A stretch of DNA of 64,000 nucleotides from an uncultured virus (IMG/VR IMGVR_UViG_3300032138_000963) (IMGVR_UViG_3300032138_000963), one strand, 5' to 3'; shown: positions 1-64,000, numbered from the stretch's first letter. The notes: a model not told the origin generated them from the letters alone. Made by a program: numbers and translations.

Positions 1-70
1 GGGCATCGACCCTGAGCATCTCGAATATGGCCGGTTCCCCGGGCTGCGGGGCGGCCGGAGGACGATCTAA
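1..70 (+). CDS. 3' end of a CDS truncated by the window edge
   Basis: Frame 2 is open (GIDPEHLEYGRFPGLRGGRRTI*) and its TAA overlaps the ATG at 70. Confidence 0.4.
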   Translation, partial: GIDPEHLEYGRFPGLRGGRRTI

Positions 71-924
71 TGACGTGGAGAACTGCCAGGCAATACACGC
101 GAACTGGCGGGACCTTCGCGGCTACCAGCTCGGCGCCGCCGCCTGCCACAGCAGCGCCAAAGCGAGCCTCGATCGCTCCATCGCCACCAAGCTCGAGTGT
201 TCCGACGCCTCGACCTACACCCACGCCGACGCCGACACCTCCGTCGAGCTTCGTCCCGGGGCCATCGTATCCGAGCTTCGATCCACCTGGGCCAAGTGTC
301 GGATACCACCCGAAGTCCCCGGACCTGACCTATCATCCTCCCGGTCCCGGCATCGGCCTGCGTCCCGGACCCGCCCCCGCGCTCGGTCGCCCGGGTGAGC
401 TTCCTGGAAATCACGGAGGCTGGAAAAACGACAGCTGCTACGCGCAGGGGAGCAAGGGGTGGAAGCCCGACATCATGTCGCTCGGGGACGCGCACAACTG
501 TCCTGGCGAGAAGGGGCCGCAGGGGCCCCCGCGTCCGCCCAACATCAGCGGTGATCCAGCGGGCTACAACACTCGCACATTCCGCGACGAAGACAACGTC
601 GGACACGCGCTGCAATATCTCGGCTACCAAAGCCCGGACGGCAACGCGATGATTCGTCGCTTCCAGCGCCACTGGAACCTGGTGATCTCCCGCCTTGCCA
701 CCGTGCCGGATCGGTACCGCAATATCCAATTCGCTCATATTCCGCAGGGCAACCTGCGCGTCGATGGGCAAATCGGACCACACACACTCAACGCCCTCGA
801 GATCGCCATGGTCAACCAGCGCATGAGCCCGCAGCTCGCATGGCCCAACGTCATCGAGATGGTGATCACCGCCGGCAACGGCTACGGAAAGCAGCGGCTA
901 TACAACGCCGCCCAAGGGATGTGA
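70..924 (+). CDS. Pro-rich protein with C-terminal peptidoglycan-binding-like domain
   Basis: ALQYLGY...IRRFQRHWN...LRVDGQIGPHTLNAL resembles the PG_binding_1 pattern; PT/PS-rich N-terminus. Confidence 0.7.
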   Translation: MTWRTARQYTRTGGTFAATSSAPPPATAAPKRASIAPSPPSSSVPTPRPTPTPTPTPPSSFVPGPSYPSFDPPGPSVGYHPKSPDLTYHPPGPGIGLRPGPAPALGRPGELPGNHGGWKNDSCYAQGSKGWKPDIMSLGDAHNCPGEKGPQGPPRPPNISGDPAGYNTRTFRDEDNVGHALQYLGYQSPDGNAMIRRFQRHWNLVISRLATVPDRYRNIQFAHIPQGNLRVDGQIGPHTLNALEIAMVNQRMSPQLAWPNVIEMVITAGNGYGKQRLYNAAQGM

Positions 925-927
925 GCC

Positions 928-1545
928 ATGCCCGCGCCACCAAATCTCAGCAAAGACGCCAAGGGGTTCAACACCTCGATGTTCAAGAGCGACCGCGCTG
1001 TACGGCGGGGCTTTCGTCTCCTTGGCTACGGCGTGAGCAATCGGTTCCACAAGGTTCCGGGCGATACCGTTCGTCAGTTTCAGCGCGACTACAACAAGTG
1101 CGCAGATCGATTCGGGCGCTGGGGCAAGGTGAAGGTCACCGGCAAGCTCAACAAGGACACGCTCAACGCTCTCGAGCACGCCATCCGATGGTCGAAGAAG
1201 CTGGAGAATACGCAGGGCACTCCGAGTGCACGGTCGTGGCAGTCGCTTTGCGCGAGCCGAAGGAACGCCTGCCTGGATCCTCCAAGTGGGAAGGGCAAGA
1301 CCCGCGCCTACGCGCAGGCTGAAGCTGAATTGCCCGAAGCGCGCGGGACGAACTTCGTCGAGGTGCTGACGAATGGCTCCGGAAAGCTTCGGAACATCCA
1401 CACTGACCATGCGCTCCGGTGCAACATTCTCGCCTTCGAGCGACACGGGGACACCGTGCTCGCCGTCGTCGAGATTCCGCCGCAGGGAGATCTTCCCGGA
1501 GGGCGACCTGATTCCATCACATGTCCGTGCGTCTTCGCGCGGTAG
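928..1545 (+). CDS. Protein with peptidoglycan-binding-like domain
   Basis: RLLGY...VRQFQRDYN...KVTGKLNKDTLNALE; similar to the domain in 70..924. Confidence 0.65.
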   Translation: MPAPPNLSKDAKGFNTSMFKSDRAVRRGFRLLGYGVSNRFHKVPGDTVRQFQRDYNKCADRFGRWGKVKVTGKLNKDTLNALEHAIRWSKKLENTQGTPSARSWQSLCASRRNACLDPPSGKGKTRAYAQAEAELPEARGTNFVEVLTNGSGKLRNIHTDHALRCNILAFERHGDTVLAVVEIPPQGDLPGGRPDSITCPCVFAR

Positions 1546-1555
1546 GAGAAAAACC

Positions 1556-1894
1556 ATGACACGACGACACGGACGATACGGGCGAAAATTCAATCGGGCT
1601 CGGATGAGCCTCCCAAAGAGGCGGGCTCTCCCAAAGAGACACGCTGCCCCCGCCTGGCTTACGATGTGCGCGAAAATTTGGAATACGCGACCGAAGCACT
1701 TCCCGTCTAACCCGAGCCCATATCGGTGGTACAGGCAAGCGAATCCCTTGCAGAAGCTTTCGGACTGGCTCACCAACGTCGTCTACTGGACGCATAAGCC
1801 GAAGAGTTATCCGATCAAGATCGGGCCAGCCGACAAAGCGGCTGCGAACCTGTGGCTAAGCATCAACAAGTGCGTGCTGCAGCATAAGCCGTAG
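1556..1894 (+). CDS. Basic hypothetical protein
   Basis: AGGAG SD upstream of ATG 1556; starts MTRRHGRYGRKFNRA. Confidence 0.7.
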   Translation: MTRRHGRYGRKFNRARMSLPKRRALPKRHAAPAWLTMCAKIWNTRPKHFPSNPSPYRWYRQANPLQKLSDWLTNVVYWTHKPKSYPIKIGPADKAAANLWLSINKCVLQHKP

Positions 1895-1902
1895 GCTGAG
1901 AG

Positions 1903-3618
1903 ATGTCGGTCGATTCCCTCCGATTGCTCCTCGACCAGATGCGCGCGTCGTATCAGGTCTACCGCGACAGTCACTGGACTGTTGAGGGGAGCTATGGGAA
2001 TCACCTTTTGCTCGAGCGGATCTACACCGAAACCGCCAAGCAGATCGACGCGCTCGCTGAGATGATGGTTGGAACCTTCGGGCCGGACATCATCCATGGA
2101 TATCGAAGCGACACTGGAAAGTGGGTGAATTCGTTCACTTGCCCATCGAGCCCGATGGAGAGTTCGCTGCACGCTGCCCGCGAAGTTCGCTCGAGCATCG
2201 ACTCTGCCTACGACTCGATGGAGAAGTCGGGGAAGCTCGGCCGCGGGTGGGACGACCTTTTGATGTCGATGGCGCAGGAAAAGGACGAGCACATTTACTT
2301 GCTCCAGCAGGCGACGAGATCGCCGGCCAAGCATTCCGAGGGGGATCAGCCTCGCGTCTATGGCGCTCGAGGCGGAGGCAGGGGTGCCGGCGGCGGTCGT
2401 GGCTCAGGAGGGGCTGGACCACGCGGAGGCGGTCCAGCAGGCCCCGGCGGCCGACGCCCAGGTCGCCGACACCCTGGCGGTGGTCCAGGGATGGGGCGCG
2501 GACGCGGCCGCCGCCGCCGGCACCGGCGCCATGGGATCAACGTCTACCCGTATTGGAACCTTCCATACGACGTGTACTACCCGGTCTACTATCCGGCGTA
2601 CGAAGAGGTCGTTCCGACGGTTGAAAGCGTCACCCCTCATTTCGACGGGTCTACAGCTGTCATTATCCTTCAGGGATATGGCTTCAATGCGATCCCAGGA
2701 AACAGCGTGCATGCGGAATGGTCCGCAGGTGGTTCAAAGCCGATTGTGCAAGCTGCTCCAATCACGAACAGAAACGATCAATCACTCGAGATTCGCATTT
2801 CGTTCCCTGGTGGCGCGCCAGATGGTTTGGAGATTCTCGGCGTCGCCTATTCCACGAACTACGGCGAATTGGTACTATTGACGGGGCCCTTTTCAATGGC
2901 AAAGCGACGAAAACGATTTGCGCAGACATCGTCTGCACCTGCTCCTCGGGCGCCTCGAGCAAGCGTTTCGCCACGTCCATCGGCGCCGCCTCCCTCAAGT
3001 CGGCCTCCCTCAAGTCGGCCGCCGTCGGTCGGATTCGACCCGACGCCAGACATTCCTGGAGCGACCCCACTTCCGCATCCCGGTGACATTCCCGGATTCC
3101 AGTACCAGCCCGGATATGGATCCGCGATGGCGCCAGGCGCCGCGTCGACCTCCATGGAGCCGAGCAAGATGGAGTACATGATGCCTCCGAATCGAATGCT
3201 CGAGCCTCATCGGTCGGGAATCTTGCATCGTCAGCTCGGCCACCAAACAGGCCGCCGATTCGGTGTCCCCGGATTCGTACCCGGCCAGCCTGGATGGGGC
3301 GGACAAGCGGGCGTCGCTCAATCGCCTCACCCAACCCGAGGGATGAGCAGCGCCCCAGTTGACCGCACATTCGGCCCCGGTCTCTCCGCGGGCCAGGGTG
3401 GCGTTCAGACATTCGCCGCCGGCGGCGGTCCCATGGCTGTCCAAACCTACGGAAGCCTCGGCTACGCAAGCATGGGCGACGGGAGTATGGATATGGCCTC
3501 GCGCGGGAGTATCCAGCGGCGATATTCCCAAGCGGACCACGGGATTGAAGAGATCACCGTAACCGCTCAAAAGCGATTCAAGAGCATCAAGAAAAAGGTG
3601 AGGAGCTTTCTGCGATGA
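1903..3618 (+). CDS. Dps/ferritin-like domain fused to Gly/Arg-rich, beta-rich and Pro-rich segments
   Basis: SHWTVEG..GNHLLLERIY....IDALAE matches the Dps ferroxidase signature HW..G...H...E......D..AE. Confidence 0.75.
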   Translation: MSVDSLRLLLDQMRASYQVYRDSHWTVEGSYGNHLLLERIYTETAKQIDALAEMMVGTFGPDIIHGYRSDTGKWVNSFTCPSSPMESSLHAAREVRSSIDSAYDSMEKSGKLGRGWDDLLMSMAQEKDEHIYLLQQATRSPAKHSEGDQPRVYGARGGGRGAGGGRGSGGAGPRGGGPAGPGGRRPGRRHPGGGPGMGRGRGRRRRHRRHGINVYPYWNLPYDVYYPVYYPAYEEVVPTVESVTPHFDGSTAVIILQGYGFNAIPGNSVHAEWSAGGSKPIVQAAPITNRNDQSLEIRISFPGGAPDGLEILGVAYSTNYGELVLLTGPFSMAKRRKRFAQTSSAPAPRAPRASVSPRPSAPPPSSRPPSSRPPSVGFDPTPDIPGATPLPHPGDIPGFQYQPGYGSAMAPGAASTSMEPSKMEYMMPPNRMLEPHRSGILHRQLGHQTGRRFGVPGFVPGQPGWGGQAGVAQSPHPTRGMSSAPVDRTFGPGLSAGQGGVQTFAAGGGPMAVQTYGSLGYASMGDGSMDMASRGSIQRRYSQADHGIEEITVTAQKRFKSIKKKVRSFLR

Positions 3619-3963
3619 CTATCAAAACTGGAAGAGCAGGTCGTCGATACTCTCGAGCAGGCATCGCGCCGATGCCCGCCACCCACGTTGGCGATTCGGA
3701 TTGCTGCATCAATGCGGGATGCGAGGCAGGCCTCTCTCCTTGCGGATACGTCGGAGCCGGCTGTCCTACTGGATCCGACTGGTGCGGCACGAATCCGGAT
3801 GGCACAGCGATGTGCTGCAGCAAGGATCCTCTTCCCGGTCAGGTTGCCACAAGGAAAAGGAAGCGCCGCCGAAAGCGGAGGCCTTTGAAACGTCAGGTCA
3901 GGAGCTTTCTACGATGACGCACAAAACCGGAAGACTTGGTCGCCGATATTCTCGTGCAGGCAT
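3595..3963 (+). repeat. Imperfect ~70-bp direct repeat spanning two consecutive gene junctions (3595-3664 and 3894-3963)
   Basis: aggtgaggagctttctgcgatgactatcaaaactggaagagcaggtcgtcgatactctcgagcaggcat vs aggtcaggagctttctacgatgacgcacaaaaccggaagacttggtcgccgatattctcgtgcaggcat. Confidence 0.85.
3615..3917 (+). CDS. Small Cys-rich basic protein
   Basis: ATGA overlap with the upstream gene; 8 Cys; Arg/Lys-rich C-terminus ending VRSFLR. Confidence 0.7.
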   Translation: MTIKTGRAGRRYSRAGIAPMPATHVGDSDCCINAGCEAGLSPCGYVGAGCPTGSDWCGTNPDGTAMCCSKDPLPGQVATRKRKRRRKRRPLKRQVRSFLR

Positions 3964-4261
3964 GGGGGACCCTCGCGGCACCTGGGGCTCCGGCGTGCCT
4001 GCGAGCGCTGGCTTCATGCCTGAGCAGCAGCCGATCCTCGAAGGCGATGGCTACGTGTTCGCGGGGCCACGTCCAGCATCATCAGGGGTCTACGATGATG
4101 CTGATGTGTCTCAGGTGAGCGTGGGACGTCGATACGGCGTCAACACTCGTCCGCAGATTCAAATCCCGCAGATTCGTCCGGCTTCATCATTCAAGCCGGG
4201 AATGAAGCTTTCGCGCCAAGGCGCGCAGCGTACTCGAGGGGCACCGCGCAGGAATCGATAA
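3914..4261 (+). CDS. Small basic protein sharing its N-terminus with 3615..3917
   Basis: ATGA overlap; MTHKTGRLGRRYSRAG vs MTIKTGRAGRRYSRAG. Confidence 0.7.
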   Translation: MTHKTGRLGRRYSRAGMGDPRGTWGSGVPASAGFMPEQQPILEGDGYVFAGPRPASSGVYDDADVSQVSVGRRYGVNTRPQIQIPQIRPASSFKPGMKLSRQGAQRTRGAPRRNR

Positions 4262-4650
4262 TGGCTGAAAAGGACAAGGTTCAGCCCGCAGTACTTGCCG
4301 CCGGCCTCGTGGTCGTTGGCGGAATCGTGCTGTTTTCGATGCGGAAGAAGAGTCGCTGCGAAAAGCTTCCGGACATCTACGCGGAAGAGGGCCCGCTGCA
4401 CCTCACGCAGGAATCGCAAGACAGAGCCTACGAGGCAGCACAGTACAAGCTCCGTGAGTATATGCTCGCCGGCGAGACCTACAAGTTCGATGACGTGGTG
4501 CTGCATGTTGCGGACGAGCTTCGAGATTGCGCATGGGAGAAGCTCAAGACTGACGAGCAAAAAGCTGTGTGGTCTGGTATCAAGCACATCGTCAACGAAG
4601 TGAATCAGCGAGCAAAGGCTGATCAGGACGCATTCCTGAAATCCTTCTGA
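4261..4650 (+). CDS. Membrane-anchored protein (anchor + basic tract family)
   Basis: AVLAAGLVVVGGIVLFSM followed by RKKSR. Confidence 0.75.
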   Translation: MAEKDKVQPAVLAAGLVVVGGIVLFSMRKKSRCEKLPDIYAEEGPLHLTQESQDRAYEAAQYKLREYMLAGETYKFDDVVLHVADELRDCAWEKLKTDEQKAVWSGIKHIVNEVNQRAKADQDAFLKSF

Positions 4651-4662
4651 GGTTCAAAACCC

Positions 4663-5463
4663 ATGGCATCCAAACAGGGCACACTTCTCCTTCTCGCCGG
4701 CGCGGGCGCTTTGCTGCTCATGTCCGGCAAGAAGAAGAGAAGTCGCAAGGGCTCCGAGTCCAAGGATGATGCGGCGAAGACTCCTGATAGCCATCAGGAC
4801 GATCTCGACGACGAGGATGAGATCTTCGAGTCCGACGAGGATGCGGCTCCGCCGTCCCCTGCGGAGCCCGAAGACCATTCGGCCGCGGCTGTCCTTGCGA
4901 GGAATATGGACCCGGATGGTCGCGCGCAGCTTGGTATGCTGTACCAGATCAAGCAGGGGGACACGCCGCTCGAGATCTGCAGGGAGGCTCTGTTCGGTTC
5001 GCGTGACCCAGTCGTCGGCCCCGGACTGCGCCAGGCCGCCAAGGACCTGCTCGTTCGGATCGATTGTGGTCCATGGAACCAGGCTCTCTACGGTTTGCCG
5101 CTTGCAGATCTGAAGGAAGGCCACGCGAACATCGACAGCTACTTCACGCAGCGCGGCGTTTCGTTCAATCCGGTCTACCAGAACAACCAAAAGCGCATCC
5201 TCAACGGCTTGCGGCCAACGTCTGATCCTGGTGGAAGCCTCGCGCTCATTTGGATTCCGATGATCGACTTGGATCGTCTCGACATGGAGGGCATCGTGAC
5301 GACCGAGGGGATGAACTACCCAGACACCGAGAGCGGTTTGGGCAGCAGCATGATCGATCCTCCTGAGGAGATTCTCGATCTGGAATTCGACGAGGTCTCC
5401 GCAGACGAAGTTGGGTGCGACCTTCCTGAAGGTGATTTCCGCCGCTCGGTAGTGGCCAACTGA
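4663..5463 (+). CDS. Membrane-anchored protein with LysM-like motif
   Basis: LLLLAGAGALLLMSGKKKR leader; YQIKQGDTPLEIC resembles the start of a LysM domain. Confidence 0.7.
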   Translation: MASKQGTLLLLAGAGALLLMSGKKKRSRKGSESKDDAAKTPDSHQDDLDDEDEIFESDEDAAPPSPAEPEDHSAAAVLARNMDPDGRAQLGMLYQIKQGDTPLEICREALFGSRDPVVGPGLRQAAKDLLVRIDCGPWNQALYGLPLADLKEGHANIDSYFTQRGVSFNPVYQNNQKRILNGLRPTSDPGGSLALIWIPMIDLDRLDMEGIVTTEGMNYPDTESGLGSSMIDPPEEILDLEFDEVSADEVGCDLPEGDFRRSVVAN

Positions 5464-5475
5464 ATTGGAAAGGAT

Positions 5476-5613
5476 GTGGCGAAGCGGAAAAAGAGGAAAT
5501 ACTCGAAGACTGGCCCGGTCGTCACAGCCCTCCATGACCAGTCGTCCGCCATCCTCTTCCTCTCTCTGGTCACAGCCATCGCCTACAAACGACTGAATCT
5601 CCCGAAGCATTGA
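5476..5613 (+). CDS. Small membrane protein (45 aa)
   Basis: GTG start after GGAAAGGA; MAKRKKRKYSKTGPVVTALHDQSSAILFLSLVTAIAYKRLNLPKH; fills the gap. Confidence 0.5.
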   Translation: MAKRKKRKYSKTGPVVTALHDQSSAILFLSLVTAIAYKRLNLPKH

Positions 5614-5657
5614 GCGCCAACGAAAGGAATGGTATTTTCAGCTTGGGAGAAGAGAGA

Positions 5658-6125
5658 ATGGCCGAACATGACACATCAGAACCAATCCTTGTTCTAGTAC
5701 GTCGCGGAAGGAAAAATCGCGGTTTTTCCGTGTCGCCTGTCGAGGATGTCTCAAACGCAGCTTCGTGCGCGGATGAAAAAGAAATCGGAGAAGTCATTGT
5801 CGAGATGCTCGACGATCCGAGGCAGCCTCGAGTCAACATCAACGAGCTTCTCGCCGCCGCGGCGGGCGCTCCGACGACACGGACCCCCGATGAAGATGAA
5901 GATGAAGACGAAGACGACGACGACGACGACTACGAGGATGACGACGGAGGCGGAAGTCCCATCGATGAAGTTCTCGGTGGAGAGGGTGACCTGGCAGACA
6001 AGGCTATTATCTGGGGCCTCTCGTCGCTTCTCAACAAGGGTCGAAACATGAGCAGCTCCAAGGTGACCGATACCGGATCTCGCAAGAAGAAAAAGAAGAA
6101 GAAAAAGAAGAAGAAGACGACGTAA
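5658..6125 (+). CDS. Hypothetical protein with acidic tract and C-terminal poly-Lys
   Basis: D/E run followed by 11 consecutive Lys; stop overlaps the next ATG. Confidence 0.7.
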   Translation: MAEHDTSEPILVLVRRGRKNRGFSVSPVEDVSNAASCADEKEIGEVIVEMLDDPRQPRVNINELLAAAAGAPTTRTPDEDEDEDEDDDDDDYEDDDGGGSPIDEVLGGEGDLADKAIIWGLSSLLNKGRNMSSSKVTDTGSRKKKKKKKKKKKTT

Positions 6126-6832
6126 TGGAACCAGTCACACTCGCACTAATCGCCCTCGGTGGCTACGCGGTCCTTGGAGGAAAGCGTAGCTCCAGTCGCG
6201 GCGTGCGTGCGAGTAGTGGATGGGCGGTTAAGGGGAAAGCTGACCGGGTTGCGAACCTCAATGAAATTCGCAGCATGTCGTTTCACTACTCCAACGAGTT
6301 CGGTTCGATGCCGCTGCTTGCCGATTATCTGACGGTGATCGGTTTCAGGGAGTCAAATTTCAACCCGGCTGCCGCCAACCCCGAAATCAAGACCAATCCC
6401 ATGAACGCCGCGCGTGGCCTATTCGGCATGCGACCAGAGACGGTCTTCAAGAAATCCAATGGTCTCGAGCACATGCGAGCGCATCCAAATGCGCTGCTGA
6501 ATCCGCGTTGGTCGTTTGTCTGCGCCGTGCACCACACCTGGCAGGCATGTGACACGGTTGCGCGCAAGCTCGGCACTGGAACCAACTACGTTGCCGTGCG
6601 ACGATGGTGGGGCTTGCCTAGCAAGGTGACCGACTTCGACCTCGATGAGGAATTTTCACGGGCGAGCTTGGCGAAGCTCGAAAAGGCTGTCATCGACGTC
6701 AACCGTGGGTACGGCACGAATATCGATCCAGACTTCATTTGGGCAACCATTCAAGGGTGGCAAAACTACCCAGGCATGGATGTGATGCTGCAGGTTTACG
6801 GGCTCGCCGGACAATCCCAGGCGGCCGCATAG
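6125..6832 (+). CDS. Membrane-anchored lytic transglycosylase (SLT-like)
   Basis: N-terminal TM; IGFRESNFNPAAAN...AARGLFGM matches SLT motifs I/II with the catalytic Glu. Confidence 0.7.
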   Translation: MEPVTLALIALGGYAVLGGKRSSSRGVRASSGWAVKGKADRVANLNEIRSMSFHYSNEFGSMPLLADYLTVIGFRESNFNPAAANPEIKTNPMNAARGLFGMRPETVFKKSNGLEHMRAHPNALLNPRWSFVCAVHHTWQACDTVARKLGTGTNYVAVRRWWGLPSKVTDFDLDEEFSRASLAKLEKAVIDVNRGYGTNIDPDFIWATIQGWQNYPGMDVMLQVYGLAGQSQAAA

Positions 6833-6841
6833 GAGTTCACG

Positions 6842-7582
6842 ATGGCAGGTCCACTACCACTATTGCTCGCCGGCGGCGCCGCCTTGGTCCTTCTCGGAGG
6901 CAAGAAGAAGTCGAAGCCGAAGCGAAAGTCGCTTGCAGGTCAGCCTTGTGAAGCTGATGCTGCAGCTCCTGATGGGATGATCTGTAGGGGTGGAATTCTC
7001 CATCCGGAGATCATCGACGAATCGATGCTCGAAAAGTACGAGGAACCGACCGGTGAAGAGGCCGGGGACTTCGAGACAAAAGAGGAAGATGTGTCTTTGA
7101 CGGCTGAAGAAGAGCCCGGTCAGGTGACCCTGCAGTCGGATGAGGCTGTAGATCCTGCCACCATGTGCGACGAATTTCTGCAGGCGATCCACGTCGTCCC
7201 GACAGAGGCTGGCGAGATCGCCATCAACAAGGTGGCGGTCGAGCAGACAGCCATCCCAACGATGAAGGCGGTCATGCTCGGTATCCACCAAAACCTCGGC
7301 GGAAAAACGGTGGACGCCGAATCGGTTGGTCCTGTCATGGTCACATCCGCACTCCAAGAGCTGGTTCCGGTTTGCGACTGGAAGTTCGACGACGACGAGT
7401 TTACATTCAGCGATGGGATGACGATTCAAAGCGCGGCCGGCAAGGACGTGCTCTACGGCCTCATGCAGCTTTCGGTTCAACTCATCGACGACTTCAATGA
7501 GAGCCAGCAAGAGGATCTGCCGAAGGCGAGCTTTCAGCCTGCCGAAGTTCCAAAAGCAAAACCAGGATTCATAGGAGGCTAA
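6842..7582 (+). CDS. Membrane-anchored protein (LPL..AGGAALLLLGGKKK family)
   Basis: Starts MAGPLPLLLAGGAALVLLGGKKKSKPKRK. Confidence 0.8.
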   Translation: MAGPLPLLLAGGAALVLLGGKKKSKPKRKSLAGQPCEADAAAPDGMICRGGILHPEIIDESMLEKYEEPTGEEAGDFETKEEDVSLTAEEEPGQVTLQSDEAVDPATMCDEFLQAIHVVPTEAGEIAINKVAVEQTAIPTMKAVMLGIHQNLGGKTVDAESVGPVMVTSALQELVPVCDWKFDDDEFTFSDGMTIQSAAGKDVLYGLMQLSVQLIDDFNESQQEDLPKASFQPAEVPKAKPGFIGG

Positions 7583-7588
7583 AGCGCC

Positions 7589-7762
7589 ATGGCTAAATCG
7601 ACAAAAGATGATGAAGCGACCAACAAGCTCCTGTGGATTGCCGGCGGCGCCGCTGTCACGGCGTTCGCCATGTACTACGTCAACAAGTCCCTCAATGAGC
7701 GTGAGGAGCTGAAGCGACTGAAGTACGCTGAGAGCCGTCAGCTCAAGGAGGGCAGCGATTAG
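7589..7762 (+). CDS. Small membrane protein (57 aa)
   Basis: GGAGG upstream; LLWIAGGAAVTAFAMYYV TM; fills the gap. Confidence 0.65.
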   Translation: MAKSTKDDEATNKLLWIAGGAAVTAFAMYYVNKSLNEREELKRLKYAESRQLKEGSD

Positions 7763-8313
7763 TGGAGGCGCTGCCGCCAGCGGGGGACGACGCCCTCGGG
7801 CCCGAAGACAGGGCTCTCGTTGCGTTTGGTGAGGCCTGGGGCCGCAGCGAGGAGCTGCACTCGGTGGTCACTCGCCTACCTGGCGAGCTTGTGCTCAAGT
7901 CCGGCCTCTCGGCCAGGCGCAAGAGCCTGCTCGAGCGATGGGACGCCCTCGATTCACCTGAACTTGATGGCTCGCTTCCGGACGGAGCCATAGAGGCGCT
8001 CGGAAAGTGGAATCACGATGCGGAGGTTTTGATCTCCTACGTCGTGCGACTTGGCCGAGAGTCTCGGGAGCCATATCGCGCGCCTGATGGCAGGGTGTAT
8101 TCGGCGCCTCCGACGGATCCGGAAGATCTTCCGCAGGTCATCGATTCGATCGGTGAGGCGGAATTCATCGACGACGATTGGTGTTGGCCATGGCCGGATC
8201 GTCCCGCCATCGCCGCCACAAAACCAAAATGGGATAAGGGGAAGCTTGTCAAATTCGGGGTCGTTGCTGGCCTCGGAGTGATGGCGCTTGTGACTTATCT
8301 GGACGAGGATTGA
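7762..8313 (+). CDS. Protein with C-terminal transmembrane anchor
   Basis: C-terminal FGVVAGLGVMALVTYL. Confidence 0.7.
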   Translation: MEALPPAGDDALGPEDRALVAFGEAWGRSEELHSVVTRLPGELVLKSGLSARRKSLLERWDALDSPELDGSLPDGAIEALGKWNHDAEVLISYVVRLGRESREPYRAPDGRVYSAPPTDPEDLPQVIDSIGEAEFIDDDWCWPWPDRPAIAATKPKWDKGKLVKFGVVAGLGVMALVTYLDED

Positions 8314-8317
8314 ATCG

Positions 8318-8770
8318 ATGCCTGTGAATCTTCTACCCATCATCGTTGTCGGCGGCGCAGTTTTGCTTCTCGGAAAGAAGAAGAAGCGAACGACCAAAAA
8401 CGGCAACGGAAAAGCGCTTCCAGCAGCGAACGGTCGGGGTACTATTTTCGAGGGCGACACAGACAATCGCCCAAGCGGTATTCGCGCCAAGGTTGGGGAG
8501 CGGTTTTCTGTGACGTTCTTCTCCAATCCGTCCACGCCGGCAGATTGGAAGCTCAACGCCTCCCCGCCCGATAACTCCGTCAAACACGTCAAGACCGAGC
8601 AAGACCAAGTCGAAATCGAGGGTGTCGGCGGAGCTACCGGGAAGAACGTCTACATTTTCGAGGGCGCAAAACCTGGAAAGGGATCCCTCGTTTTCCACCT
8701 ACAAGCACCCTGGCTCGAAGGAAAAGAGCCGCCCGCAGAAATCGTCGAGATTCTCACCGAAATCTCGTAG
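8318..8770 (+). CDS. Membrane-anchored chagasin/ICP (Inhibitor I42)-like protein
   Basis: Family leader, then KVGERFSVTFFSNPSTPADW...GVGGATG...IFEGAKPGKGSLVFHLQAPW, resembling the NPTTGYxW / GxGG / RPW loops. Confidence 0.65.
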   Translation: MPVNLLPIIVVGGAVLLLGKKKKRTTKNGNGKALPAANGRGTIFEGDTDNRPSGIRAKVGERFSVTFFSNPSTPADWKLNASPPDNSVKHVKTEQDQVEIEGVGGATGKNVYIFEGAKPGKGSLVFHLQAPWLEGKEPPAEIVEILTEIS

Positions 8771-8794
8771 AATACACTTCGCAGGAGATCTCAA

Positions 8795-9403
8795 ATGGCA
8801 AAATCCGCACTACCCCTCATCGTTGGCGCCGGCGCGGCCGTCTTTCTTTTGATGCCAAAAAAGAAGAAGACGCCCGTAGTGAAAAAGAACGGCAACGGCA
8901 ACGGAAACGGCACGAAGACCGATCCGAACATCGTCATGTCCGGAACGAAATCCGAATGGGGATGGCGAGTGAGGAAAGAACCCGGCCAGCCAGGCTTCGC
9001 AGATCGATATTTCGGCGAGGTGAAAGACCCGGCCGCTGCGCTCACCTGGGAGACCGTGCACGACACCGGTCGCAGCAAGCCCGACGAGGCCAAGCTTCTC
9101 GCCTGGGAACGCATTGCCCAGGAGCTTGCCGACGAGGCCAGTCAGACGTTCAACTGGGAGCCAGCTCGCGCCCACAATGAGGGCAAGCTACGCGAGCAGT
9201 ACCCCGATGCGTCACTGAGCGTTCTCGACACCGGGTCGATGTCCAAAAATGGCGTGAAGTGCAATTGGGCCATCATGGACGTCCTTCCACCGATCGAGCC
9301 TGGCGCATACGCAGGGTTCGTTATCTGTCCGAAGACGAACGAGCAGATCAGTCGATTCGGCAACTCGATCGCCTCAATCAAGCAGGTACTCGAGATCACC
9401 TAG
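8795..9403 (+). CDS. Membrane-anchored protein (leader family)
   Basis: MAKSALPLIVGAGAAVFLLMPKKKK plus NGNG linker. Confidence 0.8.
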   Translation: MAKSALPLIVGAGAAVFLLMPKKKKTPVVKKNGNGNGNGTKTDPNIVMSGTKSEWGWRVRKEPGQPGFADRYFGEVKDPAAALTWETVHDTGRSKPDEAKLLAWERIAQELADEASQTFNWEPARAHNEGKLREQYPDASLSVLDTGSMSKNGVKCNWAIMDVLPPIEPGAYAGFVICPKTNEQISRFGNSIASIKQVLEIT

Positions 9404-9428
9404 CCCGTTTTCCGCGGGCACTCCTGCG

Positions 9429-9463
9429 CTGCCCCTCCCTCGCCCGAGGTGAGGGGCAGTTTC
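9429..9463 (+). terminator. Intergenic hairpin, possible terminator or processing site
   Basis: ctgcccctc...gaggggcag stem followed by tttc. Confidence 0.4.
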
Positions 9464-9478
9464 ACATGAGGGCCACAG

Positions 9479-10606
9479 GTGTCGAAGGAGAATCTCCAGA
9501 CCATTATCGTCTCCAAGGCGACGGCGAGCACTCGAAAGAGGGCCGAGAAGCTCGCGCGCCCTCACGCACGTCGCATATACACGTCGCGTGAGACGAGCGC
9601 GTCTTGGCAATTCCGCCAGCGTCCTCCCAGCGACTTCGTCAAGGGATCGTTCAAGTCGTTCCCACTCCCGCAAGAGCCTGGGATCGTCCTCGTCTACGGC
9701 AAGCTCAAGCGAAATCAGAACCCCGGCGACCAGAGGTGGCTGCAATTCAAGGGGGGCACCGACCGCGACGTCATTATGCGTGAGTGGGATTTTTGGATGG
9801 CCTTCGAATCTGGCCTGAAGAAAGTCAGGAGCACCACTGGATTACGAAAGGCCATCGCCCTCGCCGAGGATCGAGAGATTCAAACTCCGCTCATCCAAGG
9901 TCTGATCGTCAGGTCGATTGCCGATCGCGCTCGAGCGCTCCGAATCACACGGGTGCGCCAATCGACCGAGTCCGACGGGCGCATTTATCGACAGCTCAAG
10001 GAGGGGCGCATCGGTAACCCTAGCCGGAAGCTGAATAAATCGGCGAAACGAAAGTCGAAAAAGCCTAGCGCCAAGGCTCCGAAGTATATCAAGCTCCGGT
10101 CCCCCAAAACGATGCCAGATCCAGGGGCATGCGCATGGCTTGGCTCGATCGTCGAGTGGGGGTGGGTGATGGGCAACGGGGATTCGTCGAAGAAAGTCGA
10201 CGACAAAGGGAATGCGATCTGGGAGCCGAGATCCGAATGGATGTTCATGTGGTCTCCCAAGTACAAAGCCGTCGTCGCAGTTCGCCGACCTCGAAACATG
10301 TATCGATTGGCGGATGTTTCACGCTACGGAGGCGCTGCCAAGATGTTCGAGCGTTTCACTGCTCGCCCCGCCGAGAATACATTCGAAATTGACGTGCCCG
10401 ACGTGAGGCTGCACAAGCTCGGTGCCAAAGCGGCGCATATCGTGTACCGCTCTGATAAGTGGTCAGCACAGCGTCAAAAGTCCGACTACATCCACCCATT
10501 TGGCAAGGGGGTGCAGATTTACTGCGGTCCCAGCATTCAAAAACCCGAGGTGTTCATTTGCTTCGGAGGCAAGCTCACGCTTACAGAGCGCGGCCTTGTT
10601 TGGTAA
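9479..10606 (+). CDS. Basic multi-segment protein with xNP motifs
   Basis: Long ORF; RNQNPG and RIGNPS separate three segments. Confidence 0.75.
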   Translation: MSKENLQTIIVSKATASTRKRAEKLARPHARRIYTSRETSASWQFRQRPPSDFVKGSFKSFPLPQEPGIVLVYGKLKRNQNPGDQRWLQFKGGTDRDVIMREWDFWMAFESGLKKVRSTTGLRKAIALAEDREIQTPLIQGLIVRSIADRARALRITRVRQSTESDGRIYRQLKEGRIGNPSRKLNKSAKRKSKKPSAKAPKYIKLRSPKTMPDPGACAWLGSIVEWGWVMGNGDSSKKVDDKGNAIWEPRSEWMFMWSPKYKAVVAVRRPRNMYRLADVSRYGGAAKMFERFTARPAENTFEIDVPDVRLHKLGAKAAHIVYRSDKWSAQRQKSDYIHPFGKGVQIYCGPSIQKPEVFICFGGKLTLTERGLVW

Positions 10607-10625
10607 AATCCACCGGGAGAGAATC

Positions 10626-11294
10626 ATGGCGAATCCGAAGCGCGGTCACTGCAGTAACAGAGACATCGTCAATGCCCAAAAGCGGCTCTATTCCCCTCGA
10701 TACGATTTCGAGGGAGACGACGGTCTTGCCTGGTACGAACTAATCGACGCCGACGCCATGTGCTTTTGGGGCATGTGCGACCACGACAGCTACAACGCGT
10801 GGGTCAAGGCGACGGACAGGTACATCAATGACACATTGGTGCCGCACTACAAGAAGGTTCTCTCGCGCGCTGAGGCTGTCCACGGCGGCGCCGCCTTTCC
10901 GGTCGAGTTGACCGATCGATTCAACAAGGTCGAAGATGCGGTCAACTCCTGGCAGGCCGCCGGGTACCGGGCGGACAAGGGTTGGAGCGACGACTTTCGT
11001 CACCCGTTTGCCACCTGGTGGTGGGGTGAGATTCGGAAGATTATCGACTACTTCGATGAGGCTGCCTGCCAGTTCGATCAACTGGACGACGTTGCAGCCC
11101 ATGCACTCAAGCAGCCATCACTTGCGAAGGGTGCGCCCATTCGACAGCTCGAGCATGTCGAAGGCGGGTACCTTGGCGGTCACGGTGGCCCGTCGGGCAA
11201 GGGGAAGGGCGAGCGTTCCATGCTTGGAATGGCCGTCGGAATCGTTGCAATCGGAGCGGCCGGGTATTTCGGCTACAAGGTTCTTACGGAGTAA
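10626..11294 (+). CDS. Protein with C-terminal transmembrane anchor
   Basis: GGAGAG SD; C-terminal MAVGIVAIGAAGYFGY. Confidence 0.75.
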   Translation: MANPKRGHCSNRDIVNAQKRLYSPRYDFEGDDGLAWYELIDADAMCFWGMCDHDSYNAWVKATDRYINDTLVPHYKKVLSRAEAVHGGAAFPVELTDRFNKVEDAVNSWQAAGYRADKGWSDDFRHPFATWWWGEIRKIIDYFDEAACQFDQLDDVAAHALKQPSLAKGAPIRQLEHVEGGYLGGHGGPSGKGKGERSMLGMAVGIVAIGAAGYFGYKVLTE

Positions 11295-11297
11295 GGC

Positions 11298-12050
11298 ATG
11301 GCGAAAAAGACTTCAGCTCTCCCAATCCTCGCCGGCGGCGCTGCCGTATTGCTTCTCGCCGGCAAGAAGAAAAAGAAGAAGAGCAGCGGCAATGGCGGAA
11401 ATGTCCGGTGGGGAATCCGGGTGAGCCCGGACTGCGCCAAGGTTGATGTCGTCGACGTGAACCTCTTCCACAAGTTCATGTTCGGAGCCTTCAACGAATT
11501 GGTGAGTGCGGATCCGTCTCTCACGCTGATTCAGATGTCCGACGCCCTGTTCGGTGATATTGCTCCGAACTGCTCCGGGTTCCCTGAGGATCCCGAGAGC
11601 GCCGAGGTGGCCGAGCTGTACGCCATCATCGCGCGGAATGTCGGGCAGTTCATGGTCGCGGATCCGCGTGTGGATCTGACCATGGGGGCACTGATCGACG
11701 AGGCGACTCAGATCTCCTTCACCGACTGGTACCGAGCTTGGCGAAACTACCCGTCTTCGGATGTCCCGGAGGCGCCGGATAATCAGGTCTCATTCTCGAG
11801 CGACCTATCGACGTTCAAGGTTGGGTCGAACTGGTACGTGGATACGATTCTCCCGTTCGTGGGTGAGGCCGGCGAGGCTGGTCGACTCGAGACCGCCTTC
11901 GAAGATTTCGTGGGGAATCGCGGCGTGTTGGTTGGCAAGTTCGTGATGCCGATCGCAGAGCTTCCACAAGACAACGAGACTGTCGTCCGATTCCTCAATG
12001 AGCTGCAAGCCTCAATCCAGCAAGCTGAAAAGGAGATCGTTGGCGCGTGA
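11298..12050 (+). CDS. Membrane-anchored protein (leader family)
   Basis: Starts MAKKTSALPILAGGAAVLLLAGKKKKKK. Confidence 0.8.
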   Translation: MAKKTSALPILAGGAAVLLLAGKKKKKKSSGNGGNVRWGIRVSPDCAKVDVVDVNLFHKFMFGAFNELVSADPSLTLIQMSDALFGDIAPNCSGFPEDPESAEVAELYAIIARNVGQFMVADPRVDLTMGALIDEATQISFTDWYRAWRNYPSSDVPEAPDNQVSFSSDLSTFKVGSNWYVDTILPFVGEAGEAGRLETAFEDFVGNRGVLVGKFVMPIAELPQDNETVVRFLNELQASIQQAEKEIVGA

Positions 12051-12478
12051 GCCTACGTGAGGAATACGGCCACTTCCTCCTTCTCGGTGCCGGGCTTTTG
12101 ATGCTGGGCATGGCGAGTAAGCGCAAGCCGAGGAAGATGGAGGACCGGTCGGGGGAGAAGTGTGATCCAGATGAGGTCACACCCATGGGATACCAGTGCG
12201 GTCAGGTGCGCGGCGGATGGGAGCTGAGTCCCGAGCCCGAGCATTTCGCTGGCTTCGGCCCCTACATCAACCGGGAGAGCGTCGACGTGGCCCTCGCTCG
12301 TGTCGGCTTCCCAGATGGGAACCTCGCCGGATTTCAGGGGTACATGTCCTTGGTCTACGGGCGAGACCTCCGAAAGGATGGCGAGGTCGATGGCTCGAGC
12401 ATGCATGCCCTGCGCGACGCCGAGCAGATGCTTGGCCGGGATGAGTGGGTCTTTCCGAGAGGGGCGCAAACAGGATGA
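12047..12478 (+). CDS. Membrane-anchored protein with degenerate PG-binding-like C-terminus
   Basis: FLLLGAGLLMLGMASKRK; ALARVGF...LAGFQ...LRKDGEVDGSSMHAL. Confidence 0.65.
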   Translation: MSLREEYGHFLLLGAGLLMLGMASKRKPRKMEDRSGEKCDPDEVTPMGYQCGQVRGGWELSPEPEHFAGFGPYINRESVDVALARVGFPDGNLAGFQGYMSLVYGRDLRKDGEVDGSSMHALRDAEQMLGRDEWVFPRGAQTG

Positions 12479-12999
12479 GCGACGAGACTCCAGCTCAAAA
12501 TCCTCCGCCACCCAAGAGTAGTCCGCTCCTGGAGCCCGAGGAAAAGGGGATCGGCGATTACCTCATTCCTGGACTCCTCGGGGTCGCAGGTGCGGCGCTT
12601 TTGTACAAGTCGATGTCCAAGAAGAAGTCGTCGAATGGTGGCTCGTCGAGCAAGGTGGAAGCGTCCGACAACGAGGTCAAGTTCTCGAAGGGGTATTCGA
12701 ATTACGCCGTCGGCAAGGACTGGGAGGAGATGACGCTCGAGCCCTACCTCGCAGAGCAGGCTGAGGAGGGCAACCTCATCACGGCGGATTACGCCGACGA
12801 CTCGATGGTTACCGTCGAGATGATTCGGCCGTCCATGAAGGACAGTCGAGCGAAGACGCTTGCGGCATTTCGGTCTACCCACAAGGTCGGCACTACCGAC
12901 GGTGAGGTCCCCATTTCCAAACTTCCGAGCAAGTCCGGTGTTCAGAAGTTCAACGCGTGGCTCGACACTCAAGTCGAAAAGTTCCAGGAGGAATACTGA
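12475..12999 (+). CDS. Membrane-anchored protein (leader family)
   Basis: LIPGLLGVAGAALLYKSMSKKK; shares a domain with 11298 and 14510. Confidence 0.75.
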   Translation: MSDETPAQNPPPPKSSPLLEPEEKGIGDYLIPGLLGVAGAALLYKSMSKKKSSNGGSSSKVEASDNEVKFSKGYSNYAVGKDWEEMTLEPYLAEQAEEGNLITADYADDSMVTVEMIRPSMKDSRAKTLAAFRSTHKVGTTDGEVPISKLPSKSGVQKFNAWLDTQVEKFQEEY

Positions 13000-13943
13000 T
13001 GGCTGTCAATCTACTCCCAATCGTTCTCGTCGGCGGCGCTGCTGCCGTGGTCGTTTCTCAAGGCAAGAAGAAGGAGAAGGCCAAGAAGTGTCCTCCGACG
13101 ACGGTCATCACGGTCGGCGAGATGAAGACCGTGGCCGAGCGCGCAGTCGCAAAGCACGGGTCCGCTGCGGATCCAGCAGCCGAGGCGAACTACTTCGTCA
13201 ACGAAGTTCTTCCGCCAGGCTGCAATCGCTCGAGCGTGAACTCGAAGGTGAAGATCCAGATTCCTGGGTCGAAGAACGATTTCGAGATGACGATTCCCGA
13301 CGTCTACATGTTGACGTTCGCGCAGTCGCTTTCCACCCGCGTGGACGGTGGAGCGCTCGGTGAGAAGGAGGCCGAGAAGGTGTGGGCGCGCGAGCTGGAC
13401 TGGTACAAGAAGACGACCGGCACGAACTTCGACGCCGCACGAACTGGCATCGTCGAGTTCGGCAAGGCCGTCCTCGAGTCGCTCAAGGCGGCGATGGATG
13501 AAGCGATGGGCGGAAACGGAAAACCGCCGCCTGGGCCTGGCCCGATTCCCAAGCTCGGCGGGTGCCCTAAGGTCGTGAGCATCGATATCGGCGCCGCCGA
13601 TCCGGCTGTGCAGCAGGCCATCGAAGCTGAAATCGCCAAGGGCAACAAGGATCCATTCAAGCTTGCCGATGTGGTAATGGCTGTTTCCTTCCCACAGGGC
13701 TGCTCGAAGTCGGACTTCAATTCCACGGTTAATGTCATGATGACACCGCCCGGTGGAGAGGGTCCCACTATCGCGGGTAGCTACGACATGTCCACATTCT
13801 ATGGGATATCGGCGTGGTCGATCTCAAGGATGCTGCTCAAGCGGAATCTGATCGGGGCACCCAAGCTCGACGCCATCAAGGCGAAGATTCTCAACGACTA
13901 CCAAAAGCTCACAGGAAAACCATTTCCGGAGAAGCTGGACTGA
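12999..13943 (+). CDS. Membrane-anchored protein with internally duplicated Cys-containing domain
   Basis: MAVNLLPIVLVGGAAAVVVSQGKKK; CP...DP..A......PPGC..S occurs twice. Confidence 0.8.
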   Translation: MAVNLLPIVLVGGAAAVVVSQGKKKEKAKKCPPTTVITVGEMKTVAERAVAKHGSAADPAAEANYFVNEVLPPGCNRSSVNSKVKIQIPGSKNDFEMTIPDVYMLTFAQSLSTRVDGGALGEKEAEKVWARELDWYKKTTGTNFDAARTGIVEFGKAVLESLKAAMDEAMGGNGKPPPGPGPIPKLGGCPKVVSIDIGAADPAVQQAIEAEIAKGNKDPFKLADVVMAVSFPQGCSKSDFNSTVNVMMTPPGGEGPTIAGSYDMSTFYGISAWSISRMLLKRNLIGAPKLDAIKAKILNDYQKLTGKPFPEKLD

Positions 13944-14506
13944 TGGCCAACAACGCACTCCCCCTCCTCGTCGCCGGCGGCGCCGCCCTTCTTCTCTTGA
14001 GCGGAAAGAAGAAGGGCCGGTCGTCGAAGTCGACCGCTACGGCAGCACCTTCTCCATATGGCGGCGGCGCTGCCCCTGGGCCTGGCGCGCCTGGGTCTCC
14101 GGCCCCGGCACCTGCCCCATCGAAACCGACGGCGACAAAGGACGAGGACCTCCTCGAGCCGATCGTCATCGAGCAGATGCTTCTCGACCTCGGATATCCG
14201 CCTGGAGCTGTCGATGGCGCCTACGATGCGGATACGGTGACCGCCATCGAGACGTTTCAGATGGATTGGAACTCGCTGATGGAATGGCTGTGGAAGCACA
14301 ATCCCAATATCAGCAAGGGCACTCCCAGGTACGGCAAGATCGGCGAGGATGGAAAATGGGGTCCGCAAACGGAGTCCAGGGCTGTCCGCGCGCTCGATAC
14401 TGTCGGGGTGACGGGGGATTCCTTCATCACCATCGGCGATGATCAGATCCCTGTCGACAACTTCCGCGACATGGTTCTCAAGTCCTATCAAGCCCTTCCG
14501 GTATAG
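13943..14506 (+). CDS. Membrane-anchored peptidoglycan-binding protein
   Basis: Family leader; IEQMLLDLGYPPGAVDGAYDADTVTAIETFQ...EDGKWGPQT is a PG_binding_1 pattern. Confidence 0.8.
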   Translation: MANNALPLLVAGGAALLLLSGKKKGRSSKSTATAAPSPYGGGAAPGPGAPGSPAPAPAPSKPTATKDEDLLEPIVIEQMLLDLGYPPGAVDGAYDADTVTAIETFQMDWNSLMEWLWKHNPNISKGTPRYGKIGEDGKWGPQTESRAVRALDTVGVTGDSFITIGDDQIPVDNFRDMVLKSYQALPV

Positions 14507-14509
14507 CTC

Positions 14510-15412
14510 ATGGCCAACCCCCTCCCACTTTTGATCGCCGGCGGTGCCGCGCTTCTCTTGCTTGGCGGCAAGAAGAAGAAGTCGCGTCGTAGTGGTGAGG
14601 TGATGGTTTTCGAGGATGAGATGGTCACTGGCGGATCGGACGCTTTGCCACCGGATTCTGAGATTGGCTTCGCTGAGGTCGTATTCACTCCGGATTTGAC
14701 GAAGTTCAAGATCGGAGCCGGGTACCGCATCAAGGTACTCGACCAGTGGCTCAACAAGCGCCGCCTCGAAGGGAAGCTTGCCACCGTCGACCACAATGCT
14801 GGCTGGCTGTACACGACTCTCATCGACGATCCGACGACCTGGCTAGGGGATATCACGAGTACAGGCAAGACTGGCGGCACGGTGATCTACGGAGCGCTGT
14901 GGCTCATGGCCACGGTAGGTATCGGCATCTACGCTTCGGGATTTGCCGCCGCCGGTGCGAATATCCACGCTGCCACGCAGGCCGCGAATGCCACTCGAGC
15001 GATGCAGATTCTTGGACCTCGAGCGACGCAGCTCGCCGGTCAGCTCTACCACAAGGGCTTCAGCTCGAGTCAGATTGCCATTGCCCTGATGGACTTCGGC
15101 GGAACCGAAAGCATGGCTCGATATGGCGTGAGTCGAGCCATCACAGGATTCAGCGGCGGCGCTGCAGGACTCGGAACGGCGATGGCTGCTGCCACCCTCG
15201 CGGAGATCGGTGTGAGCGCCGCCTTCTCTCCTGACATGGCCGCTAGCGCGACTGAGGCTGCCGCAGAGTTCACGATCAGCAACAGCGTAACGATTGCTGG
15301 CGAGCAAGTTCCAATCGCCCTGCTACCCGCTTCATATCCTGCGGTGCAGGAGTTCAACAAGTGGATCATGGCGTACATCATCCGCTTCCAGAAGATGACC
15401 TTCGAGGACTGA
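14510..15412 (+). CDS. Membrane-anchored protein with long Gly/Ala hydrophobic insert
   Basis: MANPLPLLIAGGAALLLLGGKKKK; additional internal hydrophobic helices. Confidence 0.8.
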   Translation: MANPLPLLIAGGAALLLLGGKKKKSRRSGEVMVFEDEMVTGGSDALPPDSEIGFAEVVFTPDLTKFKIGAGYRIKVLDQWLNKRRLEGKLATVDHNAGWLYTTLIDDPTTWLGDITSTGKTGGTVIYGALWLMATVGIGIYASGFAAAGANIHAATQAANATRAMQILGPRATQLAGQLYHKGFSSSQIAIALMDFGGTESMARYGVSRAITGFSGGAAGLGTAMAAATLAEIGVSAAFSPDMAASATEAAAEFTISNSVTIAGEQVPIALLPASYPAVQEFNKWIMAYIIRFQKMTFED

Positions 15413-15415
15413 GTT

Positions 15416-15796
15416 ATGGCCAAATCCGCACTACCACTCATCCTCGCAGGCGGCGCTGCCCTTCTTCTCCTTGGCGGCAAGAAGAAGAAGGGGAAGCCTA
15501 AGCTTCGTCGAGGATGCACGAGCATCAAGACTATTGGCGCACTCCTCCAGATGGACAGCGGTGCGGCCGCGAATTATCCGATGGTGCTCATCGTATATCC
15601 CGTCGGCGAGGAGTCGAAGGCCGAAGAGAGGTGCAGGGAATACGGGGATGGAGGGTGGTCAGCGGTGATGGTGAGCGTTCAAACCGTAAAGGCCGCGGCC
15701 GGCGACGAGATCGTACCTCCGGGCGAGTATTTGGCGGTGGACGGGCACACCGACCCCGCCTTTGTGGACTGGGCAACCGTAACGAGTTCAAGCTAG
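15416..15796 (+). CDS. Membrane-anchored protein (leader family)
   Basis: Starts MAKSALPLILAGGAALLLLGGKKKK. Confidence 0.8.
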   Translation: MAKSALPLILAGGAALLLLGGKKKKGKPKLRRGCTSIKTIGALLQMDSGAAANYPMVLIVYPVGEESKAEERCREYGDGGWSAVMVSVQTVKAAAGDEIVPPGEYLAVDGHTDPAFVDWATVTSSS

Positions 15797-15809
15797 GGGC
15801 TGAGATATC

Positions 15810-16841
15810 ATGGCAAATCCACTTCCACTTCTAATCCTGGGCGGCGGCGCACTCCTTCTCTTGACGGGGAAGAAGAAAAAGAGGCCTTCGTCGAAGAAGA
15901 AAAACGGCGCCAAGACAAATGGCAACGGAGCCCTGCCTCCGCCGCCGGCCGACGAGGATATGGACAAGGAGGAAGAGGTGTCACCGACGCCGACGCCGAC
16001 GCCGACGCCTGGCCCAGGCCCCGCGCCCACGCCAATGCCAGGCCCTGAGCCCGTGCCAGGCCCTGAGCCGGCTCCCTCGCCGGATGAGCCGCCCTCGAGC
16101 AAGCCGGCATTCGGCCCGAGTGGCGTAGGCAGCTGCGCGAACGCGATCTACAACCGAGATCCCCAGTACGTTTCGCCCGACATCGTGGTCTCGCAAAAAG
16201 CGCTGACCATGTTCAGCGAGGCTGAATACTACTTCTACATGCGCGGCGATTTCCAAACGAAGCTGTACAACTACATGCTTCAGCGGTTCCAGGCGATGAA
16301 GGCTGGGCAGGAGCGTCGTACGGTGGCAAGCGTGGTCCTGCGTGAGGCTCTCAAGCACTTCAACTCCGGGTGTAAATGGGAAGTCGCCATCGACTCCCTT
16401 GGGCAGCCTGAGCAATATGTCTGGAAGAGTGGCCAGCGCCTCGCCATCATGGCCCAGGTCACCGCAGGTATCGAGGATCCCGGCTTCAAGACGCTGTTCC
16501 AGACCGGCAAGCGATATTCGATCACTCGAGAATCCCTCGGTGAGCCGGACCCCGGGTTCTTCGGCGCTCAGAAAAAACCTGTCCCAGGAACGCGTGTCGA
16601 AGCCCTGGTCACTGATGCGAGCCAGGAGAGCGCTGAGCACATCATCGGGGAGGTCGTCAAGCTGACGGGACCGAATGGTGAGCCGGATCTATTCGAGATT
16701 CGCATCATCGACAAGTTCCAGGGCATCAACGTGTCTCCGCGCCTCCGAACGAAACACGGATTCAAGGTGGGCTCGAACGCCTACTTCAGCCAAAAGGGGC
16801 CAACCGGTATCTACCGGATCTTCCCGCAGGGAATGGTGTAG
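15810..16841 (+). CDS. Membrane-anchored protein with Pro-rich stalk (leader family)
   Basis: MANPLPLLILGGGALLLLTGKKKK; PT/PG/PE repeats. Confidence 0.8.
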   Translation: MANPLPLLILGGGALLLLTGKKKKRPSSKKKNGAKTNGNGALPPPPADEDMDKEEEVSPTPTPTPTPGPGPAPTPMPGPEPVPGPEPAPSPDEPPSSKPAFGPSGVGSCANAIYNRDPQYVSPDIVVSQKALTMFSEAEYYFYMRGDFQTKLYNYMLQRFQAMKAGQERRTVASVVLREALKHFNSGCKWEVAIDSLGQPEQYVWKSGQRLAIMAQVTAGIEDPGFKTLFQTGKRYSITRESLGEPDPGFFGAQKKPVPGTRVEALVTDASQESAEHIIGEVVKLTGPNGEPDLFEIRIIDKFQGINVSPRLRTKHGFKVGSNAYFSQKGPTGIYRIFPQGMV

Positions 16842-16844
16842 AGC

Positions 16845-17945
16845 ATGATCGGACTCCTCATAGCTGCTGGCCTCGTTGCGAAGCTCGTCTCTGACGATAC
16901 TGCAAGGAGGAAGAAGGCGAGAAATCGACGCCTCAAGGAGGCTCGCGGGTCCACGCCGGATGAGCCGGGAGAATGGCGGAAAAAGTACACCAGAGGAGGA
17001 GGGTCCAAAGGTGCAAAGTCCATCGATATCGATGGCAATTCGCCTCCATCGAAATTGGCTCCCGATGCTGTCTGGGTTGGTCGGTCACCTGACGGCGTGA
17101 TCTGCACTGCGGTCGTTTTCGGCGACGGTACCGGTGAGGCGTTTTGGAAAAACAAAGCACTTCCAGTCGCCAAGAAGTACATCTCCGAGGGGTGGGGAGA
17201 TCCCTATCTCATCGCCGTACAGATGATTAGGACGATGGCGCCCTGTGCCGAGGAATTCCCCCATCTTGCCATTCAGCACTGGGACTATGAGGAGCGAGCT
17301 GAGGTGCACAATAGGACGGGCGAATGGCCGCCCGTTGAAGGGGATCTCGACAGCGATGGCACCCTCACTCTCGCTGAGAGGGAGTTCGGTCGGGAAATTT
17401 TCCTGAGGGCGTACAGGGATGTGTATTACCTCATCCAGTTCTTGCACGACAAAATCGCCGAACTGATGGGTCGGGAAGATCAGATCATCAAGTTCGACAG
17501 TCGCTGCGAAGTCACCTTCGTCGGCAAGAACTGGCACGGCCGACCTCAGAGCAACCCAAACATCCGCAATACGTCAGGTGCGGAGGTTATGGCTCGGTTC
17601 TACGTCGAGTACATGTACCCGGTATCCTCGAACTACAGCGATCACCATCACCGGTTCAAGGCCTGGCAGCTCGCCGATTCCGACGAGAAGTACATGAACT
17701 GGTACGACAACATCGCAACGGCGATAATCAACAGGATGCACCCAGAATGCGGCATCGCCCTTGCCAGCGCCTTCAAAAAGGAGCCCTTTTCAGCGGAGTC
17801 GTTCTTCGCTACCCGGCCAGGCCTCGAGGCGGAGTACTATTCCCTCGTTGATTTGATTCAGTTTGTCGAGGATCTCCGAGAGGGCGGTATGGATATCAGC
17901 TTCGACAACGTCAACTACTCCGAGGGGCTAGTGTTCTACGGGTAG
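16845..17945 (+). CDS. Membrane-anchored protein, paralog of 18527..19498
   Basis: Near-identical blocks LAPDAVWV, GEAFW, DVYYLxQFLHDKIAELM, NRMHPECGIA, FFATRPGL. Confidence 0.8.
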   Translation: MIGLLIAAGLVAKLVSDDTARRKKARNRRLKEARGSTPDEPGEWRKKYTRGGGSKGAKSIDIDGNSPPSKLAPDAVWVGRSPDGVICTAVVFGDGTGEAFWKNKALPVAKKYISEGWGDPYLIAVQMIRTMAPCAEEFPHLAIQHWDYEERAEVHNRTGEWPPVEGDLDSDGTLTLAEREFGREIFLRAYRDVYYLIQFLHDKIAELMGREDQIIKFDSRCEVTFVGKNWHGRPQSNPNIRNTSGAEVMARFYVEYMYPVSSNYSDHHHRFKAWQLADSDEKYMNWYDNIATAIINRMHPECGIALASAFKKEPFSAESFFATRPGLEAEYYSLVDLIQFVEDLREGGMDISFDNVNYSEGLVFYG

Positions 17946-17976
17946 ATGGCCTAAGTCCAGGGATTCGAGAATAACC

Positions 17977-18522
17977 ATGGCAAGCAAGACCAAAAAAGCA
18001 GCTGCACTTGGCGCCCTCGCGCTCCTTTTCCTCATGGGCGCCAAGAAGCCCAGCAAGAAAAAGAAGAACGGGAACGGCGCGAACGGTGACGGCATGGATG
18101 GGGGTGGGCATGACCCATACGACCCCGAGGATGAGGGCTTCGACCCGAGTGGGCCACCCGGCCCAGCCCCGGACGACGGCTCGGGTGGTGGCGACGAGAT
18201 TTTCCCGTCGCCAACTCCGACGCAGGGCGGTCACTACGGAATCAAGAAGGGCGACACCTTTGTAGGAATCGCCCGAGCCCTATTTCCCGAGGCCGGCGGA
18301 GCCGAACGCATCGCCATCGCTCGGGTGATCAACGAGCACCCGAGGAACGCTGGGCTACTCATCGTTCCGAAGAAGGAATGGAACAGGAAGTACATCGGGG
18401 ATCTGATGATTTCGTTCTATCCAGACTGGATGGCGAATCCTCGTTTCGAATCCGAGAGGTTCGAGTCCGGCCATTCTCTGGCCACAATCTACATCCCAAC
18501 TTTCGAAGAAGGAATGGTGTAA
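17977..18522 (+). CDS. Membrane-anchored LysM-like protein
   Basis: AAALGALALLFLMGAKKPSKKKK; HYGIKKGDTFVGIARAL. Confidence 0.75.
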   Translation: MASKTKKAAALGALALLFLMGAKKPSKKKKNGNGANGDGMDGGGHDPYDPEDEGFDPSGPPGPAPDDGSGGGDEIFPSPTPTQGGHYGIKKGDTFVGIARALFPEAGGAERIAIARVINEHPRNAGLLIVPKKEWNRKYIGDLMISFYPDWMANPRFESERFESGHSLATIYIPTFEEGMV

Positions 18523-18526
18523 ACCA

Positions 18527-19498
18527 ATGTCAGGCGAACTTGTAATCGGCGGCGGAATTGCCCTCCTCCTCCTTCTCGGAAAGAAGAAGAAGAAGAGCAC
18601 CAAGAAAACGAACGGCAACGGAAACGGTACGAACGGCAACGGAAACGGCACCCACGGCGGGTCCGAGCTGGACGATCCAACGGAGAAGAAGACTCCGGGC
18701 GGCGGAGGCTCCGGAGGCGGCTCACAGGGCGGAAGCGGCAAGGGTGGCGGCGTGCCCTCAAACCTCGCTCCCGACGCTGTCTGGGTGTCTCCGGACTGCA
18801 AGAAGGTCGTCTTCGGCGACGAGACCGGTGAGGCCTTTTGGACGAAGAAGGGGCTCCCCACCGCCCAAAAGTTCATTGCGGCCAACTATCACGATCCGTA
18901 CGAGGTCGCCAAAATGATGGTGCTCTCCATGGCTCCCTGCGTCGTCGAATTTCCCGTCATGGAGGACGGTTTCGATCCGATGGAAGAGGAGTTCAGGCGC
19001 GAGATGTTCAACAGGGATTTCAAGGACGTGTACTACCTTGTTCAATTCCTGCACGACAAAATCGCGGAGCTGATGGATCAAGAGGCGCGCCTCATCGAGT
19101 TCAATGATCGATGCGATGTCGTATTCGTCGGCGAGGACTGGGAGAGGTTCATCGCCAAGCGTATGGCCCGTTTCTACATCGACTACATGTATCCTGCGGC
19201 TACGAATTTCATGGATCACGAGGAGAGGTTCAAGGCGTGGCCTTTGGCGGACCCAAAGGAGGAGAACATGGTCTGGTGGGACAACGTCGCCACGGCGATC
19301 GTCAACCGAATGCATCCAGAATGTGGAATCGCAATCGTCGAGGCCGCCAAAAAGGAGCCATTCTCCGGTGCCTCATTTTTCGCCACCCGACCAGGTCTCA
19401 AGGCTATGTACTCATCGCTGGTGGATTTGGTGAATCAGACTCACGACGAGCAGCCTGGTGGTCTGGATTTTGAGAAGTTCGAGAACCTTCAGAGCTAG
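18527..19498 (+). CDS. Membrane-anchored protein, paralog of 16845..17945
   Basis: LVIGGGIALLLLLGKKKKK leader, NGNG linker, shared body. Confidence 0.8.
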   Translation: MSGELVIGGGIALLLLLGKKKKKSTKKTNGNGNGTNGNGNGTHGGSELDDPTEKKTPGGGGSGGGSQGGSGKGGGVPSNLAPDAVWVSPDCKKVVFGDETGEAFWTKKGLPTAQKFIAANYHDPYEVAKMMVLSMAPCVVEFPVMEDGFDPMEEEFRREMFNRDFKDVYYLVQFLHDKIAELMDQEARLIEFNDRCDVVFVGEDWERFIAKRMARFYIDYMYPAATNFMDHEERFKAWPLADPKEENMVWWDNVATAIVNRMHPECGIAIVEAAKKEPFSGASFFATRPGLKAMYSSLVDLVNQTHDEQPGGLDFEKFENLQS

Positions 19499-19539
19499 TT
19501 GACGCCAAGAGCAGAAAAAGGGAGAATCGGAGCAGGAAA

Positions 19540-20487
19540 ATGGGATCCCCACTGGTACCACTTGGATTGGCTGGAGCGGCCGTCGTGCTGCTTTCGTCAG
19601 GCAAAAAACGGAAAAAGAGCGTCTCAGGCGGGCCTTCTTCATACAATCTTCCGACCAATACTCCGATTCCTCAGGTATACGGAGGCGCCGCAGCGCCCTC
19701 TCCTGAGGCGACTGAGTCACAAACGGAGTGGGTGGATCGCCAAAAGGCGCTCCAGGCCATTTCGCAGATCGAATTCTTCACCAAGGATGGCGGCTCGGTA
19801 TCGCTGTGCTCGAAATGTCATCCAGGCGACGCCGATGGGAAGCCGGGCAAGAATACTCGAGCGGCGGTCAAGGCGTTCCAGGCGATTTCGGGGCTCAGCG
19901 TCGACGGCGAATGGGACGCCAACGAGGATCGTGCAATGCACAGAATCCTCACCGCCGTTGCGAATGAGTTGCCCATCAGCTGCGATCCCCTTCTTGGATA
20001 CCCATCCCCGTTCGCGTGCTTTGTTCACGGGGACGGATTCGCTCTGATGCTTGTCGAAGGAACAGAGGGAACAAAGCCTGCCCCAAAAGCGAAGCCGTCT
20101 CCATCGCCGGCCCCGGCCCCGTCGCCGTCGCCGTCACCGTCGCCGTCCGAGGAGCAAAAGGAGTTCGGGCCCGATGAGCTTTTGGTCGCCGACGCAGAGT
20201 GCAACTATATTCTGCATCAGGACGACAAATGGTTCACTGAGCAGCGGCGCCGCATGATCGAGTACGCGCTCGATGGAATGACCGACTCTCAGGCTGCGAC
20301 GGAAATCCACGAGTCCATGCTCGCGGATTACATTCCCCTGTGCCTTTCGCTTGGTCGAAATGGTGTAGGCTCTGGCGTTCGCCAGTTCTGGGATGTCAAT
20401 TTGGGCCATGTGGCATCGGGCCTCAAAACCTACGACCTACTTCCGGATCTACTCGAGGAAGACGCGATCAAGTTCGGTCTTCTCTGA
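19540..20487 (+). CDS. Membrane-anchored peptidoglycan-binding protein
   Basis: Leader; DGKPGKNTRAAVKAFQAISGLSVDGEWD. Confidence 0.8.
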   Translation: MGSPLVPLGLAGAAVVLLSSGKKRKKSVSGGPSSYNLPTNTPIPQVYGGAAAPSPEATESQTEWVDRQKALQAISQIEFFTKDGGSVSLCSKCHPGDADGKPGKNTRAAVKAFQAISGLSVDGEWDANEDRAMHRILTAVANELPISCDPLLGYPSPFACFVHGDGFALMLVEGTEGTKPAPKAKPSPSPAPAPSPSPSPSPSEEQKEFGPDELLVADAECNYILHQDDKWFTEQRRRMIEYALDGMTDSQAATEIHESMLADYIPLCLSLGRNGVGSGVRQFWDVNLGHVASGLKTYDLLPDLLEEDAIKFGLL

Positions 20488-20524
20488 TTCACCAATCTGA
20501 GTTCAACCAAAGGAGCAGACGAAA

Positions 20525-21175
20525 ATGGCTGGAAAAGGACTACCACTCATCCTCGCAGGAGGGGCCGCGCTCCTTTTGATGGGGGGCAAGAAGAAGAAGA
20601 GCACCAAGAAGGCGACGACGAACGGGAACGGGACCGGGAACGGTGCCACTCCGTATGAGGAGATTCCCGCCGGCGAGGAGCCGGAGCCGTACACTCCCCC
20701 GGCGCCCGCGCCCAAGCCGAAAAGCGATCCCACTCGCCCCGCTGGAAATCCTCCTCGCGACAACAACTACGACGGGGCCTACTGGGGATCCACGACCAAA
20801 GAGCGCCTCGAGGGGATTCGCCGGCACTTTGCGCAGCTTGGCTACCCGGTGGAAGTTGTCCCATATCCCATGAACATCCTCGGCCCCAAGGGGACCATGG
20901 AGATGCAGAACTACGATGGGACATCTGGAAAGCTCGGCGGAGACGACGATCAGCCAGAGCCAGTCGTGAGGGAGTTGCAACACGACTACAACCGGATTTC
21001 GAGGCTCAACAAGGCCGAGAAGTTCACTCAGAGCAGCATGGGCGGACTCGACACCGACGGCGCCGTCGGCCCGTACACGCTCAATGGTCTGCGTCACGCC
21101 AAGGAGGTCGAGAAAGCTTCCGGCAAGAGCTGGGATGACCTTCTCCTCATGGCAAAAAACAAGGGGATCGCCTAG
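20525..21175 (+). CDS. Membrane-anchored protein with PG-binding-like motif
   Basis: MAGKGLPLILAGGAALLLMGGKKKK; VRELQHDYN...LDTDGAVGPYTLNGL. Confidence 0.75.
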   Translation: MAGKGLPLILAGGAALLLMGGKKKKSTKKATTNGNGTGNGATPYEEIPAGEEPEPYTPPAPAPKPKSDPTRPAGNPPRDNNYDGAYWGSTTKERLEGIRRHFAQLGYPVEVVPYPMNILGPKGTMEMQNYDGTSGKLGGDDDQPEPVVRELQHDYNRISRLNKAEKFTQSSMGGLDTDGAVGPYTLNGLRHAKEVEKASGKSWDDLLLMAKNKGIA

Positions 21176-21194
21176 CCCGAACTCGAGGAACTAA

Positions 21195-21938
21195 ATGCCC
21201 GCCAGGAAGCACCATCGGGTTCTCGCTACGAACCCGCGGTCCAAAACCGGAGAGGCGGAGGTCGTCATACGAGGCAAGGCCAAGTACTACCTCATCATTC
21301 CAGTCGGTGAAGACCTCTTCGAAATCCACTACGGCGGCAAATACCTCGGTGAAAGCACATCCCTCTCAGGAGCCGAATCCTTCATTCAACGCGGCGGGGC
21401 TACCGCTCCCGTTCTGATCAAAAACCCAAACGGAGGCTACGAAATGTTCAAGTACAAAAGCCCTGGCAAGAAGACGGCGAAAGCCAACCCGAAGAAGAAG
21501 CGCAAGTCGACCAAGAAGAAGGCGACTCGCAAGAAGAAGTCCACGAAGCGCAAGAGCACCAAGAAGAAGTCGACCAAGAAAAAGTCGACCAAGAAAAAGG
21601 CTGCGAAGCGCCGTCCCGCGAAGAAGAAGGCGACCAAGCGCAAGTCGACGAAGAAGAAGTCGACGCGCAAGAAGAAGTCCACCAAGAAGAAGGCGACGAA
21701 GCGCAAGTCGACGAAGAAGAAGTCGACCAAGCGCAAGAGCACCAAGAAGAAGGCTGCGAAGCGCCGTCCCGCGAAGAAGAAGGCGACGAAGCGCAAGAGC
21801 ACCAAGAAGAAGTCGGCGACCAAGCGCAGGTCTACCAAGAAGAAGGTGACCAAGAAGGCGCCCAAGGAGAAGGTCTCCGTCGATCGAGCGGTGCGAGGTC
21901 ACATCACCAAGACGACCGGTCAGCGGCCGAACTGGTAA
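21195..21938 (+). CDS. Histone H1-like Lys-rich DNA-binding protein with xNP motifs
   Basis: ~130 aa of KKKSTKKK / KRKSTKKK repeats after ANP. Confidence 0.8.
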   Translation: MPARKHHRVLATNPRSKTGEAEVVIRGKAKYYLIIPVGEDLFEIHYGGKYLGESTSLSGAESFIQRGGATAPVLIKNPNGGYEMFKYKSPGKKTAKANPKKKRKSTKKKATRKKKSTKRKSTKKKSTKKKSTKKKAAKRRPAKKKATKRKSTKKKSTRKKKSTKKKATKRKSTKKKSTKRKSTKKKAAKRRPAKKKATKRKSTKKKSATKRRSTKKKVTKKAPKEKVSVDRAVRGHITKTTGQRPNW

Positions 21939-22019
21939 CGAATTCGCGCAGGAGCCTCCGGCTGCCCGGCTCCTTGCGCCTAACCAACAACTGAGAGCCG
22001 GGTAGCAAGGAGCAGAAAA

Positions 22020-22397
22020 ATGACGCAACAATACCAACAGAGGAACATCAACAACCCCGAGGGCGGTGGAACCATCGCCAACACCGTGGCCGATCCCGAT
22101 GCGGAGCTGACGGCTTCGGATGTCGGCAAGGTCGTTCGGTTCGATACGACCGAGGCGGCCGGGACGGTCACCTTGCCTCGGTCTGCCGAGGCGGGGGATG
22201 GCGCGGAGATCACGGTGATCTTTCCCGTCGGCGCAACCGGCAACCCGGGTACGCTCGCAGCGATCTCGTCGGGCACGCCTGACGTGCTCGTGGCGCCCGC
22301 CACTGCACCGGCAAATCCAGCGGTGAGCGACAACGCGAGTTTCATCGTTCGCGCTGACGGTGGATCGAACTGGTACATCGTAGCCGGCCTCGCGTAG
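22020..22397 (+). CDS. Beta-rich putative virion surface protein (MTQQY family)
   Basis: MTQQYQQRNIN; VTLP...G..ITV...ADGGSNWYIV resembles a module common in phage fibre/adaptor proteins. Confidence 0.7.
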   Translation: MTQQYQQRNINNPEGGGTIANTVADPDAELTASDVGKVVRFDTTEAAGTVTLPRSAEAGDGAEITVIFPVGATGNPGTLAAISSGTPDVLVAPATAPANPAVSDNASFIVRADGGSNWYIVAGLA

Positions 22398-22490
22398 CCT
22401 GCACCGCAGCCCCTCATCTGAGGGGCTGCTTCCCGCTCTCGAGATACTCGCGGTCGGGAAGCAGCCTTTCAACCCTTCAAGGAGAGCAAG

Positions 22491-23057
22491 ATGACTCAGC
22501 AATACCAAGAAGAAAGCATCAACGGGCAACCGTCCGCCCTCTCGTTGAGGGCCAACCCCTCCGCCCTACCAGCTGCCGGCGTCGTGGACACCGAGGCCAT
22601 TTTTTGGCCTACCCTGGCAGGCGATGCCGTCATCGTCGGCGATGGCTTGGCCGTAGCAGGCGACGCCAACGTGGGCACCATCATCGAGGTCGGTCAGCCT
22701 GGCCTGTATCAGGTCTCCCTGACTCTCGCCGACGGGACTCCTGGCCCGAACCTGGTCAACATCGTGCGCGGTGCCACCGTGGCCATCACGGTCGGCAACG
22801 GATATCCGGCGGCCGACTTTGTGACCGGCACTCCGTTGGGTGTCGAGATGCTCGGGTTCACGCCATCCGCCGCACCGCCGCCCTTCAACGTGACCCTCAT
22901 CTCGACTTTCCGCGTCACCGGTACCGACATCGCCAATGTGGGCACCAACGGCACCGTGAATCCACGTCGGCAGATTCGATTCTCCGCCGACGCGGCGGTC
23001 ATTCCTGCCCTATTCGCGCCTGGAACCCTGATCGACATTCAGCGCACCAGCCTCTAG
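22491..23057 (+). CDS. Beta-rich putative virion protein (MTQQY family)
   Basis: AAGGAG SD; starts MTQQYQEESIN. Confidence 0.7.
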   Translation: MTQQYQEESINGQPSALSLRANPSALPAAGVVDTEAIFWPTLAGDAVIVGDGLAVAGDANVGTIIEVGQPGLYQVSLTLADGTPGPNLVNIVRGATVAITVGNGYPAADFVTGTPLGVEMLGFTPSAAPPPFNVTLISTFRVTGTDIANVGTNGTVNPRRQIRFSADAAVIPALFAPGTLIDIQRTSL

Positions 23058-23078
23058 GGCACCCGATGTCGGGGAAGG

Positions 23079-23966
23079 ATGAAGCGTCCGATCATCACGC
23101 TGGAGGACGGCACAGAAGTTCTCGATACCACGGGTGACACCGACGCTTTCGAGCACGGCGGTGGGGTTCTCTTTCGAGCGCCCGGCCGCCGTGGCACGTT
23201 TTGGACCTTTTGGTCAGCTCGAGAATTGGGGGAGAAGAGCTACCGCGTCTTCACTGCTCCAATTCCGCCTGACGTGATCGAGTACTTTGACCCCGACCTG
23301 AACGAGATTGCGCTCGTCTCCGGCATCGATCTCCGCGAAGTGCGGAAATTGGGTCACTCAAAAAATCCTGCTGAAAGACTGCAACTGGTAATGGCTATTC
23401 GGGACTGCAGCGGCGCCTCCCGAGTGGATCCTAGTCATGAGCCAGAGATAATGTCCGTTCACGAGCTTTCTGAGCGTTGGGGGGCGGTGTTCGGCGTCGA
23501 CGCTGGCGACATCCCCATGGTGGACTACGAGGACTTCATCATTCGGGAGACGTCATTCAACGACTACGAATGTGGGAGCGTGGACGGCAAGTATTTGGGT
23601 CGCCACAAGGAGTACAAGCATGCGCTTTGTGCGATTGCGGATTGCATGAAGCAATGGGGCCGTGATCGTTCGAATGTGTTCCATGAGCATGAGCACGGAA
23701 AACTCGAGCTGGTGTCGTGGGATCCGGACACATTCGTCGGGAAAATCCCCAAGCGACGCGGTAAACTGCCTGAGTCACGCTGGCGCAACTCCATGAAGCG
23801 CTACGTGACCACCGAAATTCGCAGGAAAGGCATCGACAAAAAAGCGGAAGCACAGCGAAATGTCACCAAGGAGCGACGTCGGGCCAAGGCTCGCCTCGCC
23901 CAGAATGATCGCATCCGCCGCGCGAAGGATATTCGCCGGTCGATGGATGAAGTCTACGGAAGCTAA
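23079..23966 (+). CDS. Hypothetical protein
   Basis: 295-aa ORF, SD present, stop overlaps the next start. Confidence 0.75.
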   Translation: MKRPIITLEDGTEVLDTTGDTDAFEHGGGVLFRAPGRRGTFWTFWSARELGEKSYRVFTAPIPPDVIEYFDPDLNEIALVSGIDLREVRKLGHSKNPAERLQLVMAIRDCSGASRVDPSHEPEIMSVHELSERWGAVFGVDAGDIPMVDYEDFIIRETSFNDYECGSVDGKYLGRHKEYKHALCAIADCMKQWGRDRSNVFHEHEHGKLELVSWDPDTFVGKIPKRRGKLPESRWRNSMKRYVTTEIRRKGIDKKAEAQRNVTKERRRAKARLAQNDRIRRAKDIRRSMDEVYGS

Positions 23967-25897
23967 TGCGCCTGTACCACAAATACTATCGCCAGAAGAA
24001 TCCCGGCAAACGCCGGGCTTCGTTGCGTGGCGAAAGGAAAGAGGTTCATGGCGTCCTGATGAGAGCGCTCGAGAACCCGGGCAGCAAACGTCGGGGGAAG
24101 AACCCTCGCAAGCCTGGCGAACTGGTCGACACCTTCAATCTTCTTGGAGAGCTGAATCGCTACATCGACGAAGGGCATACGGAGTACATTCCCCTGAGGG
24201 ATACCGTAGCGGCGAAGATCGATGGATACCTCAGCGAGGACGCGCTCAACTATTCGCTATCCGAAGCGCTGCGTGACCTATCTGCGGCCCAGGTCCGCGT
24301 CGTTCGCCAGATGATCGCCGACGCCGGCGGCGAGGTGACCCCTGAGGAGCGACGTAGCATCGATGCTGCCGCCGCTCGCCATCCGACCGTCCGTCGTGCT
24401 CAGGCCCGTGTCGTCGCCGCTGAGAAGGCTGACGAGGCTTTCAGGCAAGCCCTCAAGCGGGGACAACTCAGCGACACTGAATTCATGGTGGGCCCCGAGC
24501 GCCTTGCCGCCATGAAGGAGCAGCAGCGCGGGGCAAAAGCTGAGCTTGGCGAGGAGATCTACCGCCCTGAAGATCCAAAGCTCTGGAAGAAGGTCGAGCA
24601 AGCGCTCGAAAAGAAGTTCCCCGAGCGGTTCGTTCCGACGAAGCTCAAGAGCCGCAAGCGAGATGAGCTTGAGCAGCTCATCAAAATGAGCCACAAAGAC
24701 ACCCCTGCCGCCGAGCGCAAGCGCATCAAAAAGCGCCTCCAGACCGCTCTTACAAATCGGTGGCGCTCAGCGATGATCCTTGCCTACGAAAAGATGGGCG
24801 GCCGGGAGATGACCCGCGCGGAGATCAAGCTGCGTGAGGCTCAGCGCATGAAAAAGCTGGGTGTACCGTTTCCGCTCGGCCCTGGATTCTACGGGGTTAT
24901 CCTTTCCCCGAAAAAGGGGAAGAGTGGATGTGTCTGGAAGTTGCTCGACAAGGACGGATTCGTCTATATGGCGGGGAAGTCTTCCGCGAAGAATGCGGCA
25001 TCCCGCGATGTTGCCATCGCATACCGGGTGCTCATCAATCTTGCCAAGCTTCACGATGACGCTGGATGGGACAACCTTCCCACCAACGACAGGCGATGGC
25101 TCGACGACAAGCGCCCTGAACTATCGAAGCGCGTCGCTCGTGTTTTGATGCAGAATATCAATGAACGCGTTCGCGTGACCAAGAGCACCGCTGAGTGGAT
25201 CGTGGCCGCGGCAGACGTTCCCAGATTCGAACCCGAAGCTGAAGGGGAAAAAGACGTGGCCCAAACATGCAGAAATATGACTCTCGGAGAGGAGCGAGTG
25301 TTCCCCGGAAAGAAGGGGGAGTACCACATTCACGTCAAGAAGGGGTCCCGAGGTAAGTTCACGTACTTCGTGGAGACGAGGGAAGGCAAAGAGAGTGCAA
25401 AGCGTCGCACGACCGACTGCAATGAGGTGATTCGTCGCGGACACCTCATTGGCGGCGCAATGACTGGCGCCCGCGAGGTTGCGAAAGCGATCTCGAATCC
25501 TGGCAAAATCAGACGCCTCAACAACTCTGCCCGAAAGTACTTCCGCCAGCAGAACCCGAAGATGCCTCGCCAGGCAGCTGACGAGGGTGATATTCGTGAG
25601 CTGACCGGAATGGTCGGCGTACCCGACAATCCCGAGGACGCTTACCGCTACGGGTTCTACGCCGGCATCATCCGAGGTATCGATACCTGCGGAGTCCAGA
25701 ACTACTTCAAGCGAAAGCGGATTCGAAACGAATTCCAAGATCGACTGCTGCACGCAGCAATGGAAACGACCGCTCGAGTGACGGGTACCCGGAGCGGGAC
25801 CGTTTCACGGAAGCGTAAAAAGGGCACGAAGACGGGATCTGTAATCGGAGACATTGATGCCGAGCTGGCATCCTATCTCGATGAAGTCGGTGACTAG
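23966..25897 (+). CDS. Large basic protein with multiple xNP motifs
   Basis: QKNPG, LENPG, GKNPR, ISNPG, QQNPK. Confidence 0.8.
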   Translation: MRLYHKYYRQKNPGKRRASLRGERKEVHGVLMRALENPGSKRRGKNPRKPGELVDTFNLLGELNRYIDEGHTEYIPLRDTVAAKIDGYLSEDALNYSLSEALRDLSAAQVRVVRQMIADAGGEVTPEERRSIDAAAARHPTVRRAQARVVAAEKADEAFRQALKRGQLSDTEFMVGPERLAAMKEQQRGAKAELGEEIYRPEDPKLWKKVEQALEKKFPERFVPTKLKSRKRDELEQLIKMSHKDTPAAERKRIKKRLQTALTNRWRSAMILAYEKMGGREMTRAEIKLREAQRMKKLGVPFPLGPGFYGVILSPKKGKSGCVWKLLDKDGFVYMAGKSSAKNAASRDVAIAYRVLINLAKLHDDAGWDNLPTNDRRWLDDKRPELSKRVARVLMQNINERVRVTKSTAEWIVAAADVPRFEPEAEGEKDVAQTCRNMTLGEERVFPGKKGEYHIHVKKGSRGKFTYFVETREGKESAKRRTTDCNEVIRRGHLIGGAMTGAREVAKAISNPGKIRRLNNSARKYFRQQNPKMPRQAADEGDIRELTGMVGVPDNPEDAYRYGFYAGIIRGIDTCGVQNYFKRKRIRNEFQDRLLHAAMETTARVTGTRSGTVSRKRKKGTKTGSVIGDIDAELASYLDEVGD

Positions 25898-25913
25898 AAA
25901 GAAGGACAGGAAA

Positions 25914-26291
25914 ATGACGCAACAATACGATCAGCCAGGAATCAACACTCAGCAGGCGAACATGATCGCCGAGAACACTCCCGATGGCGCAGTGCGCGAT
26001 GTCGTGCTTGGCGCGATTACGGAAGACGGCGATAGCCAGACCTTCCTCATCGATGGCGGCGGGTCCGATCCCGACGACGTGTCCACGAACAACTACGTGG
26101 TCGAAATCCGCGTAACCTTCACCCGAGACGCAGGAGTGGTCGCCGCAGGCGCATCGAATATCGCTCTCGACATACTTGGTGCCGCGCCGGTCTTCGCGTT
26201 TGCCGTCGATGGAGACGACTGCATTCTTCGAATCACCCCGCCGGCGAGTCGCTACACGCACCGACTGCTTTCGACGCCGATCAACTACTAG
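25914..26291 (+). CDS. Beta-rich putative virion protein (MTQQY family)
   Basis: Starts MTQQYDQPGIN; SD upstream. Confidence 0.7.
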   Translation: MTQQYDQPGINTQQANMIAENTPDGAVRDVVLGAITEDGDSQTFLIDGGGSDPDDVSTNNYVVEIRVTFTRDAGVVAAGASNIALDILGAAPVFAFAVDGDDCILRITPPASRYTHRLLSTPINY

Positions 26292-26294
26292 GCG

Positions 26295-26657
26295 ATGGCG
26301 AAGAAGAAGACCAAGGGCCGCAAATCGTCGAGCCTCAAGCAGGTTCCGGCGAAGGATTTCAGCATCGATTGGGATGCTGGGCGGAACACTTGCGTCTTCA
26401 AACACAAGAGTGGCAAGGGCGGAGAGCTTGGCTGCGGCGTAATGGACGTGGTGTCCGTGTACGCCAACGGAGGTCGGATATTCGCACTATCCGTCAACTA
26501 TCCTGCTCGGTACGCATGCCTCGAAGCGTTCACGAAGGAGGGGCTCGACGAACTCGTTTTCGCAGAGCCCAAAGACGTCAACGAAATGTTTGGACAGGAG
26601 TTCGCTTCGCATTCGCCAAAGGCGATTGCTGAACGCCTGTCCAAGGAACTCGGCTAA
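26295..26657 (+). CDS. Hypothetical protein
   Basis: Tightly packed 120-aa ORF. Confidence 0.7.
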   Translation: MAKKKTKGRKSSSLKQVPAKDFSIDWDAGRNTCVFKHKSGKGGELGCGVMDVVSVYANGGRIFALSVNYPARYACLEAFTKEGLDELVFAEPKDVNEMFGQEFASHSPKAIAERLSKELG

Positions 26658-26682
26658 GGTCGAAAACCAGGAGAAAGAAGAT

Positions 26683-27150
26683 ATGGCTGGAAAATCCGCA
26701 CTACCCCTCATCATCGGTGTCGGCGCTGCCGCGCTGCTGTTGGGAGGAAAGAAGAAAAAAACCACGAACGGGAACGGGAAGAAGCCCGCCGACCCCGATC
26801 CCGGAAAGCCCTTCCTCGACGTGGCAGATTGGGAAGCCTCCTCAGGAGGAGGGGCCGCGTCAAAGCGGGAATTCGACGCCGAGTGCAAGGGGATCGCCAA
26901 CAAGGTCGACCTTACTCCGGGCGGAGCCTACGACAGCTGGATCACGGGTCGATACTTCCAGTTGCTGGCTGAGGGGAATAGCCTCGAGCAAATCACCATG
27001 CAGCTCATGGTCGATCAGGGCGAGCATTGTCCTTGGGGAGATCCCTCCAAGTACACGCCGCTGATGAGGAAGGCGTTCGACGACACTCTCGACGGTGTCA
27101 CGCAGTTTCACGCGGCGACCGGCGGCAAGATCCCCGATTCCATGGGCTGA
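26683..27150 (+). CDS. Membrane-anchored protein (leader family)
   Basis: Starts MAGKSALPLIIGVGAAALLLGGKKKKTTNGNG. Confidence 0.8.
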   Translation: MAGKSALPLIIGVGAAALLLGGKKKKTTNGNGKKPADPDPGKPFLDVADWEASSGGGAASKREFDAECKGIANKVDLTPGGAYDSWITGRYFQLLAEGNSLEQITMQLMVDQGEHCPWGDPSKYTPLMRKAFDDTLDGVTQFHAATGGKIPDSMG

Positions 27151-27533
27151 TGGCGAAGAAGGGAAAGAGCAGCTTCGACCGGGACTGTGTATGCCCTGGT
27201 CGGACTCGGAGGGCGAAGGCTCGGCCTCGGACGATCAAGGGGCTCGTGAATGCGAGGCTCATGGCCTTCGAGTTCCCTGAGACATTCGAGCTACCTCCGG
27301 ATTCCCAGATTCGAAAAATCAAGCCCGGAGATCTCGTCAAGGTGGCGAGAAATGGTGAGCGTTTTTGGGTGCGCGTCGACGGATACGTGGGCCGGAAATG
27401 GCATGGGACCGTATCGAATGACCTTATTCGGAATGACGATCTCGAGCTTGGCGACAGCATTTTCTTCGCCAAAAAGAACATCTACACGGTGATGTTCTCG
27501 AAAAAGAGCGTGAGAGCCAGGCGGGCAGCATGA
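27150..27533 (+). CDS. DUF2314-like protein
   Basis: IKPGDLVKV...ERFWVRV.....GTVSND.....LELGDSI. Confidence 0.5.
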   Translation: MAKKGKSSFDRDCVCPGRTRRAKARPRTIKGLVNARLMAFEFPETFELPPDSQIRKIKPGDLVKVARNGERFWVRVDGYVGRKWHGTVSNDLIRNDDLELGDSIFFAKKNIYTVMFSKKSVRARRAA

Positions 27534-27686
27534 ATGGAATTTGGCACCTAGCTTGCGAAATGGGCGTTTTTCCTGGTACGCTTGTTTCGGGCAATTGGTG
27601 CCCAAAACCTCGACCATCTCCTGGTCGAAACCATCCTTGGGGGGCCTGCGTTTTCTCGTGGGCCTCCCATTTAACGGCCCCGGACA

Positions 27687-28292
27687 ATGACTGACGAGGA
27701 AATGACCGCCACCGTCAGAGACCTCAAATCGGGGATGGATATGCTTGCCCAAGAGTGGGGGGATTTTCTCAAGTTCGAGGCCAGCAGACGCGAGGAGGAT
27801 GCCGTCGTCCGGCGCAAAAAGGAGTCGTCTGACAGTCAGAAGGCCGCTGCTGAGGTTGCCGATTGGGAGAGGAAGCAGACATTCCTTGCCAAGCATGGGG
27901 TAAAGCTGGCTACGGTTATGTTCTCGATAGTGACCGCTGGGCTGGCTTGGTACGGGTCTCAGATTCGCAGTGAAATCCAAGCGGAAGAGCGCGCCAAGCA
28001 GGTTGATGAGAGCATCGAGACAAATGCTCAGAGCTTCTCAACCTTCAAGGATGAGACGTTCAACGATTTCAAGACAGATACAGATACGGATATCAAGACG
28101 CTTCAGCGCGAATCCGTGAATCAGACCCTCATGATCGATGAGGGCTTCAAACGCGTCGACCAGATCATGATCAAAGCGACCAGGCTCAGGGAGGAAGACC
28201 TCCCTGACCGTCCGCCGGAGTTCGATCAGGCCGTGAAAGATGCGAAAGCCCTCAAGACCCACAACGACAAATTTGGCCAGAAGGAGAAATAG
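27687..28292 (+). CDS. Single-TM coiled-coil protein
   Basis: Central LATVMFSIVTAGLAWY flanked by helical charged segments. Confidence 0.75.
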   Translation: MTDEEMTATVRDLKSGMDMLAQEWGDFLKFEASRREEDAVVRRKKESSDSQKAAAEVADWERKQTFLAKHGVKLATVMFSIVTAGLAWYGSQIRSEIQAEERAKQVDESIETNAQSFSTFKDETFNDFKTDTDTDIKTLQRESVNQTLMIDEGFKRVDQIMIKATRLREEDLPDRPPEFDQAVKDAKALKTHNDKFGQKEK

Positions 28293-28294
28293 CG

Positions 28295-29827
28295 ATGACC
28301 GAGCAATATCAGCAAAACAACATCAACGTCCCGCGCAAGACGCAGGTGTTCAACAGTACTGGACTGTTGAGTATTCAGGCTCTCGATCTGGACTCGGACT
28401 TGGTGATTGCGGAAACCGACACCGATGGCGTGCTCCTCCAACTGCCGACAGCGGATCAGATTCCCGGTCAGCAGATCGCTGTCAAGACTCCTGACGCGGG
28501 ATCGACCGGCAATCCGGTCACAATCCTCCCACCGACCGGCCAGCTCATCGATGGCTTCGCCAGTATCACGCTGGCGGCGGACCAGGAGGCGGTCATCCTC
28601 AAGGCCGCAGGCGACTCGGCGGGCGCTGGATACTTCTGGCAGGTCATCAGCTCGAGCGGCGGCGCGGTCGCCACCGCCGCCTCGATCGACCTCTTGTCGA
28701 CGACGGAGTTTTTTGGATTCACGGTCGACAACGTGATCTCCTTCGATTCGTGGGCTGCGCTTTTGGCCGCGCTGGCACTGCTGCCGACATCGCTCGCTGG
28801 TGGGAATCCGCTGTTTCAGCCGTCCAGGATCTGGGCGTCTGACGGGGCCGACGGCGGCTGGTTCGACTCCAGTATTGGGGGCGCTTCACTGGAGGGCGCC
28901 TCTGGCGGTCGAGGTACGTTTGGTCGAACCTTCTTGTTCAACCAAGGGGTCACGCTCACAGATGTTCGCTCCATGAAGAATCTGGAAGTGGAATACGGGA
29001 TCGTCCCCCTCGCCGCGGGCGCCCGCTTCCTTCCCGGGGGCTTCTCGGACGACGAAAGCCATCTTGTCGTCGAAAACTGCACGTTCACGACTATTCTCAA
29101 TGGCTTCCCCGCAACATCCGGAATCGCCATGCTCGGCGTTCTCGAGCTGCACTCGGAGACGTTTTGGGACATCGACTCCATCCTGGTGCCGGCGGGATTC
29201 AGCTCCTTGAGTGTTGAGTGCTACGACCGATGTGTGATTGTTGGTGGCGCGTTCACGGGTGGCGGGGTCGTTGTCTGCGACATCCTCGACGCCTCGGCGA
29301 ATGTGGACATCATCCAGCCCGGCGTTACATTTGACCTCGAGCTTGGCTCTTCGCCCGGTGCGGGTGGCGGCGCCTTCTTCACGTCGTTTGGAAACGCCAG
29401 CGAGCTGATGTTTGGAGGTTTCATAGACCTGAGTCTCGGGGCTCCAGGTGAGCTGATTGCCGGAGGGGCGAACGTGCCTCTCCCGGTCGGCAGCGGCGCT
29501 CCAGTGATCACTCCGCCGTTTTCTGGCGCTGCTGTGGGCGCTACCATCACGCGCCCTGGATACATCCGGGGAATCGGCGTTACGGTCGACAACTCAATCG
29601 GAGGCTTCGCCACATTCGATATCGAGGTCTATATCGGCGGCGTCTTGGCATTCACGGAGACCGGCTTCGACACGATCACTCACGGATATCAGTATTTCGA
29701 CTCGGGATTCGGCCGGGTCGGACCCACTGTTCCGACTTTTGCTGGGTCCATCAATTTGGTGGTCGTCCCAACCAGCGCTCCACCTGCTCCAGGCGTAACG
29801 ATCAACGCTTTCGTGCGCTTCGTATAG
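28295..29827 (+). CDS. Putative spike/fibre or receptor-binding protein (MTQQY family)
   Basis: MTEQYQQNNIN; LQLP...G..IAVK...NPVTI...IDG...WQVI module followed by a beta-rich body. Confidence 0.7.
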   Translation: MTEQYQQNNINVPRKTQVFNSTGLLSIQALDLDSDLVIAETDTDGVLLQLPTADQIPGQQIAVKTPDAGSTGNPVTILPPTGQLIDGFASITLAADQEAVILKAAGDSAGAGYFWQVISSSGGAVATAASIDLLSTTEFFGFTVDNVISFDSWAALLAALALLPTSLAGGNPLFQPSRIWASDGADGGWFDSSIGGASLEGASGGRGTFGRTFLFNQGVTLTDVRSMKNLEVEYGIVPLAAGARFLPGGFSDDESHLVVENCTFTTILNGFPATSGIAMLGVLELHSETFWDIDSILVPAGFSSLSVECYDRCVIVGGAFTGGGVVVCDILDASANVDIIQPGVTFDLELGSSPGAGGGAFFTSFGNASELMFGGFIDLSLGAPGELIAGGANVPLPVGSGAPVITPPFSGAAVGATITRPGYIRGIGVTVDNSIGGFATFDIEVYIGGVLAFTETGFDTITHGYQYFDSGFGRVGPTVPTFAGSINLVVVPTSAPPAPGVTINAFVRFV

Positions 29828-29836
29828 GAGACAATC

Positions 29837-30211
29837 ATGAAGAATCTCAACGCTGTCAGTCTCAAGCTCGGACGAAAGCCCATCGAGGGCAAGCGCTCCA
29901 TCGGATTTCACGAGGGACCGTATTCCCGTACAGCTCAAATCGCCGTCCCCGACGATTGGGAGGTCTCAGCCTTGGGCGAATACGACGACGCCGATGCTGC
30001 GAAGACGTTCGACGAGCGAAAGCGAACTGTATTTTGCGTCGCGGTGAGCCCTGACGGGAAGGAACTTATCGCGTACCGATGGCGCATGGACTCTCGCATG
30101 GATCCGGTGCACCTCAAGGGTGCAAAGGCGAAGAAGATCGGCGCAGATCTGAACACCGTCGACCCGGCGGAAATCGCCGAGAAACTCAAATCACACTTCA
30201 AGGAGGCCTGA
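29837..30211 (+). CDS. Hypothetical protein
   Basis: AGGAG SD; 124 aa. Confidence 0.7.
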   Translation: MKNLNAVSLKLGRKPIEGKRSIGFHEGPYSRTAQIAVPDDWEVSALGEYDDADAAKTFDERKRTVFCVAVSPDGKELIAYRWRMDSRMDPVHLKGAKAKKIGADLNTVDPAEIAEKLKSHFKEA

Positions 30212-30212
30212 C

Positions 30213-30740
30213 ATGGAAGCGTACACCGGAAAACTCGAAATGCGCGATGATCTCGCGCCAGCTGTCAGCGTTCGACATCGCGGTCGGAACCGCAGCTTCC
30301 TGACTCACGGGAAAGAATCCTGGTCACGAACAGCCTTCGTGGACGGCCTCTTCTTCCACCTGCTCACGTTCGACGAGGACGGTCAGCAGTACATCCTCGA
30401 GACGCTCGAGCCTCAGGGGCTGTCCTGCCGCCGCGTGCAGGCCTTCGCCACGCCTGACGAGCTTCGGACGCTCAATGGCGGTGATGCCCCCGCAGACAAT
30501 GAGGCGATCGTGACCCTCATGGAGCCGCAGCTCGCCTACGTCGCTGACGTGTTCGCTGACGCGCACGCTGAGGCCCAGGTGCGCGCTGCAGCAAGCGCCG
30601 AGGAGCATGCGCTGACCGAGGATGAAAAGACGCTCTATGCGGGCATGATGAACGCGCACAAGCTTTCAGCTTCCCAGCGCAAGAAAATCCGTGATGAGCT
30701 GATCCCTCACCTCAAAGAGACCGGAAACTTCCCGGGATAG
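30213..30740 (+). CDS. Hypothetical protein
   Basis: GGAGG SD; 175 aa; last gene of the + arm. Confidence 0.7.
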   Translation: MEAYTGKLEMRDDLAPAVSVRHRGRNRSFLTHGKESWSRTAFVDGLFFHLLTFDEDGQQYILETLEPQGLSCRRVQAFATPDELRTLNGGDAPADNEAIVTLMEPQLAYVADVFADAHAEAQVRAAASAEEHALTEDEKTLYAGMMNAHKLSASQRKKIRDELIPHLKETGNFPG

Positions 30741-30753
30741 AGCTTGCTCGGAC

Positions 30754-30790
30754 AAAAAAAAGAGGCGCCATAGTGGCGCCTCTTTTCGTT
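30754..30790. terminator. Bidirectional intrinsic terminator between the convergent arms
   Basis: aaaagaggcgcca-tag-tggcgcctctttt, with an A-tract upstream and a T-tract downstream. Confidence 0.9.
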
Positions 30791-30802
30791 TGACTGCTCG
30801 AG

Positions 30803-31195
30803 CTACTCGCCGCCGCCGACCTTGGGCGGAGCGGGGAGCTTCCCGTCCTTCTCGATCTTCTCTTCGGCCGCCTCTACGACATCTTCGGCTTTGTCGCCGG
30901 CGTCCTGGCCGGCACCGACCCCTTCACCCACTCGGGTGTTCCAGTCGTCTAGCTCGCGGTCTCGATCCGCGATGGCCTTCTGGCCCGACGAGTAGGCTTC
31001 TCCAGCGTACTTGCCCAGGTCAGCGAGGCCCTGACCTCCAAGGTACGCCATGGCGAGCTTGCTGAGCTTGTCGACGAAGTCGGCCGCGTGATCTGGATCG
31101 ACGCCCCCGAAGATGATGGCTGCCATCACGATTACGGTGACGACGTAGACGATTGCCTTCTTGCTGCTGAACAGACCTGAAATTGCGTTTTTCAT
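30803..31195 (-). CDS. Holin-like membrane protein
   Basis: SKKAIVYVVTVIVMAAIIF...LAMAYLGGQGLAD resembles small two-TM phage holins. Confidence 0.5.
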   Translation of the reverse strand: MKNAISGLFSSKKAIVYVVTVIVMAAIIFGGVDPDHAADFVDKLSKLAMAYLGGQGLADLGKYAGEAYSSGQKAIADRDRELDDWNTRVGEGVGAGQDAGDKAEDVVEAAEEKIEKDGKLPAPPKVGGGE

Positions 31196-31252
31196 GACCG
31201 GAATCTCCTATTCCGGCGTCTGCCGGAGTTCGGTCATGAGTTTACCACGCCC

Positions 31253-31657
31253 TTATGCCAGCGCCTCGTGGGCTACCCTGGCGAAATTCAAAGCTCGCTG
31301 CGCAAGCCCTTTGGCCTCTTCCTTCGTTTTAGCTCGACCGCCCATGTGGGAAAAGGGTTCAGGTGAGCCGTCGCCAGGATGCTCGACCTTCCAGCAAAAT
31401 GGATGCGTGTCTTGGCCCTCTTTGCTTTTACGCTTTCGTTCGCGCTCAGCCTCGTCCTCGTCGAGTCCGAAGCGCATGTCGAGAACGTCTCTCTCCCTCT
31501 GGGTCATTCCGGCCCGTAGATTTCCGAGAACACGGTCGAGGCCATCGAACTTCTTCATCTTGTCGACGCGCAACTCCCATTCGCCGACGTGAACTGATTC
31601 ACCCTCCTCGAGCATTTTGAGAGGGCTCGGGTCATCTTTCCATTCCAGGTTTTCCAT
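31253..31657 (-). CDS. Hypothetical protein with a sigma-70 region 4-like fragment
   Basis: MTQRERDVLDMRFGL; SD GAAAGGAAG. Confidence 0.55.
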   Translation of the reverse strand: MENLEWKDDPSPLKMLEEGESVHVGEWELRVDKMKKFDGLDRVLGNLRAGMTQRERDVLDMRFGLDEDEAERERKRKSKEGQDTHPFCWKVEHPGDGSPEPFSHMGGRAKTKEEAKGLAQRALNFARVAHEALA

Positions 31658-31782
31658 CGATCTTCCTTTCCGCACACAAAGATGCCGGAACGTACGCTTC
31701 GAGATTCGAGGAAAGGAAGAAGAGAACCCCTGGGCCCAAAGCTGTTCCGGCCCCTCCATTCTCCCATCGCCTCAGAATGCGG

Positions 31783-32022
31783 TCAATCGCCGCCGCCTAC
31801 GAGTTTTTCCTTGGTTCGTTTTGCGACGTCCGAACCATTCTCTTTTGACGTGTAGCCGTCGCGGTACCAGCCGCCACCTTTGAGCTGGAAGGATGGCGCG
31901 CTGATTTGTCGCTCGAGCTTACCTTCGCACTTCGAGCACTTTTCGAGTGGCGGATCCGAGAACTTTTGGATCTCCTCGAATCGATCCCCACAGTCGGTGC
32001 AGACGTAAGCGTGAAGTGGCAT
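31783..32022 (-). CDS. FmdB-family zinc-ribbon protein
   Basis: MP..AY.CTDCGDRFEEIQKFSDPPLEKCSKC...ISAPSFQLKGGGWY. Confidence 0.9.
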   Translation of the reverse strand: MPLHAYVCTDCGDRFEEIQKFSDPPLEKCSKCEGKLERQISAPSFQLKGGGWYRDGYTSKENGSDVAKRTKEKLVGGGD

Positions 32023-32475
32023 CTATTCCTCGTCTCCCAAATCCATTTCGATTGGAGGCTCGAGCTTGAGCACGAGATCTCCGCGCGGATTGGGACTGTA
32101 GACGAAGTCCTCGCCGGAGCCCATGTGCCGTCGCGCCTCGGGCGTGTGCATGGTGCCTGACCAGTAGTAGACGGTGATGCGCCATAGGCCGCTCTCGCCA
32201 TCCAGGAGCGCCTCGATCTCGTCGAGGATCTGCGGGAAGGTTCGGTCCTGAAGGTCGTACAGGAGCGCCCTGCGCTCCCACGAGGGCTTCGGGGGTGGGC
32301 ACTCGGGCCTCCGCCCCACGGTGATGCTGTGGAACCGCCGCGCCGTGGCCTCGACGGGTTCGGGGGCGCACGCGGCCGGCGCGGAAAGAGCGCGCTCGAT
32401 CTCGATGCGGTAAAGCCGCGCGAACGTGATGTCGGCGCCCTCGAGCGCGCGCACCAGCGCCAATTGCTCCTTCAC
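32023..32475 (-). CDS. Hypothetical protein
   Basis: 150-aa ORF abutting the next gene. Confidence 0.5.
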   Translation of the reverse strand: MKEQLALVRALEGADITFARLYRIEIERALSAPAACAPEPVEATARRFHSITVGRRPECPPPKPSWERRALLYDLQDRTFPQILDEIEALLDGESGLWRITVYYWSGTMHTPEARRHMGSGEDFVYSPNPRGDLVLKLEPPIEMDLGDEE

Positions 32476-32540
32476 GAGAAGGAGATTCGCAGACGGTCGA
32501 GTCGATCGTCAAGTTCGCGCTACAGCTCGAAGCTCAGCCA

Positions 32541-32768
32541 TCAGTCCTCGATCCCAAAGGCCTTCTTGGTCGCCTCGTCGATGTATTCGTGGTCAGAGTC
32601 TGAAAGGTGTTCGGCGAACCCTCGAGGGTCGTACCCCATCTGAATAGGAGCAATGGCGACAGCGCCGATATCCGCGACCTCTTCCTCTTCATCCCATCGA
32701 ACGCGAAGTTCGACGACGACCGGAATGCAGACTTCAATCTTGATTCTCTTGTATTCGTCATCGCTCAT
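32541..32768 (-). CDS. Small acidic hypothetical protein
   Basis: ATGA overlap with the upstream gene. Confidence 0.6.
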   Translation of the reverse strand: MSDDEYKRIKIEVCIPVVVELRVRWDEEEEVADIGAVAIAPIQMGYDPRGFAEHLSDSDHEYIDEATKKAFGIED

Positions 32769-33319
32769 GTGATTATCCCTGCGTCTCTCGACATGCGCGT
32801 CATCTCCTCTTCGGATTTGAGATCGTCCGGCTTGGCATCATCCTCGAACGGTCGCTGCCTAGCCTGGTCTCGAGTCTCCTCCGATACGAGCCGCTCGCTG
32901 TATCCGATAGGGAAGTTCAGTCCAGAGGGCAGCACCCACAGGTGGTACTGATTCGCCGTGTCGACCAGACGGTCTTCGCCTGGGTAGATCTCAAAGGCCT
33001 CGCACTCTTCACCGCACAGTTCGTTTTTGATTCGCTGGAAGTCGCGCCAGTCCTTTCCGAGAACGACGTCGCGGTCGTGCCTCTTGATGGACAAGTGTGT
33101 GACGAGCAGGCGCTTTTCTGGATCAGTCGGGTCCGGAAATCCGGTGGGGACGTTCTCGCGGATCCACACCTGCCACCGACTGTTGAGCCAGGGTACCCCG
33201 TTGATGCGAACGTGCTCGGCGTCTTCGGCCAGGTAGGATAGCTCGAATGGCGTCCACTCCGGCTGACTTGCGAGCTTCTTCTTTAGCCGGTCGGTGTACG
33301 TCTGATTTCGTTTTCCCAT
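32765..33319 (-). CDS. Conserved phage-type hypothetical protein
   Basis: HLSIKRHD...WRDFQRIKNELCGEE.EAFEIYP....LVDTANQYHLW, a motif familiar from phage proteins. Confidence 0.75.
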   Translation of the reverse strand: MGKRNQTYTDRLKKKLASQPEWTPFELSYLAEDAEHVRINGVPWLNSRWQVWIRENVPTGFPDPTDPEKRLLVTHLSIKRHDRDVVLGKDWRDFQRIKNELCGEECEAFEIYPGEDRLVDTANQYHLWVLPSGLNFPIGYSERLVSEETRDQARQRPFEDDAKPDDLKSEEEMTRMSRDAGIIT

Positions 33320-33320
33320 C

Positions 33321-33512
33321 CTAGTCCGTCTCCCTTCGCTCGAACATGGCCTTGTGGTGGATCGTGTGCGGCAGGCACAGGTGGCAGACGATCATCTCGC
33401 CGTCTTCGGGGTCGTAGAATACGAACGTCCGCTCGGCCGGATCTTCGCAGTCATCAGCGGTGCAGGTGTTGCTGTGGGCGAAGTCGCCGATGATGGGGCC
33501 GTTGGATGGCAT
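33321..33512 (-). CDS. Small Cys/His protein
   Basis: CxxxxC...CHLCxxH. Confidence 0.5.
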   Translation of the reverse strand: MPSNGPIIGDFAHSNTCTADDCEDPAERTFVFYDPEDGEMIVCHLCLPHTIHHKAMFERRETD

Positions 33513-33516
33513 GGTG

Positions 33517-33714
33517 TCAGGCTGCGACGATTCTAGATCCTCGTCCGACTTGGTACGCCTCGAGCGCGATGCGGCCCACCCACGATACCGTGTACCCGAC
33601 GCTGCCAGCGACGACAAGGCTGTGGACCACGAGCTGATCCATCGTTTTTCGATCTCTCGTCTCGCCGCATTGAACGGCGGCAAGCGCCTGGAGTAGCTGG
33701 TCGTTGAGTGCCAT
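33517..33714 (-). CDS. Small hypothetical protein
   Basis: Packed ORF with GGAGG SD. Confidence 0.5.
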   Translation of the reverse strand: MALNDQLLQALAAVQCGETRDRKTMDQLVVHSLVVAGSVGYTVSWVGRIALEAYQVGRGSRIVAA

Positions 33715-33716
33715 GG

Positions 33717-34067
33717 TTATCCGTCTGCCTCCTTGAAGTTTTGCCGAACTATCAGAATCGCGTGGTGACCGTCATCTTCAGACAGCTCTCGGCCCTCGAG
33801 CTTGGCACTGAAAAGTATTCGGAGGATGGATTCTCGCAAAATGTCCTGAACCTGTTCAGGCGTTCCTCCGATATTGTCGGTGAGCCAAAAGAGCAACGGC
33901 ACGAGCTTCTTCAGGCTCTCGACGGGAGGCCCAGGCCTGTCGGCTTCGGCGAGGTAGACCTCGGCCCAGATGAGCCACGCTTGCGCCGCCGCATCTTGAC
34001 CGCCGCTTCTGATGCGGGAGATCTCGCCCTTTATCGATTCGAGTTGTTCATCCGACAGCTGAAACAT
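33717..34067 (-). CDS. Hypothetical protein
   Basis: Packed ORF. Confidence 0.6.
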   Translation of the reverse strand: MFQLSDEQLESIKGEISRIRSGGQDAAAQAWLIWAEVYLAEADRPGPPVESLKKLVPLLFWLTDNIGGTPEQVQDILRESILRILFSAKLEGRELSEDDGHHAILIVRQNFKEADG

Positions 34068-34569
34068 CTTTGCCCTCGGCGAGCGCTTTCGGCGTCCGCT
34101 GCCTGCTCTCGAATGCAGCCGCGTAGATCCTATCAGTCAAATCGTCCCCCGTCCCGAGGTCGATGACGTCTGCGATGGTCGGAATATCGGCGTCTCGGAT
34201 GAACTTGTAGAAGGGTTCCTTGCCGTGCGTCTCCTGATCGATGATCACCAGAACGCCGACATCGCCCTCATGCACGTCATCGAACGCGGTGTCCATCTTG
34301 AATTTGACGCGACCCTTGGTCCGATTCTCTCGGGCGTAGATAACGGTCAGGGAGTCGTCTTGAACTCGAACGGTTCGGGCTCTCGCCATTGTGACGTACC
34401 GGTTCACGAGGTCGATGAGCTTCGGAGGTGCGTTCGATCCAGCAACGAGCATGAGCATGTCGTCCTTCTTGGACTCCTCGAGTGCCCTAGCCTTACCGAC
34501 AGCGGACGCCTTGTAGAGCAGGTTCCCTGCAAAAAGGACCCCGAGCAGTATCAGGAATACGACGTTCAT
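34048..34569 (-). CDS. Membrane-anchored hypothetical protein
   Basis: N-terminal TM. Confidence 0.65.
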   Translation of the reverse strand: MNVVFLILLGVLFAGNLLYKASAVGKARALEESKKDDMLMLVAGSNAPPKLIDLVNRYVTMARARTVRVQDDSLTVIYARENRTKGRVKFKMDTAFDDVHEGDVGVLVIIDQETHGKEPFYKFIRDADIPTIADVIDLGTGDDLTDRIYAAAFESRQRTPKALAEGKDVSAVG

Positions 34570-35207
34570 TTCTCATCTCTCAATCCAGCCGGAGAGCTAC
34601 CCTTCATCAGCTCATCAGGAATCGCTAAGCTCCCGATCACTTCAGCGAACATCTCGCTGAGCGGAGCCGCGACGCAGGTATGCATCGTCGTCTCCCCGGT
34701 CTCCGCCGATGCTCTGCAGTACTTGCAGACCGCCAGTTTGCACTCGAGTATCGTCTTGGCCTTGAGCTTCAGTGGCTCAGCGACAAGCAGCGCATCCCTG
34801 GCAGCGATTGCCTCGTCTCGGAATACCCCTCGGAAGTTGGTCCTCCCCTTTTTGATGTCGCGCTCGCCGTAGAAGGCGGCCTCCTCCGCCGCCTCGATGA
34901 TCCGCTCCGAGGACATTTGGATGAGCCGAAGCCAGTAGACTCGGTACGCCCCCTTCTCTTCGCGGAATCGATATGCGCATTCGAAGATTCGATCGTCGCA
35001 TGTTTCATCGAGGAATCTCGGATGGTGGCAGTGCCAGCAGTTCGTGCCCCACGTTCCGCAGCACAACGGATTGCAGCAGGTGTTGTACGCCTCGACACGA
35101 GTGTAGACCTCGGAGCCCTCGGGTTCATCCTTGTAGGCGAGGACTTCCTCGTACGTCGGGCGCTGCAGATTGCAGACAGGGCAGATGACTGGCGGGTGTT
35201 CGGTCAT
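34566..35207 (-). CDS. Cys-rich hypothetical protein
   Basis: Several CxxC pairs; ATGA overlaps at both ends. Confidence 0.65.
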   Translation of the reverse strand: MTEHPPVICPVCNLQRPTYEEVLAYKDEPEGSEVYTRVEAYNTCCNPLCCGTWGTNCWHCHHPRFLDETCDDRIFECAYRFREEKGAYRVYWLRLIQMSSERIIEAAEEAAFYGERDIKKGRTNFRGVFRDEAIAARDALLVAEPLKLKAKTILECKLAVCKYCRASAETGETTMHTCVAAPLSEMFAEVIGSLAIPDELMKGSSPAGLRDEK

Positions 35208-35449
35208 GACTTCTTCAGAATCTTCTGGGCTCGAGCGTGAGGGCACTCCCCCTCGCCGAACCAGTTGTGGGCCTGGCAGGAGCCGTGATGGTCTAGGTCG
35301 CACTCGTCCGAATATGCGAGGTCTTCGATGAGGCTCTTGAGGTTGCGGATCTTCTTGCGCTTGCGCTTCAGCTTTGCCTCGAGTTCTTCGACTTCTCGCA
35401 GAGCTTCGTCTCTTTCGGCCGCGAGAGCCTCTTCGATATTGGAACTCAT
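35204..35449 (-). CDS. Coiled-coil protein with Cys/His cluster
   Basis: CDLDHHGSCQAH...CPH. Confidence 0.65.
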   Translation of the reverse strand: MSSNIEEALAAERDEALREVEELEAKLKRKRKKIRNLKSLIEDLAYSDECDLDHHGSCQAHNWFGEGECPHARAQKILKKS

Positions 35450-35492
35450 ATGGTTTTCAACCTTCCACCCGCTGTTCTATTCCATGGATCTG

Positions 35493-35584
35493 TAGAGCCG
35501 GTTGCGGGTGTCGAACCCGCGAGAGCGAATGGACGGAGCAGAAAATCGTTCGAGGTCGCTCGCATGACCTGATTCGAAACCGGC
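35493..35584 (-). ncRNA. tRNA-like RNA (acceptor stem and T-arm, non-canonical middle)
   Basis: GCCGGTT/AACCGGC acceptor stem, GCGGG-TTCGACA-CCCGC T-arm, 3' TCTA; no canonical D or anticodon arm. Confidence 0.55.
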
Positions 35585-35676
35585 ATAGGTCGGGACGATG
35601 GCAGGCGGATTCCGGTTCGCTTGCTTCTCGCCCCTAGGGGATTGCGGTGTGGCTGCACCGCGCCGACCCCTGGCGA

Positions 35677-35916
35677 CTAACACCCGTCAAACGGAGGCGT
35701 CGGGGTGTACTCTCCTTCCAGGAAGGTCATGCAGCTTTTGGGCGTGCGCCCCATCTCGTCGACACAGTCGAGCATGAACTTGGATCGCTCGAGCTGAAGC
35801 TCCTGGTTTTGAAGTTCTCGCTCAGCATCGCGGTCGCTCTGGGCTCGAAATGTCGAGTAGGCGAGCCCGAGAAGAAAGAGGAGCATGAGGGCGACGAGGA
35901 ATTTGGATTCTTTCAT
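35677..35916 (-). CDS. Small membrane-anchored or secreted protein
   Basis: Starts MKESKFLVALMLLFLLGLAY. Confidence 0.6.
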   Translation of the reverse strand: MKESKFLVALMLLFLLGLAYSTFRAQSDRDAERELQNQELQLERSKFMLDCVDEMGRTPKSCMTFLEGEYTPTPPFDGC

Positions 35917-36455
35917 GGCGCAGATTCTACCTCTTGGAGCTTCAGCTCGTTGCATATTGCGTCGATCTGCGCCTCGAATTGCTCGAGGGTTCCGTCGTTG
36001 GTGATGCGGTAGTCCCAGGGAAGATCTGCATGTGCTTCCGACTCATGCGTCGGGTCGTACTCGCAGCCTGGGCGCCGCACAGAGACGATGTGGCCGCCGA
36101 GCCCCTTTGTCAGCTCGGCGTGCTCGTTGGGGAATCGAACGTCCTCGATGACCAGCAGGCCGCCTGGGAGGGTGTTCTTCCAGGCGGTGAGCCAGATGTC
36201 GCGGTGGATCATCTGGCGTCCCCACTCGGTCCCCATCGTCTTCATCGCATGGCGCGGAGTTCGACCGCACAGCTTGGGCGTGGGGATCTCCTTCTCATCT
36301 CCGTAGACCTGCTCCCACGTCAGGCCGAACGCGACCATGAGAGCCTTCTTGATAGGGTCGGCGAATGCAGTTCGTGTGAACCCATACTTTCCGACAAGAC
36401 GTTTGGTGAGGGTGGATTTGCCGGACTGCTTGGGTCCGATTACGCCGATAATCAT
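35913..36455 (-). CDS. Deoxynucleoside monophosphate kinase
   Basis: IIGVIGPKQSGKST, FADPIK, TPRHAMKTMGTEWGR, IEDVRFPNE. Confidence 0.9.
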   Translation of the reverse strand: MIIGVIGPKQSGKSTLTKRLVGKYGFTRTAFADPIKKALMVAFGLTWEQVYGDEKEIPTPKLCGRTPRHAMKTMGTEWGRQMIHRDIWLTAWKNTLPGGLLVIEDVRFPNEHAELTKGLGGHIVSVRRPGCEYDPTHESEAHADLPWDYRITNDGTLEQFEAQIDAICNELKLQEVESAP

Positions 36456-37111
36456 TTGCCAAATTGATCTTTCGTGAGCTGAAGTCTCGAGGCAACGGGG
36501 CCGACCTGATCTCGATATCGACCCTTGTACAGCTCGATCGCTCCCATGGGCTTGAGGAAGTATGCCTGGCAGATAGGAGTGCCAGCGTAGACGCGGATGG
36601 GGTGGATGACGTGGATCTCCAGAGTGATCTGCCCTTTGAATCCGAGGTCGCAAAAGCCTGCGGTGACGTGAACGTGCAGTCCGAGTCTGCCAATACTCGA
36701 GCGACCTTCGACGATGGGTACGAATAGATTCGACCCGATGCATTCGATGGTTGTGCCGAGGTAGAGAATCCCCGGCCTCAGGATGATTCCAGTCTCAGGA
36801 ATCGGAAGCTCGAATGCGGGATTTTCCTTGCGCATGTCGAGTGGCTCGCTGCCGGATCGCGCGTAGACGGGGTGCTCTGGGCTCCCGGATCCCTCATCGA
36901 AGCGCCTGACGGCATTCTCGTAGACGAGCAGCTTGTCGCCCAGTCGCAGGTCGACTGAGTTCGGGCCGACGAGTTCAGGGTCGTAGGGATCGATGTGAAC
37001 CTCGTCCATCGTCGTGACGAGATCCTTGTCGAACGCCTTCCGCACGCCGTCCTTCACATCTTCGAGTCCGGCGGTGACGCGTGCGCGTATTTCAGGGCCT
37101 GTGAGAATCAT
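36452..37111 (-). CDS. dcd: dCTP deaminase
   Basis: PNSVDLRLG, EGRSSIGRLGL.VHVTAGFCDLGFKGQITLE, YKGRY..Q. Confidence 0.92.
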   Translation of the reverse strand: MILTGPEIRARVTAGLEDVKDGVRKAFDKDLVTTMDEVHIDPYDPELVGPNSVDLRLGDKLLVYENAVRRFDEGSGSPEHPVYARSGSEPLDMRKENPAFELPIPETGIILRPGILYLGTTIECIGSNLFVPIVEGRSSIGRLGLHVHVTAGFCDLGFKGQITLEIHVIHPIRVYAGTPICQAYFLKPMGAIELYKGRYRDQVGPVASRLQLTKDQFGK

Positions 37112-37479
37112 GCTTTGAGTCCGTACTGAGACCTACGCCGCCAGGCGCGTCCTCCGAATATGTGAACAGCGCGCCACATGTTCTTGCGTCGCCATTTGGT
37201 CACGCCGTCTTGCTCGAGAAGCTCGAAAAAGATCAGGTCCGCCTCCTCCTTGTCCACCTCGTGGGTGACGTAGAGCCGGTCGTGTATGAGCGCTGCCCGA
37301 ACGACCTTCGGGTGATAGGGGGAGTGGAAAGCGGTCCAGAAAAATGGGGGTATCGAAGCCCCGTCGAACTCGAATCCCTGAGGGACCGTGATGGCGCTCC
37401 CCCTGACTATGAGGGTGTAGTCGTTGTCGAGACAGTAGTTGCCCGATACCGGGTGCGGGTGAATTGAAAAATCCTGCAT
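37108..37479 (-). CDS. DUF1353-like protein
   Basis: VPQGFEFDGASIP...AALIHDRLY...ADLIF. Confidence 0.85.
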   Translation of the reverse strand: MQDFSIHPHPVSGNYCLDNDYTLIVRGSAITVPQGFEFDGASIPPFFWTAFHSPYHPKVVRAALIHDRLYVTHEVDKEEADLIFFELLEQDGVTKWRRKNMWRAVHIFGGRAWRRRSQYGLKA

Positions 37480-37499
37480 GCCCGATCATATCAAGCGCC

Positions 37500-38129
37500 T
37501 CAATTCACGAGCTGGACCTCGACGGTCAAGTCGCCGCCGCCCATCGTCGGCCCCTGCCACTGGCACGGTGGTTTTGGATCGTACTGCGTCCCGTCCTTGC
37601 AGTCGAACTTTCCCTTGGCGATTCCGCATGGAGGATTCTGTCGCTCGACGCAGATGTCGCATCCGTAGGGGAACACGCCGAGCATTTTGTCGTTCCCGGT
37701 CTGGCCGACTGGCGGTCCAAAAACGAGCGCGCTCTTCCCGGTTGGTGTTGCCGTTATCTGAACCTTGTTGCTGAACCCGTCGACGAGGCTCACGTCGAGC
37801 GTGTCGTACCACTTGGGGTTGTTGATGTTGACCTCAGCCTTCGTCACTCCGCAGCCAACCTCAGCGTCGAATGACAGCGTCGCATTGAGATAGTCGGTTC
37901 CTGGGAGGGGTTGACTGTCTCCTGCCGCCAGCGGGAAGCTGCAGTTCAATCCGGAACCCGAACAAAACGACCAGTCGCTCGCGGTGATCTGCGAGTCACT
38001 TCCAAACGAGACGTATACCGTCGTCGGAGAGCCTGTCCCATTGTGGACGGATGCGGTTGTGGAACTCGTCGCGGGTGGGCCGCAGTGGCACGACGCGATC
38101 AGCAGCAGTGGTAGAAGTGTTCTTTTCAT
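37500..38129 (-). CDS. Thaumatin-like secreted protein or lipoprotein
   Basis: Signal/lipobox-like LLIASC; TKAEVNI...YDTLDVSLVDGFS resembles the thaumatin signature; Cys-rich. Confidence 0.65.
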   Translation of the reverse strand: MKRTLLPLLLIASCHCGPPATSSTTASVHNGTGSPTTVYVSFGSDSQITASDWSFCSGSGLNCSFPLAAGDSQPLPGTDYLNATLSFDAEVGCGVTKAEVNINNPKWYDTLDVSLVDGFSNKVQITATPTGKSALVFGPPVGQTGNDKMLGVFPYGCDICVERQNPPCGIAKGKFDCKDGTQYDPKPPCQWQGPTMGGGDLTVEVQLVN

Positions 38130-38297
38130 GGTGCCCCGCCCGGGTTTCGAACCCAGCGCCCTCCGTTCCCGCCAAGAAATACTGAGGCTGCGGGATGCCG
38201 CCTCTCGGATGTCGTCCTCCAAATAGGAGTGGGGCATTGTGCCGGCCTTCCACCGGCTCGGGCTAGGCGCCTTGGGATCGCTCCCGCTCTTCCTCCT

Positions 38298-39086
38298 TTA
38301 CGCGAGGAAGTACTTGGTACCCCGCGCCTCTCCGCACTTGTCGATCTTGTCGTTCTCGAACAGATCGAGAAGCAGCGGCCGAACGGCGTCGGCGTCGCCG
38401 CCGATTTCATCGCGGATCTGCTTGCTCGACATGGCCGAGTCCTCATCTTTCGCCTTGTTGCTACGAAGGCAGGAGAGGATTCCCTTCTTCGAAACATCGT
38501 CTCCGTCACCAGACTTCTTGCCCTTGCCGCTGGACTTCTTCTTGCCCTTGGACTTGGACTTCGACTTGGACTTCGACTTGGACTTTTCATCGGAGGACTT
38601 CTTCTTCTTGCCCTTCGACTTCTTCTTGTCCTTGTTCTTCTTGTCCTTGTCCTTCTTCTTCTTGGCGCCCTTCTTCTTTTTCTTGGCAGGCTCCGGGTCG
38701 TCGTCGTCGAGGTCGTCGTCGTCGTCGTCGAACTCATCGTCGTCGTCGAGGTCGTCGTCCTCTTCCTCGTCATCGTCACCAGCGGGCTCGTCGTCGGCTG
38801 GTGAGGGGGCTGATGTGGCCGGCGATCCGGTTGCGACAGACCCGGTGGTGACGGCAGCGGCCAGCTCCTCGAGCGTGAGACGCTTGAAGATCTCCAGCAT
38901 GATGTAGTCACCGTCGTCGTCCTCCTCGAGCGCGTCGAGGATTCCCCCAACAGATTGGCTCGAGTTCTCACAGACGGTCTTGAGCAACGCATCGCGCGCC
39001 TGGGCGACCTGATTGTCCTTGAGCTTTTCGAGGAAGGGGTTCGCCTTCTTCGGCTTGCTGCTGCTATCGTTTTCTTCGTCTGACAT
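38298..39086 (-). CDS. Putative DNA-binding protein with acidic and basic tracts and C-terminal winged helix
   Basis: D-run then K/S-run; SSKQIRDEIGG.....L..L....I...GEARGTKY. Confidence 0.7.
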   Translation of the reverse strand: MSDEENDSSSKPKKANPFLEKLKDNQVAQARDALLKTVCENSSQSVGGILDALEEDDDGDYIMLEIFKRLTLEELAAAVTTGSVATGSPATSAPSPADDEPAGDDDEEEDDDLDDDDEFDDDDDDLDDDDPEPAKKKKKGAKKKKDKDKKNKDKKKSKGKKKKSSDEKSKSKSKSKSKSKGKKKSSGKGKKSGDGDDVSKKGILSCLRSNKAKDEDSAMSSKQIRDEIGGDADAVRPLLLDLFENDKIDKCGEARGTKYFLA

Positions 39087-39122
39087 TTCTTCTTCTGCTC
39101 CTTGCCGGCGAATAGACCGGCC

Positions 39123-39734
39123 TCATTTGGTTTTGGCTTTTGGCCTTCGAGGCGCCCATATTTTGACGCCCCATCTTTGATACGTGAAGACGTAACCGAA
39201 TACGTCGTTCAGAAAAATCCTGGACCTTGCGTAGATACCAGGCGAACTACTTTCTCGTGGTCCTGCCACGTTGAGGATTTCGATACTTCGTGTGACTTCA
39301 CCTTCCTCGACCATGGTTTCGCAGATCCATCTCACTGCTTTCGGAACCGTGTACGACTTTGATGGATCGAACAATCGATACGGCTTGCCCAGCCTCTGAG
39401 CCGTCTTGATGGTGAGCTTGGTGCCTGGACCAAGAACTCGCCCCCCTCCTTGGAATCGGAGGATCATGGTCGCGTCCGAATCCGTGATATTGCGAAGCGT
39501 GCGGGATTTGTAGTCCCGACTCTGGGCGTGTTCCTCGAGTCCGCATCCTAGCCGATCTGAGTTGAAATAGCGATCCGGAATCGCGCCGTCTTCTGCGAGG
39601 CGACCCCTGGGAACGCATCCTCCCCAGGAATATACGAGCCTGTAAATCGCGCTGTCAAGCGCTGCCCGATCGACGCCTGTTTGAGCGCCGGAGATGATTC
39701 TTTTGAGGCCATTCAAGAGTGCGGTCTTCTTCAA
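39123..39734 (-). CDS. SLOG-fold putative molybdenum-carrier-like protein
   Basis: IISGAQTGVDRAALD, GGCVPRGRLAEDG, RTLRNITDSDAT, LNVAGPRES; start uncertain. Confidence 0.85.
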   Translation of the reverse strand: MKKTALLNGLKRIISGAQTGVDRAALDSAIYRLVYSWGGCVPRGRLAEDGAIPDRYFNSDRLGCGLEEHAQSRDYKSRTLRNITDSDATMILRFQGGGRVLGPGTKLTIKTAQRLGKPYRLFDPSKSYTVPKAVRWICETMVEEGEVTRSIEILNVAGPRESSSPGIYARSRIFLNDVFGYVFTYQRWGVKIWAPRRPKAKTK

Positions 39735-40293
39735 GGTCGAGTACGTCCGCGAGCAGGAGGGAAAGCTCCGACCCGCGATCTTCGAGCGCGCGGTTCACGA
39801 TGTTTGTGCTGAATCTTACGGTTGTGTGGTCGCATCCAAGAACTCTTGCAATCCGGTAATAGGAGAACATTCCGGTCGACCAGGTCAGCCATAGGCAGAG
39901 CCTTCTGGCTGCGACGGGCCCCCTCGCTCTGCTGCCGGTCAGTATATCGGAAGGTGGAATATGGGTCACCATGGAAATCGGAAGAGCAGCCCTCCACAAA
40001 AACCATTGGAGTTTGAATTCGTCCTGGAGCTTACCTATGCTTCGGTTAGCGTTCAGCTTGATGGTCGCAATATCGTCCTCGAGCTTCCGGAGTGCGGCTT
40101 TGCGTGATCGAAGCTTCTCGATGAAGTGGATGTGACTGCAACCTGCGCGGAGCTTTTCTGCGTCGATCTGCATTTGCAGTTCAACGATCCGGACCCGGGC
40201 CATGTGTCTGAAGATGTTCGGGCACTCGAGTTCAGAACTCATCGTCCCCGTCGTATCGGAAGTCGCTTCGCTCATCGATTTCCTGTTCGACAA
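39655..40293 (-). CDS. Protein with DnaA C-terminal (domain IV)-like HTH
   Basis: DILTGSRARGPVAARRLCLWL......SYYRIARVLGCDHTTVRFS. Confidence 0.75.
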   Translation of the reverse strand: MSNRKSMSEATSDTTGTMSSELECPNIFRHMARVRIVELQMQIDAEKLRAGCSHIHFIEKLRSRKAALRKLEDDIATIKLNANRSIGKLQDEFKLQWFLWRAALPISMVTHIPPSDILTGSRARGPVAARRLCLWLTWSTGMFSYYRIARVLGCDHTTVRFSTNIVNRALEDRGSELSLLLADVLDLEEDRTLEWPQKNHLRRSNRRRSGSA

Positions 40294-42169
40294 GTCCCTT
40301 GCCGGTCATCTCGAAATACATCTCCTTGGTCGCGTCGCCGAACCGATTCTTGCCCTCGCACCCGAGCGAGCGCATTCGGCTCCGCTTGGATGGGGACATG
40401 AAGCTCAGGACAACATCGACGTGGTGCTCGAGCGCTTTCGGCCCAGCGATATTCCCCTTCTTGTCGACGTGGGAGACGATGATGACGGCGATGCCGGATC
40501 CCTCTTCGTCTCCCACACCCTTGCACCACTTGAGGAAATGGTGGCCAATGGATTTCACCTGAGTGATCGATCCGGGAGGCTTCTTGCATTCGTCGACGGC
40601 AACGGTGCTCACGGAGTCGATGACGAGAACGGATACGCCAAGCCTTTCGGCCACGAGGCATATTCGGTTGACGCTTTTTTCCGGCAGTAGTAGTAGGTTG
40701 TCGTGTTCGCACTCGAGCCTGCCAAGAGCTTCGCCGATTTGGTCGGCGCTTTCCTCTCCGCTTGCGTAAAGGATTTTGGCGCCCGGATTCGCCTCGCAGA
40801 TGTTGTAGCAGACCTGCCTCGCAAGGGTGGATTTGCCAATCCCTGGGAAGCCTCCGAGCAGGACGATAGACCCGGCGACGAGCCCCCGTCGCCCCTCCTT
40901 GCCGCCGAGTAGCCCGTCGACGCCATCCATGCCGGTGGACATGCGCTCGTACTCGACAACTTCAGCAGCAGCTGACGTCGATGTCACGACTCCAAGGTCG
41001 TCGAAATCCTCCTCATTCGCTTCGGCTTCGCCATCGGAATAGCGCTCCTGAATCTCTCGCTCGTCAGCCTCTTCGTGCTTTTCTAGGTTGTCGAGCCACC
41101 GAGACTCCATCGAGGTCGCCACCTCTCGAGCTGCCGTATCGTCCGAGTCATCGTAGTGCCCGAGCAAGGTTCGGGTATCCTTGTGACCCGTAGATTTCAT
41201 GACCCGCCTCGGATCCGCCTCCGCCTCGAGGCTGTCGGTGGCGTGGAGATGTCGGAAGCCGTGTGGAGTGAGCTTCTTCTTCGTCGCCGCCTCCCTACCG
41301 ATACCTTCGATGATTCGTTGGGCTGACCGAATTGAAAGGCGTCCGCTTCCACGCTTGGCGCGGTCGAGGGAGATCATGATCGGACCCTGAGCCCGACCTC
41401 GGACCTCTAGCCACTCCTCGAGCGCCTCGAAGGTTTCCGGCCCCACAGGCCGCCAGACATATCGTGAGACAGACTCCCCCTTCCCTTTCCACTTGACTCG
41501 GAACCGTCGACTTTCGAAGTCGATGTTCTCCAGGTCGAGGGAGATTGCCGAGGAGATTCGGACCCCCATGAACGCGAGCATGTAGACCAGGAATCGATTG
41601 CGCATCGATCCGCGACCCTCAGCTGTATTCACGACACGGATGATGCGCCGAAACTCGGCAGGGCTTGGGCCGCTGGTATCTGTGACGCGACCACCCTTCA
41701 CGTTCTTGACGTCGAGCTTCCATTCAACCCACCCAACTCGTCGGGCTGCGTCGACGAACCAACGCATCGCCGCAAGGCGCACGTTGATCGTGTTCGGAGA
41801 AAGCTCGAGGTCTTGCTCCATCCACATGATGTATTCCTCGACGAGAGTCGTGGCCTCCATGTAGGAAAGAACGATCAGTCGCGCGACGATGTTCGAGACC
41901 TTGGAGTTGATCCTTTTTAGCCCGAGGTATTTTCCAAAGTGCCGAGCCGCACTCTGGTAGCTGCGCTTTGTCTCATCGCTGAGGCGATCCCAGTGTCGCT
42001 TGAACCGTCGCTGAGCCTTCTCGTTCCATCCCTTGGCGCTGCGAATTTCGCCGCGCTCTTGCATCTTGGCAAGGTCGGTCTGCTTGTCCTCGAGCTTGTC
42101 TTGGACGAAGGAGTCGCTGTACCAGGGCGAGAAGATCTCAGCCCCGGACATGTTTTTTGGCCTGGCCAT
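40232..42169 (-). CDS. Tyrosine recombinase fused to a RadA/Sms-type ATPase domain
   Basis: GVRISS, KGKG, HGFRH, GH...HY catalytic set, then GFPGIGKST, YASGEES, VIDS, AGPKALEHHVD, KNRFG. Confidence 0.9.
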   Translation of the reverse strand: MARPKNMSGAEIFSPWYSDSFVQDKLEDKQTDLAKMQERGEIRSAKGWNEKAQRRFKRHWDRLSDETKRSYQSAARHFGKYLGLKRINSKVSNIVARLIVLSYMEATTLVEEYIMWMEQDLELSPNTINVRLAAMRWFVDAARRVGWVEWKLDVKNVKGGRVTDTSGPSPAEFRRIIRVVNTAEGRGSMRNRFLVYMLAFMGVRISSAISLDLENIDFESRRFRVKWKGKGESVSRYVWRPVGPETFEALEEWLEVRGRAQGPIMISLDRAKRGSGRLSIRSAQRIIEGIGREAATKKKLTPHGFRHLHATDSLEAEADPRRVMKSTGHKDTRTLLGHYDDSDDTAAREVATSMESRWLDNLEKHEEADEREIQERYSDGEAEANEEDFDDLGVVTSTSAAAEVVEYERMSTGMDGVDGLLGGKEGRRGLVAGSIVLLGGFPGIGKSTLARQVCYNICEANPGAKILYASGEESADQIGEALGRLECEHDNLLLLPEKSVNRICLVAERLGVSVLVIDSVSTVAVDECKKPPGSITQVKSIGHHFLKWCKGVGDEEGSGIAVIIVSHVDKKGNIAGPKALEHHVDVVLSFMSPSKRSRMRSLGCEGKNRFGDATKEMYFEMTGKGLVEQEIDERSDFRYDGDDEF

Positions 42170-42202
42170 ATTGACTGGAGCCTAACTATGAAGCAGCAAA
42201 GG

Positions 42203-42424
42203 TCAACGCCCAGGATGCTCTGGTTTCAGGTCGAGTTCGCGCATCACACGGCGGAGGTTGTGCATCAAGGTCTCCTGCGTTCTGGTCATATCTGCGACGC
42301 GCTTTTCCAGCTCATCAACGGAGGTGTCGGCGGATTTTTTCAGCTCGCGCAGCTTTTTCTTTAGCGATCTGACCTTCTTGGTCAGCTGTGCTCGGCTCAG
42401 GACTTCTTCCTTTTCCTGGGTCAT
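42203..42424 (-). CDS. Small coiled-coil protein
   Basis: Heptad pattern; start uncertain. Confidence 0.6.
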   Translation of the reverse strand: MTQEKEEVLSRAQLTKKVRSLKKKLRELKKSADTSVDELEKRVADMTRTQETLMHNLRRVMRELDLKPEHPGR

Positions 42425-42447
42425 ATTCTTCGCTCCACTCGACCTCG

Positions 42448-42735
42448 TCACATTTTGCGGCGTCGGTCAAGCTGCAGAACTTCGCCGCCATCCCCTCCGT
42501 TCCGAGGGTTGCCCAGGTGGCTATCGTGATGGCTATCCCGATCGCTAGATCGAAGGCGAGAAACTTCTTTACCGCTTCTGAGATTCGCATAGGTTTCACT
42601 CTTCTTGAGCGCCTGCACGAGGGTGTAACCCTCGACCTTGATGCTCGGGCGATTACGTCGCAGGACGAAGACGTCGAAGGCCCACGCGAGCCCGACACCC
42701 GTTGCCAGCAGCATTATCATGACGATGATTCCCAT
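42448..42735 (-). CDS. Membrane-anchored hypothetical protein
   Basis: N-terminal TM; an overlapping alternative frame (42315..42591) is also plausible. Confidence 0.4.
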   Translation of the reverse strand: MGIIVMIMLLATGVGLAWAFDVFVLRRNRPSIKVEGYTLVQALKKSETYANLRSGKEVSRLRSSDRDSHHDSHLGNPRNGGDGGEVLQLDRRRKM

Positions 42736-43019
42736 TATCGTATTGTGCCTTTCGCTGTCTTGATAATCCGATTCATTTTGTCGAGCGCCCGCTTCACCTT
42801 TGCAGGCGCTCGACCGTATCGCATCGTTCCGACGCTGAATACGCCGTCAAGGTGAACCTTGCCAGTCTGGGACGTTGCGGGGTTCAATGCAAGTCTGATT
42901 TGCACACAGACCGCATTTGCAAGCTGGACACACTCCTCCCACGCCCCCTCTTCGATGGCGTCATTGAGGCGGCGTTGGTGTTTCCAGATTACGGTGACGG
43001 GGACTTCCCCGTCAGTCAT
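42735..43019 (-). CDS. Hypothetical protein
   Basis: Packed ORF. Confidence 0.6.
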   Translation of the reverse strand: MTDGEVPVTVIWKHQRRLNDAIEEGAWEECVQLANAVCVQIRLALNPATSQTGKVHLDGVFSVGTMRYGRAPAKVKRALDKMNRIIKTAKGTIR

Positions 43020-43372
43020 ACAGGCTCGATATTGCGAGCGAGGCCGCCAACCTCATCCGAGAGTAGGCGAATGGCCTTCTCTGAAGTGGCAAGCGCGAAC
43101 CAGTTTTCACGGTCGAGCTTGGGGGCTTTGGCTGCGTCTCCGAATCCTCGAAAGTCCTTGTTGGAGAGCTGAAAGTGCTCGCCTTCAGGATAATCGGGAT
43201 CGAGAGATGTGAGGGGGCCACGCCAGTACACGAATCCGCCCTTGGCCTTCTTCGGCCTCCCGAGCTGACTCACGATTTCGTCGTAAGACAGTTCGCGCAA
43301 GATCCCCTGATGGGTGACTTCCCAGTCGTCGTGTTGCGTACCTTTTCCGAGTAGGTTGTCTAGAAAACCCAT
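43016..43372 (-). CDS. Hypothetical protein
   Basis: SD AAAGGAAG; packed. Confidence 0.65.
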   Translation of the reverse strand: MGFLDNLLGKGTQHDDWEVTHQGILRELSYDEIVSQLGRPKKAKGGFVYWRGPLTSLDPDYPEGEHFQLSNKDFRGFGDAAKAPKLDRENWFALATSEKAIRLLSDEVGGLARNIEPV

Positions 43373-43395
43373 GCGCTTCTTCCTTTGGGGTGGTT

Positions 43396-43845
43396 CTACT
43401 CGTCGCCGTCTTCAGCGTCAACCTGACGGGCGGCCAGTTGGGCGGCGTAATCGTCGCATATTTGCGCTGTGCGTGGGCTCATGCCGCCGCTGCTGCTCGC
43501 CGCCGCCGCCTTCTTCTTGCCTGCCTTCTTGGCGGTCTTTTTGGGCGCCGGCTTTGCAGCCTTCTTGGGCGCCGGCTTTGCAGCCTTCTTCGCAGCCTTC
43601 TTCGTGGCCTTTTTGGCGGTCTTCTTCTTGGCTGCCTTCTTCGCCGGCTTCTTCTTGGTCGCCTTCTTCGCGGTCTTCTTCTTGGCTGCCTTCTTCGCCG
43701 GCTTCTTCTTGGTCGCCTTCTTCTTCGCAGCCTTCTTCTTCGCGGTCTTCTTCTTGACCGTTCTCTTGGTCGCCTTCTTGGCAGTCTTCTTCTTCGCCGC
43801 CTTCTTCGCGGTCTTCTTCTTGGTCTTCTTCTTGGTCTTGCTCAT
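43396..43845 (-). CDS. Histone H1-like Lys/Ala-rich protein
   Basis: KKAAKKKTAKKATKK repeats. Confidence 0.85.
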   Translation of the reverse strand: MSKTKKKTKKKTAKKAAKKKTAKKATKRTVKKKTAKKKAAKKKATKKKPAKKAAKKKTAKKATKKKPAKKAAKKKTAKKATKKAAKKAAKPAPKKAAKPAPKKTAKKAGKKKAAAASSSGGMSPRTAQICDDYAAQLAARQVDAEDGDE

Positions 43846-44369
43846 CGTCCTCTTGCTCCTGTGACGTTAGCCCAGGTGATCCCTCGGTGAATATCCGAGA
43901 CAGCCTGTCTGGACACGCCGAACCTGTCGGCGATTTCCTGTTGGGTGCTTTTACCCTTGAGGCGATAGATCTGTTTTGCATGCTTGCGGATCAGCTCAGC
44001 TTGGCTGTTCCGTTCGCCGACCTGGTCGGTGCCGTGACGATGTTTGTCGAGCTTGTTGTCGAGGTAGGTTCCGTACTCGAGGTTGGAGAGCTTGGGTCTC
44101 CACGTTTTCCCGTCCTTGTGTCGGACGAGGCGGCCTCGAGCGGGGCCAAGGAATGCGTGGGCGACGATGATGTGGACTCGCTCGACCTTTTTCTTTCCGG
44201 CTGAGGTTTGCAGCGTGACCCGGATGTATCCATCCGTTCCACGCCTCGTTTTCATGAGCTTCGGTTTGCCGCCAGCCTTCCAGCTGCGCAGTCGACCAAG
44301 CGTGCTGACGTCGTAGTCCCTGTATCCCGGGACCTGACGCCATCGCTCCTTAGTCGACTGCCGAGGCAT
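43842..44369 (-). CDS. NUMOD4/HNH homing-endonuclease-like protein with C-terminal HTH
   Basis: WRQVPGY..YDVSTLGRLRS, VHIIVAHAFLGP, VRHKDG....LSNLEYGT, QQEIADRFGVS. Confidence 0.85.
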   Translation of the reverse strand: MPRQSTKERWRQVPGYRDYDVSTLGRLRSWKAGGKPKLMKTRRGTDGYIRVTLQTSAGKKKVERVHIIVAHAFLGPARGRLVRHKDGKTWRPKLSNLEYGTYLDNKLDKHRHGTDQVGERNSQAELIRKHAKQIYRLKGKSTQQEIADRFGVSRQAVSDIHRGITWANVTGARGR

Positions 44370-44382
44370 AGTACGAGTTGTA

Positions 44383-44688
44383 TCAGCGTATGGCGCCTGC
44401 TGCCAAGCTGTCCTTGCCGCGCCTCGTTACGCGGTAGATCCTGAGCCCTGCGGGCAAGAGGTTTCCGGAGACCACAAGGGACTGCCGCTCGAGCATCTTC
44501 AGCGATGTGTCAACGGCAGTCTCGGACATGCCGACCCGCGCGGCTATCTCACCCGAGGAGAGCACGCCGAGATTCGCGGCGTCGAGAACCTTCAGAAGTT
44601 TTTTCTTGGCGCTGAATGAAAGGAACATCCTCGCTATCCCGGAAAAGGATACCACGAGAACGCCTAATCCGAAAAGTCCGGTCGGCAT
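44383..44688 (-). CDS. Winged-helix protein with N-terminal hydrophobic segment
   Basis: SSGEIAARVGMS......LKMLERQSLV...YRVTRRG. Confidence 0.65.
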   Translation of the reverse strand: MPTGLFGLGVLVVSFSGIARMFLSFSAKKKLLKVLDAANLGVLSSGEIAARVGMSETAVDTSLKMLERQSLVVSGNLLPAGLRIYRVTRRGKDSLAAGAIR

Positions 44689-45102
44689 CTACTCACCCCG
44701 CTCGCCCTTCTTTTCGGCCAGAAAAGCATCAGCTGCAGCTTGCGCCGCCTGTTCGGAATCGAAGACTGTCGGATTCTTGTAGCCGTGCTCCATCACCATC
44801 CAGCCATCGTCGGTGTCGATGTAATCCACACCGTGGAAAGTTACGTGCGCGAAGACGTCTTCATCATCGCCCATATCGGCGTAGGCCGAATCTTCATCAT
44901 CGTACGGCTCCGAGAACTCGTTGATCGGCGCGGCGAGTTCTCGAGACAGGTCACAAAGCCTGACGCTCAGATCGTTGTAGCCCATGGACTTGAGCATCCT
45001 GTGGACTGCGGAGAGAGCGTCCCATGTCCCATCCCGATGACCGAGGTCATGGCTGAGCTTCAGGACTTCTTTTACTTTCAGATCGAGTGCAATGCTGGAC
45101 AT
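44689..45102 (-). CDS. Hypothetical protein
   Basis: Packed ORF. Confidence 0.65.
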   Translation of the reverse strand: MSSIALDLKVKEVLKLSHDLGHRDGTWDALSAVHRMLKSMGYNDLSVRLCDLSRELAAPINEFSEPYDDEDSAYADMGDDEDVFAHVTFHGVDYIDTDDGWMVMEHGYKNPTVFDSEQAAQAAADAFLAEKKGERGE

Positions 45103-45116
45103 CGTCGGCAGTCTCC

Positions 45117-45158
45117 AAATAGAAACGGGACGACCGGCTTCCCAGTCGCCCCGTTTCT
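45117..45158 (-). terminator. Probable intrinsic terminator
   Basis: agaaacggg...cccgtttct stem; T-rich tail on the - strand. Confidence 0.5.
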
Positions 45159-45164
45159 CGCCGG

Positions 45165-45446
45165 CTACGAGTTCATGTGCTTGTCGTAGTCCGGATGTAC
45201 GAAGATGACTTTCCCGTGCAGCTGCCGGAAGGCGACGACATATCGCTTTCCCTTTATCACACCTTTCTTGGTGCGAATAAGCCCCTCTTCCATCAGCTCT
45301 ACGTGAAGGATCTCGAAATGCTCGAGATCCAATCCGTTAGAGATCAGGTCGTGGGCCGCTGCCTCCGCATCCTCTTCCGTGGATGAGAGAGACAGGACTA
45401 ACGTGACTTGGGGAAGTCTCTGTTCGTGGACGTTGCTGTCGTCCAT
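45165..45446 (-). CDS. Hypothetical protein
   Basis: SD AAGGAGG. Confidence 0.65.
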   Translation of the reverse strand: MDDSNVHEQRLPQVTLVLSLSSTEEDAEAAAHDLISNGLDLEHFEILHVELMEEGLIRTKKGVIKGKRYVVAFRQLHGKVIFVHPDYDKHMNS

Positions 45447-45455
45447 GGCCCTCCT

Positions 45456-45677
45456 TTACAGGCTGGCCCAGAGAAGGAAGAAACCGATCGTCCCGAGCAG
45501 CACAGCAAGCCCGCCGTACTTCAAGCGCAGGAACCCGGTGGTCACGGATTCCGTGGCCATCAGGTCGTCGTACTGCTCTTTGGTGATGGCTCCGCCAGCG
45601 TACTGAGCCTTGATGTCATCGAGGCGATCGGCCTGGCCACCGTCGCTCACCGGGTTTTGGGGGTTGAAAATACCCAT
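45456..45677 (-). CDS. Small membrane protein
   Basis: Short helical segment plus C-terminal TM. Confidence 0.65.
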   Translation of the reverse strand: MGIFNPQNPVSDGGQADRLDDIKAQYAGGAITKEQYDDLMATESVTTGFLRLKYGGLAVLLGTIGFFLLWASL

Positions 45678-45737
45678 TTGCTTTCTGCTCCTTGCCCTTA
45701 TCTCGGGCGGTATATTCCCACCAGTATAGCGGGAAAC

Positions 45738-46076
45738 TTACTTCGGCTGCCTATCGAGCGCTCGCCTCAGCAAGCCTGCAGCCTCGGACAGTTCACTATG
45801 TCCGTTTCGTCCGCGAGTCAATAGCTCAGCGGAGATCTCCTCGATTTCCTCTATGGATTTGGATAATCGAGCTGCCATGTCATGACGCACGATATCGATC
45901 GGCTGTGTCGTTGTCAGGCAGTCGTGCGCGAGCTTTTTGTGCTGACCTGCTATCACGCGGAGGATGGCAGCTTGGGCAGAAAGCCCAGCCTCGTCCAGCT
46001 CGTTGGCGAGCTGCTCGAGGGTCTTTTTCGTTTGCCCAGCAAGCTCAGCAACGTGGTCGATGAACGGGTCGGTCAT
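45738..46076 (-). CDS. Helical hypothetical protein
   Basis: 112-aa ORF. Confidence 0.6.
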   Translation of the reverse strand: MTDPFIDHVAELAGQTKKTLEQLANELDEAGLSAQAAILRVIAGQHKKLAHDCLTTTQPIDIVRHDMAARLSKSIEEIEEISAELLTRGRNGHSELSEAAGLLRRALDRQPK

Positions 46077-46156
46077 GTGCGTATTCTAGCATGACGGTTC
46101 GATTCCGCTCACCCAAGGCCAGATTGCAGACAGGCATTCTACCTGATCCACTTGCG

Positions 46157-46600
46157 TCACGGCTTTTCCCAAGCGTAGATCTCGAAGGCTCCCTTTCGGA
46201 GCGCGAGAGACCTCATGCGCAGGCGCACATGATACTGCTCAGTGCCCTTCGTCGTCGGCCCTTCATCGAAGGGGTCGCGTCGGACGGCGACGTACAAACA
46301 GCCGCCGGGCCGAACGTACTCCTTGGCGTCAGCGAGTACGTGCCGCCTCTGGGCGGGTCGTAGGACGTTCAGGACGTAGATGCAGCAGACGACGTCGAAC
46401 TTGCCTCGAGGCACCTTGGGGTGGAAGTGGGGGTCCCACTCGTGGATGTCGCCGTCGAGGAACTTGGCGAGGTCGCCCTTGCCGGATCCGAAGTCGAGGA
46501 TCCGCCCTGCGAGTAGGCCGCGCTCGAGCAGCTCATCAGCCGGGGCGGATAGGGCTCGCCTCGAGCGGGCAGTCAGGGATGTGCGATTCATCTTGATCAT
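46157..46600 (-). CDS. Class I SAM-dependent methyltransferase
   Basis: ILDFGSGKG, WDPHF, FDVVCCIYVLNVL. Confidence 0.85.
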   Translation of the reverse strand: MIKMNRTSLTARSRRALSAPADELLERGLLAGRILDFGSGKGDLAKFLDGDIHEWDPHFHPKVPRGKFDVVCCIYVLNVLRPAQRRHVLADAKEYVRPGGCLYVAVRRDPFDEGPTTKGTEQYHVRLRMRSLALRKGAFEIYAWEKP

Positions 46601-46854
46601 GATTCGGTTAGAAGTAGCAGCGCTCCACTTTTATTGGTGGAGTGCTCGACTTTCCACTTTGCGGCTTTGAGCTTTTTGGTGACCGCCTTGATCACCTTTT
46701 CGGAATAGGTTCCGGACTTCCCGAGTCGCACGGTCACATCTACGGTGTCTGAGCGCTCAATGGCGCCCTCGCATTCTCCGAGAAGCTTCTCCACCTGACT
46801 TTCGAAGTCAGAGCTGAGCTGCTCGCGCTTTTCCTTCGGACTCATGATTGCCAT
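46597..46854 (-). CDS. Hypothetical protein
   Basis: ATGA overlap; SD. Confidence 0.6.
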   Translation of the reverse strand: MAIMSPKEKREQLSSDFESQVEKLLGECEGAIERSDTVDVTVRLGKSGTYSEKVIKAVTKKLKAAKWKVEHSTNKSGALLLLTES

Positions 46855-46867
46855 CTGGGTCTTCCTC

Positions 46868-47029
46868 TCATAGGTTTTGATGTTGCGCCCACTCGTCGAA
46901 GTTCGCGTCAGTCAGCAGGTCGAACTCTTCGACCTCGCGGTTGTATGCCTCCCGGCAGGGTCCACAGTATTCGTCGGGATCTGCGGCGGCGTCTTTCTTG
47001 CCGCACTTGGTACAGGGGTAGAGTCTCAT
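46868..47029 (-). CDS. Small Zn-finger protein
   Basis: CTKC...CGPC. Confidence 0.55.
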   Translation of the reverse strand: MRLYPCTKCGKKDAAADPDEYCGPCREAYNREVEEFDLLTDANFDEWAQHQNL

Positions 47030-47391
47030 GCCGAGATTCCTTCCATACGATCGCTGCTGGATTCGAGAATCCGATATGATGGTCCATGCGTCCATGGTCC
47101 TCCGGTTCCTTCCGGCAGCTCGGACTGATCGATCTCGAGGTCCCAATACGGGTCGAGGTATTCGTCGCAGGAATTTCGGAGATCCACCTCGAGGCAATTG
47201 CCAGAGCGATCGCTTAGCACCGCTCGGGTTTCTCCCGCCACATCCTGCGTGTTGTGGTAGACGTCGTCATGGACAACGTACCAGCCGATATCGATCTCTT
47301 GCCCTCGGTGCAGTTCGTAATCTAGCCGCGCAAGAAACCTTGCTTCTTCCCACGTCTCAACATCGCTGATGCCATCATTGATGTACTTCAT
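47026..47391 (-). CDS. Hypothetical protein
   Basis: Packed ORF. Confidence 0.6.
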   Translation of the reverse strand: MKYINDGISDVETWEEARFLARLDYELHRGQEIDIGWYVVHDDVYHNTQDVAGETRAVLSDRSGNCLEVDLRNSCDEYLDPYWDLEIDQSELPEGTGGPWTHGPSYRILESSSDRMEGISA

Positions 47392-47566
47392 TTTGCTCCT
47401 CTTTGATGCGCTTTTTCATGTGCGCCTCGACCTGGGATTTCGAACCGAAGAATCGGTCGTCACCCCACGGGTATCCAATCTCCCATGGTTCGTCCTGGGC
47501 ACCCTTCGTTGCCTCAGCGGTTCCGTCTTCGGTTTCGAGCTGCACGGCCTGCGGGTACTTGGTCAT
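47375..47566 (-). CDS. Small hypothetical protein
   Basis: Packed ORF. Confidence 0.55.
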   Translation of the reverse strand: MTKYPQAVQLETEDGTAEATKGAQDEPWEIGYPWGDDRFFGSKSQVEAHMKKRIKEEQNEVHQ

Positions 47567-47751
47567 TTTCTCCCTTTGAATACGAGCGTGGCGGTCACGG
47601 TGCAGACGTGATTCCCCTGCTCGTCCTGGCCGACATCGCCTGAGATTTGGATCTCTGCCTCGGGGTAGCGTGTGCAGTTCTGGACGAAGACTTCGTTGGT
47701 AAAGGGGTCGACTTGGATGATGATGCGCTCTTCAGATTTCAGCTTTTCCAT
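47563..47751 (-). CDS. Small hypothetical protein
   Basis: Packed ORF. Confidence 0.55.
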   Translation of the reverse strand: MEKLKSEERIIIQVDPFTNEVFVQNCTRYPEAEIQISGDVGQDEQGNHVCTVTATLVFKGRK

Positions 47752-48001
47752 CTTCTTCCTTTTCGAGCTTCAGCCCGTGGCGCCCAAGCTTCCATCCGAG
47801 GTCGGTCAGGAAGTGCTTGGGGTGCTCGCCGGGCTCGATGACCCCGCGCTCGAGCGCCTCGAGCCCAAGCTCCTGGGTACGCCAGCGCCCATCTTTGTAG
47901 TAGTGCCCGCCAGATTCGGCGCCGCGGACATGGGCGGTGAGCGCCGACTGGAGTTGATGTCTGAGGCTGTCCCAGATCTCCGGGATGGAAGATCCGCTCA
48001 C
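47732..48001 (-). CDS. Hypothetical protein
   Basis: Packed ORF. Confidence 0.5.
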   Translation of the reverse strand: MSGSSIPEIWDSLRHQLQSALTAHVRGAESGGHYYKDGRWRTQELGLEALERGVIEPGEHPKHFLTDLGWKLGRHGLKLEKEEDGKAEI

Positions 48002-48438
48002 CTGACGTCAGCCGCTTTGTCTTGGGCAGCCTGAGCGACGAACACCGTCAGCATCGTGTAGGTGATGACCAGGTTGTCCATCGCCTCGAAGGTGTCGTCG
48101 AATCCCTTGTGGGATGCTCCGACGATCTCTCCGTTTGCGCTCTTGATTTTCCAGCGCACATTTTGGTCGGCGTCTTCTTCGAAGTAGATCCCGGTCGCTT
48201 CAGCCCCGGCCTCCGCGTCGCCGCGAGCGACTGCGCCTACGAAGATGCTCATCATCGCGTGGTTGATGAAGAGATTCTGGACGGCGTTATGGTTGCTCGA
48301 GAATCCCTCGTGGCACGCGTGGGTGACCTTGCGCTTGGATTCATGAAGCGCGGCCGCAGGCGTCCCATCCTCGTCATCCTCGAGTACGTGCCAACGGTGC
48401 TCGCCCTTGCTGTCTTGGTAGAACTCGACGGTGCTCAT
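47998..48438 (-). CDS. YegP/DUF1508-like tandem-domain protein
   Basis: EFYQDSKGEHRWHV...EGFSS and FEEDADQNVRWKIKSANGEIVGASHKGF. Confidence 0.75.
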   Translation of the reverse strand: MSTVEFYQDSKGEHRWHVLEDDEDGTPAAALHESKRKVTHACHEGFSSNHNAVQNLFINHAMMSIFVGAVARGDAEAGAEATGIYFEEDADQNVRWKIKSANGEIVGASHKGFDDTFEAMDNLVITYTMLTVFVAQAAQDKAADVR

Positions 48439-48887
48439 TTCTTCTTCTCGTCCTTCTCGAACTCTTGGATGTTCCCGCTTTGCTTGGGACCAACCTCGGT
48501 CAGTGGTTTGAGTTGTCTGCTGTCCAGAAACTGTCGGCTGTTTTCCTCGATAACGAAGGGCACTCCCTTCGCTGCAAGCGTGGCGTTGAGGCCGTCGGTC
48601 GAAAGCGGGTCAGGATTCTCCGGCCCCCCACCTTCATCCTTCTGGCGCTCCGGCATCTTGCCTGTCGCTGCCAGGGAGAGGATGGCGCCCATGACCTGCT
48701 CGGGTTCGTCGCGCCACTCTTCGGCGTTCCAGTACCCGATCTCATAACCGTCAGCATCGACCACGAGGATGTAGGAGCCGGCACGGCGAGCTGGATTCGG
48801 AGACCTTGATTCGATCCTTACCCCGTTGTCGAGCACGAGCAAGACGCCTTCCCTGTCCGCCTTGGTCCTGGGCCGCAGCGGCGGCAT
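48435..48887 (-). CDS. Hypothetical protein
   Basis: Packed ORF. Confidence 0.6.
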   Translation of the reverse strand: MPPLRPRTKADREGVLLVLDNGVRIESRSPNPARRAGSYILVVDADGYEIGYWNAEEWRDEPEQVMGAILSLAATGKMPERQKDEGGGPENPDPLSTDGLNATLAAKGVPFVIEENSRQFLDSRQLKPLTEVGPKQSGNIQEFEKDEKKK

Positions 48888-49030
48888 GACCGGGTGTCCT
48901 TTGTCAGCCACAGCTTCCACCGATGACGAATACCAGGAGACCTGCGCCGAACAGAGCTGGAATATAGTATGGGCCGAGCTGATCAGCCAAGCGCATCGGG
49001 TTGATGAGTTCAATCAGCTTCATAGTGCTC

Positions 49031-49747
49031 CTACGTCAGGAACCCGGAACGGTAGAGCCGTGACCGGGGCAGCGTGCGTGGGCTTTCGGTGTCGAGCTTG
49101 TACCCGTACCACTTTCCGACGAACTCGTCGAACTCCTCCCGTGTGACGCCGCAATATCCAGCTTGTTCGTCGCGGTACTTGTCGTTGATCCACTCGAGCG
49201 ACGGGTCGACGAGCATGTTGTTGATCCGGCACAGGGCCCGGTCGACCGTATCCTTTTCGGCGCGAGTCGTGTCTACCGCGGTAGAGTTGATCCAGTTGTT
49301 GTGGCACGCCTTGAGCATCTTCAGGTCAGCCTTCTCGATCTCGGATCGAGGGATGACGTAGTAGCTGATATTCTCCGGCAGCTCCTCCCAAATCAGGGTG
49401 ATGTATTTGAGCTTCTTCTTTTTCTTCTTCTTTTCGTCTGTCATCTTCTGCTCCGGAAAGGTTCGAATTCGACTGAGGAAGCTGGCCATGGAATGCAGCT
49501 CGTGCTCAGGCTTGGTCAGAATAGCGGCTCGTTCCTCTGGTGTCATGTTCCAGAGCTGAGCCTCTTCGCTGTTGTATCTGTCGCGGAGCCTCTCCGCCTC
49601 CTGGCAGTCGTCGTAGGGCCCGAGTCCGAGGTCGTGGTCGTTGCCGAGGGTCACCGGGCAGTCGCGGATGACATCCCACACCAAGCTTCCATCCTCTTCT
49701 TGGCACTCAATCACGTAGAATATCTGATCACCTGCCTCGAAAGACAT
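49031..49747 (-). CDS. Hypothetical protein
   Basis: GGAGG SD; internal poly-Lys. Confidence 0.65.
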   Translation of the reverse strand: MSFEAGDQIFYVIECQEEDGSLVWDVIRDCPVTLGNDHDLGLGPYDDCQEAERLRDRYNSEEAQLWNMTPEERAAILTKPEHELHSMASFLSRIRTFPEQKMTDEKKKKKKKLKYITLIWEELPENISYYVIPRSEIEKADLKMLKACHNNWINSTAVDTTRAEKDTVDRALCRINNMLVDPSLEWINDKYRDEQAGYCGVTREEFDEFVGKWYGYKLDTESPRTLPRSRLYRSGFLT

Positions 49748-49749
49748 TA

Positions 49750-49953
49750 TCACTTCCTCCTTCTGCGTTTCAGCCGCCGCACCTTGGCACCCCATCCCCC
49801 GACGAACGCCTCGAACAGATAGGCCTTGAATGCGGGGGTCAGCGCTTCATATCGCAGGTCGGCAATCCATTCTTCGAATTCAAGCTGCAGATCTTTGCGG
49901 CTCCCGGACTTCATTCTGGCTTCGTATCGCTCCCTGGTGCCAGGCTTAGACAC
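49750..49953 (-). CDS. Small basic protein, paralog of 49946..50206
   Basis: EFEEWI...LFEAFVGGWGAKVRRLKR. Confidence 0.7.
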   Translation of the reverse strand: MSKPGTRERYEARMKSGSRKDLQLEFEEWIADLRYEALTPAFKAYLFEAFVGGWGAKVRRLKRRRRK

Positions 49954-50206
49954 CGGCGTCCTTTTTCTTTCGCTTGAGCTGACGAACCTTGGCTCCCCAT
50001 CCTCCGACGAACGCCTCGAACAGGAGCTGTCGCAGCATAGGGGAAGCCTGGAAGGATTGGTACCCCATGTCCTCGATCCACTCGTCGAACTCAGGAGGAA
50101 GCTCTGGGCGAAGGCCTAGCTTGAGGCGTTTAGAGATCTGCCGGGGCATCCGCTCGAGCGCGGCCTCGGTGATAGGAATGACCTTGCCGGTTTCCGTCGT
50201 AGGCAT
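49946..50206 (-). CDS. Small basic protein, paralog of 49750..49953
   Basis: EFDEWI...LFEAFVGGWGAKVRQLKR. Confidence 0.7.
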   Translation of the reverse strand: MPTTETGKVIPITEAALERMPRQISKRLKLGLRPELPPEFDEWIEDMGYQSFQASPMLRQLLFEAFVGGWGAKVRQLKRKKKDAGV

Positions 50207-50208
50207 AT

Positions 50209-50724
50209 TCAGGACCAGTAGCTGATGAATCCCCATCGGGTCCGGACGTTCTCCGACCCGAAGGCATCGATGAGGGCCTCGAGTTCCTTCTTGTATTCCT
50301 TGCGCATCCACTGCGTCTCGTTGCCGTGCATGACTTCGGTCATGTCCTGAGCGGTATTGTCGAGCCAAAATGTCCCGCGCTCGAACACTTCGTTCGCAAT
50401 GTTCGGCGTGAGGCAGTCGAGAAATGACTCGCCGTCAGACGGTTCGTACTCTTCCTCGAGCGGACTGTTCCCGAGATAGTTCAGGCACTGAACGAGAGCT
50501 TGGCTGTCGAGGGCTTCGATGAAGTCCGGACGCGCTCGGTGCTCGGAGATGCGACCCTTCAGTTCGATACCGCACAATGAGCAGAATGTGTCTTGGTCGC
50601 ATCGGGTTTCACTTCCCGGGCTGGGACACTTTTCAGGGTTCTTGCATCGATCGATCTTCTCGATCTTCTTGGGCGACCGCACCTCGATGTACGGACCCAG
50701 GTAGAGAGTTCTCTCTACTCCCAT
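50209..50724 (-). CDS. Hypothetical protein with Zn-finger-like Cys motif
   Basis: CKNPEKC...FCSLCG. Confidence 0.65.
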   Translation of the reverse strand: MGVERTLYLGPYIEVRSPKKIEKIDRCKNPEKCPSPGSETRCDQDTFCSLCGIELKGRISEHRARPDFIEALDSQALVQCLNYLGNSPLEEEYEPSDGESFLDCLTPNIANEVFERGTFWLDNTAQDMTEVMHGNETQWMRKEYKKELEALIDAFGSENVRTRWGFISYWS

Positions 50725-51407
50725 TACGACACACGCAGGCTGACGAGATTGTCGTCGGTCAGGTTTCGGGTGCCATGGTACACGAGGCCAATCCGTCGTT
50801 GGCCCAATACTGCTGGCATGTCGCTGACGTTTCCATCGCAGTACTTTGCCCGCTTACGCTCGGCCTCTGTGGCGAAGATTCGCGCGTGCGGGCGATCTTG
50901 ATCAATGTCGTGGTCGCGCCTCCCCCCGATACTCTGAACGAGTCGGAAGTTCTTGGGGTGCGCATCCCAATCGATGAACGGAATCGACTTGGTGTAGGCG
51001 TAGAAAATAAGATCAGGACAAGCATCCGAGACCTCGAGCCACGCGTTGTAGTAGGCGCGACTGAAGAAGTCGCCACTGTCATGGATTCGGACGTGGCTCG
51101 TGGAGCGCATCCGACCGATGTCCTCGATGAGCTTGTCGCGCATCTTCGGCATGGTGAGCCGGTTGATGTGCGATAGGTTTCGCTCGCGGGCACTCGTCGC
51201 CGCCGGCATTCCCATGCGCCCCTGATCCGCGTAGCAGATCTCCGCGCACATCCCCGCGTAGGGGCAGGTGCGCTGGCCCGTCTCGGATTTGAGACGCGGA
51301 ATGTTGAAGCTGACGAATCTCGCCTGTCGACCAAAGCGCTTCTTCCACGCCTTGGCAGTCTTCTTCATCTTCGCGTTTCCATCTGACCAGAAAAAATTAC
51401 GCATCAC
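50724..51407 (-). CDS. Phage gene product 88 (GP88)-like protein
   Basis: GNAKMKK, TCPYAGMCAEICYA, VRIHDSGDFFS, FYAYTK. Confidence 0.8.
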   Translation of the reverse strand: MMRNFFWSDGNAKMKKTAKAWKKRFGRQARFVSFNIPRLKSETGQRTCPYAGMCAEICYADQGRMGMPAATSARERNLSHINRLTMPKMRDKLIEDIGRMRSTSHVRIHDSGDFFSRAYYNAWLEVSDACPDLIFYAYTKSIPFIDWDAHPKNFRLVQSIGGRRDHDIDQDRPHARIFATEAERKRAKYCDGNVSDMPAVLGQRRIGLVYHGTRNLTDDNLVSLRVS

Positions 51408-51721
51408 TCACTCTCGACTTCCTTGCAGCTGAGTCCACCGTTGAGTCTGCGGTATGTGAAGGATACCTCCAGGCGCTCTCCGGCTTCGGTTGTTTTGGGG
51501 GATAGGAAGGTGTGCAGGCCTCCCCGGGAATTGTAGCGGCGCCCTCGTCCAAGATAGGAGCGACTGGTCCATGACTCCCCCTTCAGGAATCCTAGATCTT
51601 CTACCGCCGTGCGAGCTTCGTGCAAATCGCCAAGCGAAATGACGCCGAGATCTGGCGGATCCGGCAGCTCGTTTGCGTGAATCGACTTGAGCCACGCTTC
51701 GACTTTTTCATCCATCTTCAC
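51404..51721 (-). CDS. Hypothetical protein
   Basis: Packed ORF. Confidence 0.55.
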   Translation of the reverse strand: MKMDEKVEAWLKSIHANELPDPPDLGVISLGDLHEARTAVEDLGFLKGESWTSRSYLGRGRRYNSRGGLHTFLSPKTTEAGERLEVSFTYRRLNGGLSCKEVESE

Positions 51722-51725
51722 CTAC

Positions 51726-51765
51726 AAAAAGGAAAGGGCCGCATGAAGTGTCCCATGCGGCCCTT
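51726..51765 (-). terminator. Intrinsic terminator
   Basis: aagggccgcatg/catgcggccctt stem followed on the - strand by tccttttt. Confidence 0.75.
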
Positions 51766-51786
51766 GTCCGAGTTGGATCAGGTGAC

Positions 51787-52266
<480 letters not shown>

Positions 52267-52363
52267 TTTGTTCCTTCTTCCTTGTGGTGCTCAAAAGGGG
52301 CTGTATCTATCGCTCCAAAAGCGACAGATGTCAAGCTCCGGTCGAGATTTGTGACTCAGCTCA

Positions 52364-52669
52364 CTATCTGTCCGCGTGGGCGCCGGCGCACCCGAAGGAG
52401 TCGCAGGTGCAGCGGTCTGGACGCTCATCCCAGTCGGCCCCATCGGCCTCCTGGTCGCCCGCCAGGGGTACAAGGCCCTCGAGCTTCCCGAACTCTTCCA
52501 CGAACTCGAGGGCGCTCCTGTGGGCCCCCTCGGAGATCTCGGCCTCGTGTTTGAGGCAGAACTCCCGCATGCGGTCTTCGTCCACGTTGAAGTGGTCGGC
52601 CAACTCGCGGACGTCGACAGCCTTTCGGGCAACGTAGCGCGGTGGACCTTTGTCGTTTGCTGGATTCAC
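52364..52669 (-). CDS. Hypothetical protein
   Basis: GTGA overlap with the Nudix stop. Confidence 0.55.
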   Translation of the reverse strand: MNPANDKGPPRYVARKAVDVRELADHFNVDEDRMREFCLKHEAEISEGAHRSALEFVEEFGKLEGLVPLAGDQEADGADWDERPDRCTCDSFGCAGAHADR

Positions 52670-53058
52670 AGTATTCCAAATGCTCGGAAGAGTTCGAGCT
52701 GAACTTCTCGAAAGGTGCAGTCCGAGGTGACGAGTTCCTCCGGACGCTTCCAATCCACGTACCCCTCGAAGGGGACGCTTTTCATTTCCGCTGGAACGAT
52801 AATCGAACCGTACACAGCGTAGAAACCGGTCACGAAGAACCGGGACCGGTTTTCGGCGATGGGGATCAGCTTTGCGTGATGACTGAGCTGGCAGCCCGTT
52901 TCCTCGCGGAGTTCACGGGCGGCTGCATCCGGCAGCGTCTCACCACGCTCTACCTCGCCTCCGGGGAGTCCCCAGTCGAGGGTGTTGGATCCACGGGAGA
53001 CGGAGAGGACTGCTCCGTCGGGTCGCTGGATGAGATTGCAGGCTGCTCGACGTTGCAC
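52666..53058 (-). CDS. Nudix hydrolase
   Basis: WGLPGGEVERGETLPDAAARELREETG Nudix box; start uncertain. Confidence 0.9.
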   Translation of the reverse strand: MQRRAACNLIQRPDGAVLSVSRGSNTLDWGLPGGEVERGETLPDAAARELREETGCQLSHHAKLIPIAENRSRFFVTGFYAVYGSIIVPAEMKSVPFEGYVDWKRPEELVTSDCTFREVQLELFRAFGIL

Positions 53059-53405
53059 GGCTTGACCCTTGGTCGCCTCGATTCTACCTCGAGACTGCCG
53101 AAGCGTCGACCGGTCCTGCGAAGGATTCGCTGAAGCGATTTGTTGACCGGGTGGCCGGGGATCACCTCGACGGCGATGTGATAATCCGGCCATAGGCAGG
53201 CGACGAGCTTTCGCTGACCCGGCCCCTTATTGCCGATGAGAATGTGAATCGATTCATCTCCTACGAGCCGTGCGATTTCGATCGCGTGTCCATGCAGGCG
53301 CAGCGGCACCATGGGCGTGCTCGAATCCTCAGGCGTAACGACGGCAATCCCGAGGATGCCATCTACCGGATCGAGCCTGTCGAAGATTTCCTTTACTTTG
53401 CTCAT
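52950..53405 (-). CDS. Hypothetical protein, possibly Roadblock/LC7-like
   Basis: FDRLDPVDGILGIAVVTPE; 3' end overlaps the Nudix gene. Confidence 0.4.
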   Translation of the reverse strand: MSKVKEIFDRLDPVDGILGIAVVTPEDSSTPMVPLRLHGHAIEIARLVGDESIHILIGNKGPGQRKLVACLWPDYHIAVEVIPGHPVNKSLQRILRRTGRRFGSLEVESRRPRVKPCNVEQPAISSSDPTEQSSPSPVDPTPSTGDSPEAR

Positions 53406-53890
53406 GCCGCCTTATACCTCACTCCGTTTGACCGCCCCTTGTATTCAACATGGCCAGACTCAATGAGCCGATTGAGAGAGGCTCGAGCTTGATGGGGATC
53501 TCCCCCGCAAGCCTCCCTGATTTCCTGCGCAGACTTCCATCCGCGATTCTTCCTGAAGAAGAACTTGACGGTCCCATCGTACTCGTTCCGATCTGCCTGC
53601 CGGCGTAGGTTGAGTTTCCCCTTTGCACCCGATCGCTTCTTCTTGCCGGCGGCCGGGAGAGCCCTTTGCCTCGTGAGGCGCTTCACCCAACCCTTCGCGG
53701 TCTTGGGAGTCTTGCCCAAGAATAGCTGCCCGAGAGTCAGCTCTCCAACGCCGCACCCATCTGCGAAGGCTGCCACATCTGGAAGCGTAGCGTTGGGGTG
53801 GTTGTTGAGGATCTTGATGAACGCCATCGCCTTAGCCTCTTCGATGACTGTCTCGAACTGGTTCTTCATGGATTCGAGTTGATCCGACAT
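53402..53890 (-). CDS. Putative DNA-binding winged-helix protein, paralog of 38298..39086
   Basis: SAQEIREACGG.....SLNRLIESGHV...GRSNGVRY. Confidence 0.7.
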   Translation of the reverse strand: MSDQLESMKNQFETVIEEAKAMAFIKILNNHPNATLPDVAAFADGCGVGELTLGQLFLGKTPKTAKGWVKRLTRQRALPAAGKKKRSGAKGKLNLRRQADRNEYDGTVKFFFRKNRGWKSAQEIREACGGDPHQARASLNRLIESGHVEYKGRSNGVRYKAA

Positions 53891-54102
53891 CAGTTTGCCT
53901 TTCCAAGAGTCTCGACGTGGTCGAGAATCTTTCTGACCGCTGCGAAGCCCAGGGGCTTTTTGAGCAGCAGGCATGGGTTTTCGGAGTCCGGATCGAGCAC
54001 AACGGCACAATTACCAAAGGCTTTCCCACATTCCGCAACGCCAGAGACGTGCATGTTGCCGGTCTCTGGATCTATTTTGTACTGAAGGTTCATCGCCTCC
54101 AT
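53890..54102 (-). CDS. Small hypothetical protein
   Basis: Packed ORF. Confidence 0.55.
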   Translation of the reverse strand: MEAMNLQYKIDPETGNMHVSGVAECGKAFGNCAVVLDPDSENPCLLLKKPLGFAAVRKILDHVETLGKAN

Positions 54103-54500
54103 CTCCCTCCGTGATGGATATTGTCCGACTGGCTCATAGGCTTGAGGTTCGTCGGCCGATTGTTGTCCCGCTTGCAGTCTTCATGGTTGATGACTGCGTT
54201 CAGCGGGATCTCGCCCACCCAAAAACGGTAGACGAGTCGATGTGCGGACGCGCGGATGCGGACGCCGTTGATCATGAGGCGTACGCGCAGATACCCATTG
54301 GCCGCGGCGTACTCCGCTCGCCTAGGCTCACACGGGGCAACTATACCCATGCGCATGTAGGCGATGCGCCAGATTTCTCCGTCGCTGTTGATGCGGAAGA
54401 GGATTCCGACGTATTTGAGGATGACCTCTTCGGCGCGTTCGTCGTTGTGGGGGACCGGATCTACTTTGGCGACCGGGCGCCCGGGTTCTTCAGAATGCAT
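54090..54500 (-). CDS. HNH endonuclease (HNH_3-like)
   Basis: GYLRV...AHRLVY...GEIP...INHEDCKRDNNRPTNL. Confidence 0.85.
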   Translation of the reverse strand: MHSEEPGRPVAKVDPVPHNDERAEEVILKYVGILFRINSDGEIWRIAYMRMGIVAPCEPRRAEYAAANGYLRVRLMINGVRIRASAHRLVYRFWVGEIPLNAVINHEDCKRDNNRPTNLKPMSQSDNIHHGGRWRR

Positions 54501-54594
54501 TCCTGCTCGAGGTATACATGAGATGCTGCCAGCACCCAAAACGAAAAGCGCCGCGAGACACGGCCCCGCGACGCTTCGTTGAGGTTCGGCGCTG

Positions 54595-55389
54595 TTACGC
54601 GCTCTTGGATCGCAGCGCCTCGGCCCGAGCCTGCTTCGCTGCTTTCTCCGCCTGCTTCGCAGCCTTCTTCTTGCTCGCGGAGATCTGTGCAAACTCGTAC
54701 GCGAGGTCGAACCCCTGAAGCTCGGACAGATCCGACTCGAAGTCTTTGAGCTGCACGGTCGGATTCAGCACTCGCAAGACCGAAAGCATCTTCTCGTCGA
54801 GACGTTCGTCGGGCCCGAGGGCCTGCTTCACGATGTCGTCGAACTGGCCGAAGAATCCGGATCCAACGTGGACGTACTCGCTGACCACGCCGTCGTAGTC
54901 GTCTCCAAGGATATCCTTGAGCGACGCGATGATCTCCTTGGTCGCCTCTTTCGAGGCAGCCCCCATTCGGATCGTGTAGGAGTTTTTCTCCTTGTGCGCC
55001 TCGAGGTCGATCCCTTGCGCGCCAAGCTCGAGCGCCTTGTCGACGGTGACCTTGGCGGTGTTTTGCTGGATGACCTGGCAAGATCCCATCTTACCGATGG
55101 AGCGGCGAAGGTCAGGAGCACGCCCAGTTTGCGAGTAGTGCTGACAGTACTGGCGAAGCATCGCCGATTTGAGAATCGTCTCCGCTTCCTTGATCGTGCT
55201 CTCGATTGCCTTGAGTGCCACCTTGGCTCCCGCCAACGCGTCGGCGTGCGCGGCGATATCCGCACCCGACAGCTCTGTGTCCTGAACCCTCATCTTGCTG
55301 AGGTTGGCGAGATGGACCTCGAGGGAGTCCTTTTTCTTCTTCGCCTTTTCTTTTTCTTTGTTATTTGTCACCGGTTTCGAATTCGACAT
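54595..55389 (-). CDS. Hypothetical protein
   Basis: 264-aa ORF with SD. Confidence 0.7.
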   Translation of the reverse strand: MSNSKPVTNNKEKEKAKKKKDSLEVHLANLSKMRVQDTELSGADIAAHADALAGAKVALKAIESTIKEAETILKSAMLRQYCQHYSQTGRAPDLRRSIGKMGSCQVIQQNTAKVTVDKALELGAQGIDLEAHKEKNSYTIRMGAASKEATKEIIASLKDILGDDYDGVVSEYVHVGSGFFGQFDDIVKQALGPDERLDEKMLSVLRVLNPTVQLKDFESDLSELQGFDLAYEFAQISASKKKAAKQAEKAAKQARAEALRSKSA

Positions 55390-55687
55390 CTACTTTCCTT
55401 TCGAGTGCCTCGACCCATTCATCGTCGTCGAGGATATTGATTTCGTTCATCTCGTGGATGAACTCCAGCTCTTCATCACTGAAGAGTCCGGCGTCTCGCA
55501 ACTCGTAGGTCGTCATAGACTCGACCTTCTCCGTTGCGTAATACGACGACACCGGAATGAACCGACCGATCATCTCGGTCTTCATTCCCAGCCTGAAGAC
55601 TGGGATGTGCCTCTCGTTGTAGAGGTACTTCGCGCCCGCTCGAGCGTGATCGAGCGCGACTTTCAAAAGCTCTGTTCTGGGTAGCAT
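55361..55687 (-). CDS. Hypothetical protein
   Basis: 108-aa ORF. Confidence 0.55.
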   Translation of the reverse strand: MLPRTELLKVALDHARAGAKYLYNERHIPVFRLGMKTEMIGRFIPVSSYYATEKVESMTTYELRDAGLFSDEELEFIHEMNEINILDDDEWVEALERKVDVEFETGDK

Positions 55688-55784
55688 TCGGGTCTATCAC
55701 AGGGGCATGATCCGTCTCGGACCATGTGCCCTGCGTCATTCGCGCTAGGGTTGACGTCAGGAATCGAATGGCTAGGATCCGCCG

Positions 55785-56009
55785 ATGAGATTCCGGAAGA
55801 AGACGACCCGCGCGCTCAAAACGCTGTTCTTCGGCATTGTGAATGGTGCGATCGAATACAAGATCGCCCGATCCAAAGCGGATCACGACGAACTCGTCGA
55901 CCGGATCGAGGCTCTCGAGACGATGAGGTCACATGCCTCCCACGCATTCGGGATGGTGATGGAGGACGAGTATCGGGCCGACCGCGAGGTCGACGAGACG
56001 CTTCACTAA
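55785..56009 (+). CDS. Possible small counter-strand protein
   Basis: AGGA SD before ATG; fills the gap; stop overlaps the stop of 56006..56293. Confidence 0.4.
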   Translation: MRFRKKTTRALKTLFFGIVNGAIEYKIARSKADHDELVDRIEALETMRSHASHAFGMVMEDEYRADREVDETLH

Positions 56010-56293
56010 TCGTCGTCGACGCCGTGCTCGTCGACCAGATCCTGAAGCTGCTGTTCGAATCCTCGTTCGTAGGGCCGGCCGCCCACGTCGACGCCGGCGA
56101 GCGCGTGCAGTAGCGCCAGGCCGAACAGGCTGTCGACGGCTACGTGGAATACGTCTTCTTCCCATCCGTCGGGTCGGTCATCGATCAATGCTCCGTCGAT
56201 CGATCCGGTACCATCACCGTTGAGAGTGATGACGGCAAAGTGTGAAAGTTCGATGGTGTTGGGTTGGCTGTCGCCTTCAATTTCGTCGGTCAT
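56006..56293 (-). CDS. Acidic hypothetical protein
   Basis: ATGA overlap; AAGGAG SD. Confidence 0.6.
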   Translation of the reverse strand: MTDEIEGDSQPNTIELSHFAVITLNGDGTGSIDGALIDDRPDGWEEDVFHVAVDSLFGLALLHALAGVDVGGRPYERGFEQQLQDLVDEHGVDDD

Positions 56294-56472
56294 GACTCCT
56301 TCTTCTTTCGTTGCTGATCCAGCTTTGCCTGGACGAAAAGTTTCGCATCGTCTTCAGATCCAAAGTAGGCGATGATCCCCGCCTTGGCCTCATCGATTAC
56401 CCCAACCCCCTCGCCTCTGAGAAAAGGGTTCAGGTTGGGGCAGTCGTCTATCCAATACTGCTGGTCACTCAT
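56290..56472 (-). CDS. Small hypothetical protein
   Basis: Packed ORF starting MSDQQYW. Confidence 0.55.
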   Translation of the reverse strand: MSDQQYWIDDCPNLNPFLRGEGVGVIDEAKAGIIAYFGSEDDAKLFVQAKLDQQRKKKES

Positions 56473-56474
56473 CG

Positions 56475-56774
56475 CTACTTGATTTTCTTCAGCGCCACAA
56501 CGATGAATACCATCGCAAGGGCGAAGATCATGGAGGCGTCGGTGATGCTGTCGGCAATGGGCTGCGTGTCGACCGTGACATTGACGTCGGCGGGCGCAAC
56601 GACCACGGCGCTGTCGTGCACCGATGAAGCGCACGGCGATCCCATGAGGGAAGCAATGGCGCACTCAGCATTGATGTCGTAGTGGACATCCACGTCTGGC
56701 TTGTCGACCATCTCGATGATGGTCTGTTCGCTGTGAATGTCCGTGAAGGTTGCGGGTTCGGTTTCTGGATTCAT
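56475..56774 (-). CDS. Protein with C-terminal TM
   Basis: MIFALAMVFIVVALKKIK. Confidence 0.65.
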   Translation of the reverse strand: MNPETEPATFTDIHSEQTIIEMVDKPDVDVHYDINAECAIASLMGSPCASSVHDSAVVVAPADVNVTVDTQPIADSITDASMIFALAMVFIVVALKKIK

Positions 56775-56784
56775 CGGTCATCTC

Positions 56785-56994
56785 TCATTCGTATGCGACC
56801 TGAACCTCGACGGCGGAACTGAAGCTCTCGGCAAGTAGGTCAATCTCACCTTCGGTGAGAGGATCTAGATCTCCCTCTTCGGCATCGTATGTGGCTGCCG
56901 ATTGAATTTCAATCGGAGCCTCATCGCGGGAGACGCTCCAGCTCTGGAGAGCAGCCGCTATGGTGCGCATCTCTGGGATGGTCAGCTTACGCAT
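56785..56994 (-). CDS. Small hypothetical protein
   Basis: Packed ORF. Confidence 0.55.
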   Translation of the reverse strand: MRKLTIPEMRTIAAALQSWSVSRDEAPIEIQSAATYDAEEGDLDPLTEGEIDLLAESFSSAVEVQVAYE

Positions 56995-57670
56995 CGCTTT
57001 GCTCCCATCCGTTGAGGCTTTCGTCTTTGAACTCGCCGGTCTTGTAGTCGATCTCGACTTGCACCTCAGCTCCGCGGTCTCCGTGACCCTCAGCGATTAC
57101 GACAATCGACTGCTGCCACTTACCCTCGCCGCCATGCTCCTCGGCCCTGATCTCCTTGAGATCGCCGATGCCTGGGTCGAGCGTTTCCTGAATCTCCTTG
57201 TCATCCTCGTTGGGGTGGGACATCTGAACGACGAGCTGGATGAGGTCCATTCCATATTCCTCGGCGTACATGCTGTCGATGTACCAGCCCTCCACCGGCT
57301 CCTTGGGCCTTTCGTCTTCGACGACGGCGATTCTCACTGGCTCATCCTTGCCATCTTCCTCTACGTCTTTTCCCTCGCCAGCGTAGTCTCCGTGCTCGAG
57401 CCGATAGACGACCTGCGGGTTCAGCACGTCACCCTCGAAGTATTCCGTCAGTGCGATGAACTGGTATTTTCCGAACGTGGCAAACGTCGGATGCTCGTAG
57501 ACGGCGAGGTCGCCTGGCGCGACATCGTTTCCGTCTTTGTCGACAACGCACAGACGATGGCAGCCCCGTTGGTCGATTTGGTACGCGACCAGAATCGTTG
57601 CTTCGTCATCGACGAAACGGTAGATGTTCTGGGTCCGCCAGACGCGAACGATTTCAGCCTTGGTGCGCAT
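56987..57670 (-). CDS. Acidic hypothetical protein
   Basis: Packed ORF; start overlaps the upstream stop. Confidence 0.65.
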   Translation of the reverse strand: MRTKAEIVRVWRTQNIYRFVDDEATILVAYQIDQRGCHRLCVVDKDGNDVAPGDLAVYEHPTFATFGKYQFIALTEYFEGDVLNPQVVYRLEHGDYAGEGKDVEEDGKDEPVRIAVVEDERPKEPVEGWYIDSMYAEEYGMDLIQLVVQMSHPNEDDKEIQETLDPGIGDLKEIRAEEHGGEGKWQQSIVVIAEGHGDRGAEVQVEIDYKTGEFKDESLNGWEQSDA

Positions 57671-57990
57671 CACGATTCCTCTTGTTCGGGCAGAACCTGA
57701 AAGTACTTGATCTGCATGTCGGGGATGATGGTGCCGTCCTCGTCCCATTTGATGGCTGCAACGACGCCGAGGTCGGCGTGAACGTGGACGGCAACGATCT
57801 CCGCGACCGCATCTTTGCCGCCCGGAATGTTGCCGTAGTCGCCGACGAACTTCCCGGTTTCGACGTCGGAGGGGTCATCGTATTTCCAGATCGGGCCGTT
57901 GTTCTTGTGCCACCTGGGCCATTCGCTCACCTCTTCGGTGAGGCGAACCTTTCGGCCAACGAGGTTGGTGTGAATTTGCTTCTTGCTCAT
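57670..57990 (-). CDS. Hypothetical protein
   Basis: Packed ORF. Confidence 0.6.
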   Translation of the reverse strand: MSKKQIHTNLVGRKVRLTEEVSEWPRWHKNNGPIWKYDDPSDVETGKFVGDYGNIPGGKDAVAEIVAVHVHADLGVVAAIKWDEDGTIIPDMQIKYFQVLPEQEES

Positions 57991-58320
57991 TTACGCTCCT
58001 GGTCCCAGTGGGAGATTTTCTGAGGCCTCGAGCCTCGAATCCTCATCGCAGAACTCGTCATAGGACATCCCCTCACACGCCGGCTGAAGTTCCATCCATG
58101 GCACTAACCGCGGATTTTCTTCGCCTTCCAGTTGCAGCTCCGTGTGGTCATTGCAGTCGTGGCACCAGGTGTGACCGCATTCGGACTCCTCATGGTCCCC
58201 GACGCATGAGATGAGCTTTTGCGTATTGGGATCAGCCCAATAGGCGCGCTCGATTCTCGAGCCTCCACATTTTCGGCAGCTCCATTTCTTCTTGGCGGTC
58301 TCAGTTTGCTTCTTGCTCAT
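57991..58320 (-). CDS. Zn-ribbon protein
   Basis: CRKCGG...WADPNT...WCHDC. Confidence 0.65.
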   Translation of the reverse strand: MSKKQTETAKKKWSCRKCGGSRIERAYWADPNTQKLISCVGDHEESECGHTWCHDCNDHTELQLEGEENPRLVPWMELQPACEGMSYDEFCDEDSRLEASENLPLGPGA

Positions 58321-58898
58321 GGCTTCTTTTTGGCTTTCAGCTTGCGCCCGCAGTTCTTGCAGCGCCGCTTTCCGGTCTTCTTGCTCTTGACGATCTTCGG
58401 ATCGTCGCAGCACTTCTTTTTCTTCCCCGAGGCCTTCTTCTTCGCCTTCTTCTTTCCGCTCGAAGTGGGCGGCTTCACCTCCGGTGGTGGGGGCGCGGAG
58501 GGGGCTGACGCGGCCGGAGTTGCGTTTTCTAGCGCCTCGCCATTGAGGATGATCGGTCGTTCGGTCAGCACCTTCTTGACCCTGGTGGGCCCTGTAGATC
58601 TCCATAGGTAAAGTCGATAGCCGCCTTTCGGATGCCAGCGCTGTTCGAAATCGAGTAGGCCGGCCTGATACATCCAAGGGAGCGCATCCGCGACATTGTT
58701 GCTGTTGAACCTTCGTTTTCCAGCGCCCTCGTAGAGATCGATCAAGCGCTTGGCCATGTCTTGACTCTCGAGGTTCTCATGGTCGCCGAGCTGCGGGAAG
58801 GTCTCGATCAGGAACTCGCAGATATCCACGGGCGGCGGCTCGTACTCCTGGCCGATCGGATACTTTCGTCCCGAGCTGGATGTGGCGCTGAGCGTCAT
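58317..58898 (-). CDS. Hypothetical protein with C-terminal basic Cys motif
   Basis: KKCCDDP...RCKNCG. Confidence 0.65.
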   Translation of the reverse strand: MTLSATSSSGRKYPIGQEYEPPPVDICEFLIETFPQLGDHENLESQDMAKRLIDLYEGAGKRRFNSNNVADALPWMYQAGLLDFEQRWHPKGGYRLYLWRSTGPTRVKKVLTERPIILNGEALENATPAASAPSAPPPPEVKPPTSSGKKKAKKKASGKKKKCCDDPKIVKSKKTGKRRCKNCGRKLKAKKKP

Positions 58899-59158
58899 GA
58901 GATCTCTTGGGCTCGCTCGCTTGGAGGCGTGTGCGGCACTGGAGTTCGCCTCATCAACGTGACCGAGCCAGAGTCGGCATGAAGGATGCGGATCATTTCT
59001 GCGTCCGCATCGGCAGGCACAACTTCAACGAGTCCGCCGTCGTCATCCTCGTTGAACGAGATTCGGACGTGGACTCCATTCGGGAGGATGATGTCGGTGT
59101 ACTCGCACGGCAGAGTCAACTCCGTCGTGCCGGTTCGTAGTTCGATTCGTTCGGCCAT
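58895..59158 (-). CDS. Hypothetical protein
   Basis: Packed ORF. Confidence 0.6.
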   Translation of the reverse strand: MAERIELRTGTTELTLPCEYTDIILPNGVHVRISFNEDDDGGLVEVVPADADAEMIRILHADSGSVTLMRRTPVPHTPPSERAQEIS

Positions 59159-59172
59159 CGTCGTTGCTCCTA

Positions 59173-59499
59173 TCAGAAATCGGCGCAGTTTTCACACCGC
59201 TCGTCCTCGTCTGAGTCGAGTACCGGATCTTCGATATCCTCGTTACACTTGACGCAAATCTTTTGCGCAGGGGGTGCCCCCAGATGCTTCCGGATCAGCG
59301 CGCCGACAGCTCGGGACAGGTGCGCAAGCTTTCGTCCATCGACCGGCTCATCATCTTCGATGTAGTAGTGGAACCCGAGGTGGACGATCTGCTGCCCCTC
59401 CTTTTTACCGATTACGTCGTAGTGAGCGATTAGTCCTTCGCCGTCAGTGCCGCGGTTTCTTGTGCTGCTCTCGTGATTGTCCCAGTCGATCTCCATCAT
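59173..59499 (-). CDS. Hypothetical protein with C-terminal Zn finger
   Basis: CVKC...CENC. Confidence 0.6.
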   Translation of the reverse strand: MMEIDWDNHESSTRNRGTDGEGLIAHYDVIGKKEGQQIVHLGFHYYIEDDEPVDGRKLAHLSRAVGALIRKHLGAPPAQKICVKCNEDIEDPVLDSDEDERCENCADF

Positions 59500-59924
59500 T
59501 CTCTCCGTTCGCGTTTTTCGATCCAGGTATTTGCCTCGGATGCGATCTCTTCATCTGACATGTTGGCGAGCTTCTTCTTGCAGCGCCTTGCATGCTTCGT
59601 ATTTCGTACGACGTGGCGCTCCATTTCGGGGCCGTCGATATCATCCTTACCGGTGCTCTCCTTGAGGCATTCGAGGAAAACGACGACCTTGTGCATGCCT
59701 GAGAGCTGCTCTTTCGCCTCATGCATGTCGACCCCAAGCTCCATGATCTCCTCGACGTCCAGCGTGCCCTCGAGTCTGTCGGCCGCCTTGAAGTCTTCGT
59801 CGATGTCCGCCTCTGGCGCCTTCGTTTCGAGGGGTGGAGACTCTCTGACTGCGGGCTCTGGGTATTCCTCAGGGCCGGAAGGTCCGCATGCGGAAAGAAG
59901 TATGAGAATCGAGAGTCGCTTCAC
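59496..59924 (-). CDS. Putative lipoprotein
   Basis: GTG start; MKRLSILILLSAC lipobox. Confidence 0.65.
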   Translation of the reverse strand: MKRLSILILLSACGPSGPEEYPEPAVRESPPLETKAPEADIDEDFKAADRLEGTLDVEEIMELGVDMHEAKEQLSGMHKVVVFLECLKESTGKDDIDGPEMERHVVRNTKHARRCKKKLANMSDEEIASEANTWIEKRERRE

Positions 59925-61690
59925 TGGTTGGCCTTCGCGTGGATGAGTTTGATGACCATCGCCGCCGCCTGTCTCTTGGCCAGCTTCTTCGACGCCTTCG
60001 GCGGGGATTTGACGGAGAAGTCCAATGCTTCGCAAGCGACGGTAAACGTGGGCTCGTGGTCGGAGCCTCCATCGCGGAGTGATTCGTAGGTCGGAAGCTC
60101 GGCACCGATACCCTGGCAGTACTCACTCAGCTCACCGACTGGATTGTCGGATTGCCGAGATGGAAGCGGTCGCTTCTCTTTGGCTTGCTCGGCAGCCTCG
60201 GGCCACGGCGGCAGTGTCTCGTCGGCGAACTTTGCTAGCGCCTCGACGACCGCTCGTTGCTTGGCGACCTTGCTGCTTGGCGCCTGCACCTTGGGCGATT
60301 CGACGCCGGGCTTCTTGAACCAAACTTGCACCGTGTGGACGATGGCGTGATCGGATCCTCCTCGCTGAACCTTGTAGCTCGGCTCGCCCCAGCCGTCTGT
60401 TTGTGATGCGATCGCTGCAATGGATATCGCCTTATGCGGATGCTCGGCCAAGTGTTCGATAATAGCCTTACGAACTGGCGCCCACTCCGGCGTCGACTTG
60501 AACAGGATGAACTGCATGTCGACAAGGGTTGCCGCGCCTTCCCGAAGCCTGCGCAAGAAGACCTCCGCAACGAAGGGATTGAAGCCCTCGCCTCGAACGG
60601 CGACCTTGACCACGCGCTCGAACTCTTTGTCCGAAAGGTGTGCGAGGTCGTCTTTTCGGATCGCTGATTCCGCTTGTCGATTCGCTCGCTCGAGCGCAGC
60701 TTGCGAGGCCTCTTTCGCCCTTGCTGCGAGTGTGGTGTTGATGTGTTCGGAGATCTCGTCGACCTCCGCAGTGCTGTAGAGGAGCTTGTTCCCTCCAACG
60801 AATGCGAGAACCTGGCGCTGAACGATGAGATCGGCGAAGCGCCGAATCGGCGATGTGCCGTGAAGGTACGCGGGAAGGTTGAGGCCGTAGTGACCTTTGA
60901 GCTTCGTCCCGTAGTTCGCCTTGTTCATCACCATGGCGAATTGCTTTCGCGCGGTGTCGAGGTCTGCGACTGGACCACGGAGCCCTAAGTCGATTCGCTC
61001 GAGCATCGCCTCTCGTTCTGGGGCAGCAGCTCGGGCCGTGTGATTCCTGAACGGTACGGGTATTTCGTTTTCGACGCAGAATCTCGCAAGCTCAGCATTG
61101 GCCAAGATCATCAGCTCCTGAACGATGATGTAGCCGAATGTTTCCTTGGTGTCTTTCAGGCGGCGAAGGTAGCCCTCTTCGCTCGTGACCCATCCAGTGC
61201 TCAGATCGTAGAGCACGAACGCTCCGGCCTTGCGTCGCTTTTCCATCAGCCGATCTGCCAGCCGGCCGAGGCGCGCGATTGCTGAGTGAAGCTCGTGGTC
61301 CTCGGCGTTGAGGATCCCAGGAATCTCCTGGTAGGTCAGCTGCCTCTTGCTGACGAGCGTGGACTCGTCGATGGAAACGAACTGCGGCTCGAGGTCGTGG
61401 TCCAGCCGGATTCGGATCGCCATCACGCGCCTCTCCTGGCCCTGAGTGATGGAGCACGCCGCCTCAGAGAAGCGTCGGGGCAGCATGGGGCGATTGCGGC
61501 CGCCAGCCATGTAGCTCGTCTCCACGCGCCTGTGAGCGGTCTCGTCGCTCGGTGAGCCCCTGGTGATGGCTGCTGCCACGTCCGCGATGCAGACCGTCAC
61601 CGTCCAGCCTCGCGCGTCCAGGTCAGCCCAGATTGCGTCGTCTCGGTCGCGCGTCGTCGAGCCGTCGATTGTGATTCCCTGAACGTCCAT
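59921..61690 (-). CDS. RNase II/R-family (RNB) exoribonuclease with two C-terminal dsRNA-binding domains
   Basis: ITIDGSTTRDRDDAI, VCIADV, ELMILAN, GHYGL...YLHGTSPIRRFADL; two dsRBD-like units ending SSKVAKQRA and SKKLAKRQAA. Confidence 0.88.
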   Translation of the reverse strand: MDVQGITIDGSTTRDRDDAIWADLDARGWTVTVCIADVAAAITRGSPSDETAHRRVETSYMAGGRNRPMLPRRFSEAACSITQGQERRVMAIRIRLDHDLEPQFVSIDESTLVSKRQLTYQEIPGILNAEDHELHSAIARLGRLADRLMEKRRKAGAFVLYDLSTGWVTSEEGYLRRLKDTKETFGYIIVQELMILANAELARFCVENEIPVPFRNHTARAAAPEREAMLERIDLGLRGPVADLDTARKQFAMVMNKANYGTKLKGHYGLNLPAYLHGTSPIRRFADLIVQRQVLAFVGGNKLLYSTAEVDEISEHINTTLAARAKEASQAALERANRQAESAIRKDDLAHLSDKEFERVVKVAVRGEGFNPFVAEVFLRRLREGAATLVDMQFILFKSTPEWAPVRKAIIEHLAEHPHKAISIAAIASQTDGWGEPSYKVQRGGSDHAIVHTVQVWFKKPGVESPKVQAPSSKVAKQRAVVEALAKFADETLPPWPEAAEQAKEKRPLPSRQSDNPVGELSEYCQGIGAELPTYESLRDGGSDHEPTFTVACEALDFSVKSPPKASKKLAKRQAAAMVIKLIHAKANQ

Positions 61691-61692
61691 TC

Positions 61693-61890
61693 TTATGGAT
61701 TATCTCCGAGCGGGCCAACGATGAAACGCTGCCGTGTGTTCTCCGATGCGTCCACGCCTGGCAGGACGGTTTCGAGCGAATGCTTCACAGCACTCTCGAT
61801 GAGCAGCTCTGCCTCTTCGAGAGTGCTGGCGAATATGCGAAGTTGAATTGTCGCAGATCCTCGAAACGGGAGTTGATCGTCATCAGCCAT
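61693..61890 (-). CDS. Small hypothetical protein
   Basis: Packed ORF. Confidence 0.55.
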   Translation of the reverse strand: MADDDQLPFRGSATIQLRIFASTLEEAELLIESAVKHSLETVLPGVDASENTRQRFIVGPLGDNP

Positions 61891-61895
61891 ACTGC

Positions 61896-62717
61896 CTATG
61901 CGCCCCAGATCCAGGTCTTACCGATCTCCCCTCGAGCAAGCCCTCGTCCCTCTCTGCAGGCCCGAGCGCCCTGGCGTCGAACCTCGCGCTCCCAGCTCCG
62001 GCGATTGCTTCCATAGCCGGGAAAGATGTCGATGAGAGCGACGTCGGCAGTGAGGGTTGGAACGATCTGGTGGGCGTCTCCGATAATGGTTTCGACGGTT
62101 GTGCCATGAAGATCGAGTTTGGGCAAGATCCACTCGACGAGTTCTTCATCTTCCTCGACGAGGGTCACCTTCTTGACGTTGCGCTTCGCGCAAACCTGCT
62201 CGAGCTGGTAACCCATACCAAGACCAGCGACCACAGTGTGACCTCGAGCCATCCGGATGCCGGGCCGGAGAGAGAAGAATTCCATGGGGGTGAAAGACAT
62301 CCAGGGGTCGCTGCCCCAATACACGCCGCCCTCGCGCTGCTTGCCACGATGGAGCATTGGGATGAGGACTTCGGAATCGAAGCAGATCGCCCCCCGCTTG
62401 TTGCCAGAGAAAATCGGAAGCGTTCCCCCGGCTTCGATGAGTCGCTCTCGATATCCCCACCTTCCGCTTGGGGATACGGCGAACTTTCGCTTCGATTTCC
62501 TGTAGCAGGCGTTAGGATCTCGCTCCGACGCGCTGCTCGGCTTGACCTTGAAGAGGCTTGGCTGCTTGTAGGTCTCCCCCTGAATCTTCAGGCTCGGCTC
62601 GAACTTCATGTTTGGATCCCACGGGACGGAATCTACTTCCTTCGCCTCGGCATGCCGCCGCTCTGCCAGATCGTCAGCATCGCGCTCTCGTTGTGTTCGC
62701 GTATCGAAGAAAAACAC
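61896..62717 (-). CDS. SAM-dependent methyltransferase (spermidine-synthase-like fold)
   Basis: ARGHTVVAGLGMGY...VTLVEEDEELV...IIGDA...DVALIDIF. Confidence 0.75.
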   Translation of the reverse strand: MFFFDTRTQRERDADDLAERRHAEAKEVDSVPWDPNMKFEPSLKIQGETYKQPSLFKVKPSSASERDPNACYRKSKRKFAVSPSGRWGYRERLIEAGGTLPIFSGNKRGAICFDSEVLIPMLHRGKQREGGVYWGSDPWMSFTPMEFFSLRPGIRMARGHTVVAGLGMGYQLEQVCAKRNVKKVTLVEEDEELVEWILPKLDLHGTTVETIIGDAHQIVPTLTADVALIDIFPGYGSNRRSWEREVRRQGARACREGRGLARGEIGKTWIWGA

Positions 62718-62814
62718 CTTTCACTCCTCCTTCTTGGGCATGAACTTGTCCATGTTGACGGTGATGAAGAGCATCGCCGAAGCGATGACTCCGGCGAGTA
62801 TCTCTCCCCACATT

Positions 62815-63258
62815 CTAGTAGTCCTCTAGATTGCCCTGGGAATCCATGTTGCAGATCTGCGATCCCGTTGCGAGAAGCAGTGCCCAGAACAACAGCCGAA
62901 AATCTTCGAGGCCCTCCCCAAGCTTGACCCGGCTTGGCGGGACGTAGCCTCGTTCGAGTAGCCAGAGTAGATCCCCGAGTGGTACGCACCCCTGCTTTTC
63001 TCCCTCATCCTCGGTCGAGTAGGGCAAGAAAACATCGAGCACGACGGTGCGTGCGGCCATGCCTCGCGGCGTGACGAAGATGGGTCGGCGCTCGTCGACG
63101 ATGCAGTGCGGCGGGCACTGGTCGAGGTCTCCGGAGATGAATGCGTCGACTTCGTCATTCGACTCGACGAAGATGATCTCCTTGGTAGCCTTCTTCTGGT
63201 AATAAAAAAGGCCATCACTTGGATGGCCCAGATACTGGCAGACGTTTCGCTCAGACAT
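62815..63258 (-). CDS. Hypothetical protein
   Basis: Packed ORF. Confidence 0.6.
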   Translation of the reverse strand: MSERNVCQYLGHPSDGLFYYQKKATKEIIFVESNDEVDAFISGDLDQCPPHCIVDERRPIFVTPRGMAARTVVLDVFLPYSTEDEGEKQGCVPLGDLLWLLERGYVPPSRVKLGEGLEDFRLLFWALLLATGSQICNMDSQGNLEDY

Positions 63259-63560
63259 CAGTAATACCGTTTCGTTATCCCCATCCTGATGGCGAAGTCC
63301 AAAAGCGCCTTAGCGTCGTGCTCGTTGTCCATGCTCATCTTCTCCATGAAGTAACCAACGCCAAGGCTCTCGGTGGTCACATCGATGAAGAGAAACGAGA
63401 CGCCTCCAACATCCTGCTTTTTGAGCCAGGTCAACAGCTTTCCGCTGCCCGTGTTCGTCAGGGCGATGTAGTACCTGGCCCCGTTTCCAGGCTGCCAATC
63501 GAAGAGTCCTGCGGGCCCTTCGGCAAGGTGGGGCTCTCTTTTCTTTTGCGCTTCGCTCAT
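63258..63560 (-). CDS. Hypothetical protein
   Basis: SD AAAGGA; WQPGNGARY motif. Confidence 0.6.
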   Translation of the reverse strand: MSEAQKKREPHLAEGPAGLFDWQPGNGARYYIALTNTGSGKLLTWLKKQDVGGVSFLFIDVTTESLGVGYFMEKMSMDNEHDAKALLDFAIRMGITKRYY

Positions 63561-63760
63561 GATTGTCCTTTCCAGATTTTGAAGCACTCGCTCACGGCTT
63601 CGGAAAGCGTTTCGCCCCATCCGGTCGCGTCCTGTGACCCGCGAGTAGGCGCCTGAACAGTGACGCCTTCTCCGTCCGAAGCATCGATGTAGACGGACGA
63701 GGTGTAGTCCTTGGAGAACTCCACCATTTCCTCGAGCTTCTTGTACCAGGGCTGCGCCAT
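63557..63760 (-). CDS. Small HicB-like fold protein
   Basis: VTVQAP....ATGWGETLSEAV resembles the HicB N-terminal pattern. Confidence 0.4.
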   Translation of the reverse strand: MAQPWYKKLEEMVEFSKDYTSSVYIDASDGEGVTVQAPTRGSQDATGWGETLSEAVSECFKIWKGQS

Positions 63761-64000
63761 TATGCCGGCCCCATCCAGATGAGGTTTTCGTCGGCAAACT
63801 CGTAGACTTCCGCGAGGTATCCGTCAGCTTCTTGCTGGAGGTCGTACGGTTCCAGGTCGAGGATCTCGGTCAGGTATTCGGCGTAGAGCGTGTCGTCGAA
63901 TGCTGGACACTTGGAGATTTCCTCAGCGATCTTCTCGACGACTTCACGGGTAGTGAGATCGTCGTTGTCGAGGTGTTGCTTGATGTCGCAGGTTGTCTTC
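63760..64000 (-). CDS. 3' part of a CDS truncated by the window edge
   Basis: Open frame ...LAEVYEFADENLIWMGPA*; its TAA overlaps the next ATG. Confidence 0.6.
   Translation of the reverse strand, partial: KTTCDIKQHLDNDDLTTREVVEKIAEEISKCPAFDDTLYAEYLTEILDLEPYDLQQEADGYLAEVYEFADENLIWMGPA

Follow-up and report, generated by a model that had tools for sequence, protein, structure and literature searches.

In a stretch of 64,000 nucleotides from an uncultured virus (IMGVR_UViG_3300032138_000963; this whole stretch, part of a 168.6-kb contig, is referred to as the window), 15 co-directional genes on the + strand between 4663 and 27150 open with the same N-terminal tag (consensus M-A-x-x-L-P-L-L-x-x-G-G-A-A-L-L-L-L-G-G-K-K-K-K), whereas the cargo behind it differs from gene to gene. 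The tag comprises 2–6 uncharged residues, an uncharged Leu/Ala/Gly helix of 17–22 residues, and, immediately thereafter, 3–7 Lys; a flexible linker rich in N, G, S, or P then leads into the variable cargo. Gly and Ala account for about half of the helix (consensus core LPLxxxGGAALLLLxG), and a Gly in its middle is near-invariant. In six additional genes of the window, the N-terminal helix is of a looser pattern and flanked by basic residues. The tag predicts retention on the cytoplasmic side of proteins that bind peptidoglycan and bear disulfides, a contradiction which points to a delivery route that has not been described before.

All six frames were scanned with a regular expression (a hydrophobic run of 12 residues or more, no less than 80% LIVFMAGW, then three or more K/R). 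Of 15 matches in total, 14 lay on the + strand at 4285–26695 and one, spurious, on the minus strand; between 28 and 64 kb there was none, which leaves the remaining 36 kb of the window without the tag. The expression caught 12 of the 14 ORFs that had been named as strict members in the preliminary description (12999 and 19540 were missed) and two of the seven named as looser versions (4261 and 12047). Translation of all 14 strict ORFs yielded the short uncharged N-tail, the uncharged stretch of 17–22 Leu/Ala/Gly residues, and the Lys run. Likeness at the DNA level, which had also been proposed, was evident from a 21-nt leader string at 8801, 15422, and 26692, where 100 shuffles gave an expectation of zero. 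Most leader-gene ATGs are preceded by SD-like GGAG motifs, and most of the genes have no in-frame start farther upstream. A leader HMM matched 15 window members, which it does by construction; of the looser set, 17977 fitted it, 4261, 6125, 7589, and 12047 gave iE values of 0.6–1.2, and 12475 and 16845 did not match. Thus, the proposed family of ∼20 genes stands at 15 members by HMM plus six looser ones; the seven looser versions do have an uncharged N-terminal helix with a more positive flank on its C-side, but the fit to the model holds for 17977 only. Chance or low complexity as the source of the tag was rejected on account of the regular expression, the shuffles, and the HMM matches across the database.

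By BLASTP, the cargo of the leader genes (all on the + strand) is mostly unrelated to one another, and the window and 16 related loci together contain 27 cargo clusters, as expected of a portable tag. A chagasin-type peptidase inhibitor domain (I42, 2.4e-11) is encoded at 8318..8770, and PG_binding_1 domains at 13943..14506 (6.8e-9; behind a Pro/Ala-rich linker) and 19540..20487 (5.5e-8; 6 Cys). Orphan cargo is found at 4663..5463 (266 aa), a distant paralog of 17977..18522 (181 aa; weaker leader, 23 bits), and at 6842..7582 (246 aa; 4 Cys). The product of 8795..9403 (202 aa; 2 Cys) has an NGNGNG linker and that of 15810..16841 (343 aa; two conserved Cys; orthologs in 11 loci) a Pro-rich one. 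A 55-aa stretch is common to 11298..12050 (250 aa; orthologs in 5 loci) and 12475, and a C-terminal stretch to 12475 and 14510..15412 (300 aa), which has additional Gly/Ala-rich hydrophobic segments. Four Cys are present in 12999..13943 (314 aa), and two each in 15416..15796 (126 aa) and 26683..27150 (155 aa), the latter located apart from the main run. The helical cargo domain of 18527..19498 (323 aa) has no clear fold match; the AF2 model of this family, in which four Cys are invariant, reached a pLDDT of 82.5 and a best VIA Z of 4.5 (SopE, SltB3, and SltB1), and Foldseek against the PDB returned no match at E ≤ 1e-3. Its paralog at 16845..17945 (50% identity) has a degenerate leader. The C-terminal domain of 20525..21175 (216 aa) recurs in ORF 70-924, which for its part resembles 928-1545.

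Among the looser members, likewise on the + strand, 4261..4650 has an 8-residue tail before the N-terminal helix, which is followed by RKKSR (HMM iE 0.89); in 6125..6832 the N-terminal helix is followed by KRSSSR, and in 12047..12478 (GTG start; 2 Cys) by KRKPRK. An N-tail of 24 residues (the 15 flanking residues net −1) precedes the helix and KSMSKKK in 12475..12999, while 7589..7762 (57 aa) contains one central helix. Two further + strand genes of the block encode tail-anchored proteins with a C-terminal helix: 7762..8313 (basic N-flank, acidic C-tail; ortholog matches in 3 loci) and 10626..11294 (4 Cys). The most conserved block gene without leader is 9479..10606 (+ strand; 143 homologs, 60–75% identity in five related loci). 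The AF2 model of this family (pLDDT 87.4; best VIA Z 7.0, helical hairpin only) gave no clear fold match, be it to a double jelly-roll or to an A32-type fold; it found nothing in the PDB at E ≤ 1e-3 and had a single partial BFVD match, to an unnamed protein (9.7e-4). The ESM Atlas returned nothing for 9479. Very basic, DNA-binder-like proteins are encoded at 21195-21938 and 5610-6125. The homologs of block proteins in databases are unnamed proteins, PHROGs returned nothing at E ≤ 1 for 16 non-leader block proteins, and no tRNA gene was found in the 64-kb window.

Among the 150 clusters listed of the 225 that the leader HMM retrieved (see below), 30 contain PG_binding_1, two DUF333, and one a CxxC glutaredoxin-like domain, and 118 have no Pfam domain; the linkers before PG_binding_1 span 30–80 residues. 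One relative combines the leader with an α/β-hydrolase and with PG_binding_1, and a loose leader with Peptidase_M23. Wall- or envelope-directed cargo, as the preliminary description had it, was seen in the window (I42, PG_binding_1), in the clusters, and in the relative (M23 and others). Of the individual domains it had named, chagasin and PG_binding_1 were recovered; the SLT assignment of 6125 was sub-threshold (E 0.05; 13.6 bits versus a cut-off of 21.3), and LysM was not matched in 17977 or 4663 even at E ≤ 5. Neither 6125 nor any of three upstream proteins of the relative had a phmmer match among PDB sequences. The number of cysteines in the leader proteins tends to be even: 13 even versus 1 odd in the window (binomial P = 9e-4), 47 versus 5 among 76 non-redundant leader proteins (16 versus 4 when counted by cluster), and 77 versus 15 among the 150 listed clusters, compared with 21 versus 18 for minus-strand ORFs. 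Together with PG_binding_1, chagasin, the M23 peptidase, and the esterase, these conserved even-numbered cysteines make the cargo look extracytoplasmic.

Among 1.84 billion cluster representatives, the leader HMM retrieved 225 protein clusters at E ≤ 1e-3, and in all 150 of these that were listed the match began within residues 1–7, that is, at the extreme N-terminus. Phage contigs known solely from metagenomes, the longest of them 221 kb, form a group in which tag and gene block are conserved; the leader genes of the related loci, as many as 14 per locus, all lie on the strand of the query and in conserved order. Orthologs of 18527 retain the leader, with G10, A12, L14, L16, K20, and K21 near-invariant. 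Every orthologous group has a leader flavor of its own, which argues for selection on the leader and not for gene conversion. In one metagenome-assembled genome (MAG) containing relatives, all 22 leader matches (E ≤ 0.01) were confined to three phage-like contigs, and 300 other genomes of the same order yielded none at E ≤ 1e-5. As the leaders also lack Cys, a common expansion of cellular lipoproteins, one of the outcomes that would have overturned the preliminary description, was ruled out. A tblastn search of INPHARED with a 510-aa window protein and the 18527 protein gave no match in a cultured phage; an integrase-ATPase and an RNB protein matched cultured phages only through generic RadA and RNase R stretches, and no relative emerged from four scans of IMG/VR, two of which used single proteins and two alignments.

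The distribution of charge around the helix is asymmetric. For the window genes, net charge is −1 to +2 on the N-flank and +2 to +9 on the C-flank (+4 to +9 in strict members). In the listed clusters, net charge before the Lys run is 0 in 90 and +1 in 51 of 150, and the run itself begins at residue 18–23 in 146. According to the positive-inside rule, basic residues directly after a signal block Sec export. A cleavable Sec signal has a positive n-region and a neutral or acidic mature start, neither of which is present here (the charge before the run is mostly 0 or +1, and 3–7 Lys directly follow the helix). In none of the 21 window proteins does a Cys that could serve a lipobox occur ahead of residue 31, no RR of the Tat type precedes the helix in the leaders compared, and no conserved cleavage motif follows leader or Lys run in them. 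The Gly/Ala-rich, weakly hydrophobic N-terminal helix resembles that of a signal-anchor-release (SAR) endolysin, although the charges are reversed with respect to the N-in/C-out topology of SAR domains and most of the cargo has no muralytic domain. The flanking charges instead predict a reverse (type III) signal-anchor, N-out/C-in, and the leaders have the sequence features of that class, namely an uncharged helix at the N-terminus with hardly any N-tail and a basic cluster on its C-side; the orientation that had been expected from the basic residues after the helix thus agrees with the charges in the window and in the 150 listed clusters. In the two tail-anchored proteins, the bulk of the protein and the positive flank are likewise on the predicted cytoplasmic side. 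A conventional K-containing lipoprotein-type signal is found on another protein of the relative (contig C5, 31294-32703), and the host therefore seems to obey the usual signal rules.

The block is interleaved with genes for proteins with an MTxQYQQ N-terminus, which resemble fibers and baseplate proteins, and two N-terminal tags besides the leader tag occur in it. Next to its leader genes, the relative encodes matches to phrog tail fiber (2.1e-18), head decoration (4.3e-22), and baseplate (6.6e-5) families; the tailspike-like neighbors of the 510-aa window protein in a similarity search scored below 0.9 and are leads only. These neighbors lean toward a tailed phage. The large membrane-containing virus that had initially been envisaged, with lipid in its virion, did not find support: Pfam and PHROGs scans of the 64-kb window, and of the relative's ORFs of at least 100 aa in the first 43.5 kb of its contig C1 (54.8 kb) and in C5 (43.5 kb), detected neither a double jelly-roll capsid protein nor an FtsK/A32-type ATPase. 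Terminase_6N on the MAG contig C76, the one terminase found in the MAG, in a portal- and capsid-sized neighborhood, was rejected as the terminase of the group: its homologs lie on contigs of ∼40–47 kb and on none of the group's 145–221-kb contigs, and it therefore belongs to another, unrelated phage family (∼45 kb). An HK97 Phage_capsid match in the MAG was confined to a 4.8-kb contig that could not be linked to the group, and Phage_sheath_1 and Terminase_6C had no match there.

We tentatively favor, at slightly less than an even chance, the reading that the leader is a reverse signal-anchor serving as a portable address tag on a particle-borne toolkit, the target of which would be the next host's envelope. 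The short N-tail would cross the bilayer, the cargo would not undergo Sec-type translocation, and the Lys run would be the stop-transfer signal, so that run, linker, and cargo would remain on the side of delivery. We infer that the proteins most likely exit the producer cell with the particle, because the cargo is of a type that functions outside the cytoplasm and the genes belong to the conserved core of a late, structural-looking block. They might be seated on a virion lipid layer; alternatively, they might be ejection proteins, the uncharged helix of which would enter the recipient membrane from the periplasmic side and place Lys run and cargo beside the wall. Against the particle-borne toolkit count the 118 listed clusters without Pfam domain and the 18527 and 9479 models without clear fold match, as does the fact that, if the phage is tailed, we know of no precedent for lipid in its particle. 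A further difficulty is that 20 proteins, each with a fully hydrophobic helix, would have to be pulled from the producer's membrane for packaging. A more elaborate version, which we regard as rather doubtful, has possibly tailed 150–220-kb phages with host-derived particle lipid, in which three different conserved N-terminal tags load distinct sites; the hydrophobic Lys tag would sort ∼20 wall-binding, hydrolytic, and inhibitor proteins onto the lipid, and disulfides would form either after release or while the proteins are still on the cytoplasmic side, assisted by a tagged CxxC oxidoreductase. Membrane proteins of poxviruses, which have a cytoplasmic disulfide pathway, offer a parallel.

The cargo has exactly the profile of ordinary inner-membrane-anchored periplasmic proteins; taken by itself, it is therefore most simply read as exported in the producer cell. 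The helix would then be an uncleaved N-in/C-out anchor or a cleaved signal, and the exported proteins would remodel or tether the producer's wall in the service of, for instance, superinfection exclusion, lysis timing, or protease protection. Every recognized kind of cargo is typical of the periplasm, the even-numbered cysteines suit DsbA-type oxidation, and linkers of 30–80 residues suit a bridge from membrane to wall. Yet the N-flank carries 0 or +1 as opposed to +4 to +9 directly after the helix, the host apparently abides by the rule, and the genes form a syntenic core instead of a variable accessory set, which makes export rather unlikely. Wall enzymes of phages are normally kept in the cytoplasm until the holin acts, and PG_binding_1, M23, esterase, and possibly SLT are cargo kinds of endolysins and LysB-type enzymes. 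Hence, a lysis or egress arsenal is conceivable that a SAR-like helix of reversed polarity (about half Gly/Ala, as in SAR domains) would tether to the producer's inner membrane on its cytoplasmic side; the wall would come within reach only once a holin breaks or depolarizes that membrane. We consider this unlikely: ∼20 conserved genes far exceed any lysis cassette, the relative has a separate leaderless endolysin (PG_binding_1 plus Amidase_2), no lytic logic is apparent in chagasin, the large orphan domains, or the multi-helix 14510 family, and a tether on the inner face would impede access to the wall.

In a large virus with an internal membrane like that of PRD1 (double jelly-roll capsid, FtsK/A32 ATPase), the tag would sort proteins into the virion membrane; the predicted topology fits, as C-in domains would face the capsid and later the wall, and so do the tail-anchored proteins of the block. 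Known phages with an internal membrane have, to our knowledge, genomes of ∼9–30 kb as opposed to 145–221 kb here; with no match to the capsid or the ATPase in the window and the scanned ORFs of C1 and C5, and with neighbors suggestive of a tailed phage, this is distinctly unlikely. According to PMC6356626, the membrane proteins of PRD1 go into the cytoplasmic membrane of the host, a patch of which is pinched off into the cytoplasm. Very unlikely is a lipid-free capsid-targeting sequence (CTS) like that of T4, which would dock the cargo to scaffold or core and be removed by a prohead protease. The architecture is shared, in that a large phage has one short, conserved tag at the N-terminus of diverse cargo, many of the block proteins are very basic and suited to lying in DNA, and there are the two further tags; however, a fully hydrophobic N-terminal helix of 18 residues would, as it emerges from the ribosome, presumably go to the membrane, and the leader lacks a conserved cleavage motif.

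Full-text literature searches found no phage counterpart described for one topogenic tag on more than 200 cargo families. Should the proteins travel with the particle, either a very large phage would contain lipid or ejection proteins of a new class, inserting into the recipient membrane, would come to light; if they are exported after all, it would be a natural exception to the positive-inside rule. Either way, the 25-residue tag could serve as a cargo-targeting module for phage engineering.

Among known systems, the leader resembles in sequence features type III (N-exo/C-cyto) reverse signal-anchors, such as the N-terminal anchor of microsomal cytochrome P450 and, in bacteria, the Pf3 coat protein. 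It shares with them the uncharged N-terminal helix, the near absence of an N-tail, the basic stop-transfer cluster, the Pro/Gly-rich hinge, and a domain kept (by prediction in the leader proteins) on the side of synthesis; it differs in that a single phage group has it, as a conserved sequence family, on more than 200 cargo clusters, and in its cargo, which is directed to the wall and not cytosolic. SAR endolysins resemble the leader proteins in the Gly/Ala-rich N-terminal helix on phage wall-active cargo, often followed by an N/G-rich stretch, but have a positive N-side flank, the reverse of the charges seen here. LPXTG, PEP-CTERM, and GlyGly-CTERM signals present motif, hydrophobic helix, and basic cluster in the same order and predicted membrane orientation; unlike the leader, they sit C-terminally on proteins exported by Sec and are cleaved by an enzyme of the sortase type, none of which was seen here. 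In PRD1, the transglycosylase P7 is an entry protein bound to the virion membrane. The likeness is that phage-encoded membrane proteins are first inserted into the host cytoplasmic membrane (for PRD1, see PMC6356626) and that the particle carries wall-active functions, both of which are predictions in the present case; in contrast to PRD1, the ORFs scanned here contain no PRD1-type capsid or ATPase, the genome is ∼10 times larger, and the neighbors are tail fiber-like. The T4 CTS is not known to form a transmembrane-like helix, and the prohead protease cleaves it off. According to PMC3012670, it is a conserved short N-terminal tag that sends diverse internal proteins to one place. The leader of the present large phage is likewise short, conserved, and N-terminal on diverse cargo, but for its part is a transmembrane-like helix with no cleavage motif seen.

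The N-terminal leader, an uncharged Leu/Ala/Gly helix followed by a run of lysines, was found at the start of 15 genes in the plus-strand half of the window, and in six further genes a less strict form of the N-terminal helix precedes basic residues. A six-frame regular-expression search returned 14 plus-strand matches, all between 4.3 and 26.7 kb, and one spurious match on the minus strand; none was found in the remaining 36 kb of the window. The leader family proposed in the preliminary description is real, and its likeness at the DNA level was borne out by a common 21-nt string at the start of three leader genes, where none is expected by chance. SD-like motifs are present upstream of most leader-gene ATGs. 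The genes of this half (1–30.7 kb) are nearly all orphans, co-directional and densely packed, and many abut or share a few bases (e.g., 12047/12475/12999/13943/14510/15416/15810/16845).

The protein encoded at 18527 has 23 homologs, all unnamed and all metagenomic; the window's own contig measures 168,626 bp, and those of relatives 221,287 and 145,462 bp. In the orthologs the leader is kept, G10, A12, L14, L16, K20, and K21 being near-invariant. Of the block's proteins without a leader, the best conserved is 9479, for which 143 homologs were found; their contigs reach 221, 216, and 193 kb. Sixteen related loci were fetched, one from a GTDB metagenome-assembled genome (MAG) labelled uncultured Desulfobacterales and 15 from metagenome contigs; as many as 14 leader genes occur in 21 kb of these loci, invariably on the strand of the query and in the gene order of the window. 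The flavour of the leader is specific for each orthologous group (MSGELVIGGG in that of 18527, MAGKSA(L/M)PLL in those of 20525 and 26683); leaders are therefore maintained gene by gene and not homogenised.

An HMM of the leader, as the preliminary description had suggested (36 positions, built from 43 leaders), was searched against 1.84 billion representatives and matched 225 proteins at E ≤ 1e-3, the match beginning at residues 1–7 in all 150 of those listed. The MAG gave 22 matches at E ≤ 0.01, every one of them on one of three contigs (C1, C5, and C75); 300 further genomes of its order gave none at E ≤ 1e-5. Within the genomes searched, the leader is not a cellular signal, and the cellular spread that the preliminary description had weighed against its own view was not observed. 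Three or more contigs of a related phage (111 kb) are binned in the MAG (G001), probably artefactually; as a pointer to the host, this is weak at best.

The uncharged stretch of the window leaders spans 17–22 residues, with a net charge of −1 to +2 on the N-terminal and +2 to +9 on the C-terminal flank. Among the 150 clusters listed of the 225, net charge before the lysine run is 0 in 90 and +1 in 51, and the run starts at residue 18–23 in 146. Sec, lipoprotein, and Tat signals were rejected because the leaders contain no neutral early mature region, no cysteine, and no RR motif. Under the positive-inside rule, such a charge pattern marks a reverse signal-anchor, a design found in the P450 N-terminal anchor and the Pf3 coat and shared by the leader, which is accordingly predicted to lie N-out/C-in, as the preliminary description had also deduced from the flanking charges. 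Two tail-anchored proteins of the block (7762–8313 and 10626–11294) carry their basic flank on the N-side of the C-terminal helix, so that their bulk is also predicted on the cytoplasmic face; this charge placement provides an internal control that the usual rule holds here. In the loose member 12475, the helix follows a 24-residue N-tail (net charge −1 over the 15 flanking residues) and precedes KSMSKKK, giving the same polarity as in the strict leaders. In the relative, a different protein, encoded on C5 (31294–32703), carries a lipoprotein-type signal of the usual kind.

The cargo behind the leaders is mostly unrelated by BLASTP. The few exceptions are 16845 and 18527 (50% identity), 17977 and 4663 (30% identity), separate 55-residue stretches that 12475 has in common with 11298 and with 14510, and a C-terminal domain common to 20525 and ORF 70–924, the latter also resembling 928–1545. 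Pfam recognised chagasin I42 at 8318 and PG_binding_1 at 13943 and 19540, in agreement with the preliminary description; the SLT domain it had named at 6125 gave only a sub-threshold match, and no match was found for its LysM-like cargo. Among the 150 clusters listed of the 225, PG_binding_1 occurs in 30, DUF333 in two, and a glutaredoxin-like domain with CNAC in one, and 118 have no Pfam match. In the relative, the leader also precedes an alpha/beta-hydrolase (phospholipase/carboxylesterase family) and PG_binding_1, and a looser version precedes Peptidase_M23. The AF2 model of the 18527 protein has a confident helical domain (residues ∼75–320) behind a low-confidence leader and linker; structure searches with it gave no clear fold match. 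As judged from their domains, the recognised kinds of cargo all belong outside the cytoplasm, contrary to the predicted topology of the leader.

Leader proteins show a strong excess of even cysteine counts over chance expectation. In the window, 13 are even and one is odd (binomial p = 9e-4), compared with 21 and 18 among minus-strand ORFs and 8 and 8 among plus-strand proteins without a leader. Pooling the window and the loci gives 76 non-redundant leader proteins, of which 47 are even, 5 odd, and 24 without cysteine (16, 4, and 7 by cargo cluster); for the 150 clusters listed of the 225, the figures are 77, 15, and 58. The number is constant within orthologous groups (4,4,4… and 2,2,2…), with four invariant cysteines in the 18527 family. 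A bias towards even counts is a mark of disulfide-bonded exported proteins. In protein P0083, from a 5.7-kb contig of a relative, the leader precedes a DUF333-like module and a CNAC-containing glutaredoxin-like domain; the tag of the cysteine-paired cargo would also tether this putative thiol oxidoreductase.

The window is phage-like by gene content. Its minus-strand half (30.8–64 kb) encodes HNH endonucleases, dCTP deaminase, DUF1353, GP88, and NUDIX proteins (Pfam/PHROGs), a dNMP kinase (phrog_139, 2.7e-52), a tyrosine integrase and a KaiC/RadA/DnaB-like ATPase fused in a single ORF of 645 residues (40232–42169; Phage_integrase 4.2e-23, phrog_26214 1.1e-32), and an RNB-family exoribonuclease with a C-terminal dsRNA-binding motif (59921–61690; 3.9e-60 and 1.3e-14). 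In the plus-strand half, two very basic proteins are candidate DNA-associated internal proteins: 21195–21938, a conserved 90-residue head with a long, histone H1-like K/S/T repeat tail of the KKKSTKKK type, and 5610–6125, with a poly-Asp/Glu stretch and twelve lysines at its end. Two further N-terminal tags recur. MT(Q/E)QYQQxxIN heads four otherwise different plus-strand proteins of 125–510 residues (22020–22397, 22491–23057, 25914–26291, and 28295–29827) and proteins of C5, C75, and loci L002 and L004; receptor-binding proteins probably dock by this shared end, as the Atlas neighbours of the 510-residue member are clusters of tailed-phage tailspikes and fibres (scores 0.79–0.88, leads only). 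The very basic MTx(K/R)xGRxGR(R/K)(Y/F)xR heads upstream plus-strand genes (1556–1894, 3615–3917, and 3914–4261; looser in 70–924). C1 carries four copies, and one of these is joined to a ferritin/Dps-like domain; ORF 1556 and the Dps-like ORF 1903–3618 of the window are separate and in different frames. The neighbours 1903–3618 and 3615–3917 end in a common motif, (K/R)xVRSFLR, and the latter product has 100 residues, 8 cysteines, and an RKRKRRRKRR tail.

The 111 kb of the MAG relative added new sequence in C1 and C5. Upstream of its leader block, C1 encodes a replication module (PrimPol-D5, helicase, RecT, AAA) and a PG_binding_1 + Amidase_2 endolysin without a leader, together with a Tad6-like protein and a series of plus-strand orphans. 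Downstream, C5 encodes further leader proteins and five or more MTxQYQQxxIN proteins, against three for the form MT(Q/E)QYQQxxIN. One C5 protein strongly matches PHROGs for head decoration (4.3e-22), tail fibre (2.1e-18), and virion structural protein (9.3e-17), and the homolog of the 510-residue protein weakly matches a baseplate PHROG (6.6e-5). Besides the Tad6-like protein, of the Thoeris-inhibitor type, C1 and C5 (L019–L021/L022–L024) encode Fe/Mn superoxide dismutase, DnaJ, a class-V aminotransferase (cysteine desulfurase-like), and a CPYC glutaredoxin. The MAG's only terminase was rejected as this group's, as it belongs to an unrelated phage family of ∼45 kb. Neither IMG/VR, queried with single proteins and alignments, nor the cultured phages, queried with single proteins, yielded a relative. 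Taken together, the observations tentatively favour a group of tailed phages.

Leader proteins may be carried by the particle to the next host, on whose envelope they would act, a reading tentatively preferred because it joins a delivery-side leader, wall-side cargo, and syntenic core genes with fibre-like and very basic neighbours. The leader would keep its lysine run, and with it the cargo, where the protein is delivered, and the cargo would suit the wall side. That the leaders are true periplasmic anchors would put the cargo where its recognised kinds belong, in defiance of the charge rule, and is unlikely. A lysis arsenal on the inner face of the membrane would agree with the predicted topology; a distinct endolysin in the relative and the many genes involved weaken it, and it is quite unlikely. 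The membrane-containing giant virus of PRD1 type favoured in the preliminary description would supply lipid for the anchors; neither a double jelly-roll capsid nor an A32-type ATPase was detected by Pfam/PHROGs in the window, C1 (first 43.5 kb), or C5, and with the lean towards tailed phages this view did not hold up well and is very unlikely.

Particle-borne leader proteins could take two routes. They might ride on virion lipid: PRD1 membrane proteins enter the host membrane, a patch of which is then pinched off into the cytoplasm (PMC6356626). On such a route, C-in domains would presumably end up facing outwards. Alternatively, they might be ejected into the recipient, where the uncharged N-terminus would insert into the membrane from the periplasmic side and "cis" would be the wall side. 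For a single conserved tag on diverse cargo, as in the leader family, the capsid targeting sequence (CTS) of T4 internal proteins is a precedent (PMC3012670); that the leader is simply a lipid-free CTS is most improbable. Full-text literature searches returned no description of a reverse signal-anchor, a portable tag, and particle-borne wall enzymes in combination, and the matching database proteins all lack names. Each of the three is known singly, and virion lipid, if true, would make the leader system a new kind.

Follow-up and report, generated by a model that had tools for sequence, protein, structure and literature searches.

Our study revealed a natural fusion, in a single reading frame, of a complete tyrosine recombinase with the ATPase core of the RadA/Sms motor, encoded by an uncultured virus at positions 40232..42169 on the minus strand of the window (the whole 64-kb stretch of DNA analysed). 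Both active sites of this 645-aa protein (P0001) are conserved, the motor is of RadA origin and the gene lies in a conserved, phage-like context. The original prediction, that no family with this architecture had been described, held in the literature searched and in the phage records of GenBank and contigs of IMG/VR that were scanned. Our best explanation, to which we give a probability of about 0.4, is that the protein may be a site-specific recombinase whose attached ring motor assembles on DNA, which would make it a cis counterpart of FtsK–XerD or RuvAB–RuvC acting on the replicating DNA of the phage.

The fusion gene and its family

The gene has an ATG start and a TGA stop, and both the ORF listing and the translation bore out the single uninterrupted 645-aa ORF that had been predicted. 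Each motif named in that prediction was present in the translation, namely GVR (R204), KGK (K228), HGFRH (H303/R306/H307) and GH...HY (H329/Y339) in the recombinase half, and STG..GVDGLLGG, GFPGIGKST, SGEES, PGSITQV, AGPKALEHHVDVVL and KNRFG in the RadA half. Met7 (42151) is a possible alternative start; the ESM Atlas copy of the protein begins at residue 7, and conservation across the family alignment starts at approximately residue 12. In the Logan assembly of run X1, a 21,888-bp contig was seen to span the whole gene with no differences and no joints, but as X1 may be the source sample this assembly does not count as independent evidence. Run X2 held only a small part of the 5' end, at 90–99 % likeness, and none of the RNA runs was listed as carrying the stretch.

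The fusion belongs to a family that is rare and unannotated. At least 69 of the 331 proteins examined carry both domains in near-complete form, 62 of the 120 matches listed cover both halves at 35–100 % identity, and eight of the 150 best 50 %-identity representatives from a library of 1.84 billion proteins were fusions or fusion fragments. Since the architecture is conserved as a family, chance and misassembly are excluded, and the caveat of a chimera attached to the original prediction was settled by these full-architecture proteins (at least 69) together with the one Logan contig that bridges the gene. The conservation figures given here are based upon an alignment of 31 fusions, down to approximately 35 % identity. 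The carriers are a clade of uncultured large phages, and the longest family contigs cluster at 160–221 kb and are not chromosomal; they include those of P0002 (221 kb), P0048 (220 kb), P0045 (217 kb), P0007 (193 kb) and P0057 (160 kb), and the record from which the window comes measures at least 169 kb. In phylogenetic inference, 22 RadA modules from fusions all fell on one side of a branch that separated them from 45 bacterial RadAs (SH-aLRT 93), a grouping which suggests a single, old fusion event and makes a single origin probable.

Searches of other collections returned few or no fusions. None of the 19 loci found by scanning IMG/VR with the family profile covers the recombinase half, and none of 150 GenBank phage records covers 80 % or more of the query by tblastn. 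None of the 80 loci listed from metagenome contigs carries the fusion; with a Walker A pattern as its query, the scan recovered mostly ordinary radA genes, and five of these loci have an unrelated integrase gene elsewhere (22–24 % identity). Stand-alone relatives of the recombinase are 314–350 aa in length and end where the linker of the fusion begins. A RadA-like gene was absent from all three large viral records with a stand-alone recombinase, one of which is 245 kb and rated 100 % complete. A Rosetta-stone test likewise found no split pair, with no RadA-like gene within ±8 kb of the stand-alone recombinase. By sequence, the recombinase half thus appears to be of autonomous ancestry.

The recombinase half and the RadA-derived motor

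The protein opens with a helical extension (residues 1–60; 41990..42169, minus strand) in which SPWY and RRF motifs are conserved and cysteine is absent. W16, R54, R55 and F56 are conserved in ≥90 % of the family alignment, AF2 predicts helices at residues 19–38 and 45–61, and the stand-alone relatives P0190 and P0191 match from query position 17–22 onward. A core-binding (SAM-like) domain follows at residues ~61–150 (41720..41989, minus strand), indicated by a Pfam Phage_int_SAM_5 match slightly under the cut-off (residues 62–149, E 3e-4), by an AF2 helical bundle at 65–144 (pLDDT 80–96) and by Foldseek, in which the core-binding and catalytic domains both aligned to XerA, Cre and XerH. The catalytic domain (residues ~166–344; 41138..41674, minus strand) matched PF00589 (Phage_integrase) at 172–344 with E 4e-23 and 82.4 bits (cut-off 27.1). 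All 31 aligned fusions keep its six catalytic residues (R204, K228, H303, R306, H329 and Y339) unchanged, as do all 10 sequences of a set that includes stand-alone relatives, so that the predicted full catalytic set was borne out by the translation, the Pfam match and conservation alike.

Both sequence and fold place this half among the simple recombinases. PDB profile matches included XerA (4a8e, E 8e-20, and 5hxy), and when the N-terminal half was folded alone Foldseek showed only two-domain recombinases (XerA, IntI4, Cre, XerH and XerD) over ~300–350 alignment columns. ESM Atlas returned integrase clusters only, with scores of 0.79–0.80 that are under its reliability mark. An arm-binding domain was not seen by Pfam, AF2 or fold search. 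Residues ~60–345 therefore read, on sequence and predicted fold, as a simple Xer/Cre-type tyrosine recombinase. The half does not, however, qualify as an Xer orthologue under the NCBIfam equivalog cut-offs, as it scored 100.5 bits against 220 for XerA_Arch, 84.9 against 335 for XerC, 64.8 against 330 for XerD and 42.7 against 267 for XerS.

The two halves are joined at residues 345–397 (40979..41137, minus strand) by a conserved helix that follows the catalytic Tyr (ME.RWL) and then by a linker, which is acidic in that residues 345–400 hold 18 Asp/Glu against five Lys/Arg. The linker was located where it had been predicted, as some 50 aa mapping to about 40970–41137. E355 is invariant in the alignment, and the length and sequence of the linker vary across the family. 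The pTM of the whole AF2 model was low (0.43), and each domain was individually confident. At the other end of the motor is an acidic tail ending in Phe (residues 630–645; 40235..40282, minus strand), with eight Asp/Glu against two Lys/Arg; this tail is acidic in the close clade and Lys/Arg-rich in the distant clade P0053–P0062.

RadA is a bacterial ring translocase that drives branch migration, and its C4 finger is a RecA-interaction module that recruits it to RecA. Residues 398–629 of the fusion (40283..40978, minus strand) correspond to the RadA/Sms-type helicase core, comprising the clasp end and H domain, as supported by TIGR00416, PDB matches, Foldseek and alignment. The TIGR00416 sms/RadA match (E 1e-48) spans exactly these residues and model positions 64–280 of 454 only, and its 166.3 bits are under the equivalog cut-off of 403.05. 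The RadA structures 5lkm and 8rxc were matched with E 6e-62, Foldseek superposed the module on 8rxc with an rmsd of 1.8–2.3 Å at 37–38 % identity, and the module is 37–45 % identical to bacterial RadA. The Walker A lysine K446 (GIGKST, 443–448), the catalytic E472, R484, the Walker B D518, Q537, H567, H582 and the K607, N608 and R609 of KNRFG (607–611) are invariant in 31 of 31 fusions, the F and G of the latter motif being ≥90 % conserved. In a HMMER alignment to Streptococcus pneumoniae RadA, K446 corresponded to K101, E472 to E124, H567 to H213, H582 to H228, K607 to K251 and R609 to R253. In PMC11612176, K251 is described as a ‘piston’ and R253 as an arginine finger, both acting on the ATP of the neighbouring subunit; the invariance of the trans-acting K607 and R609 argues that the module would work as an oligomer.

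Two parts of RadA had been predicted to be missing, and both absences were confirmed. There is no cysteine in the first 453 residues, which makes a C4 finger impossible, and TIGR00416 does not match in the zinc-finger region. The protein stops 16 residues past the ATPase core, leaving no room for the Lon domain, and no Lon or ChlI Pfam match was seen. The Lon-like P domain, which pre-assembles RadA into closed hexamers, holds the hexamer together without DNA or ATP according to PMC11612176 and PMC5512693, and the latter gives the KNRFG signature as unique to RadA. The ATPase module is specifically RadA-derived. It is not of DnaB type by Pfam, where PF03796 (DnaB_C) matched residues 428–524 only, with E 0.0039 and 17 bits (cut-off 27); NCBIfam DnaB models gave E 0.002–0.08, and no FtsK Pfam match was seen. 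PADLOC did not place the protein in a defence system, its sole match being to mad8 at the level of the P-loop (29.6 bits, residues 432–550), and none of the six neighbouring proteins tested had a match.

Genomic context and candidate functions

Genomic context was drawn from the 64-kb window and one 28-kb contig of a relative (L020). The fusion gene lies deep inside a collinear, same-strand block of phage-like character that is conserved on both sides over ~21.5 kb of the 28-kb contig. No capsid, portal or terminase gene was detected in the plus-strand block by relaxed PHROG scans, so that the assignment to a phage is based on other genes. Immediately downstream, a gene of 206–212 aa (39655..40275, minus strand) that begins inside the 3' end of the fusion gene encodes a protein with a C-terminal DnaA-domain-IV-like HTH. 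The Pfam match to Bac_DnaA_C (E 4e-6, 27.2 bits) is under the 31.5 cut-off, PF08299 is precomputed on four of four homologues, and the gene is syntenic in the relative contig at 11922–12527. Two homologues, P0335 and P0333, are encoded on contigs whose lengths (7,839 and 2,123 bp) equal those of the contigs carrying the fusions P0004 and P0019, and it is possible that this protein is a partner of the fusion protein. A dNMP kinase, a dCTP deaminase and a cpYpsA SLOG gene are found in the same strand block.

We suggest that the recombinase half would provide sequence-specific binding and strand-exchange chemistry. Any strand exchange by a tyrosine recombinase has a Holliday junction as an intermediate. 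As they lack the Lon scaffold, the RadA modules might come together only on DNA, where the recombinase would concentrate them, and form there a ring or spiral that hydrolyses ATP; the flexible acidic linker would tether recombinase to motor core. The motor could then pump DNA or migrate the junction, resulting in activation of the recombinase, direction of the reaction or clearance of its products. The likely substrate would be the phage's own replicating DNA, through resolution of multimers or concatemers, cyclization or removal of branches before packaging. That the module has shed both its Lon scaffold and its RecA-binding finger is consistent with re-targeting through the recombinase and with assembly on DNA, and the invariance of both sets of catalytic residues indicates that both activities are under selection. 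We infer from these features that the protein oligomerizes on DNA and that its two activities are coupled. The original prediction had proposed a branch-migration or activation motor resembling FtsK–XerD; this part stands as a reading that fits the invariant active sites, the trans-acting KNRFG motif and the RadA-derived module, while the use in integration that it also offered is the least favoured.

Against our best explanation, the synapse of a recombinase is a tetramer and the RadA ring a hexamer, and the stoichiometries are thus not obviously matched. Tyrosine recombinases work without an energy supply, and this one has stand-alone relatives that are motor-free. Furthermore, no candidate recombination site was seen close to the gene or in several copies in the window, where general repeats were dominated by coding low-complexity repeats and all repeated 12-mers were coding. 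A scan for lox/dif-like palindromes found 10 in the window compared to 0–4 in five shuffles, the clearest of which were terminator-like hairpins at 30758–30786 and 51735–51764, and none was near the fusion gene or syntenic in the relative contig. In the 245-kb relative, the ends share what had been labelled a ‘direct terminal repeat’, but these 123 bp overlap exactly, contain no palindromic site and are more likely the mark of a circular or permuted assembly.

Energy-coupled site-specific recombination, in which the tethered ring translocase would drive the choice of partner site, directionality or junction resolution, is a further proposal that we consider quite unlikely. It may take one of two forms. 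In the first, a recombinase-anchored motor may reel in DNA until a second site arrives, so that recombination occurs in cis by one-dimensional tracking; in the second, a single-polypeptide ‘resolvasome’ may move a Holliday junction to the core sequence and resolve it without nuclease or ligase.

The alternative that survives best, although unlikely, is a helicase that loads itself at a specific site and serves phage replication or recombination-dependent replication. Helicase activity would come from the RadA-derived ring, with the recombinase domain as a sequence-specific anchor or nickase that opens an origin-like site, where the ring could assemble, and the DnaA-domain-IV-like protein as a co-initiator. 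The adjacent, overlapping and syntenic HTH gene and the nucleotide-metabolism genes of the same block suit such a replication module, no second helicase was recognized in the 64-kb window, and a module without Lon domain and zinc finger resembles a bare SF4 helicase domain. The acidic, Phe-ending tail of the close clade may be comparable to those carried by T7 replisome proteins. The order of N-terminal domain, linker and RecA fold is that of DnaB and of T7 gp4, the latter being the closest structural paralogue of RadA according to PMC5512693, and the top BFVD matches to the full model, its nearest viral structures, were phage DnaB-like and primase-helicase proteins of the SF4 replicative type. 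Context, domain order and viral structural matches are, in addition, observations against our best explanation. However, the module is much nearer to RadA (37–45 % identity, with KNRFG) than to any replicative helicase, as Pfam DnaB_C reached only E 0.004, under its cut-off, and the BFVD helicase matches were 11–21 % identical. Cleavage by a tyrosine recombinase yields a 3'-phosphotyrosine and a 5'-OH, neither of which gives a primer, and such enzymes are not known to initiate any replicon. The recombinase subfamily also occurs without any RadA in other large phages, which argues that its role predates the motor, and the missing second helicase refers to approximately one third of the genome.

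A lysogeny integrase of a temperate phage, with the ATPase as an accessory that might, for example, control directionality in place of a Xis-type factor, is distinctly improbable. The best PHROG match of the N-terminal half was phrog_1 ‘integrase’ (E 7e-35), the integrases of Mycobacteriophage Brujita and Tn1549 were among its fold matches, and the automatic JGI names for the family are ‘integrase’ and ‘integrase/archaellum biogenesis ATPase FlaH’. However, the gene is deep within a collinear block conserved on both sides, no host junction or tRNA was found in the sequence around it, and a single locus, on a phage-like MAG contig, was recovered from the 185,579 species genomes scanned. The simple recombinase without an arm-binding domain and the non-chromosomal contigs of up to 221 kb point the same way. 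Metagenomic contigs seldom keep prophage junctions, and the negative results are weak to that extent.

A device for topology or repair is very improbable. In this proposal, a type-IB-like swivel or nick-reseal module would travel with the translocase, by analogy with reverse gyrase, or the protein would substitute for RadA in repair of phage DNA with the recombinase as a DNA-binding handle. The motor residues are intact, as this would require, but the recombinase half has the HxxR box and a SAM-like core-binding domain, and its PDB sequence matches are site-specific recombinases, bar one chain with an unrelated name (9i5v_14). Neither topoisomerase IB nor protelomerase appeared among the fold matches shown or the 55 PDB sequence matches, and no Pfam family of type IB topoisomerases or telomere resolvases was found at E up to 1. 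A mere DNA-binding handle is disfavoured by the invariance of all six catalytic residues. Lastly, an assembly chimera or frameshifted gene pair was rejected as vanishingly improbable, as nothing favoured it and, beside the joint-free bridging contig, the family proteins come from many assemblies and sources (ENA, JGI, NCBI and Logan), all have the same junction and show halves that co-diverge down to 35 % identity.

Significance and comparison with known systems

Cre, Xer and lambda Int are textbook enzymes that work without energy input, and the direction and timing of tyrosine recombinases are set by separate factors such as FtsK, Xis and accessory sequences. An old, conserved natural fusion of a recombinase with a RadA motor, both catalytically complete, suggests that a lineage of phages has hard-wired this control into one chain. 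If the activities are coupled, the protein would be a compact model of communication between translocase and recombinase, would bear upon the question in the RadA literature of how the ring is loaded onto DNA, the Lon scaffold being gone and a DNA-targeting domain gained, and might yield a programmable recombinase gated by ATP. Energy-coupled recombination, if true, would be an undescribed class of mechanism for the otherwise cofactor-independent tyrosine recombinases, whereas, if the protein is instead a replicative helicase whose loader derives from a recombinase, it would represent an initiator of phage replication of a new kind.

Compared to bacterial RadA/Sms (S. pneumoniae, 5LKM and 8RXC), the fusion shares the H domain at 37–45 % identity and an rmsd of ~2 Å, with the Walker A and B motifs, the catalytic Glu, both pocket His, the DNA-loop Lys and a KNRFG motif with the trans-acting Lys and Arg. 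It differs in lacking the C4 zinc finger for RecA interaction and the Lon-like P domain that scaffolds the hexamer, in having a whole recombinase in the finger's place, and in that the fused modules occupy their own branch apart from the 45 RadAs. The simple recombinases (XerA 4A8E/5HXY, XerC/D, XerH and Cre) are the best sequence and fold matches of the recombinase half and have the same two-domain, core-binding and catalytic organization with the full R-K-H-R-H-Y set. However, the fusion falls far under every Xer equivalog cut-off (XerA, 100 against 220 bits) and is extended by 60 helical residues at its N-terminus and, after the Tyr, by a conserved helix leading into linker and ATPase.

DnaB and T7 gp4, the two-tier SF4 helicases, resemble the fusion in having an N-terminal functional domain, a linker and a RecA-fold ring domain, and were its best matches among predicted viral structures (BFVD), but identity was 11–21 %, DnaB_C was under its cut-off, and the N-terminal domain of the fusion is a recombinase rather than a primase or primase-binding collar. 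RuvAB–RuvC joins a branch-migration motor to an enzyme that resolves Holliday junctions at preferred sequences, and the fusion would share this concept of motor and junction-resolving enzyme. RuvB is an AAA+ protein and RuvC a metal-dependent nuclease on separate polypeptides, whereas the fusion would resolve junctions conservatively, by transesterification, within one chain.

In FtsK–XerCD/dif, where FtsK activates XerD, a hexameric DNA motor of RecA fold works together with a Xer-type recombinase, a coupling that we also infer for the fusion. The family profile also matched the engineered PDB chain 5dcf, ‘Tyrosine recombinase XerD, DNA translocase FtsK’ (E 2e-13), which we take to be FtsK-gamma joined to the C-terminus of XerD; in the fusion, too, the motor is at the C-terminus of the recombinase. 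Unlike either, the fusion joins a whole motor naturally, not only a regulatory gamma domain, and that motor is of RadA type rather than FtsK/SpoIIIE type.

Domain composition and conservation of the fusion protein

Our analysis recovered the uninterrupted 645-aa ORF of the original prediction as 645 codons running from ATG to TGA (window 40232-42169, minus strand), and all of the motifs listed for it were found again in the translation. The Phage_integrase catalytic domain occupies residues 172-344 (Pfam; E 4e-23, 82 bits against a cut-off of 27), a weak match to a SAM-like core-binding domain spans residues 62-149, and residues 411-572 lie under KaiC/AAA_25-type P-loop matches. The NCBIfam RadA model, TIGR00416, matched residues 398-629 (E 1e-48) over model positions 64-280 of 454 only, which indicates a helicase core without the zinc-finger and Lon parts. 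The predicted loss of both parts was borne out, as residues 1-453 contain zero cysteines, so that no C4 finger is possible, and only 16 residues remain C-terminal of the ATPase core, so that there is no Lon domain. The linker is acidic as described, with 18 acidic and 5 basic residues between positions 345 and 400. The top NCBIfam recombinase models were XerA (E 1e-28) and XerC (E 6e-24), and all recombinase-model scores were far under the equivalog cut-offs.

The AlphaFold2 model was confident within each domain (mean pLDDT 81) and had a whole-chain pTM of 0.43, suggesting that the two domains are independent and flexibly tethered. The first Foldseek matches of the C-terminal module were RadA structures (8RXC and 5LKM; rmsd 1.8-2.3 Å, 37-38 % identity). 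The N-terminal half, folded alone, matched only two-domain recombinases (XerA, IntI4, Brujita Int, Tn1549 Int, Cre, XerH and XerD), topoisomerase IB and protelomerase being absent among the matches listed. The protein belongs to the tyrosine-recombinase superfamily, with every tested defining feature present, and is the orthologue of none of the named Xer proteins. Its motor is RadA-derived; compared with RadA/Sms, however, the fusion lacks two-thirds of the defining domains and does not reach the equivalog score, and is not an orthologue. Profile, fold and defence-model scans rejected DnaB, topoisomerase IB, a protelomerase and a known defence protein as identities. Full-text searches of the openly available literature listed no paper whose title or abstract pointed to this architecture, and the words 'helicase', 'ATPase' and 'fusion' never occur in the main text of a tyrosine-recombinase classification (PMC8138268).

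Both active sites are conserved in an alignment of 31 fusions that are 35-85 % identical to the protein of the window. In the recombinase half, R204, K228, H303, R306, H329 and Y339 are invariant. The same is true in the motor of Walker A (G443, G445, K446, S447 and T448), Walker B (D518 and S519), E472, R484, Q537, H567, G576, P577, E581, H582, D585, K607, N608 and R609, while F610 and G611 are at least 90 % conserved. By HMMER alignment to Streptococcus pneumoniae RadA, K446 corresponds to K101, E472 to E124, R484 to R136, D518 to D170, H567 to H213, K570 to K216, H582 to H228, K607 to K251 and R609 to R253. According to PMC11612176, E124 is the catalytic glutamate of that RadA, the gamma-phosphate pocket is bordered by H213 and H228, and K216 makes the principal contact with DNA. 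The arginine finger, R253, and K251, called the 'piston', both enter the ATP site of the neighbouring subunit. The invariance of these two trans-acting residues would be unexplained in a domain acting as a monomer, and we infer that the RadA-type module still works as an oligomer.

Rarity and origin of the family

Among the best 120 matches of a word-indexed search through 5.8 billion proteins, 62 extended over the recombinase half as well (35-100 % identity, 62-100 % query coverage). The remaining 58 were RadA proteins of the ordinary kind, which have the zinc-finger and Lon Pfam domains and matched only 30-40 % of the query. Using a separate HMM for each half, both domains were near-complete in 69 of 331 collected proteins. 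An exhaustive HMMER search over 1.84 billion 50 %-identity representatives returned, within the best 150, 8 fusions or fusion fragments, 5 stand-alone integrases (314-350 aa) and 137 proteins of RadA type only; the family is therefore real yet rare. Its members were drawn from ENA, JGI, NCBI and Logan assemblies, the largest contigs measuring 221,287, 220,029, 216,561, 193,405 and 159,987 bp, and the gene next to the window's own copy is recorded on a 168,626-bp contig. The sources offered no names beyond the automatic JGI labels 'integrase' and 'integrase/archaellum biogenesis ATPase FlaH'. One member, P0025, is longer (747 aa): its N-terminus is extended by a segment that contains basic residues and a CC...CxxC pattern and that the window's protein lacks. 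This segment may represent a zinc ribbon preceding the recombinase.

A Logan contig of sequencing run X1 spans the whole gene with 0 differences and 0 joints. This contig is a re-assembly, X1 being possibly the source sample, and is not independent proof; that is given by divergent homologues with the same architecture, which exclude an assembly chimera.

A quick, unrooted maximum-likelihood tree of the ATPase module compared 22 fusions with 45 RadAs, the latter drawn at random from the 150 full-length RadA-only matches that had scored highest with the fusion profile. One branch parted all 22 fusions from the 45 RadAs (SH-aLRT 93), which fits a single fusion event followed by divergence to ~35 % identity. 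Stand-alone relatives of the recombinase half (P0190, P0191, P0192, P0197 and P0238) share with the fusion the N-terminal extension, the catalytic motifs and the post-tyrosine '...E.[KR]W' helix, and a short acidic tail ends their chain at the point where the fusion linker starts. They lie interior to IMG/VR contigs of 245, 97 and 78 kb. No RadA-like gene was found within ±8 kb of them, nor in any of the three whole records, of which the 245-kb one is rated 100 % complete. The recombinase therefore had its own role in large phages, and the motor is an add-on.

In the 245-kb record (G001), a gene for a 572-aa protein (L101 18-1736, plus strand) that contains a Cas12f1-like TNB domain (E 8e-13) adjoins an MT-A70 methyltransferase. 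The 'direct terminal repeat' recorded for this genome (contig ends L120 and L121) is only a 123-bp exact overlap, a trace of circular or circularly permuted assembly, and the label may thus not denote true phage ends.

Genomic context

The window has a GC content of ~58 %, two long same-strand gene blocks and no tRNA genes in its 64 kb. The minus-strand block encodes a dNMP kinase, a dCTP deaminase, a DUF1353 protein (PHROG label 'tail assembly chaperone'), a cpYpsA SLOG protein, an HNH endonuclease, a methyltransferase, a GP88-family protein, a NUDIX hydrolase and an RNB + dsRBD nuclease. The plus-strand block encodes a peptidoglycan-binding, endolysin-like protein, and sequence profiles recognised no capsid, portal or terminase in it. 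The window probably comes from a large phage that infects bacteria and is highly divergent. The sole locus from 185,579 species genomes was a 27,970-bp MAG contig labelled uncultured Desulfobacterales bacterium, of which ~21.5 kb is collinear with window 36-62.7 kb, either side of the fusion gene; no host junction was seen on this contig.

The next gene downstream, of 206-212 aa, has a DnaA-domain-IV-like HTH (E 4e-6, under the Pfam cut-off); it overlaps the fusion gene at the latter's 3' end and keeps its syntenic position on the MAG contig. Two of the four detected homologues of its product are on contigs exactly as long as those of the fusion family members P0004 and P0019.

Several further genes were observed. 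The dNMP kinase, dCTP-deaminase-like and circularly permuted YpsA (SLOG) genes near the fusion gene (window 35913-37111 and 39123-39734, minus strand) may form a nucleotide-pool or DNA-base-modification module. The HNH endonuclease (window 43842-44369, minus strand; phrog_59, E 3e-38) is syntenic with, and 73 % identical to, its MAG counterpart (L020 7613-8134), and so looks like a resident gene rather than a recent homing insertion. An unusual phage gene (window 59921-61690, minus strand; L119 7212-8900 in the relative contig, 49 % identity) encodes a 589-aa protein with an RNase II/R-type RNB domain (E 4e-60) and a C-terminal dsRNA-binding motif, which may act in RNA turnover of host or phage. 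Two genes downstream of the fusion gene, a 262-aa protein (window 38298-39086, minus strand; L020 13078-13899, 45 % identity in the MAG contig) contains a long poly-Asp/Glu stretch and, C-terminal to it, a poly-Lys/Ser stretch. A 149-aa protein (window 43396-43845, minus strand) consists almost entirely of Lys/Ala/Thr-rich repeats (KKTAKKA... units); in this it is similar to histone H1 and to bacterial DNA-coating proteins of the AlgP type, and it may condense phage DNA. On the plus strand, three genes (window 8795, 15416 and ~26686) begin with an identical 14-nt string, so that their products share the N-terminal peptide M[AG]KSALPLI, with a hydrophobic stretch of Gly/Ala/Leu after it. These three proteins of the presumed virion block may thus have a signal or membrane anchor in common. 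Exactly between the convergent blocks, a perfect 11-nt inverted repeat with A-run/T-run flanks (window 30758-30786) is probably a bidirectional terminator.

A proposed recombinase-sited motor and its alternatives

The main rival reading, which we consider unlikely, is a self-loading helicase for replication, in which the recombinase domain serves as origin anchor or nickase. It is favoured by the presence of a DnaA-like neighbour and of genes for nucleotide metabolism, by a domain order like that of DnaB/gp4 and by top viral structural matches to SF4 replicative helicases; however, the motor module is specifically of RadA ancestry, and tyrosine-recombinase nicks leave no 3'-OH primer. A plain lysogeny integrase is improbable, and a swivel or repair device slightly more so.

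We tentatively favour, at a probability of roughly 40 %, a recombinase-sited motor that would act on the phage's own replicating genome. The recombinase domain would choose the place, the motor modules, freed from the locked ring, would assemble on DNA there, and ATP-driven pumping of DNA or of a Holliday junction would then activate, direct or clear recombination.

According to PMC5512693 and PMC11612176, RadA is held together as a pre-formed hexamer by its P (Lon) domain even when neither DNA nor ATP is present. The link to RecA lies in the C4 finger, and the motor consists of the H domain and its clasp. These papers treat the loading of the closed ring onto DNA as an open problem, and RadA as possibly a dsDNA translocase comparable to RuvB, RecG or FtsK. 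Compared with RadA, the fusion retains the motor alone, the RecA-targeting end being swapped for a sequence-specific recombinase. By analogy, a recombinase-sited motor of this kind would be a cis version of FtsK-XerD or RuvAB-RuvC.
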